Source: Candidatus Heimdallarchaeota archaeon (GTDB lineage: Archaea; Asgardarchaeota; Wukongarchaeia; Wukongarchaeales; JBHIFL01). From it: a stretch of 54,775 nucleotides of DNA. Position numbers and translations under genes: made by a program. The stretch is from contig JBHIFL010000019.1 of NCBI GenBank assembly GCA_046761065.1, forward strand, positions 1-54,775, read 5' to 3'. Below the pieces are notes generated by a model. The model saw nothing but the letters and a program-made list of their open reading frames with translations. It had not been told where the DNA came from and did not search any database. Positions 1 to 54,775 of this stretch are shown here, in pieces. Numbering within the stretch: the first letter of the stretch is position 1; each line of letters starts with the position of its first letter.

Positions 1-108
1 GCCCCGGCGGCAGTGGCGGCGGAAGAAGAAGTGGCCGGAGAACCCCCGGCGGAGGCCCCGGCGGCAGTGGCGGCGGAAGAAGAAGTGGCCGGAGAACCCC
101 CGGCGGAG
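1..108 (+). repeat. Perfect 54-bp tandem repeat x2 (encodes APAAVAAEEEVAGEPPAE)
   Basis: 1-54 is identical to 55-108. Very GC-rich compared with the rest of the window; may continue past the left edge. Confidence 0.95.
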
Positions 109-234
109 GAAAACAAGAAGAAGAGAGAAGGAGAAAGGAGAAAAGAAGAGATTGCGGGAAAGGATGCCGGAGGAAAACAAGAGGAGAGTAAGGATGTAGA
201 GAAGTCATCGGATGCTCCTCCGGAAGAAAAATGA
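1..234 (+). CDS. 3' end (acidic low-complexity tail) of the upstream gene, most likely ribosomal protein uS3; partial
   Basis: Open frame from the window edge, rich in E/A/P/K. It lies directly upstream of uL29, where uS3 sits in the S10 operon. Identity is positional only. Confidence 0.6.
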   Translation, partial: APAAVAAEEEVAGEPPAEAPAAVAAEEEVAGEPPAEENKKKREGERRKEEIAGKDAGGKQEESKDVEKSSDAPPEEK

Positions 235-250
235 AAAGAGGCAATGCAAG

Positions 251-463
251 ATGGTGCTCCATCCAGAAGAAATTCGGAAGATGTCTGTGGACGAAAGAAT
301 GAAGCAATTAAGCGAACTCCGAGCAGAATTGTTACGTATCCAAGGCAGTATAGGAATGGCGGGAACCCCTGAGAATCCAGGTAAGATCCGATTCATTAGG
401 AAATCAATCGCGAGGATATTAACTGTAAACCGGGAGGAAGAATTGGGCCTAGAACGGAAGTAA
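251..463 (+). CDS. rpl29: 50S ribosomal protein uL29
   Basis: EIRKMS..ELRAEL..ENPGKIRFIRKSIARILTV motif; ATG at 251 preferred over the ORF-track start. Confidence 0.95.
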   Translation: MVLHPEEIRKMSVDERMKQLSELRAELLRIQGSIGMAGTPENPGKIRFIRKSIARILTVNREEELGLERK

Positions 464-537
464 TGAGAGATTATACTATCACGTATAGAAAAGAACGTGG
501 CGGGGAGTTAAAAATCCACTTTGTAGAGAGAGAGGAC

Positions 538-813
538 GTGCGTACCTCAAAGAACTTAATCAGACACGAGTTAATAGGATTAGAGGTTAAGATCATTCTG
601 TCGCCACGAACTACAGAAATTGGCCTACAGGGGATCGTCGTTAATGAAACTAAAAATACATTGACAATTCAAACCACCCGTAAAATCGTGATTGAGAAGA
701 AAAGCCGCACATTTCGATTTAAAGTGGGACAAAACAAGTTAACCATAGAAGGCACGGGCTTGATAGGTCGCCCTGAAGACCGATTAAAAATAAAAATATG
801 GAAAAGTAGGTAA
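538..813 (+). CDS. rnp1: Ribonuclease P protein component 1 (Rpp29/Pop4)
   Basis: NLIRHELIGLEVKI..GIVVNETKNTL..GRPEDRL. GTG at 538 follows GAGG; alternative start 463. Confidence 0.92.
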   Translation: MRTSKNLIRHELIGLEVKIILSPRTTEIGLQGIVVNETKNTLTIQTTRKIVIEKKSRTFRFKVGQNKLTIEGTGLIGRPEDRLKIKIWKSR

Positions 814-1337
814 GTGAACACCTTCCCTCTTTTCCAGAGATCTTCTTGCGAGACATTCAATAAAATCTGTTCGATGTGAAAAAAGCTTGATTTCCAATTT
901 AAGGCAACGATTATCCTGGGGAGGTCTATTTCAGAGACTTTACTTAAGTAAAGAGGAGCCAAGAAGTTCTATGCATCCGAGTGGCTAGATACGAAAACTA
1001 CAGTATTCGAATTGTAGTGATAGTTAGACTTGATTTATATAGGCAAATATTAGCAAAAGAAAGAAATGAAATGCATAAATGGGTGTTTAATCAGACCTGT
1101 TTGGGATCCCATAACCCCATTGACTTTACCGATATAGGATCTCGTTCTCTCGAGGAAAGGTGCAACATACCATAACTTATAAACCACTAATATACTGAAA
1201 AGAAAGAAAGGAAGTAATCCAGCCCTTACTTGAAAAAAGGAGATTGTTTTAGACTTTCTTTAACAAACACAATCTTCTATAGGTAGTAGTGCAGCTGTAG
1301 AGTTAGGAACATTCAATTTAATAACCCGGTGTAAAAA

Positions 1338-1679
1338 ATGATGAAAGGACCCAGGGATATAGGGCTTGAGACGGTTATGCCGCCCCAAACATGTACAGAT
1401 AACTTATGCCCTTACCATGGCAAGTTGGCAGTACGTGGCAAGGTTTTGGAGGGAGTAGTGGTCAGTCACCGAATGCAACGAACCGTAACTGTTCAGCGGG
1501 AATATTTATTATTTCAAAAGAAATACAAGCGGTATGAAAAAAGACGAAGTAAAATCAAAGCCCATAATCCCCCATGTATAAATGTGATCCGAGGAGATAG
1601 AGTACGTATTGCGGAATGCCGTCCCCTCAGTAAAACTATAACATTTGTAGTGATTGCAAAACTAGAGGAAGAAGAATGA
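1338..1679 (+). CDS. rps17: 30S ribosomal protein uS17
   Basis: [38 protein letters not shown]. Confidence 0.97.
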
Positions 1680-2092
1680 GTGAAAAATTGCATTTAGGAG
1701 GCCCACTGCCCCGTTTGAGCAGAGGATTACCAGTTGGGGCGGAGATTAAATGTGCTGATAATACCGGAGCGAGGATTCTAGAGATTATCGCGGTAAAGGG
1801 AATAAAAACTCGACTAAGGCGGTTACCGGCCGCCACTGTGGGAGATATGGTAATTGTCTCTGTTAAAAAAGGAAGTCCCAAATTGCGACGACAAATCTTA
1901 CCAGCTATAGTTGTACGCCAGAAGAAACCCTTTCGTCGAGTAGATGGGACATGGATCCAATTTGAAGAGAGTGCGGCTATTCTAGCCACTCCTAGAGGTG
2001 AACCCCGGGGTTCTGAGGTTCGAGGACCCGTAGCGAAGGAGGCAGCCGAGCGATGGCCACGCGTCGCCAGTGCGGCAACAATCATTGTGTAA
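1676..2092 (+). CDS. rpl14: 50S ribosomal protein uL14
   Basis: [37 protein letters not shown]. Confidence 0.97.
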
Positions 2093-2111
2093 TTATAAAC
2101 AAAGAGGAAAA

Positions 2112-2510
2112 ATGATGAAAGCATCAAAACAACCAAGAAAACAGAGACGGACCTTACGGGATATGCCACTCCATCGACGGAGGCGGCGGATGTCAGCTCG
2201 ACTTACGCGTGAACTACAGCTAAAACACAGAAGAAAGCGGGTGGGCGTGATCAAAGGTGATAGCGTACGAGTGATACGAGGAGAATTTAAAGGAGTGGAA
2301 GGCGAAGTGACCACAATTAACACTAAAACTGAACGGTTATTTATAGATGGGGTGACTCGTGAGAAAGCAGATGGGTCAACCATGTATTATCCGATCCATC
2401 CCTCAAAAGTGGAACTTACGAAGCTGCAGGAAAAAGACCCTTGGCGGAGTAAAATATTAGGACCCAGGCGACAAATTGAAGCTACTAAGGCAAAAGAGCG
2501 TGAAAACTAG
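2112..2510 (+). CDS. rpl24: 50S ribosomal protein uL24
   Basis: SKQPRKQRR..PLHRR..GDSVRVIRGEFKG..PIHPSKV. Confidence 0.96.
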   Translation: MMKASKQPRKQRRTLRDMPLHRRRRRMSARLTRELQLKHRRKRVGVIKGDSVRVIRGEFKGVEGEVTTINTKTERLFIDGVTREKADGSTMYYPIHPSKVELTKLQEKDPWRSKILGPRRQIEATKAKEREN

Positions 2511-2521
2511 GAGGAAGCAAA

Positions 2522-3265
2522 ATGGGAAGAAAGGGGGCAAAAAAACACCTAAAACGACTGCCTGCGCCCAAAACATTTCGCATCCCCAGAAAACAAGCTA
2601 AATTTACAGGGCGCCCCGCCCCAGGTCCACATCGGTTGAATGAATGTATTCCACTGTTTATTGTGATTCGTGATCTCCTAAGGTGGGCGAATACTGGAAA
2701 AGAAGCGAAGAAGATCATAACAGCTGGGAAGTGCAAGATTGATGGGCGGGTCATCCGAAATTATCGGTTTCCAGTGGGATTGATGGATATTTTAACTATC
2801 CCAAGTGTAGATGAACGGTTTCGAATCCTTCCGTATACAGGACCTCCTCTAGTTTTACACCCTATTTCAGAAGAAGAAGCCAATATAAAGCTAACAAAAA
2901 TTATTCGCAAGACAAAAGTCAAGGGCGGTGAAATCCAGCTTAATCTACATGATGGACGAAACAAGCTGTTCCTGGAAGAGGAATTTGAAGCCTTGGATCT
3001 GGAACTTTGTACTATAGGGAGTACTTTAAGATTGACTGTGCCCGAACAGCAAATTCAAGACCTTATCCCTCTCGAATCAGGGGTTAGTGCCCTTGTGACA
3101 GCAGGCAAGAATATTGGACTCCAAGGACGGATTCTTGAACTCGAAAGAAAAATGGGAAAAGGTACTGCAATTCTTCAAGCCACACAGGAGAAAATCTTTC
3201 GCACCGCTTTGGAATTTATCTTTGTTGTAGGACGAAACAACCCAGTGATTTCCCTTCCAACCTGA
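2522..3265 (+). CDS. rps4e: 30S ribosomal protein eS4
   Basis: KHLKRLPAP..PGPH..FPVGLMD..LHDGRN. Confidence 0.97.
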   Translation: MGRKGAKKHLKRLPAPKTFRIPRKQAKFTGRPAPGPHRLNECIPLFIVIRDLLRWANTGKEAKKIITAGKCKIDGRVIRNYRFPVGLMDILTIPSVDERFRILPYTGPPLVLHPISEEEANIKLTKIIRKTKVKGGEIQLNLHDGRNKLFLEEEFEALDLELCTIGSTLRLTVPEQQIQDLIPLESGVSALVTAGKNIGLQGRILELERKMGKGTAILQATQEKIFRTALEFIFVVGRNNPVISLPT

Positions 3266-3531
3266 AAACCTGAAAAACGCGCCAAAAAAATGGAAAAAAA
3301 GGAATATCTAGAGATAACAGGGTATATAGAAAGTATTTATGTCCTCTAACATTTAACCCTTCCCGGTTCAATTATGTAAAAAAGGTCTTCTTATTTTTGA
3401 GAGAAAATAAGTAAACAATAGATTGTATTTGGAGACAACGGAACAATCAAAAGAAATTATGATGACTATATTTGAATCTACCTAGAACCAATCAGCCCTT
3501 TAATAAATTAATCAATAAGAAGGAAGCCTCA

Positions 3532-4113
3532 ATGAGTATACTTGAGAACAAGGAAGACAGTACAGGGGGAATTGTAAAGTATTTCCCCACCCCAGAAGAA
3601 TACGGGGGAAATCAAATGCGAATTCCAAAAGTTGAGAAAGTCATTGTGAATTTTGCAGTAGGACAATCAGGAATTCCATTGGAAAAGGCCAAAAAAGTAT
3701 GTGAACAGCTTACGCAACAAAAACCAGTGGAGAGTAAAGCCAAACAAACCATTCGGGAGTTTGGAATTAGAAAAGGAGAACCAATTGCATGCAAAACAAC
3801 CCTTCGTGGGCACCAGGCAGAAGTATTTTTAGAGAAAGCTCTGCAAGCGAAAGATAAGACATTGAGCAAAAAAAATTTTGATATCTATGGAAACTTCTCT
3901 TTTGGAATAAAAGAACATATTAATTTACCAGGAACACGTTATGATCCCGATATAGGGGTATTAGGATTTGAAGTATGTGTCACTATGGAACGATCAGGAT
4001 ACCGTATTAAGAGAAGACGACATCAGCCAAAAAAGATCCCAACAACTCATAAACTGACCAAAGAAGAAGTTATTAGGTTTATTACAAAAAAATACGATAT
4101 AACGCTTGAATAA
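3532..4113 (+). CDS. rpl5: 50S ribosomal protein uL5
   Basis: MRIPKVEKVIVN..FGIRKGEPIACKTTLRG..GNFSFGIKEHI..YDPDIG. Confidence 0.96.
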   Translation: MSILENKEDSTGGIVKYFPTPEEYGGNQMRIPKVEKVIVNFAVGQSGIPLEKAKKVCEQLTQQKPVESKAKQTIREFGIRKGEPIACKTTLRGHQAEVFLEKALQAKDKTLSKKNFDIYGNFSFGIKEHINLPGTRYDPDIGVLGFEVCVTMERSGYRIKRRRHQPKKIPTTHKLTKEEVIRFITKKYDITLE

Positions 4114-4124
4114 AAGGTGATTAA

Positions 4125-4280
4125 GTGGGAGAATCACAAAGACAAGCCTATGGAAAGGGTAATCGGGCTTGTCGAAGATGTGGTACAACTCGTGGCCTAA
4201 TTAGACGGTATGGATTAAATGTTTGTAGGCGATGCTTCAGAGAAATCGCCAGAAAACTCGGTTTTACAAAATTTGACTGA
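4125..4280 (+). CDS. rps14: 30S ribosomal protein uS14 (Zn-binding; not in ORF track)
   Basis: Manual translation from GTG after GGTGA: [51 protein letters not shown]. Confidence 0.95.
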
Positions 4281-4396
4281 ATAGCTGATCGCATATATGT
4301 CCCCCAAAACCTGAGAATCTTGAAGTAACCAGAGAAATCAGTCAAATAGAAGGAGGTTTATGCTAAAAAGCCCTTTCATGATAAGAGGTGTGTAGC

Positions 4397-4789
4397 TTGA
4401 CAATAATCGATCCCTTGGCGAATGCCTTAACAACTATAAAGAACAATGAGATTTTAGGTAAAAAGGAATGCTTGATCCGCCCCGCCTCGAAACTCATTGC
4501 GAACGTATTACGTGTGATGCAACAATATGGAGTCATCGGTGAATTTGAATTCATCGATGATGGGAGGGCAGGCATTTTCAATGTCCAACTCCTTGGCCGA
4601 ATCAATAAGGCCGGGGTGATTCGCCCCCGTTTTCCTGCGTCCCGAAAAACCCTGGAACAATGGGAAAAAGTCTATCTCCCAGCTCGAGATTTCGGAATTC
4701 TTATATTAACCACCTCTCAAGGTATTATGACTCATGATGACGCGCGATCGAAAGGAATTGGAGGACGTCTTCTTGCGTATATCTATTAG
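4397..4789 (+). CDS. rps8: 30S ribosomal protein uS8
   Basis: [33 protein letters not shown]; TTG start after GAGGTG. Confidence 0.96.
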
Positions 4790-4811
4790 GAGCAAAGGAG
4801 CATAAAGCAAA

Positions 4812-5366
4812 ATGGTATCCCAAATTATTGAAGAACGGATTCTTGAAATCCCCAAGGATGTTGAGGTCTCCTTGGAAGGGAGACAAATCTCGGTAAAAGG
4901 GCCAAAAGGGGAGGTTACCCGAGATTTTTCCTATGCCAGAAGACTTTTCATCCAAAAAAAAGACGAAGAAATAAGGGTTCACGCAAATTTCCCACAAAAA
5001 ACCACCAAAGCCTTAGTAGGAACGATATCATCCCATATCGCAAATATGATCCATGGGGTCACAAGAGGGTTCACTTATAAACTGAAAATCGTATCCAGCC
5101 ACTTTCCAATCTTTGTGGATGTTAAAAGGGATACCGTGACAATCCAAAATTACTTGGGGGAAAAGGCGGCCCGATTTGCGAAGATAGTAGGAAATACGCA
5201 AGTAAGGGTTGAAGAAGACAATATAATTGTTGAAGGCCCAGACATCGAAAAAGTCGCGCAAACGGCAGCTAATATCCAAGAAATTCCAAGACTACGAGGA
5301 AAGCGGAGAAAGGACACACGAGTCTTTCTCGATGGGATCTATATTTACGACCGGGAAAAAAGATGA
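4812..5366 (+). CDS. rpl6: 50S ribosomal protein uL6
   Basis: VKGPKGE..HIANMIHGVTRGF..HFPI..QTAANI..RVFLDGIYI. Confidence 0.96.
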   Translation: MVSQIIEERILEIPKDVEVSLEGRQISVKGPKGEVTRDFSYARRLFIQKKDEEIRVHANFPQKTTKALVGTISSHIANMIHGVTRGFTYKLKIVSSHFPIFVDVKRDTVTIQNYLGEKAARFAKIVGNTQVRVEEDNIIVEGPDIEKVAQTAANIQEIPRLRGKRRKDTRVFLDGIYIYDREKR

Positions 5367-5382
5367 ACAGTGAGAGAGAATA

Positions 5383-5886
5383 ATGAAGAATAAACGGACC
5401 ATCCGAACAACGAGAACTCAGCGAAAGAAACCAAAGTTTCAACGTCCAGATAGTTGGAAGCTCCAGCGGCTTAAAGCCAGTTGGCGTCGCCCACAAGGAA
5501 TTGATAACAAGATTAGGAAACAAAAGAAGGGATATCCACCAAAAGTAAAATCCGGCTATCGAAGTCCATCTAGGAGTAGGAACCTGCACCCTTCGGGTTT
5601 TGCGGAGGTTCTCATCTATTCCCCTCAAGAATTAGCCCTTATTGACCGAAAAAAGCAAATAGTCAGTATTGCCAGCACGATAGGAGCTCGAAAGAAAACA
5701 AAAATTCTAGAAAGAGCGAGAGAATGGGCAATTAGGATTACCAACCCAGGAATGGGCCCAAGAGCTCTCGAAGAGGAATTAGAGCTGGAATTTAGCGAAG
5801 AAGAGTTAGAAGCCCTCGAAGAGTTGGAGGCTCTCGAAGAGAGCGAAGAAGATGTTAAAGCACGGGAAGAAGAACAAGAAGAATAA
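5383..5886 (+). CDS. rpl32e: 50S ribosomal protein eL32 with acidic C-terminal extension
   Basis: KPKFQR..WRRPQGIDNKIR..GYRSP..LHPSG. Confidence 0.95.
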   Translation: MKNKRTIRTTRTQRKKPKFQRPDSWKLQRLKASWRRPQGIDNKIRKQKKGYPPKVKSGYRSPSRSRNLHPSGFAEVLIYSPQELALIDRKKQIVSIASTIGARKKTKILERAREWAIRITNPGMGPRALEEELELEFSEEELEALEELEALEESEEDVKAREEEQEE

Positions 5887-5906
5887 TTAAAAGTTTGGTG
5901 AGTGAA

Positions 5907-6362
5907 ATGGTTGATCTAAGGCCTCAACGACGAATCGCAGCAAGCATCATGAAAATTGGAGAACATCGGGTTCAAATAGACCCGGAGCTCATATGGGATG
6001 TGGAACTTGCCCTCACTCGGGAGGACATAAAAAAACTTATTGCAGATGGAGTCATCCGCGCAAAACCAAAAAAAGGTATAAGCCGTGCTAGAGCCAAAAA
6101 AATGATGTTACAAAGGTGGAAAGGACGAAGAAGGGGGCAAGGGAAAAAAAAAGGGAAGAAAACCGCAAGACGTCCAAGAAAACAGATGTGGATTGACAAA
6201 GTTCGCCCATTAAGAAGATATCTCAAAGGGTTAAGAAATGAGGGGCTAATTGATCGCCGAGCCTATCGACAGTTTTATTTGCGAGTAAAAGGGAACAGCT
6301 ACCGAAACTTAAGACACCTAAAACTTGTCTTGAATGAGGCAGGCGTTCTGAAAAGGAAGTAA
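5907..6362 (+). CDS. rpl19e: 50S ribosomal protein eL19
   Basis: LRPQRRIAA..TREDIKKLI..GRRRGQGKKKGKKTAR. Confidence 0.96.
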   Translation: MVDLRPQRRIAASIMKIGEHRVQIDPELIWDVELALTREDIKKLIADGVIRAKPKKGISRARAKKMMLQRWKGRRRGQGKKKGKKTARRPRKQMWIDKVRPLRRYLKGLRNEGLIDRRAYRQFYLRVKGNSYRNLRHLKLVLNEAGVLKRK

Positions 6363-6373
6363 GAGGCGATAAA

Positions 6374-6988
6374 TTGCTGCGAATGGAAAAAATGGGGGCA
6401 CGATATCGAGTACAATTCAGGAGAAAGCGTGAGAATAAAACTAACTACTATTTACGCAGAAAGTTGTTAGAATCGAGAGAGCCCCGACTTATTATCCGAA
6501 GGAGTAACAAACATATGACAATACAAGTAACTACGGCACATCCTGAAGGAGATCAGACCGTTGTGGCCGCAAATACCATCCAACTTGTTCGGGATTATGG
6601 CTGGAAAGCCGGAACATGCAATTTACCTGCAGCATACCTAATAGGGCTATTATTAGGACTCCGAGCTCAAAACAAAAATATCACCCGAGCGGTTCTTGAC
6701 ATTGGTTTTCACACCGTGATTTATGGGAGTCGAATTTTTGCGAGTTTAAAAGGAGTCGTGGATTCAGGGCTTCAGGTCCCCCATAATGAGATTGTGTTCC
6801 CAAGCGAAGAAAGAATCCGTGGAGAACACATTGCTAGATACTCAGAGTTATTACAAGCTTCTGAGGAAGAAGAAATGATAAAAAATAAACACCAGTTTTC
6901 AAATTATAAGGAAAGGGGATTAAGCCCTAAAAACGTGCCAAAACACTTTGAACAGACGAAAAAGAAGATATTAACCATGCAAAAGTAG
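6374..6988 (+). CDS. rpl18: 50S ribosomal protein uL18
   Basis: [36 protein letters not shown]. Confidence 0.96.
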
Positions 6989-7001
6989 TAGGAGAAATAA
7001 C

Positions 7002-7690
7002 ATGAGCTTTAGAAGACGAAAACCCCCGAGAATGCCAACTGAAAAAAAAGAATGGGTTCCAAAAACACGATTAGGACGTCTAGTGCAAGAGGGGGATATT
7101 AGTTCCATTGAAGAAATATTTCAACACCACTATCGGATTGCAGAACCCGAAATCGTCGATACGCTGATGCCAAACCTAGAAGAAGAAGTGGTTAACATCA
7201 GCCTTGTGCAGAGAAGCTGTTATGCCTGATTGACAACCAGCTCTGTAAACAAACTGACGCGGGACGAAAGTCGCGATTTAAATCCGTCGTGGTGGTTGGA
7301 AACCGTGATGGATATGTTGGTGTAGCCGAAGGCAAAGCCAAAGAAGTTGGCCCCGCCATCCGAATCGGCATCGCTCGAGCTAAGACGCAACTGACCCCCA
7401 TTCGGAGAGGGTGTGGAAGTTGGGAATGTTCATGTCATGAACTGCATTCCGTACCATTTAAGGTAACTGGGAGATGTGGTAGTACACGAGTTAAAATAAT
7501 CCCTGCCCCAAAAGGGTTAGGTCTGGTCATTGGGGAAAATGCAAAAGCGGTTCTACGTCTGGCGGGAATTGAAGATGCTTGGACTCAAACCTTTGGTGAA
7601 ACCCGGACAACAACCAATTACGTTAAGGCCACAGTTGATGCTTTAAAACAAACATATCGAGTTGTGCATCCAAGGGATTGGATTCGATAG
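7002..7690 (+). CDS. rps5: 30S ribosomal protein uS5, interrupted by a 35-nt BHB-type intron (exons 7002-7213 and 7249-7690; 217 aa after splicing)
   Basis: N-half [20 protein letters not shown] and C-half [27 protein letters not shown] lie in different frames. Removing 7214-7248 gives VQRQTDAG in frame. Confidence 0.9.
7214..7248 (+). other. Predicted archaeal BHB/BHL intron in uS5 mRNA
   Basis: Central helix GCAG(7208-11)/CTGT(7243-46), 3-nt bulges AGA(7212-14) and AAA(7247-49), inner stem AGCTG/CAGCT, outer pairing TTG/CAA and TCAG/CTGA. Contains in-frame TGA at 7227. Confidence 0.85.
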
Positions 7691-7909
7691 ACCTTCCATA
7701 CCAGTTACAAAAATATCTAGTATTCTAGGAAAGACCACTTTCTTAAGAAAGTGGCTTTCATGAAATTCATTAACTCACTAGGTAATTTATACGATTTAAA
7801 CCCTGCCCAAATACATCCTAGTAAAAAAAAGGACAGTCAGAAATTTAAACGTAATAGAAACCTTCACCCTTCAATAATTTAAAGAAAGAAGCTCCCGAAG
7901 GTGAATTAA

Positions 7910-8410
7910 ATGCCAAAGACTAGTAAAAGAGAAACTCCAACCAACCTTCTTGCCGTGATCCGAGTCCGAGGTCGCGTAGATGTTCGACCGGAGGTAAAAC
8001 ATACCCTATCCCTACTTAGATTACACAAACCAAATCATTGTGTCCTTGTGAAAAATGAAACCCCGATACAGGGTATGTTGCAAGTTGCAAAGGATTGGAT
8101 CACTTGGGGAGAAATTAATAGAGACAATCTGGAAAAATTGCTGAAAAAACGGGCTTATCTATCGGAAGGTCAAAAAGGGTTATCAGAGGAGTACGTAAAA
8201 GAAAACACTTCTCATGAGAGTATGTCTGACTTAATCGAAGCGTTACTTGCAACCAAAAATACTATAAAAGAGATCAAAGGACTGAAGCCAGTCTTCAGGC
8301 TTAATCCCCCAAGAAAGGGGTATTCAGGAGTAAAAAACGCGTATACTAAAGGCGGAGCACTTGGATACCGGGGAAAGGCAATAAATGAGCTTCTTCGGCA
8401 AATGATTTGA
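7910..8410 (+). CDS. rpl30: 50S ribosomal protein uL30
   Basis: AVIRVRG..LRLHKPNHC..ITWGE..FRLNPPRKG..LGYRG. Confidence 0.96.
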   Translation: MPKTSKRETPTNLLAVIRVRGRVDVRPEVKHTLSLLRLHKPNHCVLVKNETPIQGMLQVAKDWITWGEINRDNLEKLLKKRAYLSEGQKGLSEEYVKENTSHESMSDLIEALLATKNTIKEIKGLKPVFRLNPPRKGYSGVKNAYTKGGALGYRGKAINELLRQMI

Positions 8411-8514
8411 AGTTTAAATAATAGAAATTAAGAAATGGATAATTCAAAACGTTTAGAACTGCTTAACACCTAATGCTCTTAACGTCTTTTAAATTTGATT
8501 TGTGTAAGAGGGTC

Positions 8515-8937
8515 CTAGGAGGATTTTTCTTTCAGAACCCGCTCATAAACTGTTTTTACCCGATCAGCAACAGGACCTGTTCCGTCTACTCCTTTTTCGG
8601 TTACTTTAACCCGCTCTAATACCATAATAATACCATTATCTAGATCGAGGCGAACCCCTCCTTTGGGAAATATCCGGGCAAGTTCATCAGCCAGACCCAC
8701 GAGATCAAAGGGTTCTTCCTCCAAAGCAATTTCAGATACTCTTGAACCTGAAATAAAGACTTTGTGGAACGTTTCATTCTTTGCCACTGCCTTATCAAGG
8801 CAAATACTTAATGTCCCAGGGTGATAACCTTGAAGACGTCCAATATATACTTTGTTCTCAGTGGATACCCTAACTAACTTCCCAATAAGCCGAGACAACT
8901 CTCGTTGAAATGCCCGCATAGCAGCACTTTCACTCAT
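8515..8937 (-). CDS. Sm-like (Lsm) protein with C-terminal domain (SmAP3-type)
   Basis: N-terminal Sm fold (LIGKLVRV..YIGRLQGY..KVFISGSRVSEI) plus Lsm_C-like tail (FDLVGLADELARIFP..VKVTEKGV). GGTGAGGAGG RBS before ATG at 8937. Confidence 0.85.
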   Translation of the reverse strand: MSESAAMRAFQRELSRLIGKLVRVSTENKVYIGRLQGYHPGTLSICLDKAVAKNETFHKVFISGSRVSEIALEEEPFDLVGLADELARIFPKGGVRLDLDNGIIMVLERVKVTEKGVDGTGPVADRVKTVYERVLKEKSS

Positions 8938-9366
8938 TAATTCAAGGAACCTCCTCACCGCCATATCTTGCCAAAAACCAATTTTAGGAACTAAATAGCG
9001 GCATCTATCTTTTATTGCCTCCAATTCTTATCAATTTTGTGGTAAGTAGTTGTCATTAATCCTTCACTAAAGTGGTTAGGGTTACACTTGCTTTTCCCTG
9101 ATAGATGTATCAAGGGGAGTGCATTAAATGAGTTAATGGCAGCCCAAGCCGCATTTTTTTACAGGGCTTATCTGATAAGTGTTGAAATGGGTCCAGGAAG
9201 GCCTATGAGAATTATTTCGCTCCGATGGAATGTGGTTCGCGAGGAAGTGATTCTCTTTATATATAAGGTACCAATACTTAGTGTTGTGCTTGCTTAATTG
9301 CTAGCTTTCGCTATGTGATTTCAAATGGCTCTTGAAACGATTTAACAATCGTAGTAAATCTCATCT

Positions 9367-10086
9367 TTAAATATAAATTCGTCGAAGGTCGCTCGGTTCT
9401 CCTTTATCTTCTTGACTTTGCAATCGTGTCTCTTCTAACTCTCTTTCAATTCGCGCCGCATCCTCAATAAGACGCGTAGTATCAACATCTACTCCGATGA
9501 ATCTTGTAAGATCCTTAATAACCACTGATGCCGCAAAGGGATCCGGTCGTATAGGATCTGCATAGGCGAGTATTGCGATTGCGGGTATACCCCTTAGCTC
9601 ACAAAAACCCAATGTGAGAGCTAAAGGACCTGCCACTAAGAGACCAGGTTCTAATAAAGCCGTTTTAAAGGAAACTCCTTCATTTGGAAACTTCGAAGTA
9701 GGAACATAGCGAATATCGCCTTGGGATACTTTTTTTAATCTAGCATCTACCCCTCCTGCAAGAAAGACCCGTCGAAAGCCCACTTCGCTGATCCAATCGA
9801 CTAACGACTCTACAAATTGATGTTGATGTTGATAAGGTTGAAAATGGGTTACAAGGGAGATCAAATTTTCCTTTGCATATATTTCGAAAGGAAATACAAT
9901 CATTCGCCCTTTCAAAGAGATGAAAGGTGGGAAACCATCTTCGGGAATAACGACCCCAATCCTTTTAGCTCCAGTTTCTTCGCCAATATGCCGTACAACG
10001 AGATATCCGACTCGTCCAAGTCCATGAAAACCTACCAAAAAATCTTTCCCTTGAAACTTTTCTTCTATATCAAAAATAAATTGCAA
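9367..10086 (-). CDS. Proteasome assembly chaperone PAC2 family protein
   Basis: GFHGLGRVG..PFEIY..GPLAL..RPDPFAA..LIEDAARIE. Confidence 0.85.
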   Translation of the reverse strand: MQFIFDIEEKFQGKDFLVGFHGLGRVGYLVVRHIGEETGAKRIGVVIPEDGFPPFISLKGRMIVFPFEIYAKENLISLVTHFQPYQHQHQFVESLVDWISEVGFRRVFLAGGVDARLKKVSQGDIRYVPTSKFPNEGVSFKTALLEPGLLVAGPLALTLGFCELRGIPAIAILAYADPIRPDPFAASVVIKDLTRFIGVDVDTTRLIEDAARIERELEETRLQSQEDKGEPSDLRRIYI

Positions 10087-10405
10087 TTTGCATTCACCTT
10101 TATTATATTTCTAGGGGAAGACACTACTCTTGTAGTGGTGATAAGTCCCGTTAGACTAAAGATGGTTGGTTCTCTTCATATACCTGTGGATACCCTCCTT
10201 ATTTTCCAGTCATTTCCTTGTTATAACTCTACACTCAAAATTTATCCCCAATTCTTCTCTTTATTCTAAGATATATGCTCCTTCGGCTCTTTTCTCCTGC
10301 TACTACATAGCTACTACAAATCGGGCTTCTAATACGCTACTTTGCTTTGGTGAGAAGGTGAATGGTGCTTTCATTATGCAACCACTAGATCATTAAGGAA
10401 CTCAA

Positions 10406-10990
10406 GTGAACTATTCCATCCTTAGGGACGGAGCTTCTCCCATCGCGTTATGAGTTCCATTTTATGCGAAATTTGCTGTGGGGGATCGGGATGGGTTCAC
10501 GGCCGCCCTATCTCGTAGGATATGCCCAAAAAGCCTGTTCAGAATATTTCACGCCCCATTCAGGTCGGCGTTATAATCTAACCCACAGGCACAGGGGAAT
10601 TGCCTCTTGGTTCATAGGTCTTTAGTGCGACAACAACGACTTAGCTGGGAACTGTAGGCTTCATTCATGAGGAGCCCCAGAATGTCTTCCCACAAGGCTG
10701 GATATGCGATCTCGGTGTTGATTTGGAACGAGGGCATGGGATGAAGGTAGCGATTATTCTTCTGACATCAGCGTGTTCCTTACCTCCATGGGATCTCGTG
10801 GTTCTTCAAGTCGTTGACAACGATTATTACCTGGTATGTGTCCTCCCTGAGTTCTTTTACTTTGTCCATTAAGGGAGAAATGATAGGATGTCCATTGAAA
10901 TATGTCGCCGGGGATCCACTGATATGGATTGATTCCAAAAGTTGATAAACTTCCTCGAGGTAGAACATGAATGGTTGAAACAATATTCAA
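10406..10990 (-). pseudogene. tnpB: Decayed IS200/IS605 tnpB 3' part with right end
   Basis: Minus-strand fragments IIVVNDLKN, LHPMPSFQINTEIAYPALW..NEAYSSQ, CACGLDYNADLNGA*NI, followed by right-end motif GAAGCTCCGTCCCTAAGGATGGAATAGTTCAC. Confidence 0.8.
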
Positions 10991-10999
10991 TGCACTACA

Positions 11000-11341
11000 T
11001 GACCCTCTGCACCATACCTTCTTTTCGGATCGAATTCCAATTGGAATATAAAACCCAGAGGGAATGTCTCCTTCTCTTCATGAATGAGTCCAATACTTCC
11101 CATCGAAGCCACCTGTACAAGGCTAAAGATGTATGCGCGAAGAGACAATTGCACTATGTCTGTGTCTTGGAATATAATGCGAATTTGAATAGCGCGTAGA
11201 ATATCCTCAACTGGCCTATCAGGTATATCATGCGAGATAGAACCACTCTAAATCTGTACAGAACCCCAAAACGAACATAGGTTTAGATAAGGCACAATTA
11301 ATGATGAGGAAAGCTCCTTCCCTCGGAGTGGAGTAGTTCAC
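11000..11341 (+). pseudogene. tnpB: Second decayed tnpB 3' part with right end, divergent orientation
   Basis: IPSFRIEFQLEYKT..NESNTS..CVLEYNANLNSA*NI, followed by right end AAAGCTCCTTCCCTCGGAGTGGAGTAGTTCAC (11310-11341). Confidence 0.8.
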
Positions 11342-11418
11342 ACTATCAAATACCCGATAAAAAAGTATTAAAAACCTCTTTAATCATTCCATCCTAGCCA
11401 TGAGATAACTATTCCTAA

Positions 11419-11593
11419 GCGGGGGTCTCCGAGCCAGGTCAACGCTCAGATCTACCGAGTGGCCTATAAGGAGCAGGACTGTCCATTTCCAATCTGGAAA
11501 GATAAGGGTCTAGAGGCTCCTGTGTGGTAGCACTTCGAGGGTTCAAAAAGAAAATAAAAAAATCTTTTCTGGAAAATCCCTCCCCCCGCACCA
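11419..11593 (+). tRNA. tRNA-Leu(GAG) with three BHB introns (11442-11467 at 20b/21; 11482-11513 at 34/35; 11548-11576 at 59/60); CCA encoded
   Basis: Acceptor GCGGGGG/CCCCCGC-A-CCA. After canonical BHB cuts: GCGGGGGTCTCCGAGCCAGGTCAAAGGAGCAGGACT-GAG-GCTCCTG, long variable arm, GAGGGTTCAAATCCCTC. Confidence 0.9.
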
Positions 11594-11887
11594 TTACATA
11601 CCCATCACAAGAAATCTCATAGATTATTTTTTCATTTTTGAATAATCAATTAATCAAGTAGTGAACTATAGAGAATTTATTCGAGGCATTTATTTGGCAA
11701 TTGAGTATTATTAAATTTTTTAAAAAGCATTTTATTTTCAGATAACTCGGTCACTTGGGAGAGAAATTTAATAGGTTAAATGGGTCAGAATAGACTTTTA
11801 ACAAATTATTTTATGCGAATGAGCTATTATTCGTGTAGTAAGAAAATATTCGAGGGTAAAAGTCTCATATTTTATTTAGGGGTATGC

Positions 11888-12982
11888 ATGAAATCAATTT
11901 TTCACCGACACTTACAAAATACGATACAAGACCCCCACCAGTGTGAGGAGTGTGGTGGGACTCTGATCCAAACAAGTTCGGGTATCACATGTTCCCAATG
12001 TGGATTGGTAAATTTCCAGATGTTTGATGATCCATTATTGAAAATTTCAGAAAGGGACGAAGAGGAGACTGGGGCATTTTCTTATTATGGAGAAAGATCT
12101 CACATCGTTGATGGGATGGGAAGTTTTGTCAGTTATTATGGCGTGAAAACCTTGAGAGATGCCAAGGGAAAAAGACTTAGTCGTGCCAATGAACAAAGGT
12201 TCTTGCGACTCAAGAGGATTAATGATCTTCAATTACATACAATGAACCGGGAATCAGATTATCGAGCGCTCATGGTTCTTAATCGAATGACAAGCTCATT
12301 TCAATTAACAAAGCAAATTCGAGGTCGTGCTGCATATCTGCTTCGTGTTATGATACCATTTATAGATAAAAGCCCAGGATTAAACCGAATCATCTTAGTG
12401 GCAACGGCACTTTACATTTCAATGAGGGAAAATCCTGATGGGAATCCCATCACCCTAACCGAGTTGGTAGAGGGTTTCAAAAAGCAAGGTCATCGTATTT
12501 CAAAAAAAATAATTGTTCGGGCATTATGGACCCTCCGACCAAAGCTTTCAAGAACTTTGGATTTTAATAAAATATTGTCGAAAAGTCAGGATTATATTGC
12601 AACAGTCCTCTACAAGCTCCAAATCGCAGATAAAATAAAAAGGCGGATTAATACACGAAATGTTGATGAACAAAAATATTACCAATCTCTTTTAAAGGAA
12701 ACACGAGATTTACTTCAACGAATTCCTTATCAAGTGCGAGGAGGGCGAAATCCATATATTTTTACAGTGAGTGCCGTGTACGCCGCGGATCACATTATTT
12801 CTCGAAGAGAATTAAAAATTCGCCCTGTTCTTTCGCAAAAAGTAATAGCTGAGGCCACAAATGTTGCAGAATACAGTGTTCGAGATCATTTTGCTCAAGT
12901 CATTTCGAAGTATTTAGATATGAACCCAGGTTCCCAATACAAAGAGAAATTGAGCGGTAGGCATGCTCCTAGCAGGGTTTAG
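11888..12982 (+). CDS. Divergent transcription initiation factor IIB (TFB)-like protein
   Basis: N-terminal Zn ribbon CEECGG..CSQCGLV. Cyclin-like repeats (VATALYISMRE..PITLTEL; GRNPYI..SAVY..LSQKVIAEATNVAEYSVR). Confidence 0.8.
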   Translation: MKSIFHRHLQNTIQDPHQCEECGGTLIQTSSGITCSQCGLVNFQMFDDPLLKISERDEEETGAFSYYGERSHIVDGMGSFVSYYGVKTLRDAKGKRLSRANEQRFLRLKRINDLQLHTMNRESDYRALMVLNRMTSSFQLTKQIRGRAAYLLRVMIPFIDKSPGLNRIILVATALYISMRENPDGNPITLTELVEGFKKQGHRISKKIIVRALWTLRPKLSRTLDFNKILSKSQDYIATVLYKLQIADKIKRRINTRNVDEQKYYQSLLKETRDLLQRIPYQVRGGRNPYIFTVSAVYAADHIISRRELKIRPVLSQKVIAEATNVAEYSVRDHFAQVISKYLDMNPGSQYKEKLSGRHAPSRV

Positions 12983-12999
12983 GATCGAAGAGGGGCACG

Positions 13000-14517
13000 A
13001 TGGATCGGATTCACCTTGTGGACGAATATCCTGTGGCTCCTTATACTATTCAAATTTATAGTGGGTCACCTACAAAGTCCCTTGAAAAGCTATATGTGCC
13101 CCGTCTTGCACTAGGAAAAAGCCAAGACTTGCTTTTTCTTGATAAAATAAAAAAAGAGACCATAACAAGATTGAAGAGCTTTCAAAAAGCCCCTTATATT
13201 GTGAAACTTGAGGAGTTATCGACAGAACTTGATTATTTGATTAAAAAAGTAGTTGAAGACTTGAACATTAAAATAGACCTGTTTCTATTAAGATTTATCC
13301 GTTATCAAATCTTAGGCTTTTCTAAAATTTTGCCCCTTCTCCTTGATCAACATATTGAAGAAATCTATCTTGATAATCTCCAAACTCCTATATATGTTGA
13401 CCATGCGCAATGGGGGCGTTGTCAAACCAATATTTATCTAGCTAATGAAGACGCCCAGCGACTTATCACCCGCGCTAGAATCGAAGGAAATGCGCCCCTT
13501 AATCGGGGGAACCCCTCTTTAAAGACCGATCTGGTGACTCAAGATTTTACCACTCGAATAAGCATTGATATGGCCCCTTTGGTCATTGAAGGGATTCATT
13601 TCGACATTAGAAAGTTGTCATTACAGCCCCGGACACTTCAGGATCTTATTCAAAATCAGACACTCCCTCCTATCGTTGCTGCCTATCTCGTCTTCCTTCT
13701 CTTGCATCGTTGTAATATTGCTGTCATTGGTGAACCGGGATCTGGTAAGACAACCCTGATGAACGCTTTAGATTTATTAACTCCACGTCATTGGCGAAAA
13801 ATCACTATTGAAGATATAATCGAAAGTATTGATCAATCAAAATTGGGGTTTCATCAAGTGCGATTTAAAGTGGATCCTATAGAAAAAGAGCGCAAAACCA
13901 GCACAAAGAGTTTGGAGATAGTAAAACTTCTTCACAGATCCCCAGACTGGGTCTACCTTGGAGAGATACAGACAGAAGAACAGACTAAAGCCCTCTTTCA
14001 TGCGTTATCGACTGGGTTGAGAGGGATTTTCTCCTATCATGCCACCTCTCCTGAGCATCTTGTGATTCGTTCTACTGCACACTATAAAATCCCCCCCATT
14101 TCTCTCCATGCTTTAGATGTTATTGTACAAATGAAGAAAACATGGAAAAAAAATAAGTTACGACGTTTTGTTTACCGAATTTCTGAGATAGGAGAACTTC
14201 CAGAAGAGCAACTATCAACCGGTTTGCAAAACGCTTTCATTGAGATTAAGGATATTTTCAGGTTTCAACCCAGCACGTCTCAACTAGAACGGGTGGCAGA
14301 TCTTTACACAACCCCCACCCTCGAGCAGATTAAAACGGAACTATATATTAATAAAACCTCATTTTATAAAAAACTCAAAGCATTAAGTGGAACGCTTTCA
14401 GTCTCATATCAAACTGAAAATTTAAACCGAGACCTGAATAGAAAAATCAGAAAAGTAAACTATAATTTACCACAATTACTATTAAATATAATACACAACG
14501 AGGGAGGAAAATCTTAA
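13000..14517 (+). CDS. Type II/IV secretion (type IV pilus assembly) ATPase, TadA/UpsE-like
   Basis: PLLLDQHIEEI, Walker A GEPGSGKTT, Asp box ITIED..E, HRSPDWVYLGEI, His box GLRGIFSYHA. Confidence 0.9.
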   Translation: MDRIHLVDEYPVAPYTIQIYSGSPTKSLEKLYVPRLALGKSQDLLFLDKIKKETITRLKSFQKAPYIVKLEELSTELDYLIKKVVEDLNIKIDLFLLRFIRYQILGFSKILPLLLDQHIEEIYLDNLQTPIYVDHAQWGRCQTNIYLANEDAQRLITRARIEGNAPLNRGNPSLKTDLVTQDFTTRISIDMAPLVIEGIHFDIRKLSLQPRTLQDLIQNQTLPPIVAAYLVFLLLHRCNIAVIGEPGSGKTTLMNALDLLTPRHWRKITIEDIIESIDQSKLGFHQVRFKVDPIEKERKTSTKSLEIVKLLHRSPDWVYLGEIQTEEQTKALFHALSTGLRGIFSYHATSPEHLVIRSTAHYKIPPISLHALDVIVQMKKTWKKNKLRRFVYRISEIGELPEEQLSTGLQNAFIEIKDIFRFQPSTSQLERVADLYTTPTLEQIKTELYINKTSFYKKLKALSGTLSVSYQTENLNRDLNRKIRKVNYNLPQLLLNIIHNEGGKS

Positions 14518-14543
14518 TCTGTTTATATTAAGCTTATAGAAAA

Positions 14544-16040
14544 GTGAAACGGGGAAAGTCACGGAATATGTTCTTGATGAAGCGTATTTTAAGAAGGCTT
14601 GGCTTTATTCCCCTTGGCGCCCTTTGCCAAAAAACTTCTCAGGAAAAATATATTGATCAATACTTGGAGGAAACATTTGGTATTAATAAAAGAACCTTTA
14701 CAAATAGTTTAATTACTCTACTATTATTATCCTCTTTGTTGATGGGAAGCCTTCTTCTTTTAAGTGGAAAATCACTTATAACCAGCTCTTTAGTCTCACT
14801 TGTCTTTTTTCTTTTTTTAATAAAAATTATCGATCATCTAATTCATACTTCTTATGAGTTACAGCGAACCAGAAAAGATATCACTTCGATTCTTGTTTTA
14901 GCCGAAATTTGGGCAGTTTGGGAGATTACTGGATCTATTTTTGATCTAATTCGATATATAACTCGAGGAAATTATCCAGAACTTTGTGAAAAATGGCAAC
15001 AGCTTCTCATAGACATCAATCTTGGCATGGATCCGGAGAAATCTCTTAGGAAGTTTTTTAAAAAAAATCAATATTTCGAGCTTGATCATGTAATTACTAT
15101 CCTACTTCACAGATCAACACCAGATGAAGCAATTTCCTTAAAGATTGAGGAAATCAAGAGGAATCTCCATGCCCGCTATTTATCAGGATTACAAAAACTC
15201 TCAGATCTGACCTCATTGATAATCGGAGCCAACGGAATTTTACCAATTAGTCTAATTTTAATCTTTTTGATTGCTGGTTTGGGAAATACTCCATTGATCA
15301 TGATCATTCCCACTCTAACAACGTTTCTTACGGCACTTGTTCTTCATCTTGGATTTCAAAACTTCTTTTTAGATCAGTCAAAAGAACACATACTCCAAGA
15401 GAATGAACTCGGTTGGTTTTTATTAAATCTCGGGAGAAAACTCGAAAAAATAGATTGCCAAGAGATTGCTCTCACAGATTTATTATTCGAAGAGGATACT
15501 TCATTCAAAATTGACTCCGAAACCATGGCAGATATTGTATATAACTTGGAAAATACACCACTTCTTGAAAAAACCTTTAATAAATTCCCAAACATCCGTA
15601 ATACAGCACGATTATGTGATAAATTCCTAACACTAGATGTTAGAATTGCTGCCAATAGCATTAAAAAGATTGGTGCCACATTAAATGAGAATAGTTCAAT
15701 TAAAATAAAAGTCCAAAAAGCTATTGATGCTGAGAAGAACCGTATAAAAATGATTCAAGCAATAAATGCTCCAATATTGGGGCTTTTAATATCTATAACC
15801 CCTATACTTTCGCTTATAGGAAATGTTCGCGACTTAGGGAGCCCAAACCTATTGATTTTTCCAAATATCACCCCTTGGTGGGGCCTAATGGCATCAGTAA
15901 GTATTATAATATTAGGGGGCATATACACGCTTAGGAAGCTTTCAGGCAAGACACTAGATACTGTTCAGCTCGGCTTTAATCTCATTCTATTTGTCAGCGC
16001 CTTTTATATCGGTACAAGCTTTATATCTCAACTTTACTGA
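14544..16040 (+). CDS. Type II secretion F / TadC-like membrane platform protein
   Basis: Several hydrophobic segments; DINLGMDPEKSL motif typical of T2SSF; directly downstream of the ATPase. Confidence 0.7.
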   Translation: MKRGKSRNMFLMKRILRRLGFIPLGALCQKTSQEKYIDQYLEETFGINKRTFTNSLITLLLLSSLLMGSLLLLSGKSLITSSLVSLVFFLFLIKIIDHLIHTSYELQRTRKDITSILVLAEIWAVWEITGSIFDLIRYITRGNYPELCEKWQQLLIDINLGMDPEKSLRKFFKKNQYFELDHVITILLHRSTPDEAISLKIEEIKRNLHARYLSGLQKLSDLTSLIIGANGILPISLILIFLIAGLGNTPLIMIIPTLTTFLTALVLHLGFQNFFLDQSKEHILQENELGWFLLNLGRKLEKIDCQEIALTDLLFEEDTSFKIDSETMADIVYNLENTPLLEKTFNKFPNIRNTARLCDKFLTLDVRIAANSIKKIGATLNENSSIKIKVQKAIDAEKNRIKMIQAINAPILGLLISITPILSLIGNVRDLGSPNLLIFPNITPWWGLMASVSIIILGGIYTLRKLSGKTLDTVQLGFNLILFVSAFYIGTSFISQLY

Positions 16041-16074
16041 AAAACCCCCTCGTTAAGAATCATTAAAGAATTAA

Positions 16075-16180
16075 TGGTGCCCCGTGGGGGATTTTCCCCG
16101 AAACACACAATGTTTCGATTTTGAACCCCCGTCGCGAGATCGAGAGTCTCGCATGCTTGACCGTGCTACACCAACGGGGC
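16075..16180 (-). tRNA. tRNA-Glu(CTC) with a 28-nt BHB intron at 59/60 (16092-16119); CCA encoded
   Basis: Reverse complement: GCCCCGT..CGAGA-CT-CTC-GA-TCTCG..GGGGGTTCAAA[ATCGAAACA..TGTTTCGGGGAAAA]TCCCCCACGGGGCACCA. Confidence 0.93.
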
Positions 16181-16568
16181 TTTACACTTTCGGTTTTTTA
16201 GATATAATTTTATTTTTTCAATTATACCTATCAATTGAGGTGAAAACCCTTTTAATATCACAGATAGTGGACCTCCAATTCTAAAACTTTTGAAGATCCT
16301 ACCTCTAAAAACACTGCTTTGATACAAAACTGATAGGCTAGATTATCTAGGTTTCCTCCTTAAATGTTCCTTTATTAACTTTGTTTTATTTAATCTGTCC
16401 ATATTTTAGCTTATTGTGAATCATTTGAAGTGAGTGGATATTCCTATTTTAAAAACGCATTCAAATCCTCTATGAACAAAAAATCTATCTGAGTCCTTGA
16501 AATCCAACTCTTGAAGATTGAAGTCTAGTGTGTGACTTATAGATTTTTTATTTTTTAAACATTGAAAG

Positions 16569-17294
16569 TTATGCAAGACTTTTAGTGTTTTTAAAGGATA
16601 TTATGCGGCGTAAAAGCCCAATAAGTGTATGAAGTTCTCGCCCCGTTAAATAACTTCGCCCCAAGATGCTTTTAAAAACCATTCTAGCAATCTGTTGTTT
16701 GTGAGCTGGATACTTAATTCGTTCAAGGAGATTCATAAAGACATTTAATGCAACCTTTTTTTCCATTCTATTCCCAAGCCGATATTTTTTGGGAGTGAAG
16801 GGGATCCAAGCTCTATAAAGAACGTACAAAACAATTGCTACAGCGTTCACTAAATTCAGTGTTGAATAGCTTGAGGCGGTAGGTATTGTCATCACTACAT
16901 CACATTGCTCTAATTCAATATTTGTAAGACCAGAATCTTCCCTACCGAATATAATGGCAATTTCCCCACGATAATCACAGAGAGGAATAAGTTCTTCTGG
17001 AGGGATAGCTATACGTTGGAGATTATAATCACCACCAATATTGGAAGTTGTTCCAATGGCTAGATCCATGTTTTCTATTGCACTTTTAAGAGAAAAAGTG
17101 ATCTCAGCCGAGTCTAATACTTCCTGAGCATGCATGGCAAAGCGTCTAGTGATTTCAGCATCTAAATCCACTTGAGAATTGACTAGCACAAGCGAACACA
17201 TATCAAAGTTCTTAATCACACGTGCGATAGCTCCTACACTCATTTCATATTTTGGTTCTACTAGCACTATATGAAATCGAGGGGTTTTTTGCAT
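16569..17294 (-). CDS. trmJ: SPOUT tRNA methyltransferase TrmJ family
   Basis: IVLVEPK..GAIARVIKNF..AMHA..IFGREDSGLTN..LNLVNAV. Confidence 0.9.
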   Translation of the reverse strand: MQKTPRFHIVLVEPKYEMSVGAIARVIKNFDMCSLVLVNSQVDLDAEITRRFAMHAQEVLDSAEITFSLKSAIENMDLAIGTTSNIGGDYNLQRIAIPPEELIPLCDYRGEIAIIFGREDSGLTNIELEQCDVVMTIPTASSYSTLNLVNAVAIVLYVLYRAWIPFTPKKYRLGNRMEKKVALNVFMNLLERIKYPAHKQQIARMVFKSILGRSYLTGRELHTLIGLLRRIISFKNTKSLA

Positions 17295-17367
17295 ATTGCC
17301 ACCTCAAAAATGCACATCGAAAAGAATAAACAATATTATAAATCGTTCAATCCTAGAATTTTTCGTC

Positions 17368-18291
17368 TTATAGCTGTAAAATTTCGGTGAAAGAAATTCC
17401 ATGAGATTGAAAGGAAACATGTAAATTATTAAATAACTGCAAGATTTCATGAGAATAAAGATGTAAAGGGCGTTTATCTTGCATCATGAGAAGATAAAGT
17501 ACTTTCTCAACTAGACAACTAATATGCTTGCCGTGACGCTTGAAATAAGGAATTAAATTGTTCACAACTTTTTTGTTTTTCCTAGAGAACAAAAGGGTAA
17601 GAAATTTTTCAAACAGATCTAAATTGATCTTAGGGATGTCTCTCCGAGGAGTTATCTTGACAATAGCAGATGTAATGTTTGGGGAGGGAAAGAACGCCTC
17701 CCGGCTTAGTTTGCGTAGCAATGTTGTTTTAAAAAAAAGGGTAGATTGAACGGAAATCCGGCTATATTCACGATCTCCAGCAGATGCTAGTAATCGTTGG
17801 GCGAATTCGAGTTGATATGTTATTATAGCTTCACTGAATTTTTCCCGAGTTAACTTCAATGTAATTGGACTTGAGATTTGATATGGTAGGTTGGAAACTA
17901 ATTTGTCAAACTGAGGCCATTCTATATTACAAGCATCTCCTGGGAGAATTACAACATTACTGAAATCTCTTAATAAAATCGACAAAATTTCAATCAAATT
18001 GTGATCATTTTCAATTATTATTAACTGTTTTGCTTTTGAAGCTAAAAATAATGATAGGGTACCGATCCCCCCCCCAATTTCCATGATAATTTCATCCGAC
18101 TTAGGATTGGTATTTAAAAGTATAAATTTAAGAACTTCGGGGTTAATGAGAAAATGTTGTCCCTTTTTTCGCCGAGGTCGAAATCCATAAGCTGAAAGGA
18201 TGTTCTTGGTAAATTGCAGCAATTCAGATTTTGTAATTTGATCTGGATCACATGGGAGTAGACTTCTTGCGAGCTCAATTCGATTCTGCAA
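17368..18291 (-). CDS. ksgA: 16S rRNA m6,2A methyltransferase KsgA/Dim1
   Basis: GQHFL..EIGGGIGTLS..VSNLPYQISSP..QLEFAQRL. Confidence 0.93.
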   Translation of the reverse strand: MQNRIELARSLLPCDPDQITKSELLQFTKNILSAYGFRPRRKKGQHFLINPEVLKFILLNTNPKSDEIIMEIGGGIGTLSLFLASKAKQLIIIENDHNLIEILSILLRDFSNVVILPGDACNIEWPQFDKLVSNLPYQISSPITLKLTREKFSEAIITYQLEFAQRLLASAGDREYSRISVQSTLFFKTTLLRKLSREAFFPSPNITSAIVKITPRRDIPKINLDLFEKFLTLLFSRKNKKVVNNLIPYFKRHGKHISCLVEKVLYLLMMQDKRPLHLYSHEILQLFNNLHVSFQSHGISFTEILQL

Positions 18292-18490
18292 ATTATTTTC
18301 AGTCCTTTAATTATATTCCTTCATTTCAACCCAGAAAAGTTTCTTTATCTATTAATGAAGAAAGAATTAATCTTCTAACTGTCTTTAGGTTCTTAGGTAA
18401 TACAATTCATTCAGCAGATTAAAAAGATAATAAGAATAATATAGCTAAAAAGGATCCAATTCTAACTAAAATTGTGAAAGGCTTCAAACT

Positions 18491-19099
18491 TTATTCTGGT
18501 GGGGTGAAGAGTCTATATTTTTCATTTCCTTCAAGTTCTGATAAGATTCGCCCCCAAATTATTTTTTGGGGGTCAGATATGCCACATCTTTTACTTAAAT
18601 CAGAATAATCAACGAATGGGGCCTTTTTTCGCTCTTCAATTATACGCCACATATTTTTCTTTCCAATTCCTGGTAGGAGTTCTAATTGGTGCATTCTGGG
18701 AGTGATTGGGACTGCTGAATTGAAGAAATCAATGAAGTCGGCCTCTCGTTTTGTTAAAATGGTTTTGATAACATTTGGTAATTCAGATTTCGCTGTGAAA
18801 GTTAAATCATTTGCTTTTAATCGTCTCTTAACATGATTTACCACATCTCGCCCACCTCGTCCGATCTTGATCCGATCTAATGGTTGTAAACTTTGATTAC
18901 GTTTCACAATCAGCTCTAAAAGAGTAAAGAATGATTCACCAATAGCCTGAATTATTGGTTCACGTTGATGACGTGAACGTGGATCTGAAGGATAACCCTC
19001 AGGAAGGAAATCCAAGACATAAACAAATTCTTCATATTTTTTTCTTTTTTCAGGTCTGCGAGCACTTTTCAATATTTTCAACTCTTCTAGTACTGACAT
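18491..19099 (-). CDS. DUF655 family putative RNA-binding protein
   Basis: YEEFVYVLDFL..QAIGESFFTLLEL..RMHQLELLPGIGKK; conserved position next to rpo4. Confidence 0.9.
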   Translation of the reverse strand: MSVLEELKILKSARRPEKRKKYEEFVYVLDFLPEGYPSDPRSRHQREPIIQAIGESFFTLLELIVKRNQSLQPLDRIKIGRGGRDVVNHVKRRLKANDLTFTAKSELPNVIKTILTKREADFIDFFNSAVPITPRMHQLELLPGIGKKNMWRIIEERKKAPFVDYSDLSKRCGISDPQKIIWGRILSELEGNEKYRLFTPPE

Positions 19100-19135
19100 A
19101 AATAATGAAGTAGGACAAATAACCCAAATAGGAGA

Positions 19136-19471
19136 TTAATCCACTTCTTCGATATATTTAAAGATCGCATTGAGCTTGGTCCGATCCAAGTTAGGATATC
19201 GCTCAGAGATAATACTTTTGAGCTCTTCTAATGTTTCAGGAAGTATATTACAAATTTGAACAGCCGACTCCAAATCCAAGTCAAAATCAGCCTGTAATCT
19301 TGCGATTAGACGAGATGCTTGATCTGCACTCAATCGGGAAAATTTTGTTGCATGATCAAGAGCAACACGCTGGGTATAATTAAAATTCCCATCTTCTGCG
19401 CGTTGTTCCAACATCGCCTTTACTTCCGAGATAGCCAAAGGCTTTTGTTTCAAAATCTTTCTGGGCACCAC
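19136..19471 (-). CDS. rpo4: RNA polymerase subunit Rpo4 (RpoF)
   Basis: YTQRVALDHATKFSRL..AVQICNILPETLEELKSI. Confidence 0.92.
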   Translation of the reverse strand: MVPRKILKQKPLAISEVKAMLEQRAEDGNFNYTQRVALDHATKFSRLSADQASRLIARLQADFDLDLESAVQICNILPETLEELKSIISERYPNLDRTKLNAIFKYIEEVD

Positions 19472-19495
19472 TTCGCCTCCTTAAATTCAATGGTG

Positions 19496-19789
19496 TTACA
19501 ATTGAGGACGTAAGTGTTCTGGTCGAGAAATAATGAGTTTTTCTCGTCCCATATCTTTTATGTTTATTAGATACGATCTTCCCCGTTTTCCCACAATTTT
19601 TCCGGTTTTTCCGTGAAATCGACGGTGTGGACGTCCTTTTTGAACACTTGGTTCAAGAATCACTGTTACTCTATCACCATTCGTATATTCTCGCAATATT
19701 ACACTAAGTGGCGGCATTCCTTTCTTACGAACAGACTTTTTTAGGAGGTTGCGAGATTTAAACCATGTTCCCTTTGATTTACGAACCAT
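19496..19789 (-). CDS. rpl21e: 50S ribosomal protein eL21
   Basis: MVRKSKG..PSVQKGRPHRRFHGKTG..RPEHL. Confidence 0.96.
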   Translation of the reverse strand: MVRKSKGTWFKSRNLLKKSVRKKGMPPLSVILREYTNGDRVTVILEPSVQKGRPHRRFHGKTGKIVGKRGRSYLINIKDMGREKLIISRPEHLRPQL

Positions 19790-19793
19790 ATAA

Positions 19794-21134
19794 TTATCCC
19801 CTAAAATGTATATCAAGTACATCAAGTGTTTTTGAGACAGCTTCTGTATGCAAGATGCAACTGACACTAGGATTTGTTCTCCCATTGTCACCATGAATCA
19901 ATTCTTTCACGTACAATCCACCTTCACAACGAATCCTCATCTCTAGCTCCTTTTTCCCCACAATGTTCGCTGAAAAGCTGCGGATCCTTCGTTTTCGAAG
20001 TTTATCAGTGCGACGATGGAGCACACGACTCGGGGTTCGTTGTTCAATCACTGCCTGCGAAAGCGTCTCTTCCAAGATTTTTATATCTTCCTCTCTAACT
20101 GGTCTACCTAATTCGACTCTAAGAAGATATGTTTTATCGATTGACCTGCTCTGAGTCTTCAATTTAACAATCATAAGTCGATTGGTGAATTTAAGAGAAG
20201 ATACCTCCACTTTTCCCGCTGCAAATTCATTTATCTGTCTTTTTAATATGTCAAGATCTATGTTTCTTATATGTGGGTTTTTCAATTCTATGACGAATGG
20301 GCGTCCAACCCCAAGGGTCCTGGCATCGATATCTTCTCGCCCTGCCGCATGAAATTTCGCTTTTTCAGCCTTTGTCGAAGAAACTGTAGGTAAAACAATT
20401 AATTCATCAATTGATGTTTCATATTTTCGCCCAGTTCCCTGACATTCTTCGCAACCTTCTCCGTCACAGCTCGAACAGATCCAAAGAGCTTGGGGAATAC
20501 CTGTAACTAGCTTACGGTATCTCCCAAAAATGAATAAAGGGTTTACCTGGAATTTAAAATTATTTTGTTTCAAATCATAGACGAAAACAACATTAGGAGC
20601 TTGTGTTATAGCTTTTTTCCCAGTTTTTTCCTGAATCTTTTTTCCTAATTCACGATTAAATTCAGATTTAATCGATTCACCATATAAGATATTGAATTGT
20701 GTGCGCAACTCATCTTCACGATCGATAAGCCTACCCATCCCAGCGGATCCTACAAGAAATGTATCAAAACTGTATGGCCCACTTGCTTGTATTGCAAGAC
20801 TTGCATATTCATCTAGTCGGGTGAATAGATCTTCACAAAGATAACATCTTATTGGATCAGGAGGCGTTTCGCCTAACACCTCCAGAGTAGATCGTGCTAT
20901 AACAAATCCACTTCGAGAGACTACTGTTAGGATTTCAATGGCTTTTTGTTTTTGTGTAGTTTTAAACAATGAATGCGCATGGATTGTTAAGATCAACTTT
21001 AATGCATTACCCCGCTCACAATTCGTTGTTCCGTGGGCTAGTTGGGCAAATTGCCGTCCCAAGCAGTGAGAACACAGAGAGTATTCATTGAGTAGCTGAA
21101 TCAACCCTTCGATCAAAGATCTGGCTCCTGTCAA
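19794..21134 (-). CDS. pus10: tRNA pseudouridine(54/55) synthase Pus10
   Basis: LCSHCLGRQFA..FHAAGREDIDARTLG.GRPF..GGLYVKELIHGDNGRT. Confidence 0.95.
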   Translation of the reverse strand: MTGARSLIEGLIQLLNEYSLCSHCLGRQFAQLAHGTTNCERGNALKLILTIHAHSLFKTTQKQKAIEILTVVSRSGFVIARSTLEVLGETPPDPIRCYLCEDLFTRLDEYASLAIQASGPYSFDTFLVGSAGMGRLIDREDELRTQFNILYGESIKSEFNRELGKKIQEKTGKKAITQAPNVVFVYDLKQNNFKFQVNPLFIFGRYRKLVTGIPQALWICSSCDGEGCEECQGTGRKYETSIDELIVLPTVSSTKAEKAKFHAAGREDIDARTLGVGRPFVIELKNPHIRNIDLDILKRQINEFAAGKVEVSSLKFTNRLMIVKLKTQSRSIDKTYLLRVELGRPVREEDIKILEETLSQAVIEQRTPSRVLHRRTDKLRKRRIRSFSANIVGKKELEMRIRCEGGLYVKELIHGDNGRTNPSVSCILHTEAVSKTLDVLDIHFRG

Positions 21135-21708
21135 ATTCTATGTTCAACACTGAAGGTACTACACAGAGATTAAACGTGAAAGGAAAGTAAATCTTCCCAA
21201 AGAGAGGAAAATAAGATTCTAAGTTAGCCTTATCTGTCGATGGGACTCCTATTTGAATTAAATATTGTTCGTCTTTTGGAAGTGAAGTAAGACTTAGAGT
21301 TTGATCCCCATGTTCCACAATAATAAGTGAAAATTGATTAAGGGTGGCTCTCAATTCTTCTAGGCTTTTAAAGATTCTGATGCCTGACCGTTGGAAAAAC
21401 AAGTGATTTAATCGTCTTTTACACACTAACTTGATAGCTTTATCGAGGATTAATAGGATAGACCGAAAATCAGGTCGCATATTGCGAAGTCTATTCGAAG
21501 AAATTTGAATTATCTTATAGATATCATCTGATAAAATTAAAAAAACATTAACATCCTTGCGAATATCATGTGATAAGAAGAGCGATGAATAAACAAATAA
21601 CGGAAGAGAATAAGCATTCTTTCGGTAGTCAGATTTTGGGAAATTTAATTCACGCTTCGAAAAACGTAAGCTGGAAGCAGGAATGTACCTAATATAGTTA
21701 CGCGTCAA
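21085..21708 (-). CDS. TrmY-like SPOUT protein (tRNA pseudouridine-54 N1-methyltransferase homolog), divergent
   Basis: SLFLSHDIRKDV and LRNMRPDFRS resemble TrmY motifs; syntenic with pus10; the C-terminal SAM-knot motif is poorly conserved. Confidence 0.65.
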   Translation of the reverse strand: MTRNYIRYIPASSLRFSKRELNFPKSDYRKNAYSLPLFVYSSLFLSHDIRKDVNVFLILSDDIYKIIQISSNRLRNMRPDFRSILLILDKAIKLVCKRRLNHLFFQRSGIRIFKSLEELRATLNQFSLIIVEHGDQTLSLTSLPKDEQYLIQIGVPSTDKANLESYFPLFGKIYFPFTFNLCVVPSVLNIEFDRSQIFDRRVDSATQ

Positions 21709-21934
21709 GAACTGTCATCTCGAACCTATTCCTAAAAATATAAGAAAAGTATTCGGAGTTTACAGAAATTATTTTGTTTTTTAACAAATTTTACATAAGG
21801 AAGGGATTATGTTCGGAGAATAGGGTACTCCGAATAAACTGTCTGGGAGAAGCATCAAATACACGTCTGTGAAATGGGAGCCACCCTGATATTATTTGAC
21901 AATGTTATAAGTATCTTTCAAAGGATTATCTCTG

Positions 21935-22983
21935 ACCTCCTCCCCACCCTGAAGGGTTGAGGGTTCCGAGTTCGCTCGCGTTCGGGGCGGTGCCTCCTTG
22001 GGGGGATGAGTGCTCCCCTCGCATCTACCTCTTTTTGCATGCGATTGAGCAATACTTGGACGGCCTGTGATATTGAACGCCGCATTCACATCCGCATGCC
22101 CAAGCTGTCCACACTGGGGACAAAAGAACGCTTTCTCATTTCGAGTGCCTAGGTGTCCACACCGGCTACACGTTTGCGAAGTATAGACAGGATCAACATA
22201 GATGACGGGGATTTTTAGCAGCTTGGCTTTGTATTCTATCATCTGTTGGAGTTGATAGAACGACCAACTGTGCAAGGAATAGAGAAATGAGCGCGTTGAT
22301 TTGGCGGTTTGGCGAACCCCATTTAATTGTTCCATTTTTAAGCCGAGCTTGCTGAGCTAGAGTCATGCGTTTTCGGCTGATTTTATGGTTCGTGTCCCGC
22401 ATGATCCGCCGCTCGCGATCCTTGACCTTCTTGACCAGTTTGTAGGCTCCAGCTTTCTGCAGCTTCTTCCGGTGGTTCTAGTATTTCTTGTGGATATGCT
22501 CGCATTTTTTGCCGAGTTTCCATCTTTTCCTGTCGTAGGATTGGCAAACACCGCGAAATGTCCTGTAGTGTTGAGATCTACCCCAAGATAGCCCTTCGGC
22601 TACATAGGGGGTTGTTCAGGAATGGTCACTGCCACATAGATGTAGGTGTCCCCTACCTCAATTTGGTTAATCTTCTCAAAATGGTTAGGGAACTCCTAGT
22701 GGGAGGAGAACTTCAAGCAAGGTACTCGAATGAGCCGCTGGGCTTAATCCCCTTTAATCCCTTGATTGGGAATGGTCAATTTAACCGACGGCACCCGTTT
22801 GATGGTTTTATTTCGCCCATATTTCCACAAAATTTGGTTGGCAATCATAGACTTGAGTCCCAAATGCTTGACGTCTTTCTAGGAGAAGATACGATGTTTA
22901 AGGGTAAATACCGCCACTTGCCGGGCTTTGCGAAGGTCTTTCGAGAAGTCCCAGGTATGTTTAGCTTTGTAGGTGAGAATCAT
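21935..22983 (-). pseudogene. tnpB: TnpB, disrupted by stops and frameshifts
   Basis: Starts MILTYKAKH overlapping the tnpA stop; early TAG. RuvC and Zn-finger pieces (HKISR; [38 protein letters not shown]) lie in different frames. Confidence 0.88.
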
Positions 22984-23393
22984 TTCCCTTTCTGCTCCTC
23001 GATATATTTTTTCACAGCTTCGAGCGTCACTGCTCCCACTGAGGAAATAAACTTAGAATGCGTCCACAAGGTTGGAAGACGGCGCTTCAGCTGAGGAAAG
23101 TCTTCACGAAGGTGGCGAGAGGTATAGCCCTTGATTTTGTTCACGATCAGGAAAATGCCAATCTTCGGGCTTACATCTAGCAACAAATGCGCATGATCGG
23201 ATAATATTTCCATATCAAGAACCTCATAGCCGTACTCTCGTTGCTTTTCAAGAACCAAGGCTTTCAGGGCAGTAGCAATATCCTCTTCGAGCACTGGACG
23301 GTGATACTTCGGACAGAAAATCATATAGTTTTGACAACTATAGACAAAGTGTTTAGCTGAATGATACTTCTTGGTGCGTTGTTTGATCGCCAT
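22980..23393 (-). CDS. tnpA: IS200/IS605 Y1 transposase TnpA
   Basis: FCPKY, HUH motif DHAH, KGYTSR, catalytic KKYIEEQ. Confidence 0.93.
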   Translation of the reverse strand: MAIKQRTKKYHSAKHFVYSCQNYMIFCPKYHRPVLEEDIATALKALVLEKQREYGYEVLDMEILSDHAHLLLDVSPKIGIFLIVNKIKGYTSRHLREDFPQLKRRLPTLWTHSKFISSVGAVTLEAVKKYIEEQKGK

Positions 23394-23670
23394 GATTTTA
23401 TTATACTACAATGCTTCTTATATCCTTTTTAATACGTCGCAATTCAGCCTTTCCTTGAAAGGATGGGGCTTTCTTGCGACTTTGCTTGTAAAGAGGGCTT
23501 TAACTGGGTGTTAATACACCCCTTTATAGTTAGAAATCTTTATCCGCAAAAAGTGATAATAAGGAATCTTACAAACCTGTTTTATAGAATGATGGAAAAA
23601 AAGATTCGGATGATTGCATTATCGCTCTATTGAAGGCAGTGCTTTCTTGTTCTATTATGAATATTTATAA

Positions 23671-25008
23671 TTATCCCCAAGGGAATTTTTGGCGGCGAAA
23701 ACGACGGTCTCCCCTCATCTGTTTCATTAATTTCCTTGTCTGATCATATTGTTTCAAAAGTTGTTGAACAACTGGTACAGAAGTTCCTGATCCACGGGCT
23801 ATTCTATTAATCCTTGAACTCTTCCGAAGAATCCGTGGGTTGTCTAATTCTTCATCTGTCATGCTTTCAAGAATGGCAATCCATTTTTTCATGTTTTCTT
23901 TGCTCATATCATCAAATTCCGGGGGCAAACTGGGCCCAATCCCTGGCAGCCCAGATAAAAGCCGACTTATTCGACCCATCCCTTGAAAATGCTGGATTTG
24001 CTGATAAAGATGGCGTAAAGTGAACTTTCCTGACATAATAGCTCGCATGACTTCTTCTTCTGAGATGACTCCTGCCTCTTGGATTCGCTTCAGAATGGAT
24101 TCAAGATCCCCAAGTCCTAGAAGAGTCCCAACAAATTTTGGAGGAGAAAACTTTTCAAGGTCGTCTATTTTCTCACCCATACCTATGAACTTGATAGGAG
24201 CTCCAGTAGCAGCTGCAGCAGAGATCGCACCACCCCCTTTAGCTGCTCCATCCAACTTAGTGACGATAATTGATCCGACATTTGTCGCATTGTTGAATGC
24301 AGCTGCTTGAGAGTAAGCTTGTTGTCCTATTGTCCCATCTAGAACAAGAATTATCTCGTCAGGGTGCGTCAGATCCGCTATCGCCTTCATCTCTTGGATC
24401 AAGCCATGTTCATCTTTGTGTCTTCCTGCTGTATCTATAATAATTACATCAACTGCTCGTTGAAAAAATTCTTCAATCCCTTGTTTTGCAATTTTGGCAG
24501 GATTTTGTTCCCGTGGATTAGAGAATAGTGGAATATCTATTTTTTTTAGAAGTTGGTATAATTGATCACTTGCGCCAGGGCGATAGGTATCTGCACAGAT
24601 CACTGCCACCCGGTATCCGCGCTTTTGGAGGAATCTTGCCAGTTTGGCTGTAGTTGTTGTCTTGCCCGAGCCTTGGATCCCTACAAGCATAAGAAGGGTA
24701 GGACCTTTTGATTTAATACTAAGCCTATGTTCTTTGGTCCCAAGAAGAGTAGCTAATTCTTCGTAGAGGACTCTTATCACATGATATCGCGGTGATATCC
24801 CTCGTGGGATTTTCTCATCTAAAGCACGCTTTTCAACCGTCGTACATACCCTATCCACAAGTTCAATATTAACATCTGCAAGGAGAAGAGATCTTTTAAG
24901 ATCTTTTAGAAGATCTGCAATCAATTCTCTATTGACATAAGACATTTTTCGTACTTTACTAGCGATCTTTGCAAGAGCCGCACCTAGTCCACCTAAAACT
25001 CTACTCAA
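23671..25008 (-). CDS. srp54: Signal recognition particle protein SRP54
   Basis: GIQGSGKTTT, DTYRPGA, DTAGRH, TKLDG, M domain SRINRIARGSG. Confidence 0.97.
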   Translation of the reverse strand: MSRVLGGLGAALAKIASKVRKMSYVNRELIADLLKDLKRSLLLADVNIELVDRVCTTVEKRALDEKIPRGISPRYHVIRVLYEELATLLGTKEHRLSIKSKGPTLLMLVGIQGSGKTTTTAKLARFLQKRGYRVAVICADTYRPGASDQLYQLLKKIDIPLFSNPREQNPAKIAKQGIEEFFQRAVDVIIIDTAGRHKDEHGLIQEMKAIADLTHPDEIILVLDGTIGQQAYSQAAAFNNATNVGSIIVTKLDGAAKGGGAISAAAATGAPIKFIGMGEKIDDLEKFSPPKFVGTLLGLGDLESILKRIQEAGVISEEEVMRAIMSGKFTLRHLYQQIQHFQGMGRISRLLSGLPGIGPSLPPEFDDMSKENMKKWIAILESMTDEELDNPRILRKSSRINRIARGSGTSVPVVQQLLKQYDQTRKLMKQMRGDRRFRRQKFPWG

Positions 25009-25390
25009 AATTTAAGTCCTCCACAAATCATTTTTTAGCTATTTAATTGGTTTTGATATTAGTGGATTTCGAATGTGCCTTTAAACTTCTTTGCTTCCAT
25101 CCCAAGAACATCCACTCCTTTTATAGAAATTATCGAAGCTCTCTAAAAGTATCATCTGAATCGGCATGATTATTTGTATAAACCGCCCCAGATTTGTGTG
25201 ATGTATGTTTACGACTTGAATATTTTTGAAAAATCTAGGAGAAGTTTCCTAAGCCGCGTATATAGGATCGAAAAAAAAGAATGCGTTCTCCACCCTTGAA
25301 ATAAAACAAGGCATAAAGGGTTTTTATTTTTTTATTCAAACATATAAACGAAAACCACGCTATTGAAAACAGGTCAAGGGATATGGTGCG

Positions 25391-26332
25391 ATGATTTATA
25401 TCTCAGGAATTGTACTTATTGGTATTTTAGCACTATTTCCACAGCTAGGATATTTTATTTTTAATTATATATCCAAAAAAGGACTAGTAAGAGCTCAAAT
25501 CTTGGAAAAATCCTTGTATATTCTTTCACGTGAAAGGAGAAGAATCTTTATTGGAGGAATCATTGTTTATGAACCATGTACAATACATGAAGAAAGCGCG
25601 TTGGAATTTGTACATAAAATCCTAGAATATCTCCCGTTGACCTTCAAACTTGTAAAAAGTTGTGATCACTCGTGTATTTATGTTTACACCTTTATATACC
25701 AAGCAAAAACAAATATGAAAAGTTATTTTGATGAGAAGATTCACAAAATCGCGAATATATTAGAAACTCTTTTTACACCACGAAAAATCCAGATAATGAC
25801 TGGAGGAGAACTATATAAGAAGATGCAAAATGAATATGGGGAGATACTTGACACAGAAGAAGAAACATGTATAATAACTAGAAAATCGTTTGCAAGTATC
25901 TTTGAATTAATAAAACTCTATCAGAGAGAGAATTGGAAACAAAGGATCTTTTTATTGAATTGTTTGTTAGAACTTGGGTTGGATATTAGTCTATTATTTA
26001 CAATTAGAATGAAGAACACTCATGTTTACTCAACAGGGCAAATACGGATTAATGGAAACACGAAGGAAGCTTTGATGGAAGGGATCAAGATTCTGAAAAA
26101 AGGAGGATCTTCATTACTTGCGAGTTCTACAAGCCAAAAGCGTGAAAAAAAAGATTTGAGCCATGAATTGGTTGATAGTGCTTTACAAATAGTACCGTAT
26201 TTAGGACAAGAAATCAATCTAAAAAATTTTGCGAGTTTAATACAGTTTTGTGTACAAAATGCTTCTAAAATGAAAAAAAAATTCTTTTCTGCTCCAGAAA
26301 ATTACATCTTGACCCCTCTCCATGGAAATTAA
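25391..26332 (+). CDS. Hypothetical protein with N-terminal membrane anchor
   Basis: 313-aa ORF with a hydrophobic N-terminus; no recognised motif. Confidence 0.65.
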   Translation: MIYISGIVLIGILALFPQLGYFIFNYISKKGLVRAQILEKSLYILSRERRRIFIGGIIVYEPCTIHEESALEFVHKILEYLPLTFKLVKSCDHSCIYVYTFIYQAKTNMKSYFDEKIHKIANILETLFTPRKIQIMTGGELYKKMQNEYGEILDTEEETCIITRKSFASIFELIKLYQRENWKQRIFLLNCLLELGLDISLLFTIRMKNTHVYSTGQIRINGNTKEALMEGIKILKKGGSSLLASSTSQKREKKDLSHELVDSALQIVPYLGQEINLKNFASLIQFCVQNASKMKKKFFSAPENYILTPLHGN

Positions 26333-26424
26333 AAAATCTCGCATTAAAACATATTTAACAGTTAGATTTTGGATATCCTGTTAAGACCGGTCAGGAATAT
26401 TGATAAGCAAGGAAGGTTTCTAAA

Positions 26425-27222
26425 TCAAGACGAAGTTGAAAAAATTTTTCGAATTGCTGACGTATTAAACACAGACATAGAGACAGCTGGGAGATAAGGT
26501 CCAATCCTTTGGAGAAGGAGCTTAGCATTTATTCCAAAAATGCAAGCAATAGCATGTTCCATTAGGCCGAGTCGTTCAATTCTGTAAATATCTCTTAACG
26601 CACCCGCTTTCACTAGTGCTCGCCTTATTTCTTGCCGAGAGGCTCCATAACATATTAATCGTTCTAATCGATCATGACGCCACTTTTCAAATAACTCCAA
26701 GGATGATTTAGCTAGTTTAACTTCGATAGTGCCCTTATCTTTGTCTGTTGAGATGACAACAACATTAACAGGAAAATTCTCTAAGAATCCATAGATACGA
26801 ACAATACGTGGTAAAGAAAACGTCTTTTCGTTTACAAGCTGTTCACGCAAGGTATAAAGAGGAAGAAGGGCATCTTTTTTTGGATTAAAAACACCAATAT
26901 CAACAAAAACACCAAATCCAACGTTTCCTGGAGAAACTAAGTGACCACGTCTAACATCACCTATTTTTAATTCGTTAAAATTTATAACAGACCCAAATTT
27001 CCACTTAAGATAGTTCTTTGCACCATGAAAATCATCTCCAAATATAGAAACAGCCAAGTACCCATCCATCCCTATACTAGTTTCAACTCGTTTTAAACGA
27101 AGAGACCCCACTTCATGCTGTAAAATATCCCGTGCAGAGCGTAAAGCATTAAGTTGAGAGATTTTATTTCCATAAATCTTTTCCAATAGTAATACATATG
27201 ACCCATTCTTCTCAGTAACCAA
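26425..27222 (-). CDS. DUF2110 family protein (S1-like domain)
   Basis: LLEKIYG..GNVGFGVFVDIG..KDALLPLYTLREQL..IERLGLMEH. Confidence 0.75.
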   Translation of the reverse strand: MVTEKNGSYVLLLEKIYGNKISQLNALRSARDILQHEVGSLRLKRVETSIGMDGYLAVSIFGDDFHGAKNYLKWKFGSVINFNELKIGDVRRGHLVSPGNVGFGVFVDIGVFNPKKDALLPLYTLREQLVNEKTFSLPRIVRIYGFLENFPVNVVVISTDKDKGTIEVKLAKSSLELFEKWRHDRLERLICYGASRQEIRRALVKAGALRDIYRIERLGLMEHAIACIFGINAKLLLQRIGPYLPAVSMSVFNTSAIRKIFSTSS

Positions 27223-27511
27223 CTAACGAACCCCTCCACTTTAATGAAAAATAGAATTACTTGTGTGAATCAAAAGTATTTTCAAATGCACACATCAACT
27301 TATAATAGCAGCCATTTAGGCATAATACTTTCTACGAAGATATGTGAATGATCTTGGGAGATTCAAAACCCTTGGAGATTCGGATGTGTCAATAAATCAT
27401 CACGGAGAGAAGTTTATGGTGTATTGTATGTTTCCACACACTAAATATATAAGCTATACAATCTGTATTACACATTATTTTAGGATTTTTCCTATTACAC
27501 TTTCAATCTTC

Positions 27512-27800
27512 TTACAATAACATTTTCCAGTGTTTGAACCACCAAAAAAATAAACGGGCGACTGAAGAAAGAGATTTATCCTGGTTAATTGCCATATGAT
27601 AATATTCTTCGCTTTTTGAAATTTGATCTGTTTTATGATAACAATCAGCTAATCCTTCCCATGCACGAGTGATATTTAGAATCCAACCATAAAACTTCTT
27701 CATAGCATTCCTTGGCTTGTTCAAATTGTCTTCGTTCGCGAAAGATGTGTCAGATTAAGTAGTGTAGTTAAAAGCATCGTGAGAATTCCTTTTCTGCACA
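27512..27800 (-). pseudogene. Tetratricopeptide-repeat protein remnant
   Basis: IFRERRQFEQAKECYEEVLWLDSKY in one frame continues as RAWEGLADCYHKTDQISKSEEYYHMAI in another; frameshift near 27670. Confidence 0.6.
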
Positions 27801-28369
27801 GTGTTTGTTTACTGCAGATCGCAATTATATTGTGGCAGGAAATATTTATCGCATGCATCAAGAACAATGGGAAAGGTGATTTAATTGAAAATAGGCAAAA
27901 CCGGTGTCCTCTACAGGGACAAGTATCCCACTCAACTGTCCTAGCGTGGCCTTTACTCCAAAGGTTTTGGTAGGTAAACATTGAAATAAATGTCTATTAT
28001 GAAAGGTACGGTATTTCGGATATTCATTGACAACACATCCTTTTAACGAAAGCGGGGGACGTTCTCATAAGGATTTGTGTAAAGCAAAGTAATGTTTATA
28101 ATGTTGTAGTTATATAATTTATTAGAAGAAGAATTCGTGTAAAAAAGAGTTTGAGAATAGGGATATCTAATACTATCAGCTATGAAGGATTTGGAGTTGA
28201 CTATTAAGATTTTAATAAAAAACTTTCATGAAGTATTAGCATATTATAGAACTTCTATTTTAAGATTATTTGATTCTTTCCTGAATATATTGTTTTAACA
28301 ATTAAAAAATGTTTATGTGACATGTCTGTTATAGCGAGAGTAAGTATGTACAAAGGAGTTGACTGCAGA

Positions 28370-28876
28370 ATGCCTCCACACAGTGCCCTTAGCATGATTG
28401 AGGAGATAGGTGGTCAAGATGCTGTCAAGGTCGTCCAAGTTCTAAATTCGAAAAAGGATATAACCGATGAGCAAATTGCAGAAATCACTGGTCTAAAACT
28501 AAATATGGTCCGAAAGGTTCTTTATAAACTAAATGAAAGTCAAATTGCCACCTATCGGCGCGAACGAGATTCAGAAACGGGTTGGTTTGTGTATTTTTGG
28601 TTCCTTCGACAAGAAAAGCTTGAAAACTTGATAAAGGGGCGACAAAAAGCTGTTCTTAGAATATTAAAACAACGTTTTGATTTCGAACGACAAAATGACT
28701 TTTATATCTGCGAAAACAAATGTCAAAAGTTAGTTTTTAATGAAGCATTTGAAGTAGGTTTTACTTGTCCTAAGTGTAACTCATTATTGGTCCAAATTGA
28801 TAATGGAACGCTGATTAAAGTCTTAGAAAGGAAAATTTCTCAACTTTCTAAAGCTATAAACGATTTCGAAGAGTGA
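28370..28876 (+). CDS. tfe: Transcription factor E alpha
   Basis: TDEQIAEITGLKLNMVRKVLYKL..RDSETGWFVYFW..FTCPKC; start uncertain (28322-28370). Confidence 0.93.
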   Translation: MPPHSALSMIEEIGGQDAVKVVQVLNSKKDITDEQIAEITGLKLNMVRKVLYKLNESQIATYRRERDSETGWFVYFWFLRQEKLENLIKGRQKAVLRILKQRFDFERQNDFYICENKCQKLVFNEAFEVGFTCPKCNSLLVQIDNGTLIKVLERKISQLSKAINDFEE

Positions 28877-28952
28877 TGGTTTAGTTGGTGCGGATGAACA
28901 ATTTGTACGTTTTCTAAAAAATTGAGCTCGAAATGATAATAATCAGCTTTGA

Positions 28953-29441
28953 TCATTCCGATTTTTCGCCTAGAACCCGTGCAATATCACCTAATGTCAT
29001 TTTAGAAAGAGGTTTTTTGGATGGCGTAATGTCGACTGGTTCAATTGGTGATAACAGTTTAATTTCTAACATTTTTTCAATTTTTTTAGCCATTTTCTCA
29101 CTTGGACGTATTTTTTTCAGTTCAAGTTTAGCAAGATACGATTCTTTCATCTGTAGTTTTTTGGCTAATACTTCCCGTGTCCAACCTTTACTCTCACGTA
29201 CATTCCGAATTCTTTCACCATAATCAGGAACTAATCCATAAATATCTTCTTTTTGGTTTTTCCTTTTTGGAGAACGCAGTACCTTAGGACGTAAAATTTT
29301 TTTATGTCGGGAATTTGTTCTTGGAATAGAGACTGGTTCACCATATTTAGCACACTTAAGACACGCCATCATGATTGTTCTTTCAACTATTATTGGTTTA
29401 AGATCAAAAGAAGATTGACCACATATCTCACACCGAGCCAC
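28953..29441 (-). CDS. mbf1: Multiprotein bridging factor aMBF1
   Basis: Zn ribbon CEICG..CLKCAKYG, HTH DYGERIRNVRE..LAKKL, C-terminal TLGD. Confidence 0.92.
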   Translation of the reverse strand: MARCEICGQSSFDLKPIIVERTIMMACLKCAKYGEPVSIPRTNSRHKKILRPKVLRSPKRKNQKEDIYGLVPDYGERIRNVRESKGWTREVLAKKLQMKESYLAKLELKKIRPSEKMAKKIEKMLEIKLLSPIEPVDITPSKKPLSKMTLGDIARVLGEKSE

Positions 29442-29829
29442 AAATGGTTTCCTCCTTTTTCCTAGAGTAACTCAACTTAGAATATTCATGTTTAAAACTA
29501 AAATTGCTAATTAATAACAGGTATCCAAATCATACGTCTTAAATTAGTTATATTCATGTTTATGATTATTAAGATAATAATCTTTTTTATCCTCTGATAT
29601 AATCTGACAGCTAAAGTGTTTGGGAGATTTATATTCCTCTACAGAAAAAGAACAAAAGATATCCCTATTGAATAGTAAAAATTTAGAATGTTAGGGCACG
29701 ATACAACATTTCTTATGGTATAAATGACTATTATAGAACCATTCAGACCTGTCGTGTCACGTTTTCAGTATTCTTGCTTGACAATATATAAATAATATCA
29801 GTGAAGAAGATAAAACAGATGGGGATAAT

Positions 29830-31047
29830 ATGGTTTCGGAGTTCACAGACAAGGAAACAAATTATGATTTGTCAGAAAGGTATATAGATTCATCATACTT
29901 GGCATCCTATGTGCGACAACTTGAAAAGCGAGTAAAGACCCTCGAAACGGAGAAAAAACTCTTGGATGCTGAACGAATGCGGCTTGAACGCGAATTAAAC
30001 TCTGTAAGAGCCGAATTAGAGCGATTGCGATTACCACCGCTATTTACAGGAACAATGATAGAGGTTTTAGAAGAAGATAAAGGTATTATCAAAAGTTCTA
30101 CAGGCCCAACCTTAGTTGTGCAGATCGCAAAACACCTTCCAAAGGAACTATTACATGCTGGTGCTAGAGTTGCACTAAATCAAAGAAGTTTCGCCCTCAT
30201 GGATGTGCTTCCGACGTCTAAAGATCCAATGGTCTTAGGGATGGAGGTAGAAGAGCGACCAAAGATAACATATAACGACATTGGAGGCCTAAAAGATCAG
30301 ATTCAAGAGATTCGAGAGATGATAGAACTACCGTTACTAAAGCCTCACCTTTTTGAGGAGGTGGGCATTGATCCACCAAAAGGAGTGTTACTCTATGGAT
30401 CCCCAGGAACAGGAAAGACTCTACTGACTAAGGCTGTAGCTCATGAAACAAAAGCAACATTCATTCGAATTATTGGAAGTGAACTTGTTCAGAAGTATAT
30501 AGGTGAAGGCGCCCGTTTAGTTCGTGAAGTTTTCAAAATGGCCGAGGAAAAAACGCCTTCCATTGTTTTTATAGATGAACTTGATGCAATTGGGAGTAAA
30601 CGCCTCGATATGGCAACAAGTGGAGATCGGGAGGTCCAGAGAACTCTTTTGCAATTATTATCCCAAATGGATGGATTTGATCCGAGAGGTGAGGTGAAAA
30701 TGATAGGTGCTACAAATCGACCCGATATGTTAGACTTAGCTCTCCTTCGTCCAGGAAGATTTGATCGTATTATTGAAATTCCAATGCCAGATTCAGAAGC
30801 TCTACAAGAGATCTACAGGATCCATACACGAAAAATGAATATTTCTTCTAATGTCAAAATTTCTGATTTAGCCAATATGAGTAGTAATGCAAGCGGAGCA
30901 GATGTGAAAGCTATAACTACTGAAGCAGGAATGTTCGCAATTAGAGAGGGACGATCAGAAGTCATTTTAGAAGATTTCAAAAAAGCAATTGATAAAGTGT
31001 TAATTAAGAAGAAAATTAGCTCCAAAGAAGTAAGATCATATGTTTAG
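29830..31047 (+). CDS. pan: Proteasome-activating nucleotidase
   Basis: Coiled coil, OB domain, AAA+ GSPGTGKT, SELVQKYIGEG, IDELD, LRPGRFDR, C-terminal HbYX (SYV). Confidence 0.96.
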   Translation: MVSEFTDKETNYDLSERYIDSSYLASYVRQLEKRVKTLETEKKLLDAERMRLERELNSVRAELERLRLPPLFTGTMIEVLEEDKGIIKSSTGPTLVVQIAKHLPKELLHAGARVALNQRSFALMDVLPTSKDPMVLGMEVEERPKITYNDIGGLKDQIQEIREMIELPLLKPHLFEEVGIDPPKGVLLYGSPGTGKTLLTKAVAHETKATFIRIIGSELVQKYIGEGARLVREVFKMAEEKTPSIVFIDELDAIGSKRLDMATSGDREVQRTLLQLLSQMDGFDPRGEVKMIGATNRPDMLDLALLRPGRFDRIIEIPMPDSEALQEIYRIHTRKMNISSNVKISDLANMSSNASGADVKAITTEAGMFAIREGRSEVILEDFKKAIDKVLIKKKISSKEVRSYV

Positions 31048-31152
31048 AACAGAAATAATATTTCACTTACTAGACATGACATGGAGAATGAAATCTATAG
31101 CAACGGGTGGGGGGAAACATGTTACATCATGATACCTTTTTTAATTAAGGTA

Positions 31153-31436
31153 GGGGGTTGGTCAAAATAACATGCTGGGCTAGTGAGGGATGTGATCATC
31201 CCCCATATAGCCCGCGACGCGTTGGCGTCGCATGAATATCGTGATTCTCTCCTCGATTGCTACCTATTTAAGAGCGGCGGTTACCCCGGGATCATCCCTA
31301 CCCCGGAAACCAGGTCGCCCTCCCTTTGATCGGGGCTCGATGCTCTGTGCCTTTGTGTTCAAAGCCCTCCTTGGTCTTCGGTCAGAGAGTGCCCTCCATC
31401 GGGAATTGACCCGGAATCCCCTGCTCCGGGAGTTCT
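31153..31436 (+). mobile_element. Truncated insertion sequence: 5' end and N-terminus of a DDE transposase (IS5/IS1182-like)
   Basis: GC-rich segment; ORF 31232 GRPPFDRGSMLCAFVFKALLGLRSESALHRELTRNPLLREF matches a transposase N-terminal helical domain and stops abruptly. Confidence 0.65.
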
Positions 31437-31544
31437 ACATCGTGGGCAAATTAATTCTTTAAGGACTGGAATGTTACATAAATCACACCAACGAAGAATA
31501 TTCCGCCCATGATAAGGAGCTTCGTTAGCCTTTTTGGGCAACAC
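31428..31544 (-). pseudogene. 5' fragment of an archaeal PAPS-reductase family gene
   Basis: APYHGRNILRWCDLCNIPVL..CPRC resembles the Zn-binding N-terminus of archaeal PAPS reductase-family proteins; truncated against the IS fragment. Confidence 0.6.
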
Positions 31545-32108
31545 ATAAACCTCAACATAACCAGTATAAATATTGTTTTGCTATAAAATTCATTTTTTTC
31601 CAATAGGTATGTTTGACTATTCTGTTACGGGTAGTGTCTTATATGCCAGAGAAATATCAGGTTTTATGGAACTGTGGTAGCCAACCTTTTTACTTAGTTA
31701 TATAAAACTCCAAGAAAACCCAATAAACCCCTATAATGAAATATGAGTTCTGTGACCATTCAGTAAACTAATATATGATGGAAATTGTTTTTTACAGAAA
31801 AAGAGATTCATAAATTGCGGTAATATTTAAGGAGCTTTTTCCTTGTTCTCTTTATGAACAGTTTGCCCCATCTGGTACATTTTAATTGCTTGAACTGGGC
31901 TCAGTAAGTGTATTTATAATAGTATAGTATTGTTTAGAGGAGCAATCCAGATAAAACTTTGGAGATCAAGCTATTTCCGACCATTCATCTCGAGAACGGT
32001 TTTTCGTCGATAAGCTAAAATAATTAAGATCTATAAAAACTTAGAGTGGATTAGAAGATAATTAATGAAGAACTTTAATTTTCAATTTAATTTTGGAAGG
32101 GGAAGCGT

Positions 32109-33407
32109 ATGAGTACACTGTTGCTCCCGGGGAAGCGTGAAGGCATCATTAAAGATCCCATCCATAATTTTATACCTTTTACTGAGATCGAAAGAGAAGT
32201 TATAGACACAGTTCCAGTACAGCGTCTTCGCAGAATAAAACAACTTGCCGGCGTTGAATTTGTTTATCCAGGAGGTGTTCACACAAGACTTGAACATGTT
32301 ATAGGTGCAATGCACCTAGCAGGGTTGATTTCTAGTGAATTATCCATCTCTAATGAAATCAAACTGGCTAAAGATAGTATCCAACTCCTTCGGTTGGCAG
32401 GTCTTTTACATGATGTAGGCCATGGGCCTTTCAGTCATGTTTTCGAGGGAATCCTCGAAAAAGAGGGTAAAACACATGAAGATCTTTCTACGTGGATTAT
32501 AAAGGAGAGTGAAATCAGCGAAATATTGGATCGTAATGGAATCGATTCCATATTATTAAGTAATCTTTCTGTAGGAAAATGTAAAGAGCTTGATCCTCCA
32601 GTGCTCAATCAAATCATTGCGGGTGCTGTGGATGCAGATAAATTGGACTTTATAGTTAGAGATTCCTTTCATACTGGGGCATATTATGGCCATATTGATA
32701 TTTCTCGATTGATTTACCGCATTGGGGTGATAGAGGGCAATTTAGCTGTAGATATATCTGCCTTATCCGTCTTAGAGTCGTTCATCATTGCTCGTCTTAT
32801 GTCATTCAAAAATGTTTATTTTCACCGAGTATCACGTGCCGTTCAATTAATGCTCTTAGACGCGATGTGGAGAGCAAACCAACAAACTAGTTTTTTGAAG
32901 ATAGATGACCTTGAGGACTTCTTATCCCTTGATGACATACAAGTCTGGGCGACATTAAAAAACACTGATGGCTCAAAAGAAATAATAAAACGAATCGAGA
33001 GGAGGGATTTGCTGAAAACGGCATATGAGAAGGAGTTTCGCACCCAAGATGATTTTGTTACACAATTATTAACCTCTGAAACCGTTCGAGAGAAACTAAT
33101 AGATGAAATTGCGGAAATGGCAGACGTATCAACCTCGCATATTTACATTGATGTTCCTACTGTCCCGTCTGTTCCTTATTCAAGTCATTTGGCAGAGCCA
33201 TATGATATCCTTTTGATGTCTAGACTAAAGAATTATAATAACAGGAAAAAATTGACCCTTAGGCAGTACTCACCAGTAATTGATATCCTTAGAGGTATTT
33301 TGAGTATTGTTCGGATTTATACACTTAAAGAACATCGGGAGATAGTAGGAAAAGCAGCTGAGCAAATATTCGGGGAACCGGCCTATACTACAAGGATCTC
33401 TATGTAA
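32109..33407 (+). CDS. HD-domain phosphohydrolase (dNTP triphosphohydrolase/SAMHD1-like)
   Basis: IKDPIH..QRLRRIKQL..HTRLEH..LLHDVGHGPFSH..DADKLDFIVRD. Confidence 0.92.
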   Translation: MSTLLLPGKREGIIKDPIHNFIPFTEIEREVIDTVPVQRLRRIKQLAGVEFVYPGGVHTRLEHVIGAMHLAGLISSELSISNEIKLAKDSIQLLRLAGLLHDVGHGPFSHVFEGILEKEGKTHEDLSTWIIKESEISEILDRNGIDSILLSNLSVGKCKELDPPVLNQIIAGAVDADKLDFIVRDSFHTGAYYGHIDISRLIYRIGVIEGNLAVDISALSVLESFIIARLMSFKNVYFHRVSRAVQLMLLDAMWRANQQTSFLKIDDLEDFLSLDDIQVWATLKNTDGSKEIIKRIERRDLLKTAYEKEFRTQDDFVTQLLTSETVREKLIDEIAEMADVSTSHIYIDVPTVPSVPYSSHLAEPYDILLMSRLKNYNNRKKLTLRQYSPVIDILRGILSIVRIYTLKEHREIVGKAAEQIFGEPAYTTRISM

Positions 33408-33465
33408 TAAAATATAAGAAATTGTAGTATATTTGATGACCTTCCACAATTCATGCTCATGTGAA

Positions 33466-33855
33466 TTAAGAATGGTCTGTAGAGGATTGTTGAATATTTC
33501 CAGATTCAAGGATCGTAGTCATGATCTTTAAAAGGGTATGTTGATCTGTCTGGTATTTTTCATTAAGGGTTACTGACACTAATACCATCTTACCAGTTTC
33601 TGCAGCTGTTCTTTCCGCGATTGCTCTTGCAAAGAACTCAAATTTCCCTCCAAATAGAGCTACAGATTCACTATGTTTCATTCCTTCGAGATTTAGCGCT
33701 GGAGTTGCAAGACAGATCGTTCCAAGAGCAACAGGCTTCTCTGTGATAAGGATTATAACTGCATTTGAAAGATTTAGTAATTTGACGTATATTTCTTCAT
33801 CTTCAATGCGAATCATTTTTGTCATTTCTTCGAATGGCAATTTGTAATCTTCCAA
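33466..33855 (-). CDS. Hypothetical protein, possibly proteasome assembly chaperone (PAC3/PAC4)-like
   Basis: LGTICLATP..LFGGK..ARAIAERTAAETGKMVLVSV pattern. Confidence 0.5.
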   Translation of the reverse strand: MEDYKLPFEEMTKMIRIEDEEIYVKLLNLSNAVIILITEKPVALGTICLATPALNLEGMKHSESVALFGGKFEFFARAIAERTAAETGKMVLVSVTLNEKYQTDQHTLLKIMTTILESGNIQQSSTDHS

Positions 33856-34227
33856 TTGATTAAATGTATGTCGACATTTTAGGAATTATTTTAAATGAAT
33901 CTGTAATTGCTCGAATTACAAAAATAACTCTATTAAGACTCTTTGAGTTATCAAAATGCAAAATGAATTATACCTTTTACAATACACACCTCTTACAATA
34001 ACCTTGGAAAAAATTTGAGTATGTTAAGAAGCAACATTGAACTACATTATAATTTAGGATAATCATAGCCTATATATGTATAACCTTCTTACGCAACATA
34101 AGAATTGATGAAGAAACTGTTATCCTTTGGTAATATCAAGATCTTGTCCAAAAGACACAGTTTATAGAGAGAAAAAGGATAAAAAAAGAATTATAATCAA
34201 TACCCTTTTGAGTATATACATAATGCT

Positions 34228-34668
34228 TTGGGGCGAAATAATGTGATTAAACCGCACTTTCCATGGATTCCTGGTTTTCATCGGCCTCCATTCCAATTCA
34301 AGAGGCCAACTATTCGAATTACAACGGAAATGCCTGAAAATTACATATTAATTGGCCTTCTGATATTGGTGTTCTTTTTAATAGGTGGAGGAGTCTATGA
34401 CTTACTCGAGAGACCCCCGCCGATGGGAATCGGCCAATATCAAGCACCACAACCCCTTTATCCAGAGTTAAGTAGACAATTCTTACTTGAAAGTTTGATT
34501 GCAACTTCATTTTTTGCCATAGGTGCAGTAGGTTTTGTGCTTTTGCACTGGTCCATGCGTTATGCTTACGATACTAGTTATGCAACAAGCTTGATGTTTT
34601 TAGGCTTCGTCATGATTCTCATTGGGTTTTTAGGCGCTCAAGTAATGATAAATGCTAAATTAGGGTGA
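34228..34668 (+). CDS. Oligosaccharyltransferase subunit OST3/OST6 (OSTC/DC2)-like membrane protein
   Basis: FFLIGGGVYDLLERPPPMG..LSRQFLLESLIATSFFAIGAVGF matches the OSTC pattern; three TM segments. Confidence 0.8.
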   Translation: MGRNNVIKPHFPWIPGFHRPPFQFKRPTIRITTEMPENYILIGLLILVFFLIGGGVYDLLERPPPMGIGQYQAPQPLYPELSRQFLLESLIATSFFAIGAVGFVLLHWSMRYAYDTSYATSLMFLGFVMILIGFLGAQVMINAKLG

Positions 34669-35106
34669 TCTACTCTATTCAACCGGCCGATACTTCATGC
34701 GAATGTTACCATCCGACAACTATTGACCTCTTATAATCCGTATTCCAAGTTGTAGTGCTTACTATTATTCCAGATATAAGATACTTGGCCAAATGAGTGA
34801 GCTGACACAAGAACTAGTACTCCGGTTTTGTTAGTCATTGCAACTAATTTTTCTGCACCAAATACCAAATATTTTATTAGCCTCCCGTGATAGTATCTTC
34901 CAGATGATTTTACTCTGAGTTGGTGATTCATCTCCTTATCGTTAAAAAGATTCTTCTCGCCATTTTCAGATAAGAATCAGTTTCTTCACAAAATTATACT
35001 TGCAACCGTCGAGGCTTTTATCAACTTTACATTTCGACCAAGTTCCATTCAATACTCCAAATAAATATGACATTGTTGTTCATTTGAATATTAGAAGAAT
35101 ATTTAC

Positions 35107-35784
35107 TCATTTTACATTGTTTAAAGGTAAGAGGCCTTTTTCATTTATATAAAAGTACCTTTTTCCCCCAAAACCAGATGGATTGATGATTTTTGCACCC
35201 CTATATCTCTCACCTTCAATTGTAAAATGAATAGATAGATCTGAATATGGATTTATTAAAAAAGCAACAGCTGGGACCTCTTCTTTGCTATTGAAATCCC
35301 TGAAAGTTGCCTGATTTATCAGAATGGTACTACAATTATTTTTTTTACACAACAAAGACAATACTGCAAGTTGATAAGTTAGTAATTGAACGTATCGAAT
35401 TCTTTCCTGTTCAAGAATAGGAAGCGGTCGAAGAAAAGCAGAAATAGTATCGATACAGATCAATGTTATATTTTTTCCCAACTTAAATATGTTATCAATG
35501 AGCTTCGTTTGTTCCCAAAGATTTTTGGGAGTTACGAGTAGAACGTTATCCAAAATTTTCTTATCTGGCCCAACAACCTCAGAAAACCTTTTCTTGTTGA
35601 AATTTTTTGCAGTATCAATAAAAAAGGCTTTTCTACCCATATTTCCAATCCTAGCAGTGGTTTGTAAAGCAAATGTGGATTTACATGTTCCACTCCTGCC
35701 ATAAATGTGAATTATCTTTCCTAAAGGAAACCCACATTCAAATAAGGAATCTAATGCTGGATCATTTAATATCAAAGAATTCAC
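35107..35784 (-). CDS. radB: RadB-like RecA-family ATPase
   Basis: LDSLFECGFPLG..YGRSGTCKS..FIDT..ICIDTI..LINQ; lacks the RadA N-terminal domain. Confidence 0.8.
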   Translation of the reverse strand: MNSLILNDPALDSLFECGFPLGKIIHIYGRSGTCKSTFALQTTARIGNMGRKAFFIDTAKNFNKKRFSEVVGPDKKILDNVLLVTPKNLWEQTKLIDNIFKLGKNITLICIDTISAFLRPLPILEQERIRYVQLLTYQLAVLSLLCKKNNCSTILINQATFRDFNSKEEVPAVAFLINPYSDLSIHFTIEGERYRGAKIINPSGFGGKRYFYINEKGLLPLNNVK

Positions 35785-35949
35785 AATTTACGCCTCAAAT
35801 AAAAAAATTTGGAACCAAATACTCATAAATTGTCAGACTGAGGAAAGGGAATACTTTTTATTAAATACAAGAATCTTACATCAAGCATTGATAGCTTGAT
35901 ACATGATGATCCGAATGCGGGAAAAATAAAATAAGAAGACGATGACCTT

Positions 35950-36759
35950 ATGAAAAACAAATTCTTACCATTTCGAGAGAATAAGAAAATTGGGATATTG
36001 ATAGATGATTTTCGAATTTTATATAATCTTATAAACGAAATAACATCCTGGGGATTTAATTTTGAGTTTTTAAATATTAATGAACCCATTCCTAAAGGGT
36101 TGTCTATTATTTTAACATCCCAAAAAGCTCTAAAATCAATCACATTGGAGAAAGAAATCCAGATAATAAGAGTATCCAAAGATATGAAAAATGTGATAAT
36201 TTCTTTACTACTGAACATTGCTAATAAGAAACTTTTTAATCAAGTTATAATTGGCATAGACCCTGGAGTTTCAACTGGTATTGCTGTTATTGCAGATGGT
36301 TGCATTTTATTTGCGGAAGTGGTTTCAGAGGTCGAATTAGTTCAAAGGATCCTTGAACTATTGGATAAGTTTCCTGCCAAGAGTCAAATTGTCAAAATAG
36401 GTGATGGTGTGATCTCTGAACAATTTTTCATGAGTCTTTTTCAACAAATCCCATCTCATGTTGTAATTCAAAAAGTAGATGAATCTAGGAGTTCAAAGCA
36501 ACTGTTGTCAGGATCAATCATTCTAAACAAAGATCAAGGAGCAGCTATTCGGATAGCTAAGAGAAAAGGAACACAAATAAAGTTTCCTCCCAAATCTAAA
36601 ATTTCTTTGGGCATGATTCGTGAAACTCAGAATCAATCAAGAAAAATATCGGGAGGAAACTTTACGATTTCAAGATCCTTGGCAAGAAGAGTTTGTAGGG
36701 GTGAATTTACAATAAATGAGGCAGTAAGAAAATTTAAAAACCAGTTAAAGCTTGAATGA
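35950..36759 (+). CDS. Conserved archaeal protein with RNase H-like (YqgF-type) domain
   Basis: IIGIDPGVSTGIA..VKIGDG..VDESRSS..DQGAAIRIA. Confidence 0.75.
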   Translation: MKNKFLPFRENKKIGILIDDFRILYNLINEITSWGFNFEFLNINEPIPKGLSIILTSQKALKSITLEKEIQIIRVSKDMKNVIISLLLNIANKKLFNQVIIGIDPGVSTGIAVIADGCILFAEVVSEVELVQRILELLDKFPAKSQIVKIGDGVISEQFFMSLFQQIPSHVVIQKVDESRSSKQLLSGSIILNKDQGAAIRIAKRKGTQIKFPPKSKISLGMIRETQNQSRKISGGNFTISRSLARRVCRGEFTINEAVRKFKNQLKLE

Positions 36760-37167
36760 GATTATCTACGCTTAAGTTCCATTAGGAGATAAGTAAAAGT
36801 TAGAACGCTATAAATTAAGTATTTATGATCTTTTATCATTCGATTATTTAGGATTTCTGACTATTATGAACTACTCTTAAGACCTCTTGTTTATTTTGAT
36901 TGTCTATCTTGAACTGGTTTCAACTGAATATTCTTTATAAGACTTGATAAACATGTTACGGCGTTATCCTTAAATAAAAGAGCATTATATACATTCTATT
37001 TACTATTATTAAGCACAAACGCTTGCAAAATCCTATAAAAGCTTAAGAAAACATTTAGTTGGGCAGACTATCTAAAAAAAGGATTAAAAATTCAATTGTT
37101 TCTTCTTAATTTGAATAACATATGGAATAAAATTCTTAAAGGATAATGAAAAGAAGATATCTAAACT

Positions 37168-37310
37168 GCGGGGGTCTCCGAGCCTAAGATTAAAATGTAA
37201 ATCTTCTCGAAAGGTCAAAGGAGTGGGGTTCAGGTCCCCATGGCGTAGGCCTTCGAGGGTTCAAAAAAGATAACGATTGTTCTCTCTTGAAATTCCCTCC
37301 CCCCGCACCA
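37168..37310 (+). tRNA. tRNA-Leu(CAG) with two BHB introns (37185-37211 at 17/17a; 37266-37293 at 59/60); CCA encoded
   Basis: TGGGG-TT-CAG-GT-CCCCA with long variable arm. D-loop BHB: CGAG-CCT-AAGATT..AATCTT-CTCG-AAA. T-loop BHB: TTCA-AAA..TGAA-ATT. Confidence 0.93.
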
Positions 37311-37369
37311 CTTACTTATTATTGAAATAAACCGTGAAAAATTAATGAAAACATCCTTTTTTTACTCAT

Positions 37370-40090
37370 TTAATGTCTAAGATCAGGAGGAATAATTAAT
37401 CTACCTCCAGCAACAATACGCCACCGTTTTTCTTTCGAAACTCTGTTATTTCTTTCTTTTATGAAATTAACAACCTCTTCTAAGGAAACCCCAAGTTCAT
37501 TAGCTAACTCTTCTATAGATTGAACACCCCGAAGTTGGGTTGAAACGGCTAAAAGATCCGGTAAATTTTCAAACGACAATTTGGATGGGCTTTCTATTGG
37601 TTGTTGAATTGGTTTGCTAACTTCATCAGATACGATTTCAACAGGTGTTTCTGTTGTTTGTGGTTCGTATGCAGAAGCGCGCTTTCTTCGAATAAGAAAG
37701 AAGGTTGTACCTAAGAATAAAAAAACGACCCCTATACCCCCAAAAATCAGAGAAGGTTGATCCAGGTCATAAATAAAGGGAAATTGGTCTTTATATTTAT
37801 CATTCGCAACCTTGGAAGTTGTTTCATCCGATGACAGCGGAGAAGCCTCAATAATGTTGACGATTTTTGTACTGGAAGCTAGAACTTGACCTTCCCAATA
37901 AGCGATAGCAGTGATATTTACTGTTGAAACACTTGGTATATTTTGATTTATGGTGAGAGTCAATGTTCCGTTTGTTGGTGTAACCCTCTCCGCAATCTTC
38001 TTATCATTCACATATATTTTAATCAGGACTCCTTCCACTGGTTGAATTGCGGAATTGCTCATTGAAGGATGTGTTTTCAATGGACTTTTGAATTGTATAA
38101 TTACATTATTTTGATCATCTTGGGTGATATTCTCAGGTATAATAAGATCCAATGTAAATTCACAAGGAAGGATTTGCAGGGTCATATTTTTGGGGAGAAA
38201 TACATATCCTTCCGCAAACACTTGAATCACAATGGTATAATTACCGGGAGTTGAATTCGCTCTGAAACTTGCGACATATTGTTGGTCTGAATGTTTGTAA
38301 ATCGCAGACCCATTTCCTTTGGCCCATGAGTAGGTCACTTTGGCATTTTCTATTAGAGACTTTTTTGTATAGTCAAAACAACGAATAATTAAGAAATATT
38401 CACTAAGAAAATAAGTTGTGTTCCCTGATAGAATCTTAAATATAGCCCAATTCGTTGTTAAAGCAAAGGGATGGGTGCGGATGCCTACTCGAAATTGTGA
38501 TATTATCTTTACTGTTAACGTATAATTTCCTCGAGCCATTGTCTCGTTTAACTTAATAGTGATTGATAGACGATCAGTATTCATTGGAATGTTTTCCGTC
38601 CAGAGCACTTCATCATTAGAAGAATTTACAACTTGAATTGATATATTCTCATTTAAAGGATGGAGTAATGTAACATTCAATGGCAATCCAATTGTATGAT
38701 TTGTCAAATCCGGTGCTTCAAGACCTTTAATGTAATTTGGACTGTAAGCTTTAAGTATGTAGGCACCCGATTTTACATACGGTTCTTTGAGGTTAATAGA
38801 AAGTTTATTAGTGCGTTGTTCTATTATAGCATTATCTATCTGTTCGTTTTCATTTTTATCAATCAGAGAGAGGGCATTCCATTCTGGTGGAGCATAAATA
38901 TGGATCTTGTAAAGATTTATTTCACTGCTTGTAGGGTTGATTACTTTGAATTTCACATTCCACCCAACTACCAACTCATCAACATAATAGTAGTCTGAGT
39001 TGTAACTAAGATTATCTTGGAAAAATCTGATGTCGAAATATAGTTTCCCATCCAAGTCGAATTTTGTATTATCATACCTTAAAGAACCAATTGTAAACCA
39101 TATTAGGTCTTGATTCACTCCCCCCCTAATATTAATTGTGTTTTTATCGAATAAAAGGCCATTTATAGTGAGTTGTGCCTCACCAGGGTCAATTTCTGTT
39201 TTTAATGAAATATTATCTATTAAGAGATGTAATTTATAAGGATTATATGCAAGAGATTCCACTCTTATCTCATTAAGGTTGAAATAGGAAGGTAAGCTAG
39301 ACTCTGTGTACATGTTTTGCTGAAGGAGCGCTTCTGATATGTCAATTGGTCCAATATCATACCACCCAGTTCCCCAAGAAGCATTAATTAAAAAATGGAG
39401 ATAATGTTCACTGCCTAAAGTCGTGTTATAGGAAAAGGGTGTAGGACTTTTAGCAAAGAGAAAAAATATTACATCAAACCCATCAAAATCAAATGCTATA
39501 TCCAAATTCACATTTGATTGATTAATAAAGGCATTTTCCCACGCATTAGAAAAGGAAAAAGAAATTTCTGTTTTATCTTCTGGAACAGATGTATCTGCAT
39601 AGTAGTCCACAACCCATTGAACTTGGGATGTATCGACATCAAAAAAGTAACAATACTCATCGTAACGTGGTTCATAACCCCAGACATTATCGATGCCAAT
39701 AATTTCTGGTTCTGCAGAATCACCTTCGCCTTGATATTCCATATCAGTCCAATGCTCAAGCCGATTATCCTCTGCATTTCCATTGACAACACTGTCAATA
39801 GTTAAATTACTTGTACGGATTACTCCTTGATATAACTCCCCAAATGCAGGAATCTGGTATGTCTTGAAATGAAGACCCTTGGATTGGCCATACTTAACTT
39901 CTTCTGAAATTTCAATAGAAAAAGAGGTCGAATCGTTTTTCACCAATAGATTAGAAAGCTCTTTAGTTTTTAAAACACTTTTTGGGAGGATTTTGTTATT
40001 TTGATTCTCTAAAACAAACAGAGATGTTCCTTCAAGGGGGTGAAGACAAATAATAAGGATGACGAACAGAATTCCTTTTTCTCGCATCAT
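37370..40090 (-). CDS. Large single-pass cell-surface protein (signal peptide, beta-rich repeats, C-terminal TM, cytoplasmic HTH-like tail)
   Basis: Hydrophobic N-terminus; many N-x-S/T sequons; TM LIFGGIGVVFLFLGTTFFLI-RRKR; tail SIEELANELGVSLEEV. Confidence 0.8.
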   Translation of the reverse strand: MMREKGILFVILIICLHPLEGTSLFVLENQNNKILPKSVLKTKELSNLLVKNDSTSFSIEISEEVKYGQSKGLHFKTYQIPAFGELYQGVIRTSNLTIDSVVNGNAEDNRLEHWTDMEYQGEGDSAEPEIIGIDNVWGYEPRYDEYCYFFDVDTSQVQWVVDYYADTSVPEDKTEISFSFSNAWENAFINQSNVNLDIAFDFDGFDVIFFLFAKSPTPFSYNTTLGSEHYLHFLINASWGTGWYDIGPIDISEALLQQNMYTESSLPSYFNLNEIRVESLAYNPYKLHLLIDNISLKTEIDPGEAQLTINGLLFDKNTINIRGGVNQDLIWFTIGSLRYDNTKFDLDGKLYFDIRFFQDNLSYNSDYYYVDELVVGWNVKFKVINPTSSEINLYKIHIYAPPEWNALSLIDKNENEQIDNAIIEQRTNKLSINLKEPYVKSGAYILKAYSPNYIKGLEAPDLTNHTIGLPLNVTLLHPLNENISIQVVNSSNDEVLWTENIPMNTDRLSITIKLNETMARGNYTLTVKIISQFRVGIRTHPFALTTNWAIFKILSGNTTYFLSEYFLIIRCFDYTKKSLIENAKVTYSWAKGNGSAIYKHSDQQYVASFRANSTPGNYTIVIQVFAEGYVFLPKNMTLQILPCEFTLDLIIPENITQDDQNNVIIQFKSPLKTHPSMSNSAIQPVEGVLIKIYVNDKKIAERVTPTNGTLTLTINQNIPSVSTVNITAIAYWEGQVLASSTKIVNIIEASPLSSDETTSKVANDKYKDQFPFIYDLDQPSLIFGGIGVVFLFLGTTFFLIRRKRASAYEPQTTETPVEIVSDEVSKPIQQPIESPSKLSFENLPDLLAVSTQLRGVQSIEELANELGVSLEEVVNFIKERNNRVSKEKRWRIVAGGRLIIPPDLRH

Positions 40091-40303
40091 ATAACCCTTA
40101 TTTTGTTCCTATGAAAGTTTAAAAAGACCATCCATGTATTGAGATGAAACACTCTTAAAAGAAATTAAGACAATAAATCAATCAAGAGAAGATGCAATTC
40201 CCATTAAAAGTGAGAATTTCGAAAAACTATTAATAAGAAGTTTTCTCCCAAAAAAAGGAAACCCTTTCCCTGATCACTTGTTGATAACTTGTGTAACCAA
40301 TGT

Positions 40304-41608
40304 TCATTCTTTCATGAATTCGCGTAGAACAATTGTGGCATAACTTCCTTTCTCTAGGCAGAATGAAAGATTGACTATGACATCTTCATTTGGTAAAGCT
40401 ATGATTTGTGTTTTCAATTTGTGTGGGAAACAGGATATCCTTCTGAGACTTCCTAATGAAGTAAGCCTTCGATTATTTTTCTTGAATAAATCTGAATGAA
40501 TATTTTCGGCTTGGAGAATTTTATTAAAGATCTCACCTGGAAATTCTCGTGGGATAAGGGATTTATAGCCGATTAAGGGCCCCATGACGTATGTTTTTCC
40601 CTTTTTAACTAAGTTTTTATGCATTTCAACGTTATTTTTTGTGATATATTCTATTTTTTCCTTGAATTGTACCAAATCGCCTGGTAACGGGTTCTGCCAC
40701 GAATCGAAGCATTTTATTCTTTCACTTATGTACTTGTTAAAAAGCCAAGATTGATATGCATGAATGAAGAGTGATAAAATGCGGCGAGGGAATATAGATA
40801 GAACTCCATTAAAATCATTTGGTCTTCTTGATAAAAACTGTAAAATACGTCTTTCGTAATGAAATTTCTTTGGGATTTCTTCCAATATTTTGTTAAAATT
40901 ATGTTCTTCACAAATCTTTTCTCTTATTACTTGTATTTGCACGGGCTCGTTTGGAGAGGTTTTCGATAAATAGAGCATTATTGCATCTTTTATCTGACCC
41001 ATAAGGAGTGCTTTTCCAATTAAATGGGAAATTAATCTTTTACCAAAGCGTTGCGGGCCAAAAAAGTTAGGAACTCCAATATTTCCTATTTCCTCTTTAA
41101 TATGTTGAATTCGCTCTAAAATTTGATTTTTAGGTATTTTGATATTTCGAATTCGTATTTTGAATTGATTTCCCCAGAGGTCCCCAAGTTTCACTCCGTA
41201 ACGAGCTGGATAAGCTGTTAATATACGAATCCTTTTAAATTTAGAAAGTTTTCTCCAAAGATCCCTTGGTGTTACTTTCCAAACAGACATTCTTTGTATC
41301 GCTATTGCGTGTTTATCTTTGTTTCCTGCATACCCAATATCATCTATTGAGATTCCAAGTTTTTGAGCAATCAATTGCGCAGTTTCAGGAGTGTCTACCC
41401 CTTCTTTTCGTATAACAAGATGTGTAAACAACCCTTTTGCGTCTCTGTTCAGACTCAGTTCGTTAACTCGTTGGAAACCTTCTTCGTATGGAATTAGCTC
41501 TTCTACTATGAAATCTTCTGAACGGCTCCTAATTTTCCCTCCAACTCCCTTCATGCTTGTTGAAAACCCTTCTATTCCTATGGAACTATTCGTTTGCGAG
41601 GAACACAA
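40304..41608 (-). CDS. truD: tRNA pseudouridine(13) synthase TruD
   Basis: EDFIVEE..YAGNKDKHA..GNQFKI..PNFFGPQRFG..GSYATIVLRE. Confidence 0.95.
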   Translation of the reverse strand: MCSSQTNSSIGIEGFSTSMKGVGGKIRSRSEDFIVEELIPYEEGFQRVNELSLNRDAKGLFTHLVIRKEGVDTPETAQLIAQKLGISIDDIGYAGNKDKHAIAIQRMSVWKVTPRDLWRKLSKFKRIRILTAYPARYGVKLGDLWGNQFKIRIRNIKIPKNQILERIQHIKEEIGNIGVPNFFGPQRFGKRLISHLIGKALLMGQIKDAIMLYLSKTSPNEPVQIQVIREKICEEHNFNKILEEIPKKFHYERRILQFLSRRPNDFNGVLSIFPRRILSLFIHAYQSWLFNKYISERIKCFDSWQNPLPGDLVQFKEKIEYITKNNVEMHKNLVKKGKTYVMGPLIGYKSLIPREFPGEIFNKILQAENIHSDLFKKNNRRLTSLGSLRRISCFPHKLKTQIIALPNEDVIVNLSFCLEKGSYATIVLREFMKE

Positions 41609-41619
41609 AACAATTCATC

Positions 41620-41997
41620 TCAAAGCAGTTTCATTTCCTTCGTGATTTTATCTAGATCATTTTCAGGTGCAGGACCTATACCTAATGCTGTCACAGTTCC
41701 TTGAGGAAGTTGTGTTAATCCTTGGTCTTTGATTAAAACAACTGGAATATCTAAAACTCTTGCATGCTCCTCTTTCGAGAGCAGAAGTTCAAGGGAATCT
41801 GTCCGTATAACAATTTTCTTCTGCCCCAATTCAATCCATTGCTTGAACCATTCTGGTTTGAGCCATTGCGCTTTATTGGAAGCCGAAACAGCAGCATGTG
41901 CCACTTGGGCAGCTATTTTTCCTTTTCCCATTTTAAGATCAGTTCTTACGATGATTACTTGTTTCATCTCCAATTTCTGCACCTTCTTAGAAGACAA
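41620..41997 (-). CDS. pth2: Peptidyl-tRNA hydrolase Pth2
   Basis: KQVIIVRTDLKMGKGKIAAQVAHA..GQKKIV..GLTQ..GIGP. Confidence 0.95.
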   Translation of the reverse strand: MSSKKVQKLEMKQVIIVRTDLKMGKGKIAAQVAHAAVSASNKAQWLKPEWFKQWIELGQKKIVIRTDSLELLLSKEEHARVLDIPVVLIKDQGLTQLPQGTVTALGIGPAPENDLDKITKEMKLL

Positions 41998-42240
41998 TGC
42001 CTACTTATAATGGAAATCCAAAAAATCTAATTTCCCTCAAGAAAGAAATTCTCTATTCATAATAATCATGAAGGCAATAGATATTATTTACTCTGATAAT
42101 TACGTTTAATCAGCCTTTGTGAAAAGAAGTTTTTTTGGCTATGACATAATGAATCTTGGAAACTACAAAACACTTTTAATTAAGTACTTTACACGAAGTT
42201 AAAGTATAAAGCACGAACAAAAAATTGAGGCTCTTAATTT

Positions 42241-42420
42241 ATGGCTGAGATTACAATGCCCCGATGTTCCTGTTGTTCTCGCCCGATCTCTCCAGGAGAT
42301 ATAGGAACTGTTAGTTTCGGATGCCCAGTGTGTGGGATTCTCTCCATTGTTCGTTGTTCAAAATGCAGACGACTCGGTAATACATATAAATGCCCTAATT
42401 GTGGTTTTGTCGGCCCCTAA
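42241..42420 (+). CDS. Small Zn-ribbon protein (HVO_2753/DUF1610 family; not in ORF track)
   Basis: Manual translation MAEITMPRCSCCSRPISPGDIGTVSFGCPVCGILSIVRCSKCRRLGNTYKCPNCGFVGP*; usual position upstream of EF-1beta. Confidence 0.9.
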   Translation: MAEITMPRCSCCSRPISPGDIGTVSFGCPVCGILSIVRCSKCRRLGNTYKCPNCGFVGP

Positions 42421-42459
42421 TACACCTAATACTACTTTTATAAAATCGGAGATGAATAA

Positions 42460-42732
42460 ATGCCAAAAATACTTGCTCAATTAAAAATCCTACCAACAGG
42501 CCCTGACGTAGATCTCAATTTAATTCTAGAAACTATCAAGGGTTTTGAAACCGAAGACATCATGATACGTGGTCATACTACACAGCCTATAGCTTACGGA
42601 TTGGTAGCTATTAAATTAACAACAATTATTGAAGGGGAACAAGGATCAAAAGTTCTAGACCAATTAGAAGATAAAATTCAGGCTATTAAAGATGTTTCCC
42701 AAGTTGAAACTGAAGCTGTATCTCTCCTTTAG
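42460..42732 (+). CDS. ef1b: Elongation factor 1-beta
   Basis: LKILPTGPDVDL..PIAYGLVAI..VSQVET. Confidence 0.92.
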   Translation: MPKILAQLKILPTGPDVDLNLILETIKGFETEDIMIRGHTTQPIAYGLVAIKLTTIIEGEQGSKVLDQLEDKIQAIKDVSQVETEAVSLL

Positions 42733-43059
42733 ATTAATTAAAGATCTTTTTTTGATTTAGTACCAACAATTTCACTACAATGGATGACTATTATAGATAT
42801 ATATTATCAAGAATATAGATCCCCATTTAGTCTATTATCCAATAGAATGGACATATGATTTGTAAAAATGATAAAGGAGTGTTGATCTTAAAAAACAGCA
42901 AACTGAAAATGATTGTGCATGATCCTCGTATTCAATTCACTATTATAATATTAAATTAAATTGAATAAAATAACTTATCTTTAAGATCATATTTCTCTTT
43001 TTAATAGATTTCTCCCCTCCAAGAACAGTAGTTTATTACATGTGATAAGAAAAGTAATA

Positions 43060-43314
43060 TCAAGAATTGGGAAGTTTTACTAGTTCTGCTGCAATCATAT
43101 CCCAAGGAACAGCTCTAATTTTGAGATTTGCTTCTGCATCAACTTCTACATCATTCAGCTCAATATTTTGAGGTTCAACATTATTTGTCAGATATTCCCT
43201 TATTTGGGCAACAGCTGGGCGTAATTCACCAAATAATGTTATTTCTCTATCTTTTTCACCTTTTAATACTAGTATGAAAAAGCGATCATCAATTTTGAAA
43301 CTCACATCGATCAC
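43060..43314 (-). CDS. Hypothetical protein
   Basis: 84-aa ORF with protein-like composition; no recognised family. Confidence 0.55.
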   Translation of the reverse strand: MIDVSFKIDDRFFILVLKGEKDREITLFGELRPAVAQIREYLTNNVEPQNIELNDVEVDAEANLKIRAVPWDMIAAELVKLPNS

Positions 43315-43509
43315 CTTTTGGTATTACTGTCAATTGTGAACTTTTTATTGTGTATTTTTCTTTTTATATTCATTTGGCGTCTGTGATTTGGTTTCCTAAT
43401 CCCACTATATCAATAATATTTTATTGTAGACTGTTTTTGATGTTTAAAATGATCAATAATTTTCAGTCATTGAAATACCTATTTGAGTGCGTAAGGATAA
43501 ATTAGATGT

Positions 43510-44031
43510 TTATTCTTCCAAAAATATTCGAATATGTCGTTGAAGAAGTGCATAAGTAGCCTCTTGAAGCATTTCCTCGCTCATGGGTAGATCTCTCACA
43601 TCAATTCGTCTTATACGTACCTTGAATTCTTCACTCCCATCAGGCACAAAAATCTTATTAACTCCTAGTACTTCAACTGGTGAAAATAGAGATTCAATAA
43701 TTTTTCGTTCAGACTTAGCGAATTCGATCACATGAATCTTTTGTCCGAGTTTTTGTTCAATTTCGTTAAGAATACGTCTGTTTGATCCAATAATATTTGA
43801 AATATCCTGCTTTCGGACCTCTAAAAGCACAAAAGAATCAACTGCGACGGCACGAGTAATTTTTACATTTTGAAGTGATGGATACTTGTTAGCTATTTTG
43901 CTGAGAATCTTGGATAATTCGATATCAAGTTGAGTAATTTTTCCATCGGCTAATTTTCGCTGGCAGCCTGTACATAGCATACCTGTTTTTGCACAAAAGG
44001 AACATATTGGGAGTTCCATCAGTTCCACCAA
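43510..44031 (-). CDS. NusA-like KH-domain protein with N-terminal Cys motif
   Basis: LPICSFCAKTGMLCTGC..IIGSN..LFSPVEVLGVNKIFVPDG. Confidence 0.85.
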   Translation of the reverse strand: MVELMELPICSFCAKTGMLCTGCQRKLADGKITQLDIELSKILSKIANKYPSLQNVKITRAVAVDSFVLLEVRKQDISNIIGSNRRILNEIEQKLGQKIHVIEFAKSERKIIESLFSPVEVLGVNKIFVPDGSEEFKVRIRRIDVRDLPMSEEMLQEATYALLQRHIRIFLEE

Positions 44032-44136
44032 TAAGCATACTATTTGGAGTTTGATTAGGCATTCGTTTGCACATGAAGATACAGATCATGCCCCTTTGCA
44101 ACTCCGAATATCACAAATAGTTTTTTCAGCTCTCAT

Positions 44137-44418
44137 TTAAGAGTCCTTTTTTAGAATAATATCAATAGTGCTACTATTGATCACACGTCCTTCCTTTGTT
44201 GTTATTTTTTCTGTACCAATATCGATGTTTTTTATACTAACATTTGTTGTAAACCGATTTCTAACAACTTCCGCAACATCAACTGCACGACTAATTGCTT
44301 TTCCTCGGGCCCTAATACCAATTTCTTCCTTCCCAGAATGAAAAAGCGTCATACAAGCCAGAATATAACTTAGGAGTGGTTTGTCTCCAATGAATACAAC
44401 ATTTTCATCTCTAGTCAT
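44137..44418 (-). CDS. albA: DNA/RNA-binding protein Alba
   Basis: VFIGDKPLLSY..RARGKAISRAVDVAEVVRNRF..IGTE. Confidence 0.95.
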   Translation of the reverse strand: MTRDENVVFIGDKPLLSYILACMTLFHSGKEEIGIRARGKAISRAVDVAEVVRNRFTTNVSIKNIDIGTEKITTKEGRVINSSTIDIILKKDS

Positions 44419-44939
44419 GAGTTTCAACCTCATACATGGCCTCAAAATCTTTTAATGTTATGTTTGCATGTTATGATTTTGATCTGTTTCATTGAATGTT
44501 TACTATTTATTACCTGATTCAATAGCACCCACTCTTCCAGCTTCTTGGGTTCTGGGGTGAATAAATTGAGTCTTCAATAGAAGAGGATTTAGGCTCTATG
44601 AAAAAAATATCTATATCGACAAAGATAGAAGTATAAAGGCAATACACCGATGACCAGACTGGAACATCTTGTTTATAACTAGAATTCGCAATTGATAATA
44701 GGAGTTACAACAGTTAAATTACAGAGAAGACCAAAAATCCATATGCCTCTAGTATCCTTTTATAGGATCCTGCAATAATAATCTTTAACAATACAGAATC
44801 GCCTTATTTCAGGTTTATGACAGGTCAATAAAGAGCAATTTTAAAACCAGAAGATATATTCTTGAAAATACTTCATGGAAATAAGCACTAAACAAAGATC
44901 TTTCAACATGATGGTAGAAAGATAAGGAGTTGTATTTTT

Positions 44940-45098
44940 ATGCCAGTTCATGATCCAGAAAAAAGAGAAATCGCACGATCTGTGCTTTTACATGTTGCGA
45001 TTTGTCGAAAATGCTATGCTCGGAATCCTGTTAATGCAAAAAAATGTCGACGTTGTCGTAGTACACGATTGAGAAGAAAAAAGACCGAAAGAACTTAA
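44940..45098 (+). CDS. rpl40e: 50S ribosomal protein eL40 (not in ORF track)
   Basis: Manual translation MPVHDPEKREIARSVLLHVAICRKCYARNPVNAKKCRRCRSTRLRRKKTERT*. Confidence 0.93.
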   Translation: MPVHDPEKREIARSVLLHVAICRKCYARNPVNAKKCRRCRSTRLRRKKTERT

Positions 45099-45317
45099 TA
45101 AATTGTACTAATTGTAGGATGGGAAAAAGAACTGATGTTGAACCATTAACCCTTTTAAATGCCTGTTATAAATTCTGAAAGAAAATTAAGCTACCGATAG
45201 ATCTTATAATGGGATTGTTTATGTAAAAACAAATTAATTATCAAAAGAATTAAATAAAATATTCTTCAAAAACAAACTATTAAAAAATAGATGCAGATAA
45301 AATAATAAAAAGAAATT

Positions 45318-45839
45318 GGGCGGGTGGTCTAGTTCGGTTATGACACTAAAGTGATGGCATAAAGCCGCGCTCACACCGCGGAGGTTCGTGGGTTCGAAAC
45401 AGTGGAGTTGTCAAAATGAGGAAGTTTAGTAACTACGAATGTAGAATTATTGAGAGTGTGCTAAATTTTGATGGTTCTATTACTTGTGAAGTGACAAGAC
45501 AATAGCTACAGTGGTTGTTTCTGAAATTATTCGTGTGTCGTTTTCCTATAAATCAAAAGAATTTCTAAAATGACTAAGAGAATTCTTGGTTGTAGGCATA
45601 AATTCACTCGGAAAAAAGATGAGAAATGCTACATGTTCGCAATCGGATAAACCAATTCAAATGATTACTATAACAGATCAAGCTTGTGGTAAAAAAGGAT
45701 AAATAAAGGTTGCACTGAAATTAATTCGATTTAAAGCACAACAATTCAAAGACACAAGGATAACTTACCTAATTAGTATAAATAGGAAATTGATAACTTA
45801 ATAGAGCAATTCTACACTGCGTAAATCCCACCCCGCCCA
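45318..45839 (+). tRNA. tRNA-Val(CAC) with a 19-nt intron at 25/26 (45345-45363) and a 427-nt intron at 59/60 (45399-45825)
   Basis: Acceptor GGGCGGG(45318)/CCCGCCC-A(45832-39); anticodon arm CCGCG-CT-CAC-AC-CGCGG; T arm GTGGG-TTCGAA|T-CCCAC split by the long intron with terminal BHB. Confidence 0.88.
45416..45801 (+). pseudogene. Decayed LAGLIDADG-like homing endonuclease inside the tRNA-Val intron
   Basis: ATG after GGAG: MRKFSNYECRIIESVLNFDGSIT (LAGLIDADG-like helix), then frameshifted pieces IRVSFSYKSKEFLK*LRE, ILGCRHKFTRKKDEKCYMFAI, LL*QIKLVVKK, VALKLIRFK. Confidence 0.7.
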
Positions 45840-46106
45840 CTACATTGCAATGCAGTTAATAAATTTTGAAGAATTTGAAAGGAAAGTATGAACATTAGAT
45901 GTTTCCATAGAAATGCCATCAGGAAATATAATTTCATATTATTCTGGATATTTTAAAAAAGTTAAGTAATAGTTAAAGATCTGTCTATTTGCAATTGATC
46001 TAGCTGAAGCAGATCCATTATTTTTTAGGGGATTATAGGAGTGTGGAAAACTGGAATGGATATATTTTCTACTATTAAAAACAAATTGTATACAATTTCT
46101 GAAACA

Positions 46107-46301
46107 CTAGAGATCAATAATTGGTAGTTTTATACGCTGTAGGATTATATTTGCTTCTTCTGGAGAACTTTTTAGTGTATAAAGTCTCTTTTTTGTTCTA
46201 AGTTTTAATTTGACAATATTTCCGCGTCTTTTCACGCGACACTCCGTTGCTCTAGTAGATATCTCAAGGAATTCCTCTGGGACAAATATTTCTTGGGGCA
46301 A
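46107..46301 (-). CDS. rpl38e: Ribosomal protein eL38
   Basis: MPQEI..EFLEI..CRVKR..VKLKLRTKKRLYTL. Confidence 0.88.
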   Translation of the reverse strand: MPQEIFVPEEFLEISTRATECRVKRRGNIVKLKLRTKKRLYTLKSSPEEANIILQRIKLPIIDL

Positions 46302-46351
46302 AATAGTCCCTCACAATTTCTGCATGAAAATTTTATTTACCATACATTATA

Positions 46352-46780
46352 CTAATTTTGTTCTCTTGCGGCGATAATCTTTGTATGATTCATGATGATC
46401 CAATAGTCAACCTCTACAGGTTTTCCAGCATTAAACAAGGATATTATTTTGTTACGAACATTCTCCTCCTCCGGTAATACTGTTTCAAAGGTATTATACT
46501 CTTCATTGTCCATAACTTGGATGCTATCTCCTGCCACCGATGTTATCAGGCCTGTACGCTTATCTATTATGGGAATATTGACTCTTGTGCTAACAGGCCC
46601 AACAAATTCTCTTTTTCGACCGTCAATAACACCAACCATTACGATTCGAGCCTTTGCGGAACCGTGTTTGCCAGGTTTTGACTTATCAATACTTAAAATC
46701 TTACATGGCTCATTAGACTTAGGATCTATCATATAACGACCTTCTTTTAGGTCACCAGCTGTTGTGGGGCGAGTTGACAT
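46352..46780 (-). CDS. eif5a: Translation factor aIF5A/eIF5A
   Basis: Hypusine loop SKPGKHGSAKAR. Confidence 0.96.
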   Translation of the reverse strand: MSTRPTTAGDLKEGRYMIDPKSNEPCKILSIDKSKPGKHGSAKARIVMVGVIDGRKREFVGPVSTRVNIPIIDKRTGLITSVAGDSIQVMDNEEYNTFETVLPEEENVRNKIISLFNAGKPVEVDYWIIMNHTKIIAAREQN

Positions 46781-47015
46781 AAACCTCTACATCCCTAAAC
46801 TGCAATGTCATCTTTCTTGTTTTATTTTTTTGGTTATTTTATTTTACATTTTTTTCTAAACTACTCTTTAGGTACATATTTCTCTAACGGATCCAATTTA
46901 TTGTATAAATGAAATACGGTAGCACATATAGGTTAGGATGAGATCTGTCCCTTGAGGATTGGAGAATGATAAGAAATATAGTTAAGAATTAATGATATAG
47001 AATGTTTAAATATTG

Positions 47016-47151
47016 TGCGGGCGCCGGGATTTTCAAAAAAGGTTTTCACCTTTTCATTTGAACCCGGGTTAGAAGCTTTCTCCGTTTATAATGGGAGGCT
47101 TCATTAAGGGAGGAATTATCTCTGTCCTCGACCAGACTAGACCACGCCCGC
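47016..47151 (-). tRNA. tRNA-Gly(CCC) with three introns (47104-47123 at 25/26; 47078-47091 at 37/38; 47030-47056 at 59/60); CCA not encoded
   Basis: Spliced reverse complement: GCGGGCGTGGTCTAGTCTGGTCGAGGAC-T-GAAGC-CT-CCC-AA-GCTTC-TAAC-CCGGGTTCAAATCCCGG-CGCCCGC-A. Each insert has a 4-bp helix flanked by 3-nt bulges or loops. Confidence 0.92.
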
Positions 47152-47683
47152 CAGTTATAGTCGGCACTAACCTATATTTAAAATCTTTGTGGTGTTATGT
47201 CAAAGATGTATTTTGATGATTAAAGTGTTATTCAATATGAAGATTCGGAAAAAGTCATATTGAGGAAAAGTCGCTTTTTCAATTTATGAACACTAATATT
47301 TCTGAACCCTTGACTGCTTAATATTGTCTAAGAAGAAAGTTGACAGCGAGAATCAAATTTCCATATTCTTTATTCACTTTCCTATCTTTTTTTATAGTTA
47401 TAATAGGATATTAACATTATCGTATTAGTAAATTGTTAGGATTTATCAACTCATCAATTCATGTCCTCTCTTAATTTTTTAATCGATCAGAATAGTAATT
47501 TTACTTTTTTCGTCCATTGTAATCTGTTTCTTTGTTTTTGACTTTCATCGACCTCTCTCTCCCGAGAGTATCCTTAAATTTAATCCCTACCTTTCAATAA
47601 TATAGATATGTGTCTATATCAACGCAACAATAATTTGATTCTTCTTATCCAACTAAAAACGTTATAGTAATTGGTGGCCTAAT

Positions 47684-48904
47684 TTGAGTATTGATTTAAT
47701 TGAAACAGAAGTTGGTCGACCTTCAATCTTTAAAGATGAGAACAAACTTACAGTCGATTATCTCCCCGATCATCTTCTCTTCAGAGAAGAGCAAATGAAA
47801 GCATTAACAAATTACTTAAAAGGCTTAATTCTTCATCCCGCCAAATTTACCCAAAGAGTTGTATTCAGGGGTGGCATAGGCACTGGAAAAACCGCTTTGG
47901 CTAAAAAATTTGGAATAAATTTTGAGAACATAGCGAAAAAATATGGAGTCCCTTTAAAATATGTGCATGTGAATTGTCGTAGGAAACAAACCAATTTTCT
48001 TGTTCTCCTGAATATTATTCATGAATTCGATCCCCATTTTCCATCAAGGGGTTATTCCTCTGAAGAATTGTTGGAGATCTTGTTAAAAATTTTAGAACGT
48101 CAAAACATCACAATCTTACTATGTCTTGACGAGATTGATTTTTTAATTTCTAAGAGTGGACCAAATATGCTTTATTCATTGACTCGTATTTCTGATGACG
48201 AAATTGAGAAAAAAGGGCAAATTTCATTGATACTAATTGCTCGAGATGAAAAATTCCGCCAATTTCTTGATGCAAGTACTATCAGTTCCCTTCAATTAAA
48301 CACAATTTCCTTTGAGAAGTATTCATTCTCCCAACTTCAAGACATACTGAAAACACGCGCTGCTGAGGCTTTCCACCAAGGAACCGTCTCCAATGAAACT
48401 CTTACATTTATTGCAGAACTTGCAAGCCCTTGGGGTGATGCCAGATACGCTATCGAACTTCTCTGGATAGCTGGGAAAAAAGCAGATATGCAGAACTCTA
48501 AGATGGTGCTTCCAGAACACGTTAGATACGCAAGTGCCTCCATTCATCCTGGAGTTCAGAGAGATGTACTTAAAACACTATCGTTACATCATTTACTTTT
48601 ATTACTTGGAGTAACGCGGGTTCTGTCAAAGACAGATGCACCCTATTCCTCAATCAAAGAAATTGAGGAAACCTATGTTTTATCTTGTGAGGAATACAAT
48701 AATATACCAAGGAAATATACACAAGTATGGCAATATATACAAGATTTATTCAATTTGGGACTCCTAAACTTAAAAGTAACAAGTCAAGGAATTAGAGGTC
48801 GTACAACTCTTGTTAGCTTACCCAATATTCCTGCGAAAATTCTAGAAACCGAAATAGAGCAAATTTTAAGAAATAAACTCTTAGAACATGGAGACGACCA
48901 TTGA
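47684..48904 (+). CDS. cdc6: Orc1/Cdc6 family AAA+ protein
   Basis: DYLPDHLLFREEQ..GGIGTGKT..VHVNC..LDEID..GDARYAI..GIRGRTT. Confidence 0.95.
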   Translation: MSIDLIETEVGRPSIFKDENKLTVDYLPDHLLFREEQMKALTNYLKGLILHPAKFTQRVVFRGGIGTGKTALAKKFGINFENIAKKYGVPLKYVHVNCRRKQTNFLVLLNIIHEFDPHFPSRGYSSEELLEILLKILERQNITILLCLDEIDFLISKSGPNMLYSLTRISDDEIEKKGQISLILIARDEKFRQFLDASTISSLQLNTISFEKYSFSQLQDILKTRAAEAFHQGTVSNETLTFIAELASPWGDARYAIELLWIAGKKADMQNSKMVLPEHVRYASASIHPGVQRDVLKTLSLHHLLLLLGVTRVLSKTDAPYSSIKEIEETYVLSCEEYNNIPRKYTQVWQYIQDLFNLGLLNLKVTSQGIRGRTTLVSLPNIPAKILETEIEQILRNKLLEHGDDH

Positions 48905-49184
48905 AATGAAAAAAAAAGACTTCCCAATTTGGGAAGTTCTCTCTTGCAAAGGCAAGGTTAAAGTAATCAAAGCCCTTGTGGAAGCTGAAGAATTAAATAT
49001 AACTGAGATTGTAAAGAGGACAGAACTCAGTCATCGATCAGTGAAGAGATATTTAACAGAATTATGCTATACAGGTCTTGTCGAACTCAAAAAATTTGGA
49101 CGCATCAGAATTTACCGTTATAGGATCGAGATTGCACGAGCACGCGCTCTCCAGTATGTGTTTAAAATTTGGGATCGTGATTAA
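48888..49184 (+). CDS. Winged-helix (ArsR-like) protein overlapping the cdc6 3' end
   Basis: ELNITEIVKRTELSHRSVKRYL..GLVELKKFGRIRIY. Confidence 0.8.
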   Translation: METTIEMKKKDFPIWEVLSCKGKVKVIKALVEAEELNITEIVKRTELSHRSVKRYLTELCYTGLVELKKFGRIRIYRYRIEIARARALQYVFKIWDRD

Positions 49185-49195
49185 GCCCATTGCGA

Positions 49196-49771
49196 CTAAA
49201 CAGTCACATGTTTCAGCAAATGCCGCAAATCTGGAAGAAGAACCTCTTCCATCCCGAGTTTTACTGCGTGTGGAGACCCTGGAAGACAACAAATAACAGT
49301 TTTACCAATAATACCTAAAAATGTACGTGTTAAAATTACAGCATTCCCAATCTTAGGAAAACTTACTACTCTGAATCGTTCTTCAAATCCTTTAAGGTTT
49401 TTTTCTACAAATGGGATAATTGCTTCAATTGTCAGGTCTCTTGGGGTAGTTCCAGTCCCTCCAATTGTAATCACTAGATGAAAATTGTTGATCATACGAA
49501 GGATAACTGATCGAATTTCATACACCGAGTCAGGTACCACTTCAAATGCTTTGATATTCATGCCTTTTTCATCCAACAGTCGTCTACATAAATTTCCAGA
49601 AACATCTCCTTTTATGAATCCATTCCGTTTAGATTTATACAGTGAGTCACTAATTATAACAATTCCAACCAAGATATCTCCTGTTTTATCACCGTGAGCA
49701 TGTTTTGTGGGAATAATCGCATTTTTTACCATTCTATTCATTTCCTTGCTATTTCCTTTTATAAAATTCAA
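49196..49771 (-). CDS. moaB: Molybdopterin adenylyltransferase MoaB/Mog family
   Basis: IIISDS..DVSG..VVPD..TIGGTGTTPRDLTIEA..LPGSPHAV. Confidence 0.9.
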   Translation of the reverse strand: MNFIKGNSKEMNRMVKNAIIPTKHAHGDKTGDILVGIVIISDSLYKSKRNGFIKGDVSGNLCRRLLDEKGMNIKAFEVVPDSVYEIRSVILRMINNFHLVITIGGTGTTPRDLTIEAIIPFVEKNLKGFEERFRVVSFPKIGNAVILTRTFLGIIGKTVICCLPGSPHAVKLGMEEVLLPDLRHLLKHVTV

Positions 49772-49991
49772 ATATTATTAATATCGGTTATCATTATCTA
49801 CAATCTGGCATGATACAATGGCTACTTAATATCTTGAGTAGATCCAAGTGAATTTCTTTGTAGATATTAATTGTCTAAGCCTTTGTATGATTCTATCTTT
49901 AGTACTAATTATTATCCCAAATTTTGGAGATACCGAGCAATTAATTGATAATAAAAAAGTTAAATTAGGATGAATCGAAAGGGGCGGGAAT

Positions 49992-50798
49992 ATGCGATTT
50001 GCATTGAAGATTGCCTATTTGGGATCACAATACCATGGGTGGCAAAGACAACCTAATGTAATCACCGTGGAAGGAACAATTCTTCAAACCCTAAAAAAGT
50101 TTAAAGTTCTTTATGATTTAAAAAAAACAAAATATGGGTATGCGAGCCGGACAGACGCTTCTGTTCATAGTTTATCTCAAGTTATAGCTTTCAATACCAA
50201 AAAAGAGTTAAATTTTTACCGAATTAATGACTCTTTGCCACCAGATATTTGTATACTTAGTATGCGCAGGGTTCCCCCCTCATTTCATCCACGATATGAT
50301 TATAAGCAGAAAACATATCGTTTTGTGATACCTTATCGGCACGAAAACCTGAACTGTATGCGGAGAGCTGCCCAATTCTTGGAAGGAACCCATGACTTTT
50401 CCTCCTTTGTAAAAGCAACCCTTAATGGCCCAAGAATAACAACAATAACCAATATCGATATACACAAGGAAAGAACAACCCTTATTCTTGATTTCTCATC
50501 AAATTGGGGATTTTTCTGGCAACAAGTACGTAGGATGGTTACATTTCTCATCTTTTGTGGTCACGGTGAAATCTCTCCTGATGAAACTATTGAGTATCTT
50601 AATAAGACCAAGTTTCCAAAGTTACCACCTGCTTCCCCCCACCGACTCATCCTAAAGGAAGTTTCATACTCGAACATAATTTTTGACCTATTCTCTAAAA
50701 CGATTACAAAGTTATGTAGATATTTAGAATCAACAACTATACCCCCTCTTATACTCCCAGAGATCATAAACGAATTTATGAAATACTTAGGGCAATAA
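49992..50798 (+). CDS. truA: tRNA pseudouridine(38-40) synthase TruA
   Basis: AYLGSQYHGWQRQP..SRTDASVH..GTHDFSSF..WQQVRRMV. Confidence 0.93.
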   Translation: MRFALKIAYLGSQYHGWQRQPNVITVEGTILQTLKKFKVLYDLKKTKYGYASRTDASVHSLSQVIAFNTKKELNFYRINDSLPPDICILSMRRVPPSFHPRYDYKQKTYRFVIPYRHENLNCMRRAAQFLEGTHDFSSFVKATLNGPRITTITNIDIHKERTTLILDFSSNWGFFWQQVRRMVTFLIFCGHGEISPDETIEYLNKTKFPKLPPASPHRLILKEVSYSNIIFDLFSKTITKLCRYLESTTIPPLILPEIINEFMKYLGQ

Positions 50799-50858
50799 AA
50801 CTTAATATAATGCTCTACACTTATGTCTTTTTGCATTAGTTCGAGACAAAACTCCCCT

Positions 50859-51824
50859 TCATAATATTTTGAAAGCAGATATCTTTGCTAAGATGGCACT
50901 TAATTGGATTTCTTCAGTCGCTCCCTCTGCAAGTCGGAAATCTATTTCCCCTAAATATGCTAAAAGTTCCAACTTTTGATGTTCTGAAAATTCTTCCATT
51001 GTTTGGATGATTGAAGCCATTTGTTTTAATAAATCGATTCCGGACAGACCATGATCGATCAAAAGGCTTCTTAATTTTTTTCTCGCATTAAAAAAATTCC
51101 CCTGTAATGCAAGATCGATCATTTTTTCCACTTCATTAGGATGAGCTTTTCCTAAGACACTAAATACCAATTCTGGAGTTATTGTATCGGAAATAGCTGC
51201 CGTAGCTTGTAATATATTAATGACTTTTCTCAGGTCGCCTTTTATCTCACCCCATAATGTTTTAAGACCCTCTTCTGTAATTGCTAACCCTTCGTTTTCG
51301 CAGATTTGATCCACTTTTTTCTTGATGTCCTCCTTTGTGAGGGGAGAAAGTCGGAATAGCGCACATCGAGATTGAATTGGTTCAATGATTTTGGAAGAGT
51401 AATTTACTATAAGAGCAAATCTGCTAGTTCTAGCAAACCGCTCCATTGTGCGTCGTAATGCCGTTTGTGCAGGGTTAGTCAACGCATCTGCCTCATCGAG
51501 TAAAACCATCTTAAACGGGATATCTCCAAACGAAGATGTCCTGGCAAAACCTTTAATACGCTCTCGTACAACATCAATGCCTCGCTCATCTGACGCATTC
51601 AACTCTAAGAAGTTTGCATGTACATTTTCCGATCCATAAAGATCATTTGCAAAAGCTAAGACTGCTGTAGTCTTTCCAACACCTGCAGGTCCGGCCAAGA
51701 GCAGATTTGGTGTGTTTTTCTTCCCAACAAAAGCTTTTAACCTTTTGACAATACCTTCTTGGTTTATTATTTCATCAAGAGTTTTAGGCCGGTATTTTTC
51801 CGTCCATAATTCAAATGATGACAT
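50859..51824 (-). CDS. rfcS: Replication factor C small subunit (no intein)
   Basis: WTEKYRP..GPAGVGKT..ELNASDERG..DEAD..IQSRC. Confidence 0.96.
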   Translation of the reverse strand: MSSFELWTEKYRPKTLDEIINQEGIVKRLKAFVGKKNTPNLLLAGPAGVGKTTAVLAFANDLYGSENVHANFLELNASDERGIDVVRERIKGFARTSSFGDIPFKMVLLDEADALTNPAQTALRRTMERFARTSRFALIVNYSSKIIEPIQSRCALFRLSPLTKEDIKKKVDQICENEGLAITEEGLKTLWGEIKGDLRKVINILQATAAISDTITPELVFSVLGKAHPNEVEKMIDLALQGNFFNARKKLRSLLIDHGLSGIDLLKQMASIIQTMEEFSEHQKLELLAYLGEIDFRLAEGATEEIQLSAILAKISAFKIL

Positions 51825-52152
51825 TTTGAAATCCTTCTGTACAAGAAATTAAAGAAACTAAATCACAGCAATGTGCTATCAACGTATCTTTATACTTTTT
51901 TTGTCCTTCGTAAAAGGGATATCTAAGAAACACATCGTGAAGAAGCAGATAAACTGCACTGAAAGGATGAACAACAAGAATTCACATCTGAAAGGTATAA
52001 TATATTTATAAATACCCAGCTTCCTCCGGAAAAGTGAAAGAATTTTGAGCTGTCAAATACAAGAACATTTCATGTTGGTTTTTATTAGATTTAAAATCCT
52101 ATTTTTTTCTCTTAAAGCGTGAATATAAACTATAAACTTCGTTTTACGAGGT

Positions 52153-52695
52153 TTAAAAACTATTTTTTCGAATTTGAATAGTTTTATTTGGAAATCTTCG
52201 AAGTTCTGAACCACACACACAACACATTTCAATTTTAAGGTCATCTAATTCTTTATTCGAATAGGTTTTCCCACACCCTCTACAACGGAATTCCCATTCG
52301 ATCCGGTTTTTGATTTTTTTCTCACCCCAGAACATGAGTCCCAGATAATTAGCAAGGTTTTGAATAGATAAATCATGTGAACAAATTATGACATTCTTTC
52401 CTTCTTTTTTTAATTCAAAAGCTAATGCGACGAGATCTATATCGGTTTTAGATAAATTTTTTATCTCACCGAGATATTCACACCCCTTTTTTTGAACAAA
52501 TAAAATATTTAGATCTTTGGGAGAAATTATTTTTAGTAATTTTTGTGTTAACACCAGATCCGTGTATATTTGGTTCTTTTGATCAATTATTTCTTCCAAA
52601 ACACTAGGTACTGTAACAAAATGTGCATCTTTGTTCCAAAAGAGCTGTTTCGAATGTAAAATTACTCCCGTATCTATCACTAGAACTTGATCCAT
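52153..52695 (-). CDS. nob1: Nob1-like PIN endonuclease with Zn ribbon
   Basis: VIDT..TVPSVLEEI..LSKTDIDLVALA..DLSIQN..CRGCGK..CCVCGS. Confidence 0.9.
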   Translation of the reverse strand: MDQVLVIDTGVILHSKQLFWNKDAHFVTVPSVLEEIIDQKNQIYTDLVLTQKLLKIISPKDLNILFVQKKGCEYLGEIKNLSKTDIDLVALAFELKKEGKNVIICSHDLSIQNLANYLGLMFWGEKKIKNRIEWEFRCRGCGKTYSNKELDDLKIEMCCVCGSELRRFPNKTIQIRKNSF

Positions 52696-52753
52696 GGATA
52701 TCCTCCATCCATCTAGTCTATGAGTTCAATATAACTTTAAAAATGAAATTTAA

Positions 52754-53617
52754 TCAGTCAATTAATTTCTCAAGATTCTTACGAAGCTTTGAAAACCGAT
52801 ATAAATGTGAATACTTCTGCAATCTCAAAAATTTAACTGGAGATTGTGATTTTGTAATCTGAACAATACTACCTTGTCTCAAGGGTTTTTGAACTTGTCC
52901 ATCTATTACGAGAAGACCATCTTTTCCTCCCTCGAGAAGTTTTATATCGATTTTTGATGCTGCTGGGACCACCAGTGGCCGCATACTAAAGTCTAGAGGA
53001 GAAATAAAAACTATTACTGTTGCTTCCAAGCGAAGATCAACTAATGCGCCACCTGCAGATGCCGCGTGAGCTGTTGATCCTGTTGGGGTGGCAAAAATTA
53101 CTCCATCTGCAAATCCCCGCCATAAATGTACATTATCCACCAAAAGCTCTAAATAGATCATCTTCGAGGGAATACTCGATGTTAATAATGCTTCATTGAG
53201 AGCTTTCAATCGTTTATGTGTTTCTGTTTCTACGTCCAATCGTATATGCTCTTCAATTATGTATTGATGATTTAAAATTTGTTTTAAATCTTTAAGAACG
53301 TGATTTGGGTCACTCTCGGCTAAAAAACCACGTGATCCAAAATTTACTGCGAAAATTGGGATGTCCTTGCGAATTTGACGTGCAGTATGCAAAACTGTGC
53401 CATCCCCCCCAATAGTAATCACAAGATCTACATCAAGAGCCTCTAATGAGCAAGATTCAACCCCCCCTGGTAATTGATCTTTTGGAATTCCACTAATGTA
53501 AACACGAATACCTTGGTCAAGTAAAAATCTAGAAATTTCTCTTGTCACATGATCTACTTCTGTTTTCCCAGGACGTACTGTAATTCCCACACGTTTCCAA
53601 TTGATGTTCTGTAACAT
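52754..53617 (-). CDS. nadK: NAD kinase
   Basis: GGDGT..NFGSRGFL..LNEA..DGVIFATPTGSTAH; ATG at 53617 after GGTGA. Confidence 0.93.
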   Translation of the reverse strand: MLQNINWKRVGITVRPGKTEVDHVTREISRFLLDQGIRVYISGIPKDQLPGGVESCSLEALDVDLVITIGGDGTVLHTARQIRKDIPIFAVNFGSRGFLAESDPNHVLKDLKQILNHQYIIEEHIRLDVETETHKRLKALNEALLTSSIPSKMIYLELLVDNVHLWRGFADGVIFATPTGSTAHAASAGGALVDLRLEATVIVFISPLDFSMRPLVVPAASKIDIKLLEGGKDGLLVIDGQVQKPLRQGSIVQITKSQSPVKFLRLQKYSHLYRFSKLRKNLEKLID

Positions 53618-53709
53618 TAAATTCACCGGGTTTATATAATTATATAAAATATTTTTCAATATATATGAATTCCTTACTACAAAACTAAAGATTGCCATGT
53701 TAGCATTAA

Positions 53710-54561
53710 TCAGAGGAGGAGATTAGTACAAAAAGAGACTGAACCGAGAAATGAACCATCAAGGAGATATATTGTAGCGTTTTCAGGTTGAATAAGGCGT
53801 TCTGCAACAAATCCAGGAACAAAACCTCCCTCATTCAGTGGGAAACCACCAAGATACTGATTAAAGGGTGGGAGAACTATGATTTCTTTCCTTTTAGAAG
53901 AAATGTGTTGGTCTTGTGCTGAAAAATGGTTATTTTGTTTTTGAACCGGATTAAAAGAGGATGTATGAGCCCGGATCCAAGTTCGGAGAATATATTTAGA
54001 AAAACGGTCTCGGAGATGGATACTTGGATGACTATGACCCATAATCAGAATATTTGCAGAGGTTAAGCGAGAGGAGAAAGATGCATGACCATGACAAAAC
54101 CCAATAGTGCCATTCTTAGTTTGGATTAGTACATCATTCCCTGGAAACATGCGAATCTCATTTGGAAGATATTTTTCTAATGCCCCATCATGATTACCTC
54201 TTAAAATCCAAATTTTTTCACAATAATCCATAAGTTCTTTAAAGGAATGCCACAACATAGTAGATATAATACTGGATGGAGCTATCACCTCATCTTTGAT
54301 ATCACCACAGATGAGGAGAATGTCAGGGATTGTTCTCTTAACTAAATTAAGTAATTCTAAAAGAACTTGCTGACTTAAGATAGAGTCTTTATTACTCTTA
54401 GTAGAATTTCCTTCGAATCCTATGTGAAGATCTGCCACAATAAGAATAGATCCGAGTTGCGAGTTAAATTCCAGAGCTGCCTCTCCCAGAACCGGCTTTA
54501 GGCATCTGAGGGGTTTTTGTTTAAATAGAAGTGTTGAAAAATTTTGGTAATGGAATTCCAA
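53710..54561 (-). CDS. Metallophosphoesterase (calcineurin-like, ICC family)
   Basis: ADLHIG..GDIKD..RGNHD..HGH..MGHSHP..PPFN. Confidence 0.9.
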   Translation of the reverse strand: MEFHYQNFSTLLFKQKPLRCLKPVLGEAALEFNSQLGSILIVADLHIGFEGNSTKSNKDSILSQQVLLELLNLVKRTIPDILLICGDIKDEVIAPSSIISTMLWHSFKELMDYCEKIWILRGNHDGALEKYLPNEIRMFPGNDVLIQTKNGTIGFCHGHASFSSRLTSANILIMGHSHPSIHLRDRFSKYILRTWIRAHTSSFNPVQKQNNHFSAQDQHISSKRKEIIVLPPFNQYLGGFPLNEGGFVPGFVAERLIQPENATIYLLDGSFLGSVSFCTNLLL

Positions 54562-54775
54562 GATTTATTCGTCCTAGAATGGTTTTATGTTATATAGGAT
54601 TCGGACTAAAAGAAAAAAGCTACTGCCTTACCAGTTGGATGGTTGCCCCTTCTCTCGATTTATTTACCTGATATAATCCTCCTCCGAAGAGGGGAGTTAG
54701 CATATCTTCAAGTAATTGCTACTAGTGCTCTGTTACACTCACAATGAGGGGGGGGATATATATCTAGATATTATG

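Follow-up and report, generated by a model that had tools for sequence, protein, structure and literature searches.

The gene for the essential ribosomal protein uS5 in the stretch of Asgard archaeal DNA analysed here (54,775 nucleotides, hereafter the window) is interrupted by 35 nt that we take, with a probability of about 0.85, to be an archaeal tRNA-type (BHB/BHL) intron in the uS5 mRNA, which would be removed by the endonuclease EndA together with RtcB. A pre-mRNA intron of this type had been proposed by a reading of the sequence alone, and the proposal is now supported by the single copy of the gene, inserts at the same site in related contigs, compensatory changes in the stems of the insert, purifying selection on the exons and the presence of EndA and RtcB in the genome. 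From these comparisons of sequence we infer the positions of cleavage, the enzymes responsible and the occurrence of splicing itself.

The interrupted uS5 gene and its relatives

The window contains an archaeal ribosomal-protein operon with the gene order L32e-L19e-L18-uS5-L30. Translation of uS5 from its start codon runs into a stop codon within the insert, and the remainder of the gene, up to the stop at 7688–7690, lies in another frame (Table 1). The sequence-only reading had described uS5 as split by a 35-nt, stop-bearing insert, and both that description and its coordinates proved correct, the two frames being seen directly in the sequence. The match to the Pfam Ribosomal_S5 N-terminal domain covers profile positions 14–65, with position 14 falling exactly at 7250, and S5_C follows it; the 70 residues upstream match no Pfam family in their own right. 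The archaeal splicing endonuclease cuts BHB motifs after the second base of each bulge. Removal of 7214–7248 by this rule had been predicted to give a full uS5 of 217 residues; the product is indeed of this length and aligns without gaps with 24 relatives across the segment NI(S/N)LVQ(R/K)QTDAG, the predicted protein reading LVQRQTDAG around the junction, colinear with those relatives. An intron at 7215–7249 is equally possible because the flanking A makes the boundary ambiguous by one base. The assembly (4.4 Mb in 234 contigs, with 91% completeness and 8% contamination) holds this one uS5 locus, and the second, intact rps5 gene that would have undermined the intron reading was not found in it.

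Table 1 Locations of the features discussed. Simple ranges are positions in the window; locations with G, C and L handles refer to the genome assembly and extracted loci. A slash within a motif marks the predicted cut.
Feature	Location	Strand	Remarks
uS5 gene	7002–7690	+	interrupted by 35 nt (7214–7248) with in-frame TGA
uS5 ORF1	7002–7229	+	ends at TGA 7227–7229, inside the insert
uS5 exon 1	7002–7213	+	70 codons plus AG, the first two bases of codon 71
uS5 intron (putative), 35 nt	7214–7248	+	holds TGA 7227–7229, which ends the unspliced frame
uS5 exon 2	7249–7690	+	third base of codon 71, 146 codons, stop 7688–7690
Exon-exon outer helix, 5′ strand	7201–7206	+	pairs with 7255–7260
Exon-exon outer helix, 3′ strand	7255–7260	+	pairs with 7201–7206
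Central helix H, 5′ strand, GCAG (exon 1)	7208–7211	+	pairs with 7243–7246
Central helix H, 3′ strand, CUGU (last paired intron bases)	7243–7246	+	pairs with 7208–7211
5′ bulge, AG/A	7212–7214	+	invariant in 10/10; predicted cut after 7213
3′ bulge, AA/A	7247–7249	+	invariant in all sequences; predicted cut after 7248
Intron stem h′, 5′ strand, AGCUG	7215–7219	+	pairs with 7238–7242
Intron stem h′, 3′ strand, CAGCU	7238–7242	+	pairs with 7215–7219
Apical hairpin of intron	7223–7235	+	stem 7223–7226 with 7232–7235, variable loop
EndA paralogue, crenarchaeal-type catalytic subunit	G000:C15:7589-7843 (L199 1474-2061)	minus	
EndA paralogue, divergent	G000:C2:24654-24914 (L200 1474-2118)	minus	
RNA polymerase A′ (RpoA′) insert	G000:C2; L209 about 2350-2385	minus	Rpb1_1 match starts at profile position 30
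EF-2 insert	G000:C76:15211-15825; L203 1741-1773		10-bp hairpin, CGGAC direct repeats flanking

The intron reading depended on the insert being present in data beyond this assembly, and at least nine samples, assembled independently, contain it. A Logan contig assembled independently from the probable source sample is identical to the window over 7093–7800, insert included, and a contig from another study, ~92% identical, covers 6902–7713 with no gap. A metagenome scan yielded three further contigs with protein identities of 88–96%, and a search with the exon 1 peptide returned seven split N-terminal ORFs of 75–99 aa, the DNA of which was examined. The insert lies at the identical uS5 site in 11 further metagenome contigs. 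Its length in the homologous contigs is 34, 35, 36, 42, 43 or 44 nt, which covers all three classes modulo 3. Every insert-bearing contig has the same exon flanks, GUGCAGAG and ACAAAC, and in all of these contigs gene callers annotate uS5 as two ORFs.

The close relatives of this uS5 (79–98% identity) are all split. Identity to uninterrupted uS5 proteins does not exceed 74% for exon 1 and 68% for exon 2; of those with a named source, the nearest belong to Wukongarchaeota and Heimdallarchaeaceae. A search for a full-length uS5 of at least 75% identity, as might arise from assembly of a spliced transcript, found none. The insert is absent from the two genomes of the same order and from 38 of the same phylum; the closest named genomes to this lineage are Baldrarchaeota and Sifarchaeum (Asgard). 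Because the inserts share one site, the close relatives are split and the gene is under purifying selection, the insert has been retained in a functional uS5 gene across a family-level clade.

The evidence for selection comes from comparison of the window with the homologous contigs, at synonymous divergences of 0.25–0.7 from the window. The dN/dS ratio was 0.09–0.17 for exon 1 (nine contigs) and 0.02–0.07 for exon 2. Over the first 13 codons of exon 2, 10 of the 11 comparisons showed 4–7 synonymous and no non-synonymous differences, and contig L198 showed seven synonymous and one non-synonymous. In 8 of 10 sequences, the exon 2 frame has no ATG, GTG or TTG before 36–42 nt into the exon. As these codons change almost only at synonymous sites and, in those sequences, lack an upstream start, we conclude that they are translated as a continuation of exon 1. 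The relation between the two frames varies: the exon 2 frame of the window is open from 7196; in L112, L192 and L198 a stop ends the exon 1 frame 5 codons after it enters the insert, and the exon 2 frame opens only 3–21 nt before exon 2, with no overlap between the two; and in L111-type sequences the insert has no in-frame stop at all.

At the junction itself, the codons GTG CAG AGA CAA are invariant at their synonymous sites within the intron-bearing clade. Only 8 of the 129 intron-less relatives use AGA for the junction codon, and the splice motif may constrain the exon sequence at this point.

Conserved structure of the insert and predicted splicing

The structure of the insert was analysed in an alignment of 10 distinct insert-bearing sequences. 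The 4-bp central helix H, formed between the end of exon 1 and the end of the insert, is paired in 97.5% of cells, with a change from G-U to G-C in L112. The 5-bp intron stem, h′, is paired in 100% of cells and shows compensatory changes in two of its pairs, C-G to U-A in four sequences and G-C to A-U in one. The apical stem is paired in 97.5% of cells, with one compensatory pair. When the partners were slid by 1–3 columns as a control, pairing was 25–42%. The unpaired intron columns differ by 40–60% between lineages and contain all of the indels, the length differences between lineages being indels of 1–9 nt in the apical loop, whereas the bulges do not vary. A 4-bp helix together with a fully paired inner stem (5/5) at a given position and length occurs at a rate of 1.8e-4 in this genome, and the chance expectation of the core motif is ~7e-4 with the four registers allowed by homology.

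The fold put forward in the sequence-only reading is sound in its core, as the GCAG/CTGT helix, the AGCTG/CAGCT stem and the AGA and AAA bulges are all present, and it fails in its outer pairing. The outer pairs TTG/CAA and TCAG/CTGA can be drawn in the window, yet they are not conserved (77% of cells paired), and we rejected them as conserved outer helices. Another exon-exon helix, 7201–7206 with 7255–7260, can pair in 10 of 10 sequences, its variation being one-sided only (G-U versus G-C). Judged against strict hBHBh′ geometry, h′ adjoins its bulge and the exon helix does not, owing to the mismatch of U7207 and C7250. In the conserved fold the 3′ bulge opens an 8-nt loop (7247–7254), and because the conserved outer helix leaves the 3′ cut within this loop, the uS5 motif is a relaxed, BHL-like one.

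The minimum-energy fold of 7190–7265 is not a BHB, and shuffled sequence folds just as stably (z = 0.05). The best fold that contains the BHB core lies 3.2 kcal/mol above the minimum-energy fold, the helix of which extends to 6 bp, and the RNAalifold consensus also prefers the 6-bp version. Because thermodynamics alone gives no support, the support for the motif is that of covariation and register.

These data suggest the following course of splicing. In the pre-mRNA, the 4-bp central helix would arise from pairing between GCAG of exon 1 and CUGU at the intron's 3′ end, with the 3-nt bulge AG/A and then the 5-bp intron stem following on the 5′ strand. The 3′ cut site, AA/A, would be two bases beyond the helix, in a bulge or loop. 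Cleavage and ligation would join ...GUGCAGAG to ACAAACUGAC, creating the codon AGA (Arg71) and with it a continuous uS5 of 217 residues, and the excised intron would be released, probably as a circle. In its 4-bp helix and 3-nt bulge geometry the motif is like the archaeal BHB of pre-tRNAs that are spliced at 37/38.

Four other explanations were weighed. In a programmed translational bypass the insert would stay in the mRNA and the ribosome would jump 34–44 nt; such elements are known in T4 gene 60 and as the mitochondrial byps of Magnusiomyces, and, like the uS5 insert, they are short, non-coding hairpin inserts of variable length within essential coding sequences. Insert lengths in all frame classes are compatible with hopping, the conserved hairpin on the take-off side would fit a hopping element, and an insert in the EF-2 gene of the same genome (described below) resembles gene 60 in having GGA before it, GGA at its end and a TAA nearby. 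The uS5 insert, however, lacks the hallmarks of bypass elements, namely matched take-off and landing codons and an adjacent stop. Exon 1 ends in CAG-AGA and the insert ends in ...UGU-AAA before CAA, so AGA and AAA are mismatched at the middle base, and a hop from CAG to CAA would lose two residues that are found in 129 of 129 intron-less relatives. No stop adjoins the take-off codon, the first being 5 codons downstream or, in the L111-type sequences, absent, and hopping has no use for a helix between exon 1 and the insert's 3′ end flanked by 3-nt bulges in exact symmetric register. We consider a bypass very unlikely. Programmed frameshifting or stop read-through, whereby the insert would be translated as extra residues, draws on the open exon 2 frame of the window, where a single −1 shift could join the two frames. 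The lengths of 34, 35 and 36 nt (and 42, 43 and 44 nt) would, though, demand +1 shifting, −1 shifting and read-through in sister lineages, and because they fall in all three classes modulo 3 a fixed frameshift is excluded. The absence of frame overlap in L112, L192 and L198 and the divergence and indels of the insert loop columns also speak against translation of the insert, which we find barely credible.

It is likewise most improbable that uS5 is made as two polypeptides, an N fragment of 75–99 aa and a C fragment, that assemble in the ribosome. The two ORFs given by gene callers in all insert-bearing contigs and the purifying selection on both parts would agree with such an arrangement; against it, the break would fall within the S5 N-terminal domain, between Pfam profile positions 13 and 14 of 65, the first 12–14 codons of exon 2 change almost solely at synonymous sites with no upstream start in 8 of 10 sequences, and the tails that read-through into the insert would add to the N fragment are unconserved and range from 5 to 29 residues. 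A pseudogene, an assembly or sequencing artefact or a contaminant contig might be suspected in a metagenome-assembled genome of 234 contigs with an estimated contamination of 8%, all the more as pipelines would call this uS5 broken. Such an origin is scarcely tenable given the same insert in independent assemblies of at least nine samples, dN/dS values of 0.02–0.17 at synonymous divergences up to 0.5–0.7, an assembly with no other uS5 locus and the normal L32e-L19e-L18-S5-L30 operon context.

Splicing enzymes and comparison with known introns

The genome encodes two EndA paralogues and one RtcB. The 195-aa EndA most resembles the catalytic chains of the enzymes from Aeropyrum, Sulfolobus and Pyrobaculum (E = 7e-41 to 9e-30), with the crenarchaeal chains 3p1z_B, 3ajv_B and 2zyz_B closest to it, and visual inspection shows its Tyr, His and Lys positions to be retained. 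The second paralogue, of 214 aa, has diverged; NEQ261 of N. equitans is one of the chains that it matches, and on visual inspection it appears to lack the catalytic His. The pair suggests an (alpha-beta)2 endonuclease, a type reported to cut non-canonical introns (PMC5829648). Relaxed motifs are present in cbf5 and in many crenarchaeal introns and have been attributed to hetero-oligomeric EndA (PMC2738675).

Heavy interruption of tRNA genes has been described in some Asgard lineages (PMC11291895; bioRxiv 10.64898/2026.10.13.758758), in two papers that do not mention protein-coding genes with introns. In the whole 4.4-Mb assembly, ARAGORN found only 17 tRNA genes, 14 of them with introns, and it is probable that multiple or non-canonical introns conceal most tRNA genes here; tRNA genes with non-canonically placed introns are found in this genome. 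On the window ARAGORN detected no tRNA, and Rfam, run on the whole window, gave no family at gathering score. A tRNA-Glu(CUC) at 16075–16180 of the window (minus strand) is detectable only after removal of 28 nt (16092–16119) in the T-loop region. Because the helix adjoining its bulges has a mismatch, relaxed motifs occur in the tRNA introns of this organism as well. The archaeal tRNA introns and the putative uS5 intron share the 4-bp helix, the 3-nt bulges, the predicted cut after the second bulge base and the presumed enzymes. Unlike them, the uS5 substrate would be an mRNA within an operon, with no tRNA body to aid recognition.

Among protein-coding genes, the closest parallel is the pre-mRNA intron of cbf5, which was reportedly described by Watanabe in 2002 and by Yoshinari in 2006 and was treated by Yokobori in 2009 (PMC2738675). 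Its hosts are Crenarchaeota (Aeropyrum, Sulfolobales and Desulfurococcales), and cbf5 is the only gene for which the literature searched confirms archaeal pre-mRNA splicing experimentally (PMC2738675), in keeping with the earlier statement that archaeal mRNA introns are known in very few genes. Like the uS5 intron, that of cbf5 is short (36 nt in Staphylothermus) and lies within protein-coding sequence; its hosts possess a hetero-oligomeric endonuclease, as is predicted for the uS5 host too, and share with that host a wealth of non-canonical tRNA introns; and both genes are mis-called as frameshifted or split by annotation pipelines (PMC2738675). The two differ in that the host gene encodes a ribosomal protein rather than a pseudouridine synthase and belongs to an Asgard archaeon rather than a crenarchaeon, and in that cbf5 splicing was demonstrated by experiment whereas uS5 splicing is predicted. 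The cbf5-type pseudouridine synthase gene of the present genome has a TruB_N match without stop or break (G000:C28:24915-25208; L210), so that in the matched part there is no sign of the classical crenarchaeal cbf5 intron. In the literature searched, the coverage of which was incomplete, we found no BHB intron in an Asgard protein-coding gene or in any ribosomal-protein gene. The uS5 intron very probably extends a very sparsely documented class of archaeal mRNA introns to a ribosomal protein gene and to the Asgard archaea.

The unconventional cytoplasmic splicing of HAC1/XBP1 mRNA in eukaryotes offers a likeness of mechanism class only. There, the endonuclease IRE1 cuts stem-loop sites, Trl1 or, in metazoa, RTCB ligates the exons, and the reading frame changes. 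A short mRNA intron, a protein endonuclease and a tRNA ligase are features in common with the process proposed for uS5; the differences are that IRE1 is not EndA/TSEN, that the recognition motif is another one and that HAC1/XBP1 splicing is a regulated stress switch.

Other interrupted genes and significance

Two further genes of this genome carry short inserts. In the gene for RNA polymerase subunit A′ (rpoA1), a 31-nt insert lies near the N-terminus, between ...ARIITA and TYDEDG, and the main frame lacks the first 29 positions of the Rpb1_1 profile. The helix GCAG/CUGU, the AAA bulge and the 10 nt at the 3′ end (CUCUGUAAAC) are the same in this insert and in the uS5 intron, a likeness that may reflect common descent, an insertion rule or coincidence. 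In EF-2, a 33-nt in-frame insert with one in-frame TAA sits in the G3 motif of the GTPase domain (DTPG/HVDF), with a GGA before it and another at its end. Because CGGAC repeats flank this insert, it could be either a splicing substrate or a hop site like that of gene 60.

The sequence-only reading had also proposed a search for other BHB-split core genes, and we scanned the genome (4.4 Mb). The scan covered ~1.0 million BHB cores, and excision had to join two open, codon-usage-positive frames. It recovered uS5 and also rpoA1, the latter as a BHB core whose excision restores the ORF, yet the 22,164 cases in true register (1,198 after the coding filter) equalled, whatever the stringency, the controls in which intron length was offset by 1 or 2 nt. 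As there is no excess over these controls, the scan gives no independent statistical support for many mRNA introns, and any signal is swamped by a background of gene boundaries and frames open by chance. A BLAST search with the uS5 intron and its flanks found no other copy in the genome, and the motif CTCTGTAAAC is not enriched there (11 seen versus 10 expected). It is possible, though we hold it to be doubtful, that EndA/RtcB splicing is obligatory for uS5, RNA polymerase A′ and perhaps EF-2, and that these mini-introns share an origin or an insertion rule. If so, mRNA splicing by protein enzymes would add a layer to gene expression across the whole genome in prokaryotes closely related to eukaryotes, and mini-introns would have spread between genes.

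Archaeal protein genes are treated as uninterrupted. If the uS5 intron is real, ribosome synthesis in this Asgard clade would depend on the tRNA-splicing enzymes; a coupling of ribosome production to tRNA-splicing capacity, as suggested at the outset, is plausible and speculative. Core genes of this kind would be called broken by annotation pipelines, which would distort both estimates of genome completeness and marker-gene phylogenies. The 10 distinct intron sequences at a single site would also provide a substrate series with which to define the specificity of an Asgard EndA. The heavy load of tRNA introns in some Asgard lineages would then extend to mRNAs, and the finding would bear on ideas of how intron-tolerant gene expression arose before eukaryotes.

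Follow-up and report, generated by a model that had tools for sequence, protein, structure and literature searches.

The tRNA genes of Asgard archaea are mostly interrupted, often by several non-canonical BHB introns (PMC11291895; Goswami et al., 2026 preprint, 10.64898/2026.10.13.758758). [quoted passage not shown] How intron DNA arrives in Asgard tRNAs has been called "the central open problem" (preprint 10.64898/2026.10.13.758758). Neither publication reports a route of arrival or mentions homing endonucleases, and the preprint includes no homing-endonuclease test. In Thermoproteales, 16S rRNA loci carry endonuclease-coding introns, remnants and short hairpin introns (<50 nt) alongside intron-less forms (PMC4496867). 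The same order has many non-canonical tRNA BHB introns in one lineage, and the hallmark of their transposition is near-identical introns across tRNA types (Fujishima et al., 2010, cited in PMC4090602). Position 59/60 of the T-loop is itself a known BHB processing site, used in the circularly permuted tRNA genes of Thermofilum pendens and Cyanidioschyzon merolae (PMC3218864).

The DNA analyzed here (hereafter, the window) is a 54,775-nucleotide contig of a Candidatus Heimdallarchaeota archaeon (JBHIFL010000019.1). Like the published Asgard cases, its tRNA genes have multiple non-canonical BHB introns and escape standard finders. Unlike them, they belong to a separate lineage, with no other member of its family among the species genomes compared, in which site 59/60 alone exceeds 37/38 by about 2:1. 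The near-identical introns of Thermoproteales are absent from this genome, and the window genes are collinear with an intron rather than permuted. One intron, in tRNA-Val(CAC), resembles the LAGLIDADG introns of archaeal rRNA (I-DmoI type; PMC4496867) in combining a BHB intron with a LAGLIDADG ORF, and its locus likewise has an intron-less allele. It differs in that the host gene is a tRNA interrupted at T-loop position 59/60, in that the ORF of every allele is broken and in being known from sequence alone. Heavily interrupted Asgard tRNA genes and the T-arm hotspot have already been published; new here are the 167-, 106- and 0-nt alleles of the 427-nt Val intron and the LAGLIDADG motif.

Split tRNA genes of the window

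Five split tRNA genes were recognized by reading the window sequence itself (Table 1). ARAGORN and the Rfam tRNA model, in default use on the window, detected none of the five. We cut the candidate BHB introns out in silico and repeated ARAGORN on the window genes, which led to calls for all five, each with a cloverleaf and a sensible anticodon regained. The blindness of default tRNA finders to all five genes matters for the annotation of MAGs. On contig C1, ARAGORN also returned a 'tRNA-Ala(cgc)' interrupted by a 455-nt intron; this call is false and lies within coding sequence.

Table 1. Positions of the interrupted tRNA genes, their introns and the neighboring ribosomal protein gene in the window.
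Feature	Coordinates	Strand	Length	Remarks and evidence
tRNA-Leu(GAG)	11419..11593	+		Encoded CCA; sequence; 85-nt Leu(gag) by ARAGORN after intron removal; fold
Leu(GAG) D-loop intron	11442-11467	+		
Leu(GAG) intron inside or adjoining anticodon (33/34 or 34/35)	11482-11513	+		
Leu(GAG) T-loop 59/60 intron	11548-11576	+	29 nt	
tRNA-Glu(CTC)	16075..16180	-		Encoded CCA; sequence; 75-nt Glu(ctc) by ARAGORN after intron removal; fold
Glu(CTC) T-loop 59/60 intron	16092-16119	-	28 nt	Sole intron
tRNA-Leu(CAG)	37168..37310	+		Encoded CCA; sequence; fold; ARAGORN after intron removal
Leu(CAG) D-loop 17/18 intron	37185-37211	+	27 nt	
Leu(CAG) T-loop 59/60 intron	37266-37293	+	28 nt	
Ribosomal protein eL40 gene	44940..45098	+		Just upstream of tRNA-Val
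tRNA-Val(CAC)	45318..45839	+		No encoded CCA; sequence; ARAGORN after intron removal; alignment with relatives
Val(CAC) D-arm 25/26 intron	45345-45363	+	19 nt	
Val(CAC) T-loop 59/60 intron	45399-45825	+	427 nt	First ORF piece 45416-45502, ATG at 45416
tRNA-Gly(CCC)	47016..47151	-		No encoded CCA; sequence; fold; ARAGORN after intron removal
Gly(CCC) 25/26 intron	47104-47123	-	20 nt	
Gly(CCC) canonical 37/38 intron	47078-47091	-	14 nt	
Gly(CCC) T-loop 59/60 intron	47030-47056	-	27 nt	

The five genes contain 11 introns, three each in Leu(GAG) and Gly(CCC), two each in Leu(CAG) and Val(CAC) and one in Glu(CTC). Only one of them (in Gly(CCC)) occupies the canonical 37/38 position, a count that intron removal and ARAGORN confirm as an earlier note on this DNA had given it. 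The same note had placed a 59/60 intron in all five genes, and in each of them an insert does separate A59 (the end of GGTTCRAA) from T60 (the start of TCC).

In the folds predicted for the T-loop introns (RNAfold and RNAalifold), the T-stem is joined by a 4-bp UUCA:UGAA helix, which has two 3-nt bulges beside it, and by an inner hairpin. This hBHBh' structure is found in the MFE, centroid and consensus folds, and its consensus in Gly(CCC) is kept in four lineages that differ by wobble and compensatory changes. Among 28 T-loop introns, the central helix has all four pairs in 16 and three of four in 12, and the T-stem supplies the outer helix. The proposal that T54-T55-C56-R57 serves as the BHB helix is borne out by these predictions. 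The genome also encodes two EndA proteins (PF01974 loci at 105 and 66 bits) and one RtcB (534 bits). With the predicted helices and bulges, the restored cloverleafs and both enzymes in place, the T-loop inserts appear to be ordinary archaeal BHB introns, and they are presumably spliced.

The tRNA-splicing endonuclease would excise such introns from the pre-tRNA and RtcB would rejoin the exons; the two EndA paralogs fit the broad-specificity alpha-beta type. In structure, site 59/60 is the T-arm counterpart of canonical 37/38: each lies in a 7-nt loop closed by a 5-bp stem, and the cut would fall after the sixth loop nucleotide. The near-invariant U54-U55-C56-R57 would pair with YGRA close to the 3' end of the intron to form the central 4-bp helix, with the outer helix drawn from the T-stem and the inner helix from a small hairpin of the intron.

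Site 59/60 in the genome and across Asgard archaea

Genome-wide, 59/60 is the most used site. At least 28 tRNA genes out of about 50 have an intron there, the denominator being approximate because contamination of the MAG is estimated at 8.2%. The earlier note had regarded a lack of the 59/60 intron in most other tRNAs as evidence against its reading, and the majority of the genes carry it. An automatic parse of the genome gives an approximate tally of 28 introns at 59/60, 14 at 37/38 and about 17 in the D-arm; 59/60 is filled about twice as often as the canonical site and in at least 13 isotypes. A split-T-loop pattern that requires an encoded CCA matched the genome 19 times and its reversed control not once, an excess over chance. 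Among 400 genomes surveyed, 19 is the maximum for this pattern. In this Asgard survey, 224 of the 400 genomes matched the pattern (controls near 0), and the site is used across many families.

Genomes of the same order (G001 and G002) have only about two split T-loops each and 32–39 matches to the intact T-arm motif (7–8 in controls). Judging from these comparisons, the expansion at 59/60 appears to be specific to this lineage of Heimdall/Hod-related Asgard archaea relative to its order. Short introns of two window genes, Leu(CAG) and Gly(CCC), are conserved in relatives at 66–90% protein identity. Both introns of Leu(CAG), for example, are kept in L046 and L049. This conservation indicates that they are old rather than products of a recent collapse, and most short T-loop introns are probably old, stable minimal hairpins.

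The long intron of tRNA-Val(CAC)

The T-loop intron of Val(CAC) has an inner helix of CAGTG/CACTG and a central helix of TTCG:CGTA with three of four pairs. A GGAG precedes the ATG that opens a broken ORF 17 nt into the intron. Using the eL40 gene as an anchor, we recovered the Val alleles of related assemblies. Their metagenome contigs yielded a series of T-loop alleles of 427, 167, 106 and 0 nt, several of them in independent assemblies; the 427-nt allele, for example, recurs in the independent Logan assembly L035. Samples with members of this archaeal family are ERZ23499174, ERZ23498930, SRR29324583, SRR29324603, GCA_012975005.1, GCA_046758425.1 and Ga0114921. The 167- and 106-nt alleles have ends identical to those of the 427-nt intron; the conserved parts, about 36 nt at the 5' side and about 65 nt at the 3' side, are separate from the deleted core. 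The aligned alleles thus indicate that the intron shrinks by internal deletion, with its splice-site ends left intact. The empty site of L029 reads without interruption (GGGTTCGAATCCCAC) and may be ancestral or may have arisen by precise loss of the intron. Unlike the short T-loop introns, the Val intron changes fast. Stops and frameshifts break the ORF in every allele found, and the differences between the window ORF and the L030 allele are mostly non-synonymous.

In the allele of L046, the intron ORF opens with a perfect LAGLIDADG motif (IEGVLDFDGSI), of which the window copy has a degenerate version (IIESVLNFDGSI). Retention of the motif in L046 identifies the Val intron as a decaying endonuclease intron, which we infer was once mobile. 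Among the 8.8 million six-frame codon positions of the genome, an 11-position pattern of the motif has a single match, so that about 4e-5 matches would be expected in a 167-nt intron; both values are for a pattern that was written after the sequence was seen. Furthermore, hhalign aligned the intron ORF with Asgard LAGLIDADG ORFs at the motif (P = 0.0049). The only PDB match was the LAGLIDADG helix of I-MsoI, with an E-value (0.83) that is insignificant on its own.

Homology searches with the ORF were otherwise negative. Pfam gave no match to any piece or allele (hmmscan of the ORF pieces; six-frame searches with PF14528 and PF00961), and none of the Val intron alleles has an intact ORF of about 150–250 aa that the Pfam models of the family recognize. 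The window relic retrieved nothing from its own genome by tblastn and blastn, its pieces nothing from the PDB by phmmer, and protein word searches were also empty. Queried with 16 Asgard LAGLIDADG ORFs, it scored at best 18.1 bits in tblastn (19.1 for shuffled sequence). A profile of the intron ORF found only chance-level matches in 400 Asgard genomes, such as TetR-like proteins. The intact endonuclease homolog that the earlier note had proposed to look for was found neither in the genome nor in the 400 Asgard genomes or the protein databases, and the intron 3'-end pattern was absent from the viral and genome contig collections searched. The relic is credible only because relatives carry better-preserved alleles. 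Its reported presence therefore stands in part: relatives' alleles indicate that the long Val intron descends from an intron with a LAGLIDADG-type ORF, but the window copy is undetectable by Pfam, PDB and genome searches.

Free-standing LAGLIDADG ORFs occur in Asgard genomes, and none of the 16 inspected lies within a tRNA intron; one is 100 nt from tRNAs that bear T-loop introns. A stray LAGLIDADG fragment is also present in an intergenic region of the window genome.

Origin of the T-loop introns

Considering the observed anatomy, genome- and phylum-wide distribution, allelic series and LAGLIDADG motif together, we think it likely that these are BHB introns at 59/60, for the most part old hairpins, among which the Val intron is the decaying remnant of a LAGLIDADG intron. 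Traces of an ORF are limited to one of the 28 T-loop introns. By extrapolation, other short T-loop introns could have reached their present form through the same kind of decay. The idea of a collapse, as first put forward, is supported by the internal deletions of the Val intron (427, 167, 106 nt), but Leu(CAG) and Gly(CCC), whose short introns are old, do not bear it out.

The endonuclease could instead have been a passenger, if a free-standing LAGLIDADG gene had entered a short Val intron that already existed, inserting into its hairpin loop. The conserved ends of the Val intron act as a unit apart from the deleted core, as this scenario would predict, and both the free-standing Asgard ORFs, including the one close to T-loop-intron tRNAs, and the intergenic fragment in the window genome are consistent with it. 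However, the ORF begins just 17 nt into the intron, right after GGAG, and L029 lacks the entire intron rather than merely the ORF, which makes a late entry unlikely.

It is also conceivable, though improbable, that the introns came by another route and were retained for breaking the att sites at which viral and plasmid integrases act in the 3' halves of tRNA genes. The hypothesis of protection from integration is an established one (Randau and Soll, 2008, cited in PMC4090602). The region from the T-arm to the 3' end is typical of att sites, and most of the tRNA genes have an intron exactly there. Yet no integrated element was seen at an intron-free tRNA, and protection leaves the exact choice of 59/60 unexplained, whereas BHB geometry explains it. 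Such protection is compatible with BHB introns undergoing decay and does not exclude them.

More doubtful is the sweep that the earlier note had envisaged, in which a single endonuclease-bearing intron homed on the near-invariant T-arm DNA and seeded 59/60 in many isotypes, leaving hairpins of about 28 nt as its collapsed remains. Occupancy of the same site in 13 or more isotypes, the contrast with same-order genomes and a LAGLIDADG relic caught collapsing in one T-loop intron would all be expected from it, and rRNA provides a precedent, with coding introns, remnants and hairpins at the same locus (PMC4496867). The intron sequences, however, are unrelated between isotypes. No other T-loop intron shares the ends of the Val intron, and mean pairwise identity is 0.565 (0.547 when shuffled). 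The most similar pairs are of the same isotype (Ala-Ala and Lys-Lys, 0.81); His-Gln is the sole high pair between isotypes (0.79), and no introns are ≥80% identical across tRNA types. The published census likewise contains no cross-tRNA copying in Asgard archaea (preprint 10.64898/2026.10.13.758758). The 3' ends of the introns complement TTCR rather than copy it, so BHB constraint suffices to explain them. Furthermore, T-arms with the same sequence as invaded ones have stayed empty (e.g., Glu(TTC) versus Gly(CCC)), the short introns are stable while the Val intron changes fast, many Asgard families also use the site, and no intact enzyme was found. An origin by target-site duplication is out, as tRNAs with A57 show TGAA (the complement) and not TTCA (a copy) at the intron 3' end.

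If seeding by homing were true, it would be the first mechanistic route for the gain of non-canonical introns in Asgard tRNAs. The Val case hints at one route by which such introns arrive, and a single sweep is not demonstrated by it. The preferred reading, of old BHB hairpins and one decaying LAGLIDADG intron, makes the Val locus a concrete, datable Asgard case of a former LAGLIDADG T-loop intron with an empty relative and three deletion stages. At this locus, the arrival of a mobile intron and its subsequent collapse to a hairpin become directly testable.

T-loop introns in the window and across the genome

ARAGORN and Rfam reported no tRNA genes anywhere in the window; five with a split T-loop were recognised by reading the sequence around GGTTCRAA motifs. 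Candidate bulge-helix-bulge (BHB) introns were then enumerated and removed, and ARAGORN was re-run. This procedure resolved 11 introns in the five genes, exactly as the earlier note had it, with a single intron, in tRNA-Gly, at the canonical 37/38 site. All five T-loop inserts (29, 28, 28, 427 and 27 nt) lie between A59 and T60 (59/60), the shared position claimed for them. Folding of single sequences, and of a consensus from four lineages, returned the textbook hBHBh' form: an inner hairpin, a 4-bp helix pairing U54-R57 with intron YGRA between two 3-nt bulges, and the T-stem. T54-R57 thus provides the BHB helix, as proposed. Elsewhere in the window, between tRNA-Leu(GAG) and tRNA-Glu(CTC), lie three ORFs, of which the middle one encodes a T2SSE-type ATPase and the two flanking ones have no Pfam match; the trio may represent an operon for a surface filament, or else an inserted element.

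The source MAG (4.42 Mb, 234 contigs, 91% completeness, 8% contamination) was scanned for T-stem, TTCRA, complementary T-stem and paired acceptor. This anchor scan found a T-loop insert in 28 tRNA genes (27 inserts of 27-34 nt plus the 427-nt Val intron) and none in 16. Intact T-arm matches and ARAGORN calls contributed ~5-6 further intron-free genes, so ~55-60% of tRNA genes hold a T-loop intron. The observation made in the window is therefore stronger than first stated and extends genome-wide. The central helix in the 59/60 register has four pairs in 16 of the 28 introns and three in the other 12. An approximate automatic tally (28 introns at 59/60, 14 at 37/38 and ~17 in the D-arm) makes 59/60 the most used site in the genome, which encodes two EndA paralogs and RtcB for splicing. 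One ARAGORN call, 'tRNA-Ala(cgc)', was rejected as a tRNA because it sits within coding sequence, and several more calls in this genome appear equally doubtful.

Features and their locations (intron numbers from BHB removal and ARAGORN; G000, the genome of the window)
Feature	Location	Strand	Description
tRNA-Leu(GAG)	window		3 introns
tRNA-Leu(CAG)	window		2 introns
tRNA-Val(CAC)	window		2 introns
tRNA-Gly(CCC)	window		3 introns
tRNA-Glu(CTC)	window		1 intron
Gly 37/38 intron	window 47078-47091		
Val T-loop intron	window 45399-45825	+	427 nt
ORF trio	window 11780-16040		400, 505 and 498 aa
HgcC family RNA, weak match	window 21919-22020	-	27 bits, E = 0.029, under gathering score
Rejected 'tRNA-Ala(cgc)'	G000 contig C1, 63240-63788		455-nt intron
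LAGLIDADG fragment	G000 contig C1, ~139529-139789	+	87-aa open frame, intergenic
Clustered intact T-arm motifs	G313 contig C1, 155-242 and 19566-19884		
tRNA trio	L013:1000-2450 (G314 contig C95)		short T-loop intron in each
tRNA-Val(CAC) without T-loop intron	L029:936-1045 (Ga0114921_10026387)		CCA encoded, D-arm intron retained

The window encodes archaeal proteins (e.g., L19e, Cdc6 and TruD), and the closest named relatives of its uL18 and eL40 are in MAGs labelled Thor-, Hod- and Heimdallarchaeota. Among the species genomes compared, G000 is the sole member of its family and its order has only two further genomes. A split T-loop with encoded CCA was matched in 224 of 400 genomes of the phylum, with reversed-pattern controls at ~0; counts peaked in G000 (19) and reached 15 in family f16 and 9 in families f12 and f22. 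When CCA was not required, G313 (f16) was comparable, at 32 matches (control 3), to G000, at 31 (control 12). Each of the two genomes from the same order has only ~2 genuine split T-loops, versus 32-39 intact T-arm motif matches (controls 7-8). These low counts, together with the high counts in other families, indicate that the expansion is specific to this lineage and that other Asgard families underwent theirs independently. On one contig of G313, a genome with ~30 split T-loops elsewhere, intact T-arm motifs form tight clusters, which point to tRNA gene arrays free of T-loop introns; these may be part of a mobile element.

Relationships among the short introns

The earlier note had proposed that one endonuclease-bearing intron swept across tRNA isotypes. 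The mean pairwise identity of the 27 short T-loop introns (0.565) is close to that of interior-shuffled controls (0.547), and their likeness is what BHB geometry demands. The top-identity pairs are of the same isotype (Ala-Ala and Lys-Lys, both 0.81), with just one cross-isotype pair at 0.79. None of the 27 has ends like those of the Val intron, and G000 retains intron-free tRNA genes with T-arms identical in sequence to invaded ones. All of this speaks against the proposal, and a single sweep, even as older events, is improbable. Target-site duplication was ruled out: at its 3' end the intron carries not a duplicate of TTCR but the complement (TGAA with A57, CGAA with G57). In the relatives that supplied the Val alleles, Leu(CAG) and Gly(CCC) have short T-loop introns of conserved length and structure, in which wobble pairs and compensatory substitutions occur. 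This marks the short introns as old and structurally constrained, whereas the Val intron is in flux.

The Val intron and its alleles

Relatives whose contigs are collinear with the window (66-91% protein identity) were located by scanning metagenomes for the Val exon sequence and by looking up the neighbouring eL40 protein. The 427-nt allele occurs in G000 and, independently, in a Logan assembly of run SRR29324583, a 167-nt allele in two lineages (seven assemblies), and a 106-nt allele in two assemblies; contig L029 has a clean empty site (GGGTTCGAATCCCAC). In alignment A1 of these alleles, the shorter introns are single internal deletions that keep ~36-90 nt of the 5' end and ~65 nt of the 3' end. 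Differences between alleles in the intron ORF are mostly non-synonymous; thus, none of them still has a living gene there. Unrooted eL40 and TruD comparisons group G000, L030 and L046 versus L029 and L031, which is compatible with either an ancestral empty site in L029 or a precise loss. Intron-bearing Val alleles lack CCA. The L029 pattern would be that expected, in a single case, of 3'-biased intron loss via cDNA of the mature tRNA.

The ORF of the Val intron starts with an ATG 17 nt inside the intron, preceded by GGAG. No test applied recognised an endonuclease in the window copy, and it is through the relatives' alleles that the relic described in the earlier note finds support. The ORF of the L046 lineage reads MQMFSDYERGFIEGVLDFDGSIT..., and its IEGVLDFDG agrees with the LAGLIDADG motif at the glycine and acidic positions and is hydrophobic at the aliphatic ones. 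An 11-position motif pattern matched once in the 8.84 million six-frame codon positions of G000, and its chance expectation in a 167-nt intron is ~4e-5, a generous figure given that the pattern was composed after seeing the sequence. In the PDB, the L046 ORF matched only I-MsoI, in its LAGLIDADG helix, which has the same N-terminal location (E = 0.83). Furthermore, when profiles of the four intron ORFs and of 12 Asgard LAGLIDADG ORFs were compared, they aligned at the motif (P = 0.0049). Judged from these sequence comparisons, the Val intron is probably the relic of a LAGLIDADG endonuclease intron.

The only genome-wide match of the pattern is the 87-aa frame on contig C1, which has a clean LAGLIDADG motif at its start (YFTGIIDGEGCL), is degenerate thereafter and matches PF00961 weakly; no tRNA or rRNA context was seen around it. 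In G314, a free-standing 277-aa LAGLIDADG_3 ORF lies ~100 nt downstream of three adjoining tRNA genes (L013), on the opposite strand. A second LAGLIDADG_3 ORF (L014) is immediately 3' of a 23S rRNA.

Intron accumulation at the T-arm

Valentin-Alvarado et al. (2024, PMC11291895) reported interruptions in 92-95% of the tRNA genes of Atabeyarchaeia and Freyarchaeia. Annotated Asgard introns cluster at 37/38 and the T-arm, with repeated, lineage-specific gains and strong enrichment of the BHB motif (Goswami et al. 2026 preprint, 10.64898/2026.10.13.758758). That study detected no cross-tRNA copying, mobile-element link or reverse-transcription signal, does not mention homing endonucleases in its text and calls the intron arrival route 'the central open problem'. 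Site 59/60 was already known as a BHB site from permuted tRNA genes (PMC3218864), and the idea that introns protect against integration had been put forward before (Randau and Soll 2008, as cited in PMC4090602). Our literature search turned up no publication that describes tRNA genes with endonuclease-bearing BHB introns. The collapse of the Val intron matches the description of 16S rRNA intron loci by Jay and Inskeep (2015, PMC4496867). The collapse of endonuclease introns envisaged in the earlier note has one case in the Val allele series; its extension to the short introns is not supported, given their age and their different ends. By the best explanation, EndA-spliced introns accumulated throughout the lineage at the T-arm's structural twin of 37/38, and the Val intron is the single case in which the collapse of an endonuclease-bearing intron can be demonstrated.

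Follow-up and report, generated by a model that had tools for sequence, protein, structure and literature searches.

A decayed LAGLIDADG homing endonuclease gene within a T-loop intron of an Asgard archaeal tRNA-Val gene

For archaeal rRNA genes, BHB introns that bear LAGLIDADG genes are textbook knowledge and cycles of homing and decay are known for them, whereas tRNA introns are treated as short and non-coding. The enzymes of the rRNA introns include I-DmoI, from Desulfurococcus 23S rRNA, and I-Vdi141I (PDB entry 3e54). LAGLIDADG genes in BHB introns have been described for archaeal rRNA genes (PMC4496867, PMC6125680), with the 16S rRNA introns of Thermoproteales as one case of LAGLIDADG-encoding BHB introns (PMC4496867). 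Bacterial tRNA genes are known to contain group I introns, some of which carry homing-endonuclease genes (PMC3984707).

Short non-canonical tRNA introns are found in Asgard archaea and Thermoproteales, with multiple BHB introns per gene, position 59/60 included (bioRxiv 10.64898/2026.10.13.758758); earlier descriptions of such introns are those of Sugahara 2008 and Fujishima 2010, as cited in that preprint. The preprint, which dates from October 2026, describes heavily interrupted Asgard tRNA genes whose inserts are non-coding and have a median length of about 22 nt, reports little evidence of intron copying between tRNA types, identifies no general arrival route and leaves homing endonucleases unmentioned (bioRxiv 10.64898/2026.10.13.758758). 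In the main review of tRNA introns the word 'homing' is absent (PMC4090602), and the literature searched on tRNA introns, BHB motifs, homing endonucleases and Asgard archaea yielded no account of an endonuclease gene within a BHB intron of an archaeal tRNA.

Here we describe a tRNA-Val(CAC) gene that lies in three pieces in the window, the whole stretch of 54,775 nt that was analysed (Table 1). Its second intron is, with high probability, the dead copy of a mobile intron that consisted nearly entirely of a 136-codon, single-motif LAGLIDADG gene. The neighbours of the tRNA gene are archaeal and encode a KH-domain protein, Alba, L40e, L38e and aIF5A, the latter having its nearest named relatives in Hodarchaeota and Heimdallarchaeota bins at 50-56% identity. 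The host genome is a metagenome bin of 4.4 Mb in 234 contigs, estimated to be 91% complete with 8% contamination.

Table 1. Pieces of the tRNA-Val(CAC) gene, its two introns and the relic reading frame
Feature	Position	Strand	Description
tRNA-Val(CAC) exon 1	45318..45344	+	Acceptor 5' strand GGGCGGG, nt 8-9, D arm (positions 1-25); ARAGORN, spliced sequence
Intron 1, 19 nt, position 25/26	45345..45363	+	BHB assigned by hand; removal needed for cloverleaf
Exon 2	45364..45398	+	G26, anticodon arm CCGCG CTCACAC CGCGG, anticodon CAC 45372-74; 6-nt variable loop AGGTTC, T stem 5' strand GTGGG, T loop nt 54-59 TTCGAA
Intron 2, 427 nt, position 59/60	45399..45825	+	BHB intron; splice sites fixed by alleles L072, L075 and L091
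LAGLIDADG homing endonuclease pseudogene, single motif	45416..45824	+	ATG 45416, stop TAA 45822-24
Exon 3	45826..45839	+	T60, T stem 3' strand CCCAC, acceptor 3' strand CCCGCCC, discriminator A73

The locus illustrates why annotators miss such tRNA genes. ARAGORN reports no tRNA in the window and no Rfam family reaches its gathering score there, as the original prediction from the bare sequence had anticipated for standard tools. A 77-nt tRNA-Val(CAC) is called once both introns are taken out. Removing the long intron alone is insufficient, as the 19-nt insert splits the junction of D arm and anticodon arm. The prediction had correctly recognized the 427-nt insert and the T loop that it splits into TTCGAA (45393-98) and TCCCAC (45826-31), but it had overlooked this second BHB intron.

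The same site was found in several other states. A scan of metagenome contigs with the exon pattern led to three orthologous loci: L072 contains the same tRNA with the 19-nt intron and an uninterrupted T loop, while the syntenic locus L073 and the locus L074 have second introns of 167 and 106 nt, respectively, with ends the same as those of the window's. Intact introns of 429 nt, named beforehand as something to look for in related genomes, occur at the same tRNA position and in the same neighbourhood in L075/L076, L090 and L091. Including the window, seven alleles are compared in the following.

Both introns can be assigned to BHB motifs by applying the rule of a 4-bp helix with a 3-nt bulge on each strand, which is cut after the second bulge base. 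In intron 2 the T stem (GTGGG 45388-92 with CCCAC 45827-31) serves as outer helix, and the central helix pairs TTCG 45393-96 with CGTA 45820-23 (U.A, U.U, C.G, G.C), giving three standard pairs out of four and one U.U mismatch. The bulges are AA/A (45397-99) and AA/T (45824-26), with the slash marking the cut. Within the intron, CAGTG 45400-04 pairs with CACTG 45815-19, and a 10-bp extension, GAGTTGTCAA/TTGATAACTT, includes GAGTTG 45405-10 with CAATTC 45807-12. These pairings and the bulges AAA and AAT were already part of the original prediction, and they hold with a geometry that fits a BHB. The junction that this geometry predicts is exactly that of allele L072, which lacks the intron, and the last intron base, which is G in L075 and C in L091, helps to fix the splice sites. 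In the minimum-energy folds calculated by RNAfold the T stem and both inner helices are formed in all five alleles folded. The motif persists in the dead and in the shortened copies, and among intact copies the first 20 and the last 70 intron bases are invariant.

Intron 1 has a perfect central helix (TATG 45339-42 with CATA 45358-61) flanked by the bulges AC/A and AA/G. It is present in all seven alleles, also in L072 where intron 2 is missing, and measures 17 nt in L091; its interior varies between alleles, with an invariant GCATAAA on the 3' side. The host genome encodes two EndA paralogues and RtcB. Interrupted tRNA-Val genes also occur in other families of the phylum: L010, L011, L013 and L014 (from G043, G052, G013 and G010) contain two to four inserts each, located at 25/26, in the anticodon loop, in the variable region and in the T loop. 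At 25/26 the inserts of G043 and G052 terminate in CATAAA/CATAAG, much as that of the window does.

Is the tRNA gene still in use? One could imagine a dead gene, whose long insert is never spliced and in which nothing is functional. Such a reading would suit the lack of an encoded CCA, which was noted early on and is real (CTA follows the discriminator at 45840-45842, giving ACTA), in a genome where nearly all other recovered tRNA genes do encode it. It would also suit the variable loop of only 6 nt and the fact that tRNA-Val(UAC) could read GUG. However, the exons are identical in all seven alleles except for two variable D-loop positions (TTCGG, CTCGG or CCCGG), with the differences confined to one or two bases in L072, L074 and L091 and with exon 2 invariant throughout. 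Over the same set of alleles, intron interiors and flanks diverge by 16-50% (the interiors alone by up to 17%), and the neighbouring genes show synonymous distances of 0.05 to about 1. The variable loop AGGTTC, likewise raised as a caveat in the prediction, is conserved in 7/7 alleles and therefore is a real feature and not a sign of decay. Moreover, L072 carries these exons uninterrupted, the splice motif has survived the ruin of the reading frame, and no second tRNA-Val(CAC) was found in the 91%-complete bin, in which the only tRNA-Val genes detected are those with the anticodons CAC, GAC and TAC. We regard a dead tRNA gene as very unlikely. Since exons and BHB motif are conserved while intron interiors and neighbouring genes diverge, they argue that the tRNA-Val(CAC) gene is probably used and its intron removed. 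As to the CCA end, L072 and L091 encode CCA, L074 has TCA and the remaining alleles have CTA.

What the long intron once encoded is difficult to read from the window. Pfam searches with hmmscan, using the three read-through frames and the joined reading P0001, returned no LAGLIDADG match at E <= 10, and neither did phmmer searches of the same sequences against those of the PDB return a LAGLIDADG match. The spacing of stop codons does not differ from that in Markov shuffles (P = 0.35), nor is the frame any more open than theirs. An HMM that we trained on 30 LAGLIDADG domains from inteins of the phylum gave marginal, colinear signals in the window (4.7 bits, P = 0.02) and in L073 (4.3 bits, P = 0.03); the window match covers IRVSFSYKSKEFLK*LREFLVVGINS, at profile positions just after the motif. 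Taken by itself, the evidence of the window would leave the endonuclease claim unproven. Other candidates were set aside: a match of the last frame (45659-45825, frame of 45399) to ORF E73 of the Sulfolobus virus SSV (E 0.065) was taken as chance, the 2328-aa repeat protein P0002 was a spurious match from a phmmer search, and a group I intron or a C/D-box RNA found no Rfam support, the sole match being snoR160 at E 8.3.

The family assignment comes from intact relatives. An exhaustive phmmer search with the second frame of the window (45493-45798, stops as X) against 1.84 billion representative proteins recovered the intact 136-aa homologue P0003 (E 9.8e-5, 46% identity over 81 residues). In Pfam, where the LAGLIDADG homing endonucleases have the entries PF14528 / PF00961, P0003 matches LAGLIDADG_3 with 34.5 bits (cut-off 22.5, E 2.6e-8) and LAGLIDADG_1 with E 0.002. 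The profile check proposed with the prediction thus has a divided outcome: it fails on the frames of the window and succeeds by way of P0003. Searched back against the genome of the window, P0003 finds C19:45483-45821 at E 5.7e-17 with eight stops read through, and it is only through this homology that the relic is tied to the LAGLIDADG family. P0003 shares 89% identity with P0004 and 87% with P0005, two further intact proteins. All three are encoded within tRNA-Val(CAC) at position 59/60, between Alba/L40e and L38e/aIF5A.

In the intact introns the reading frame occupies bases 18-428, i.e. 411 of 429 (96%). Its last codons (…EIDNLIEQFYTA, stop TAA) also supply the 3' strand to each of the closing helices and to the central helix of the BHB. 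The motif reads IEGLLDSDG in P0003-P0005. In the PDB, a profile of the three proteins matches I-MsoI (E 0.0045) and 3e54, an enzyme of an archaeal rRNA intron (E 0.017). A structure model calculated from an alignment of 32 sequences, which includes known LAGLIDADG domains, shows the order alpha-beta-beta-alpha-beta-beta-alpha at low confidence (pLDDT 57.5); an earlier model from three sequences was unusable (pLDDT 46). When this low-confidence model was compared by Foldseek, the best 50 PDB matches were all LAGLIDADG proteins, with a best E of 3.7e-3.

Compared with these copies, the relic in the window can be followed over its full length. The peptide pieces singled out in the prediction, IIESVLNFDGSIT, RVSFSYKSKEFL, ILGC, CYMFAI and LVVKK, align in order to P0003, and a GGAG at 45404-07 precedes the ATG. 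The relic does not end near 45801 as had been assumed, but runs to a TAA that is part of the 3' splice motif. Over 425 aligned bases the window intron shares 83.5% identity with that of L075, and it has a length of 427 nt against 429 nt. In the alignment to L075 there are six indels of 1 nt each, namely insertions near 45486 and 45518 and deletions after 45565, 45663, 45694 and 45761, as well as six in-frame stops at codons 26, 78, 86, 96, 121 and 124 of the intact frame. The motif has become IESVLNFDG, by which G is replaced by S and D by N while the Asp-Gly is kept. Because the substitutions are spread evenly over the codon positions (28/19/22), the decay appears neutral. Judged from its sequence, the window copy is a full-length gene in neutral decay, with no truncation; the decayed LAGLIDADG gene of the prediction therefore stands as to decay and homology.

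Could the frameshifts and stops be errors of sequencing or assembly, leaving an intact endonuclease gene in the window? The sequence does come from a metagenome bin of many contigs with some contamination, and an A-run holds one of the six indels. The other five, however, are outside homopolymers, and the six stops were made by substitutions and are of all three kinds. At 47 positions the window has a unique substitution where three intact copies agree, and conserved residues of the motif are themselves replaced. Hence we consider errors of this kind practically out of the question, and a dead gene remains the preferred reading.

The alleles also bear on how the intron moves. Between L075 and L090 the divergences of intron and host agree, with a synonymous distance of about 0.08 against 0.04-0.15. 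Between L075 and L091, L40e differs at 17 of 35.7 synonymous sites (0.48 per site) and the intron ORF at 6.5 of 84.3 (0.08; Fisher P = 4e-6). At synonymous sites the divergence of the L091 intron is hence about one sixth of that of the L40e gene, some 100 nt away. The intron aligns to that of L075 with no indel in 429 nt while the flanks do not align, and the L40e protein of L091 has substitutions in common with L074. As the intron is far less diverged than L40e, it would have entered one of the two lineages well after the split of their hosts. This discordance, for which a single metagenome contig of 1 kb (L091) and 52 codons of host sequence provide the data, indicates that the intron probably moved horizontally, and it supports the description of the intron as mobile in the original prediction.

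An alternative holds that the LAGLIDADG protein of the intact frame has lost its part in moving the intron and has been domesticated, for example as a factor that binds RNA or resembles a maturase, and that inheritance is vertical only. Among intact copies dN/dS is 0.61-0.77, which implies that selection on the intact protein is weak and that nuclease activity is not assured. This value and the even spread of substitutions would suit a protein without a role in mobility. The agreement of intron and host between L075 and L090 is as vertical descent predicts, and maturases of the LAGLIDADG type are among the structural matches of the model. Against it, BHB introns are spliced by a host enzyme, which makes a maturase unnecessary, and the catalytic Asp-Gly is kept in all intact copies. 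The L091 intron speaks against a vertical-only history, and the alternation of presence, decay, deletion and absence among relatives is the pattern of a selfish element. We therefore hold this alternative to be improbable, and continue with a mobile intron.

Taken together, the intact, frameshifted, deleted and empty alleles are a cycle of invasion, decay and loss, as Goddard and Burt reportedly described for homing-endonuclease genes. The intron is single copy in its genome and was not found by DNA search in 60 relatives. A search of 400 Asgard genomes with P0003 gave weak intein-type matches only, and back-translated patterns together with the exon pattern had no match in the genome contigs searched.

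How might such an element persist within a tRNA gene? Both BHB introns would be cut out by the archaeal splicing endonuclease EndA and the exons would be joined by RtcB. The 17-nt leader and the last ~40 coding bases of the long intron would, besides their other roles, form the closing helices that present the splice sites. By analogy to the BHB introns of archaeal rRNA genes, the endonuclease, probably a homodimer, would cut the DNA of the T arm in an uninterrupted tRNA-Val gene, and the intron would be copied into the cut site as the break is repaired from an allele that bears it. In the lineage of the window the endonuclease gene has decayed neutrally with splice motif and exons staying intact, while in sister lineages the interior of the intron has been deleted, down to 167 and 106 nt.

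Introns at 59/60 are not limited to this gene. ARAGORN and Rfam detect only 12-17 tRNAs in the 4.4-Mb genome, whereas a strict T-loop scan revealed at least 22 other tRNA genes with a hairpin intron of 27-34 nt at 59/60, for example at C19:7625, C19:11419, C19:37168, C19:38596 and C28:23581. The gene at C28:23581 has a T arm identical to that of tRNA-Val(CAC) and a 59/60 intron of 30 nt, and the tRNA-Val genes with anticodons GAC and TAC have introns of ~30 nt at the same position. In the strict scan the 427-nt intron is the only credible long 59/60 intron of the genome. A tRNA-Ala with a '455-nt intron' called by ARAGORN on C1 is a false positive within coding sequence.

The prediction had proposed the long intron as a progenitor of the short ones. 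This has support at the tRNA-Val(CAC) locus itself, where the 167- and 106-nt derivatives occur; the support does not extend to other tRNA genes, whose 27-34-nt introns are plain hairpins and resemble the ends of the 427-nt intron in nothing beyond the demands of the BHB motif. It is a speculative and rather doubtful idea that this endonuclease lineage, recognizing the near-universal T-arm DNA (GGTTCRAATCC), seeded the short 59/60 introns throughout this genome and in Asgard archaea. If true, the introns of 27-34 nt would be the end products of a cycle leading from 429 to 427, 167 and 106 nt, and homing followed by decay would be a general route of intron gain in Asgard tRNA genes.

Small LAGLIDADG ORFs elsewhere in relatives were also considered, one in a 16S rRNA intron and one free-standing, none of them in a T loop. 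In L067 (G092:C73:13800-16151) a 16S rRNA gene of 2293 nt, compared with a model of 1478 nt, contains a LAGLIDADG ORF of 281 aa, which is the classical rRNA-intron arrangement within the same phylum. In L065 (1198-1818, G025:C1) a free-standing two-motif ORF of 206 aa lies between genes in a T-rich region, with a tRNA that bears an intron ~500 nt downstream and with no flanking tRNA exons.

The significance of the locus lies in the fact that intact, frameshifted, two deleted and empty forms occur at one orthologous site, which offers a concrete and testable route to tRNA introns. It also demonstrates that an intact relative can reveal the identity of a decayed gene which profile searches miss. 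Eukaryotes, to which Asgard archaea are the closest known relatives, likewise splice their tRNA introns with a homologous enzyme.

How does the tRNA-Val intron compare with the systems described so far? Group I introns of bacterial tRNA genes offer a parallel in that a mobile intron with an endonuclease gene invades a tRNA. These are self-splicing ribozymes in the anticodon loop and in bacteria, whereas the tRNA-Val intron is a BHB intron in the T loop; to our knowledge, the endonucleases in the known bacterial cases belong to other families. The homodimeric enzymes I-CreI, I-MsoI, I-CeuI and I-CvuI, which are encoded in group I introns, have one motif and are of a similar size class as P0003, with the same alpha-beta-beta-alpha-beta-beta-alpha order as far as the low-confidence model of P0003 tells. 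They are only about 15-20% identical to it and reside in self-splicing introns of organelle or bacterial rRNA genes. The tRNA-Val intron, unlike these hosts, has no group I core: Rfam gives no match, and the ORF leaves no space for one.

The short introns of other Asgard tRNAs resemble those of the tRNA-Val genome in that several BHB introns occur per gene, 59/60 included, but they are non-coding and have a median of ~22 nt, compared with 427-429 nt containing a mobility gene or its remains. With the BHB introns of archaeal rRNA genes the tRNA-Val intron has in common the BHB motif, splicing by the host EndA, as predicted here, and a LAGLIDADG gene. It differs from them in its location in a tRNA, at 59/60 of the T loop, and in the tiny ORF of 136 aa with one motif, which takes up 96% of the intron and has its 3' end and stop inside the splice motif. 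What is added here is an Asgard host, a T-loop site, a minimal one-motif enzyme and a full series of alleles.
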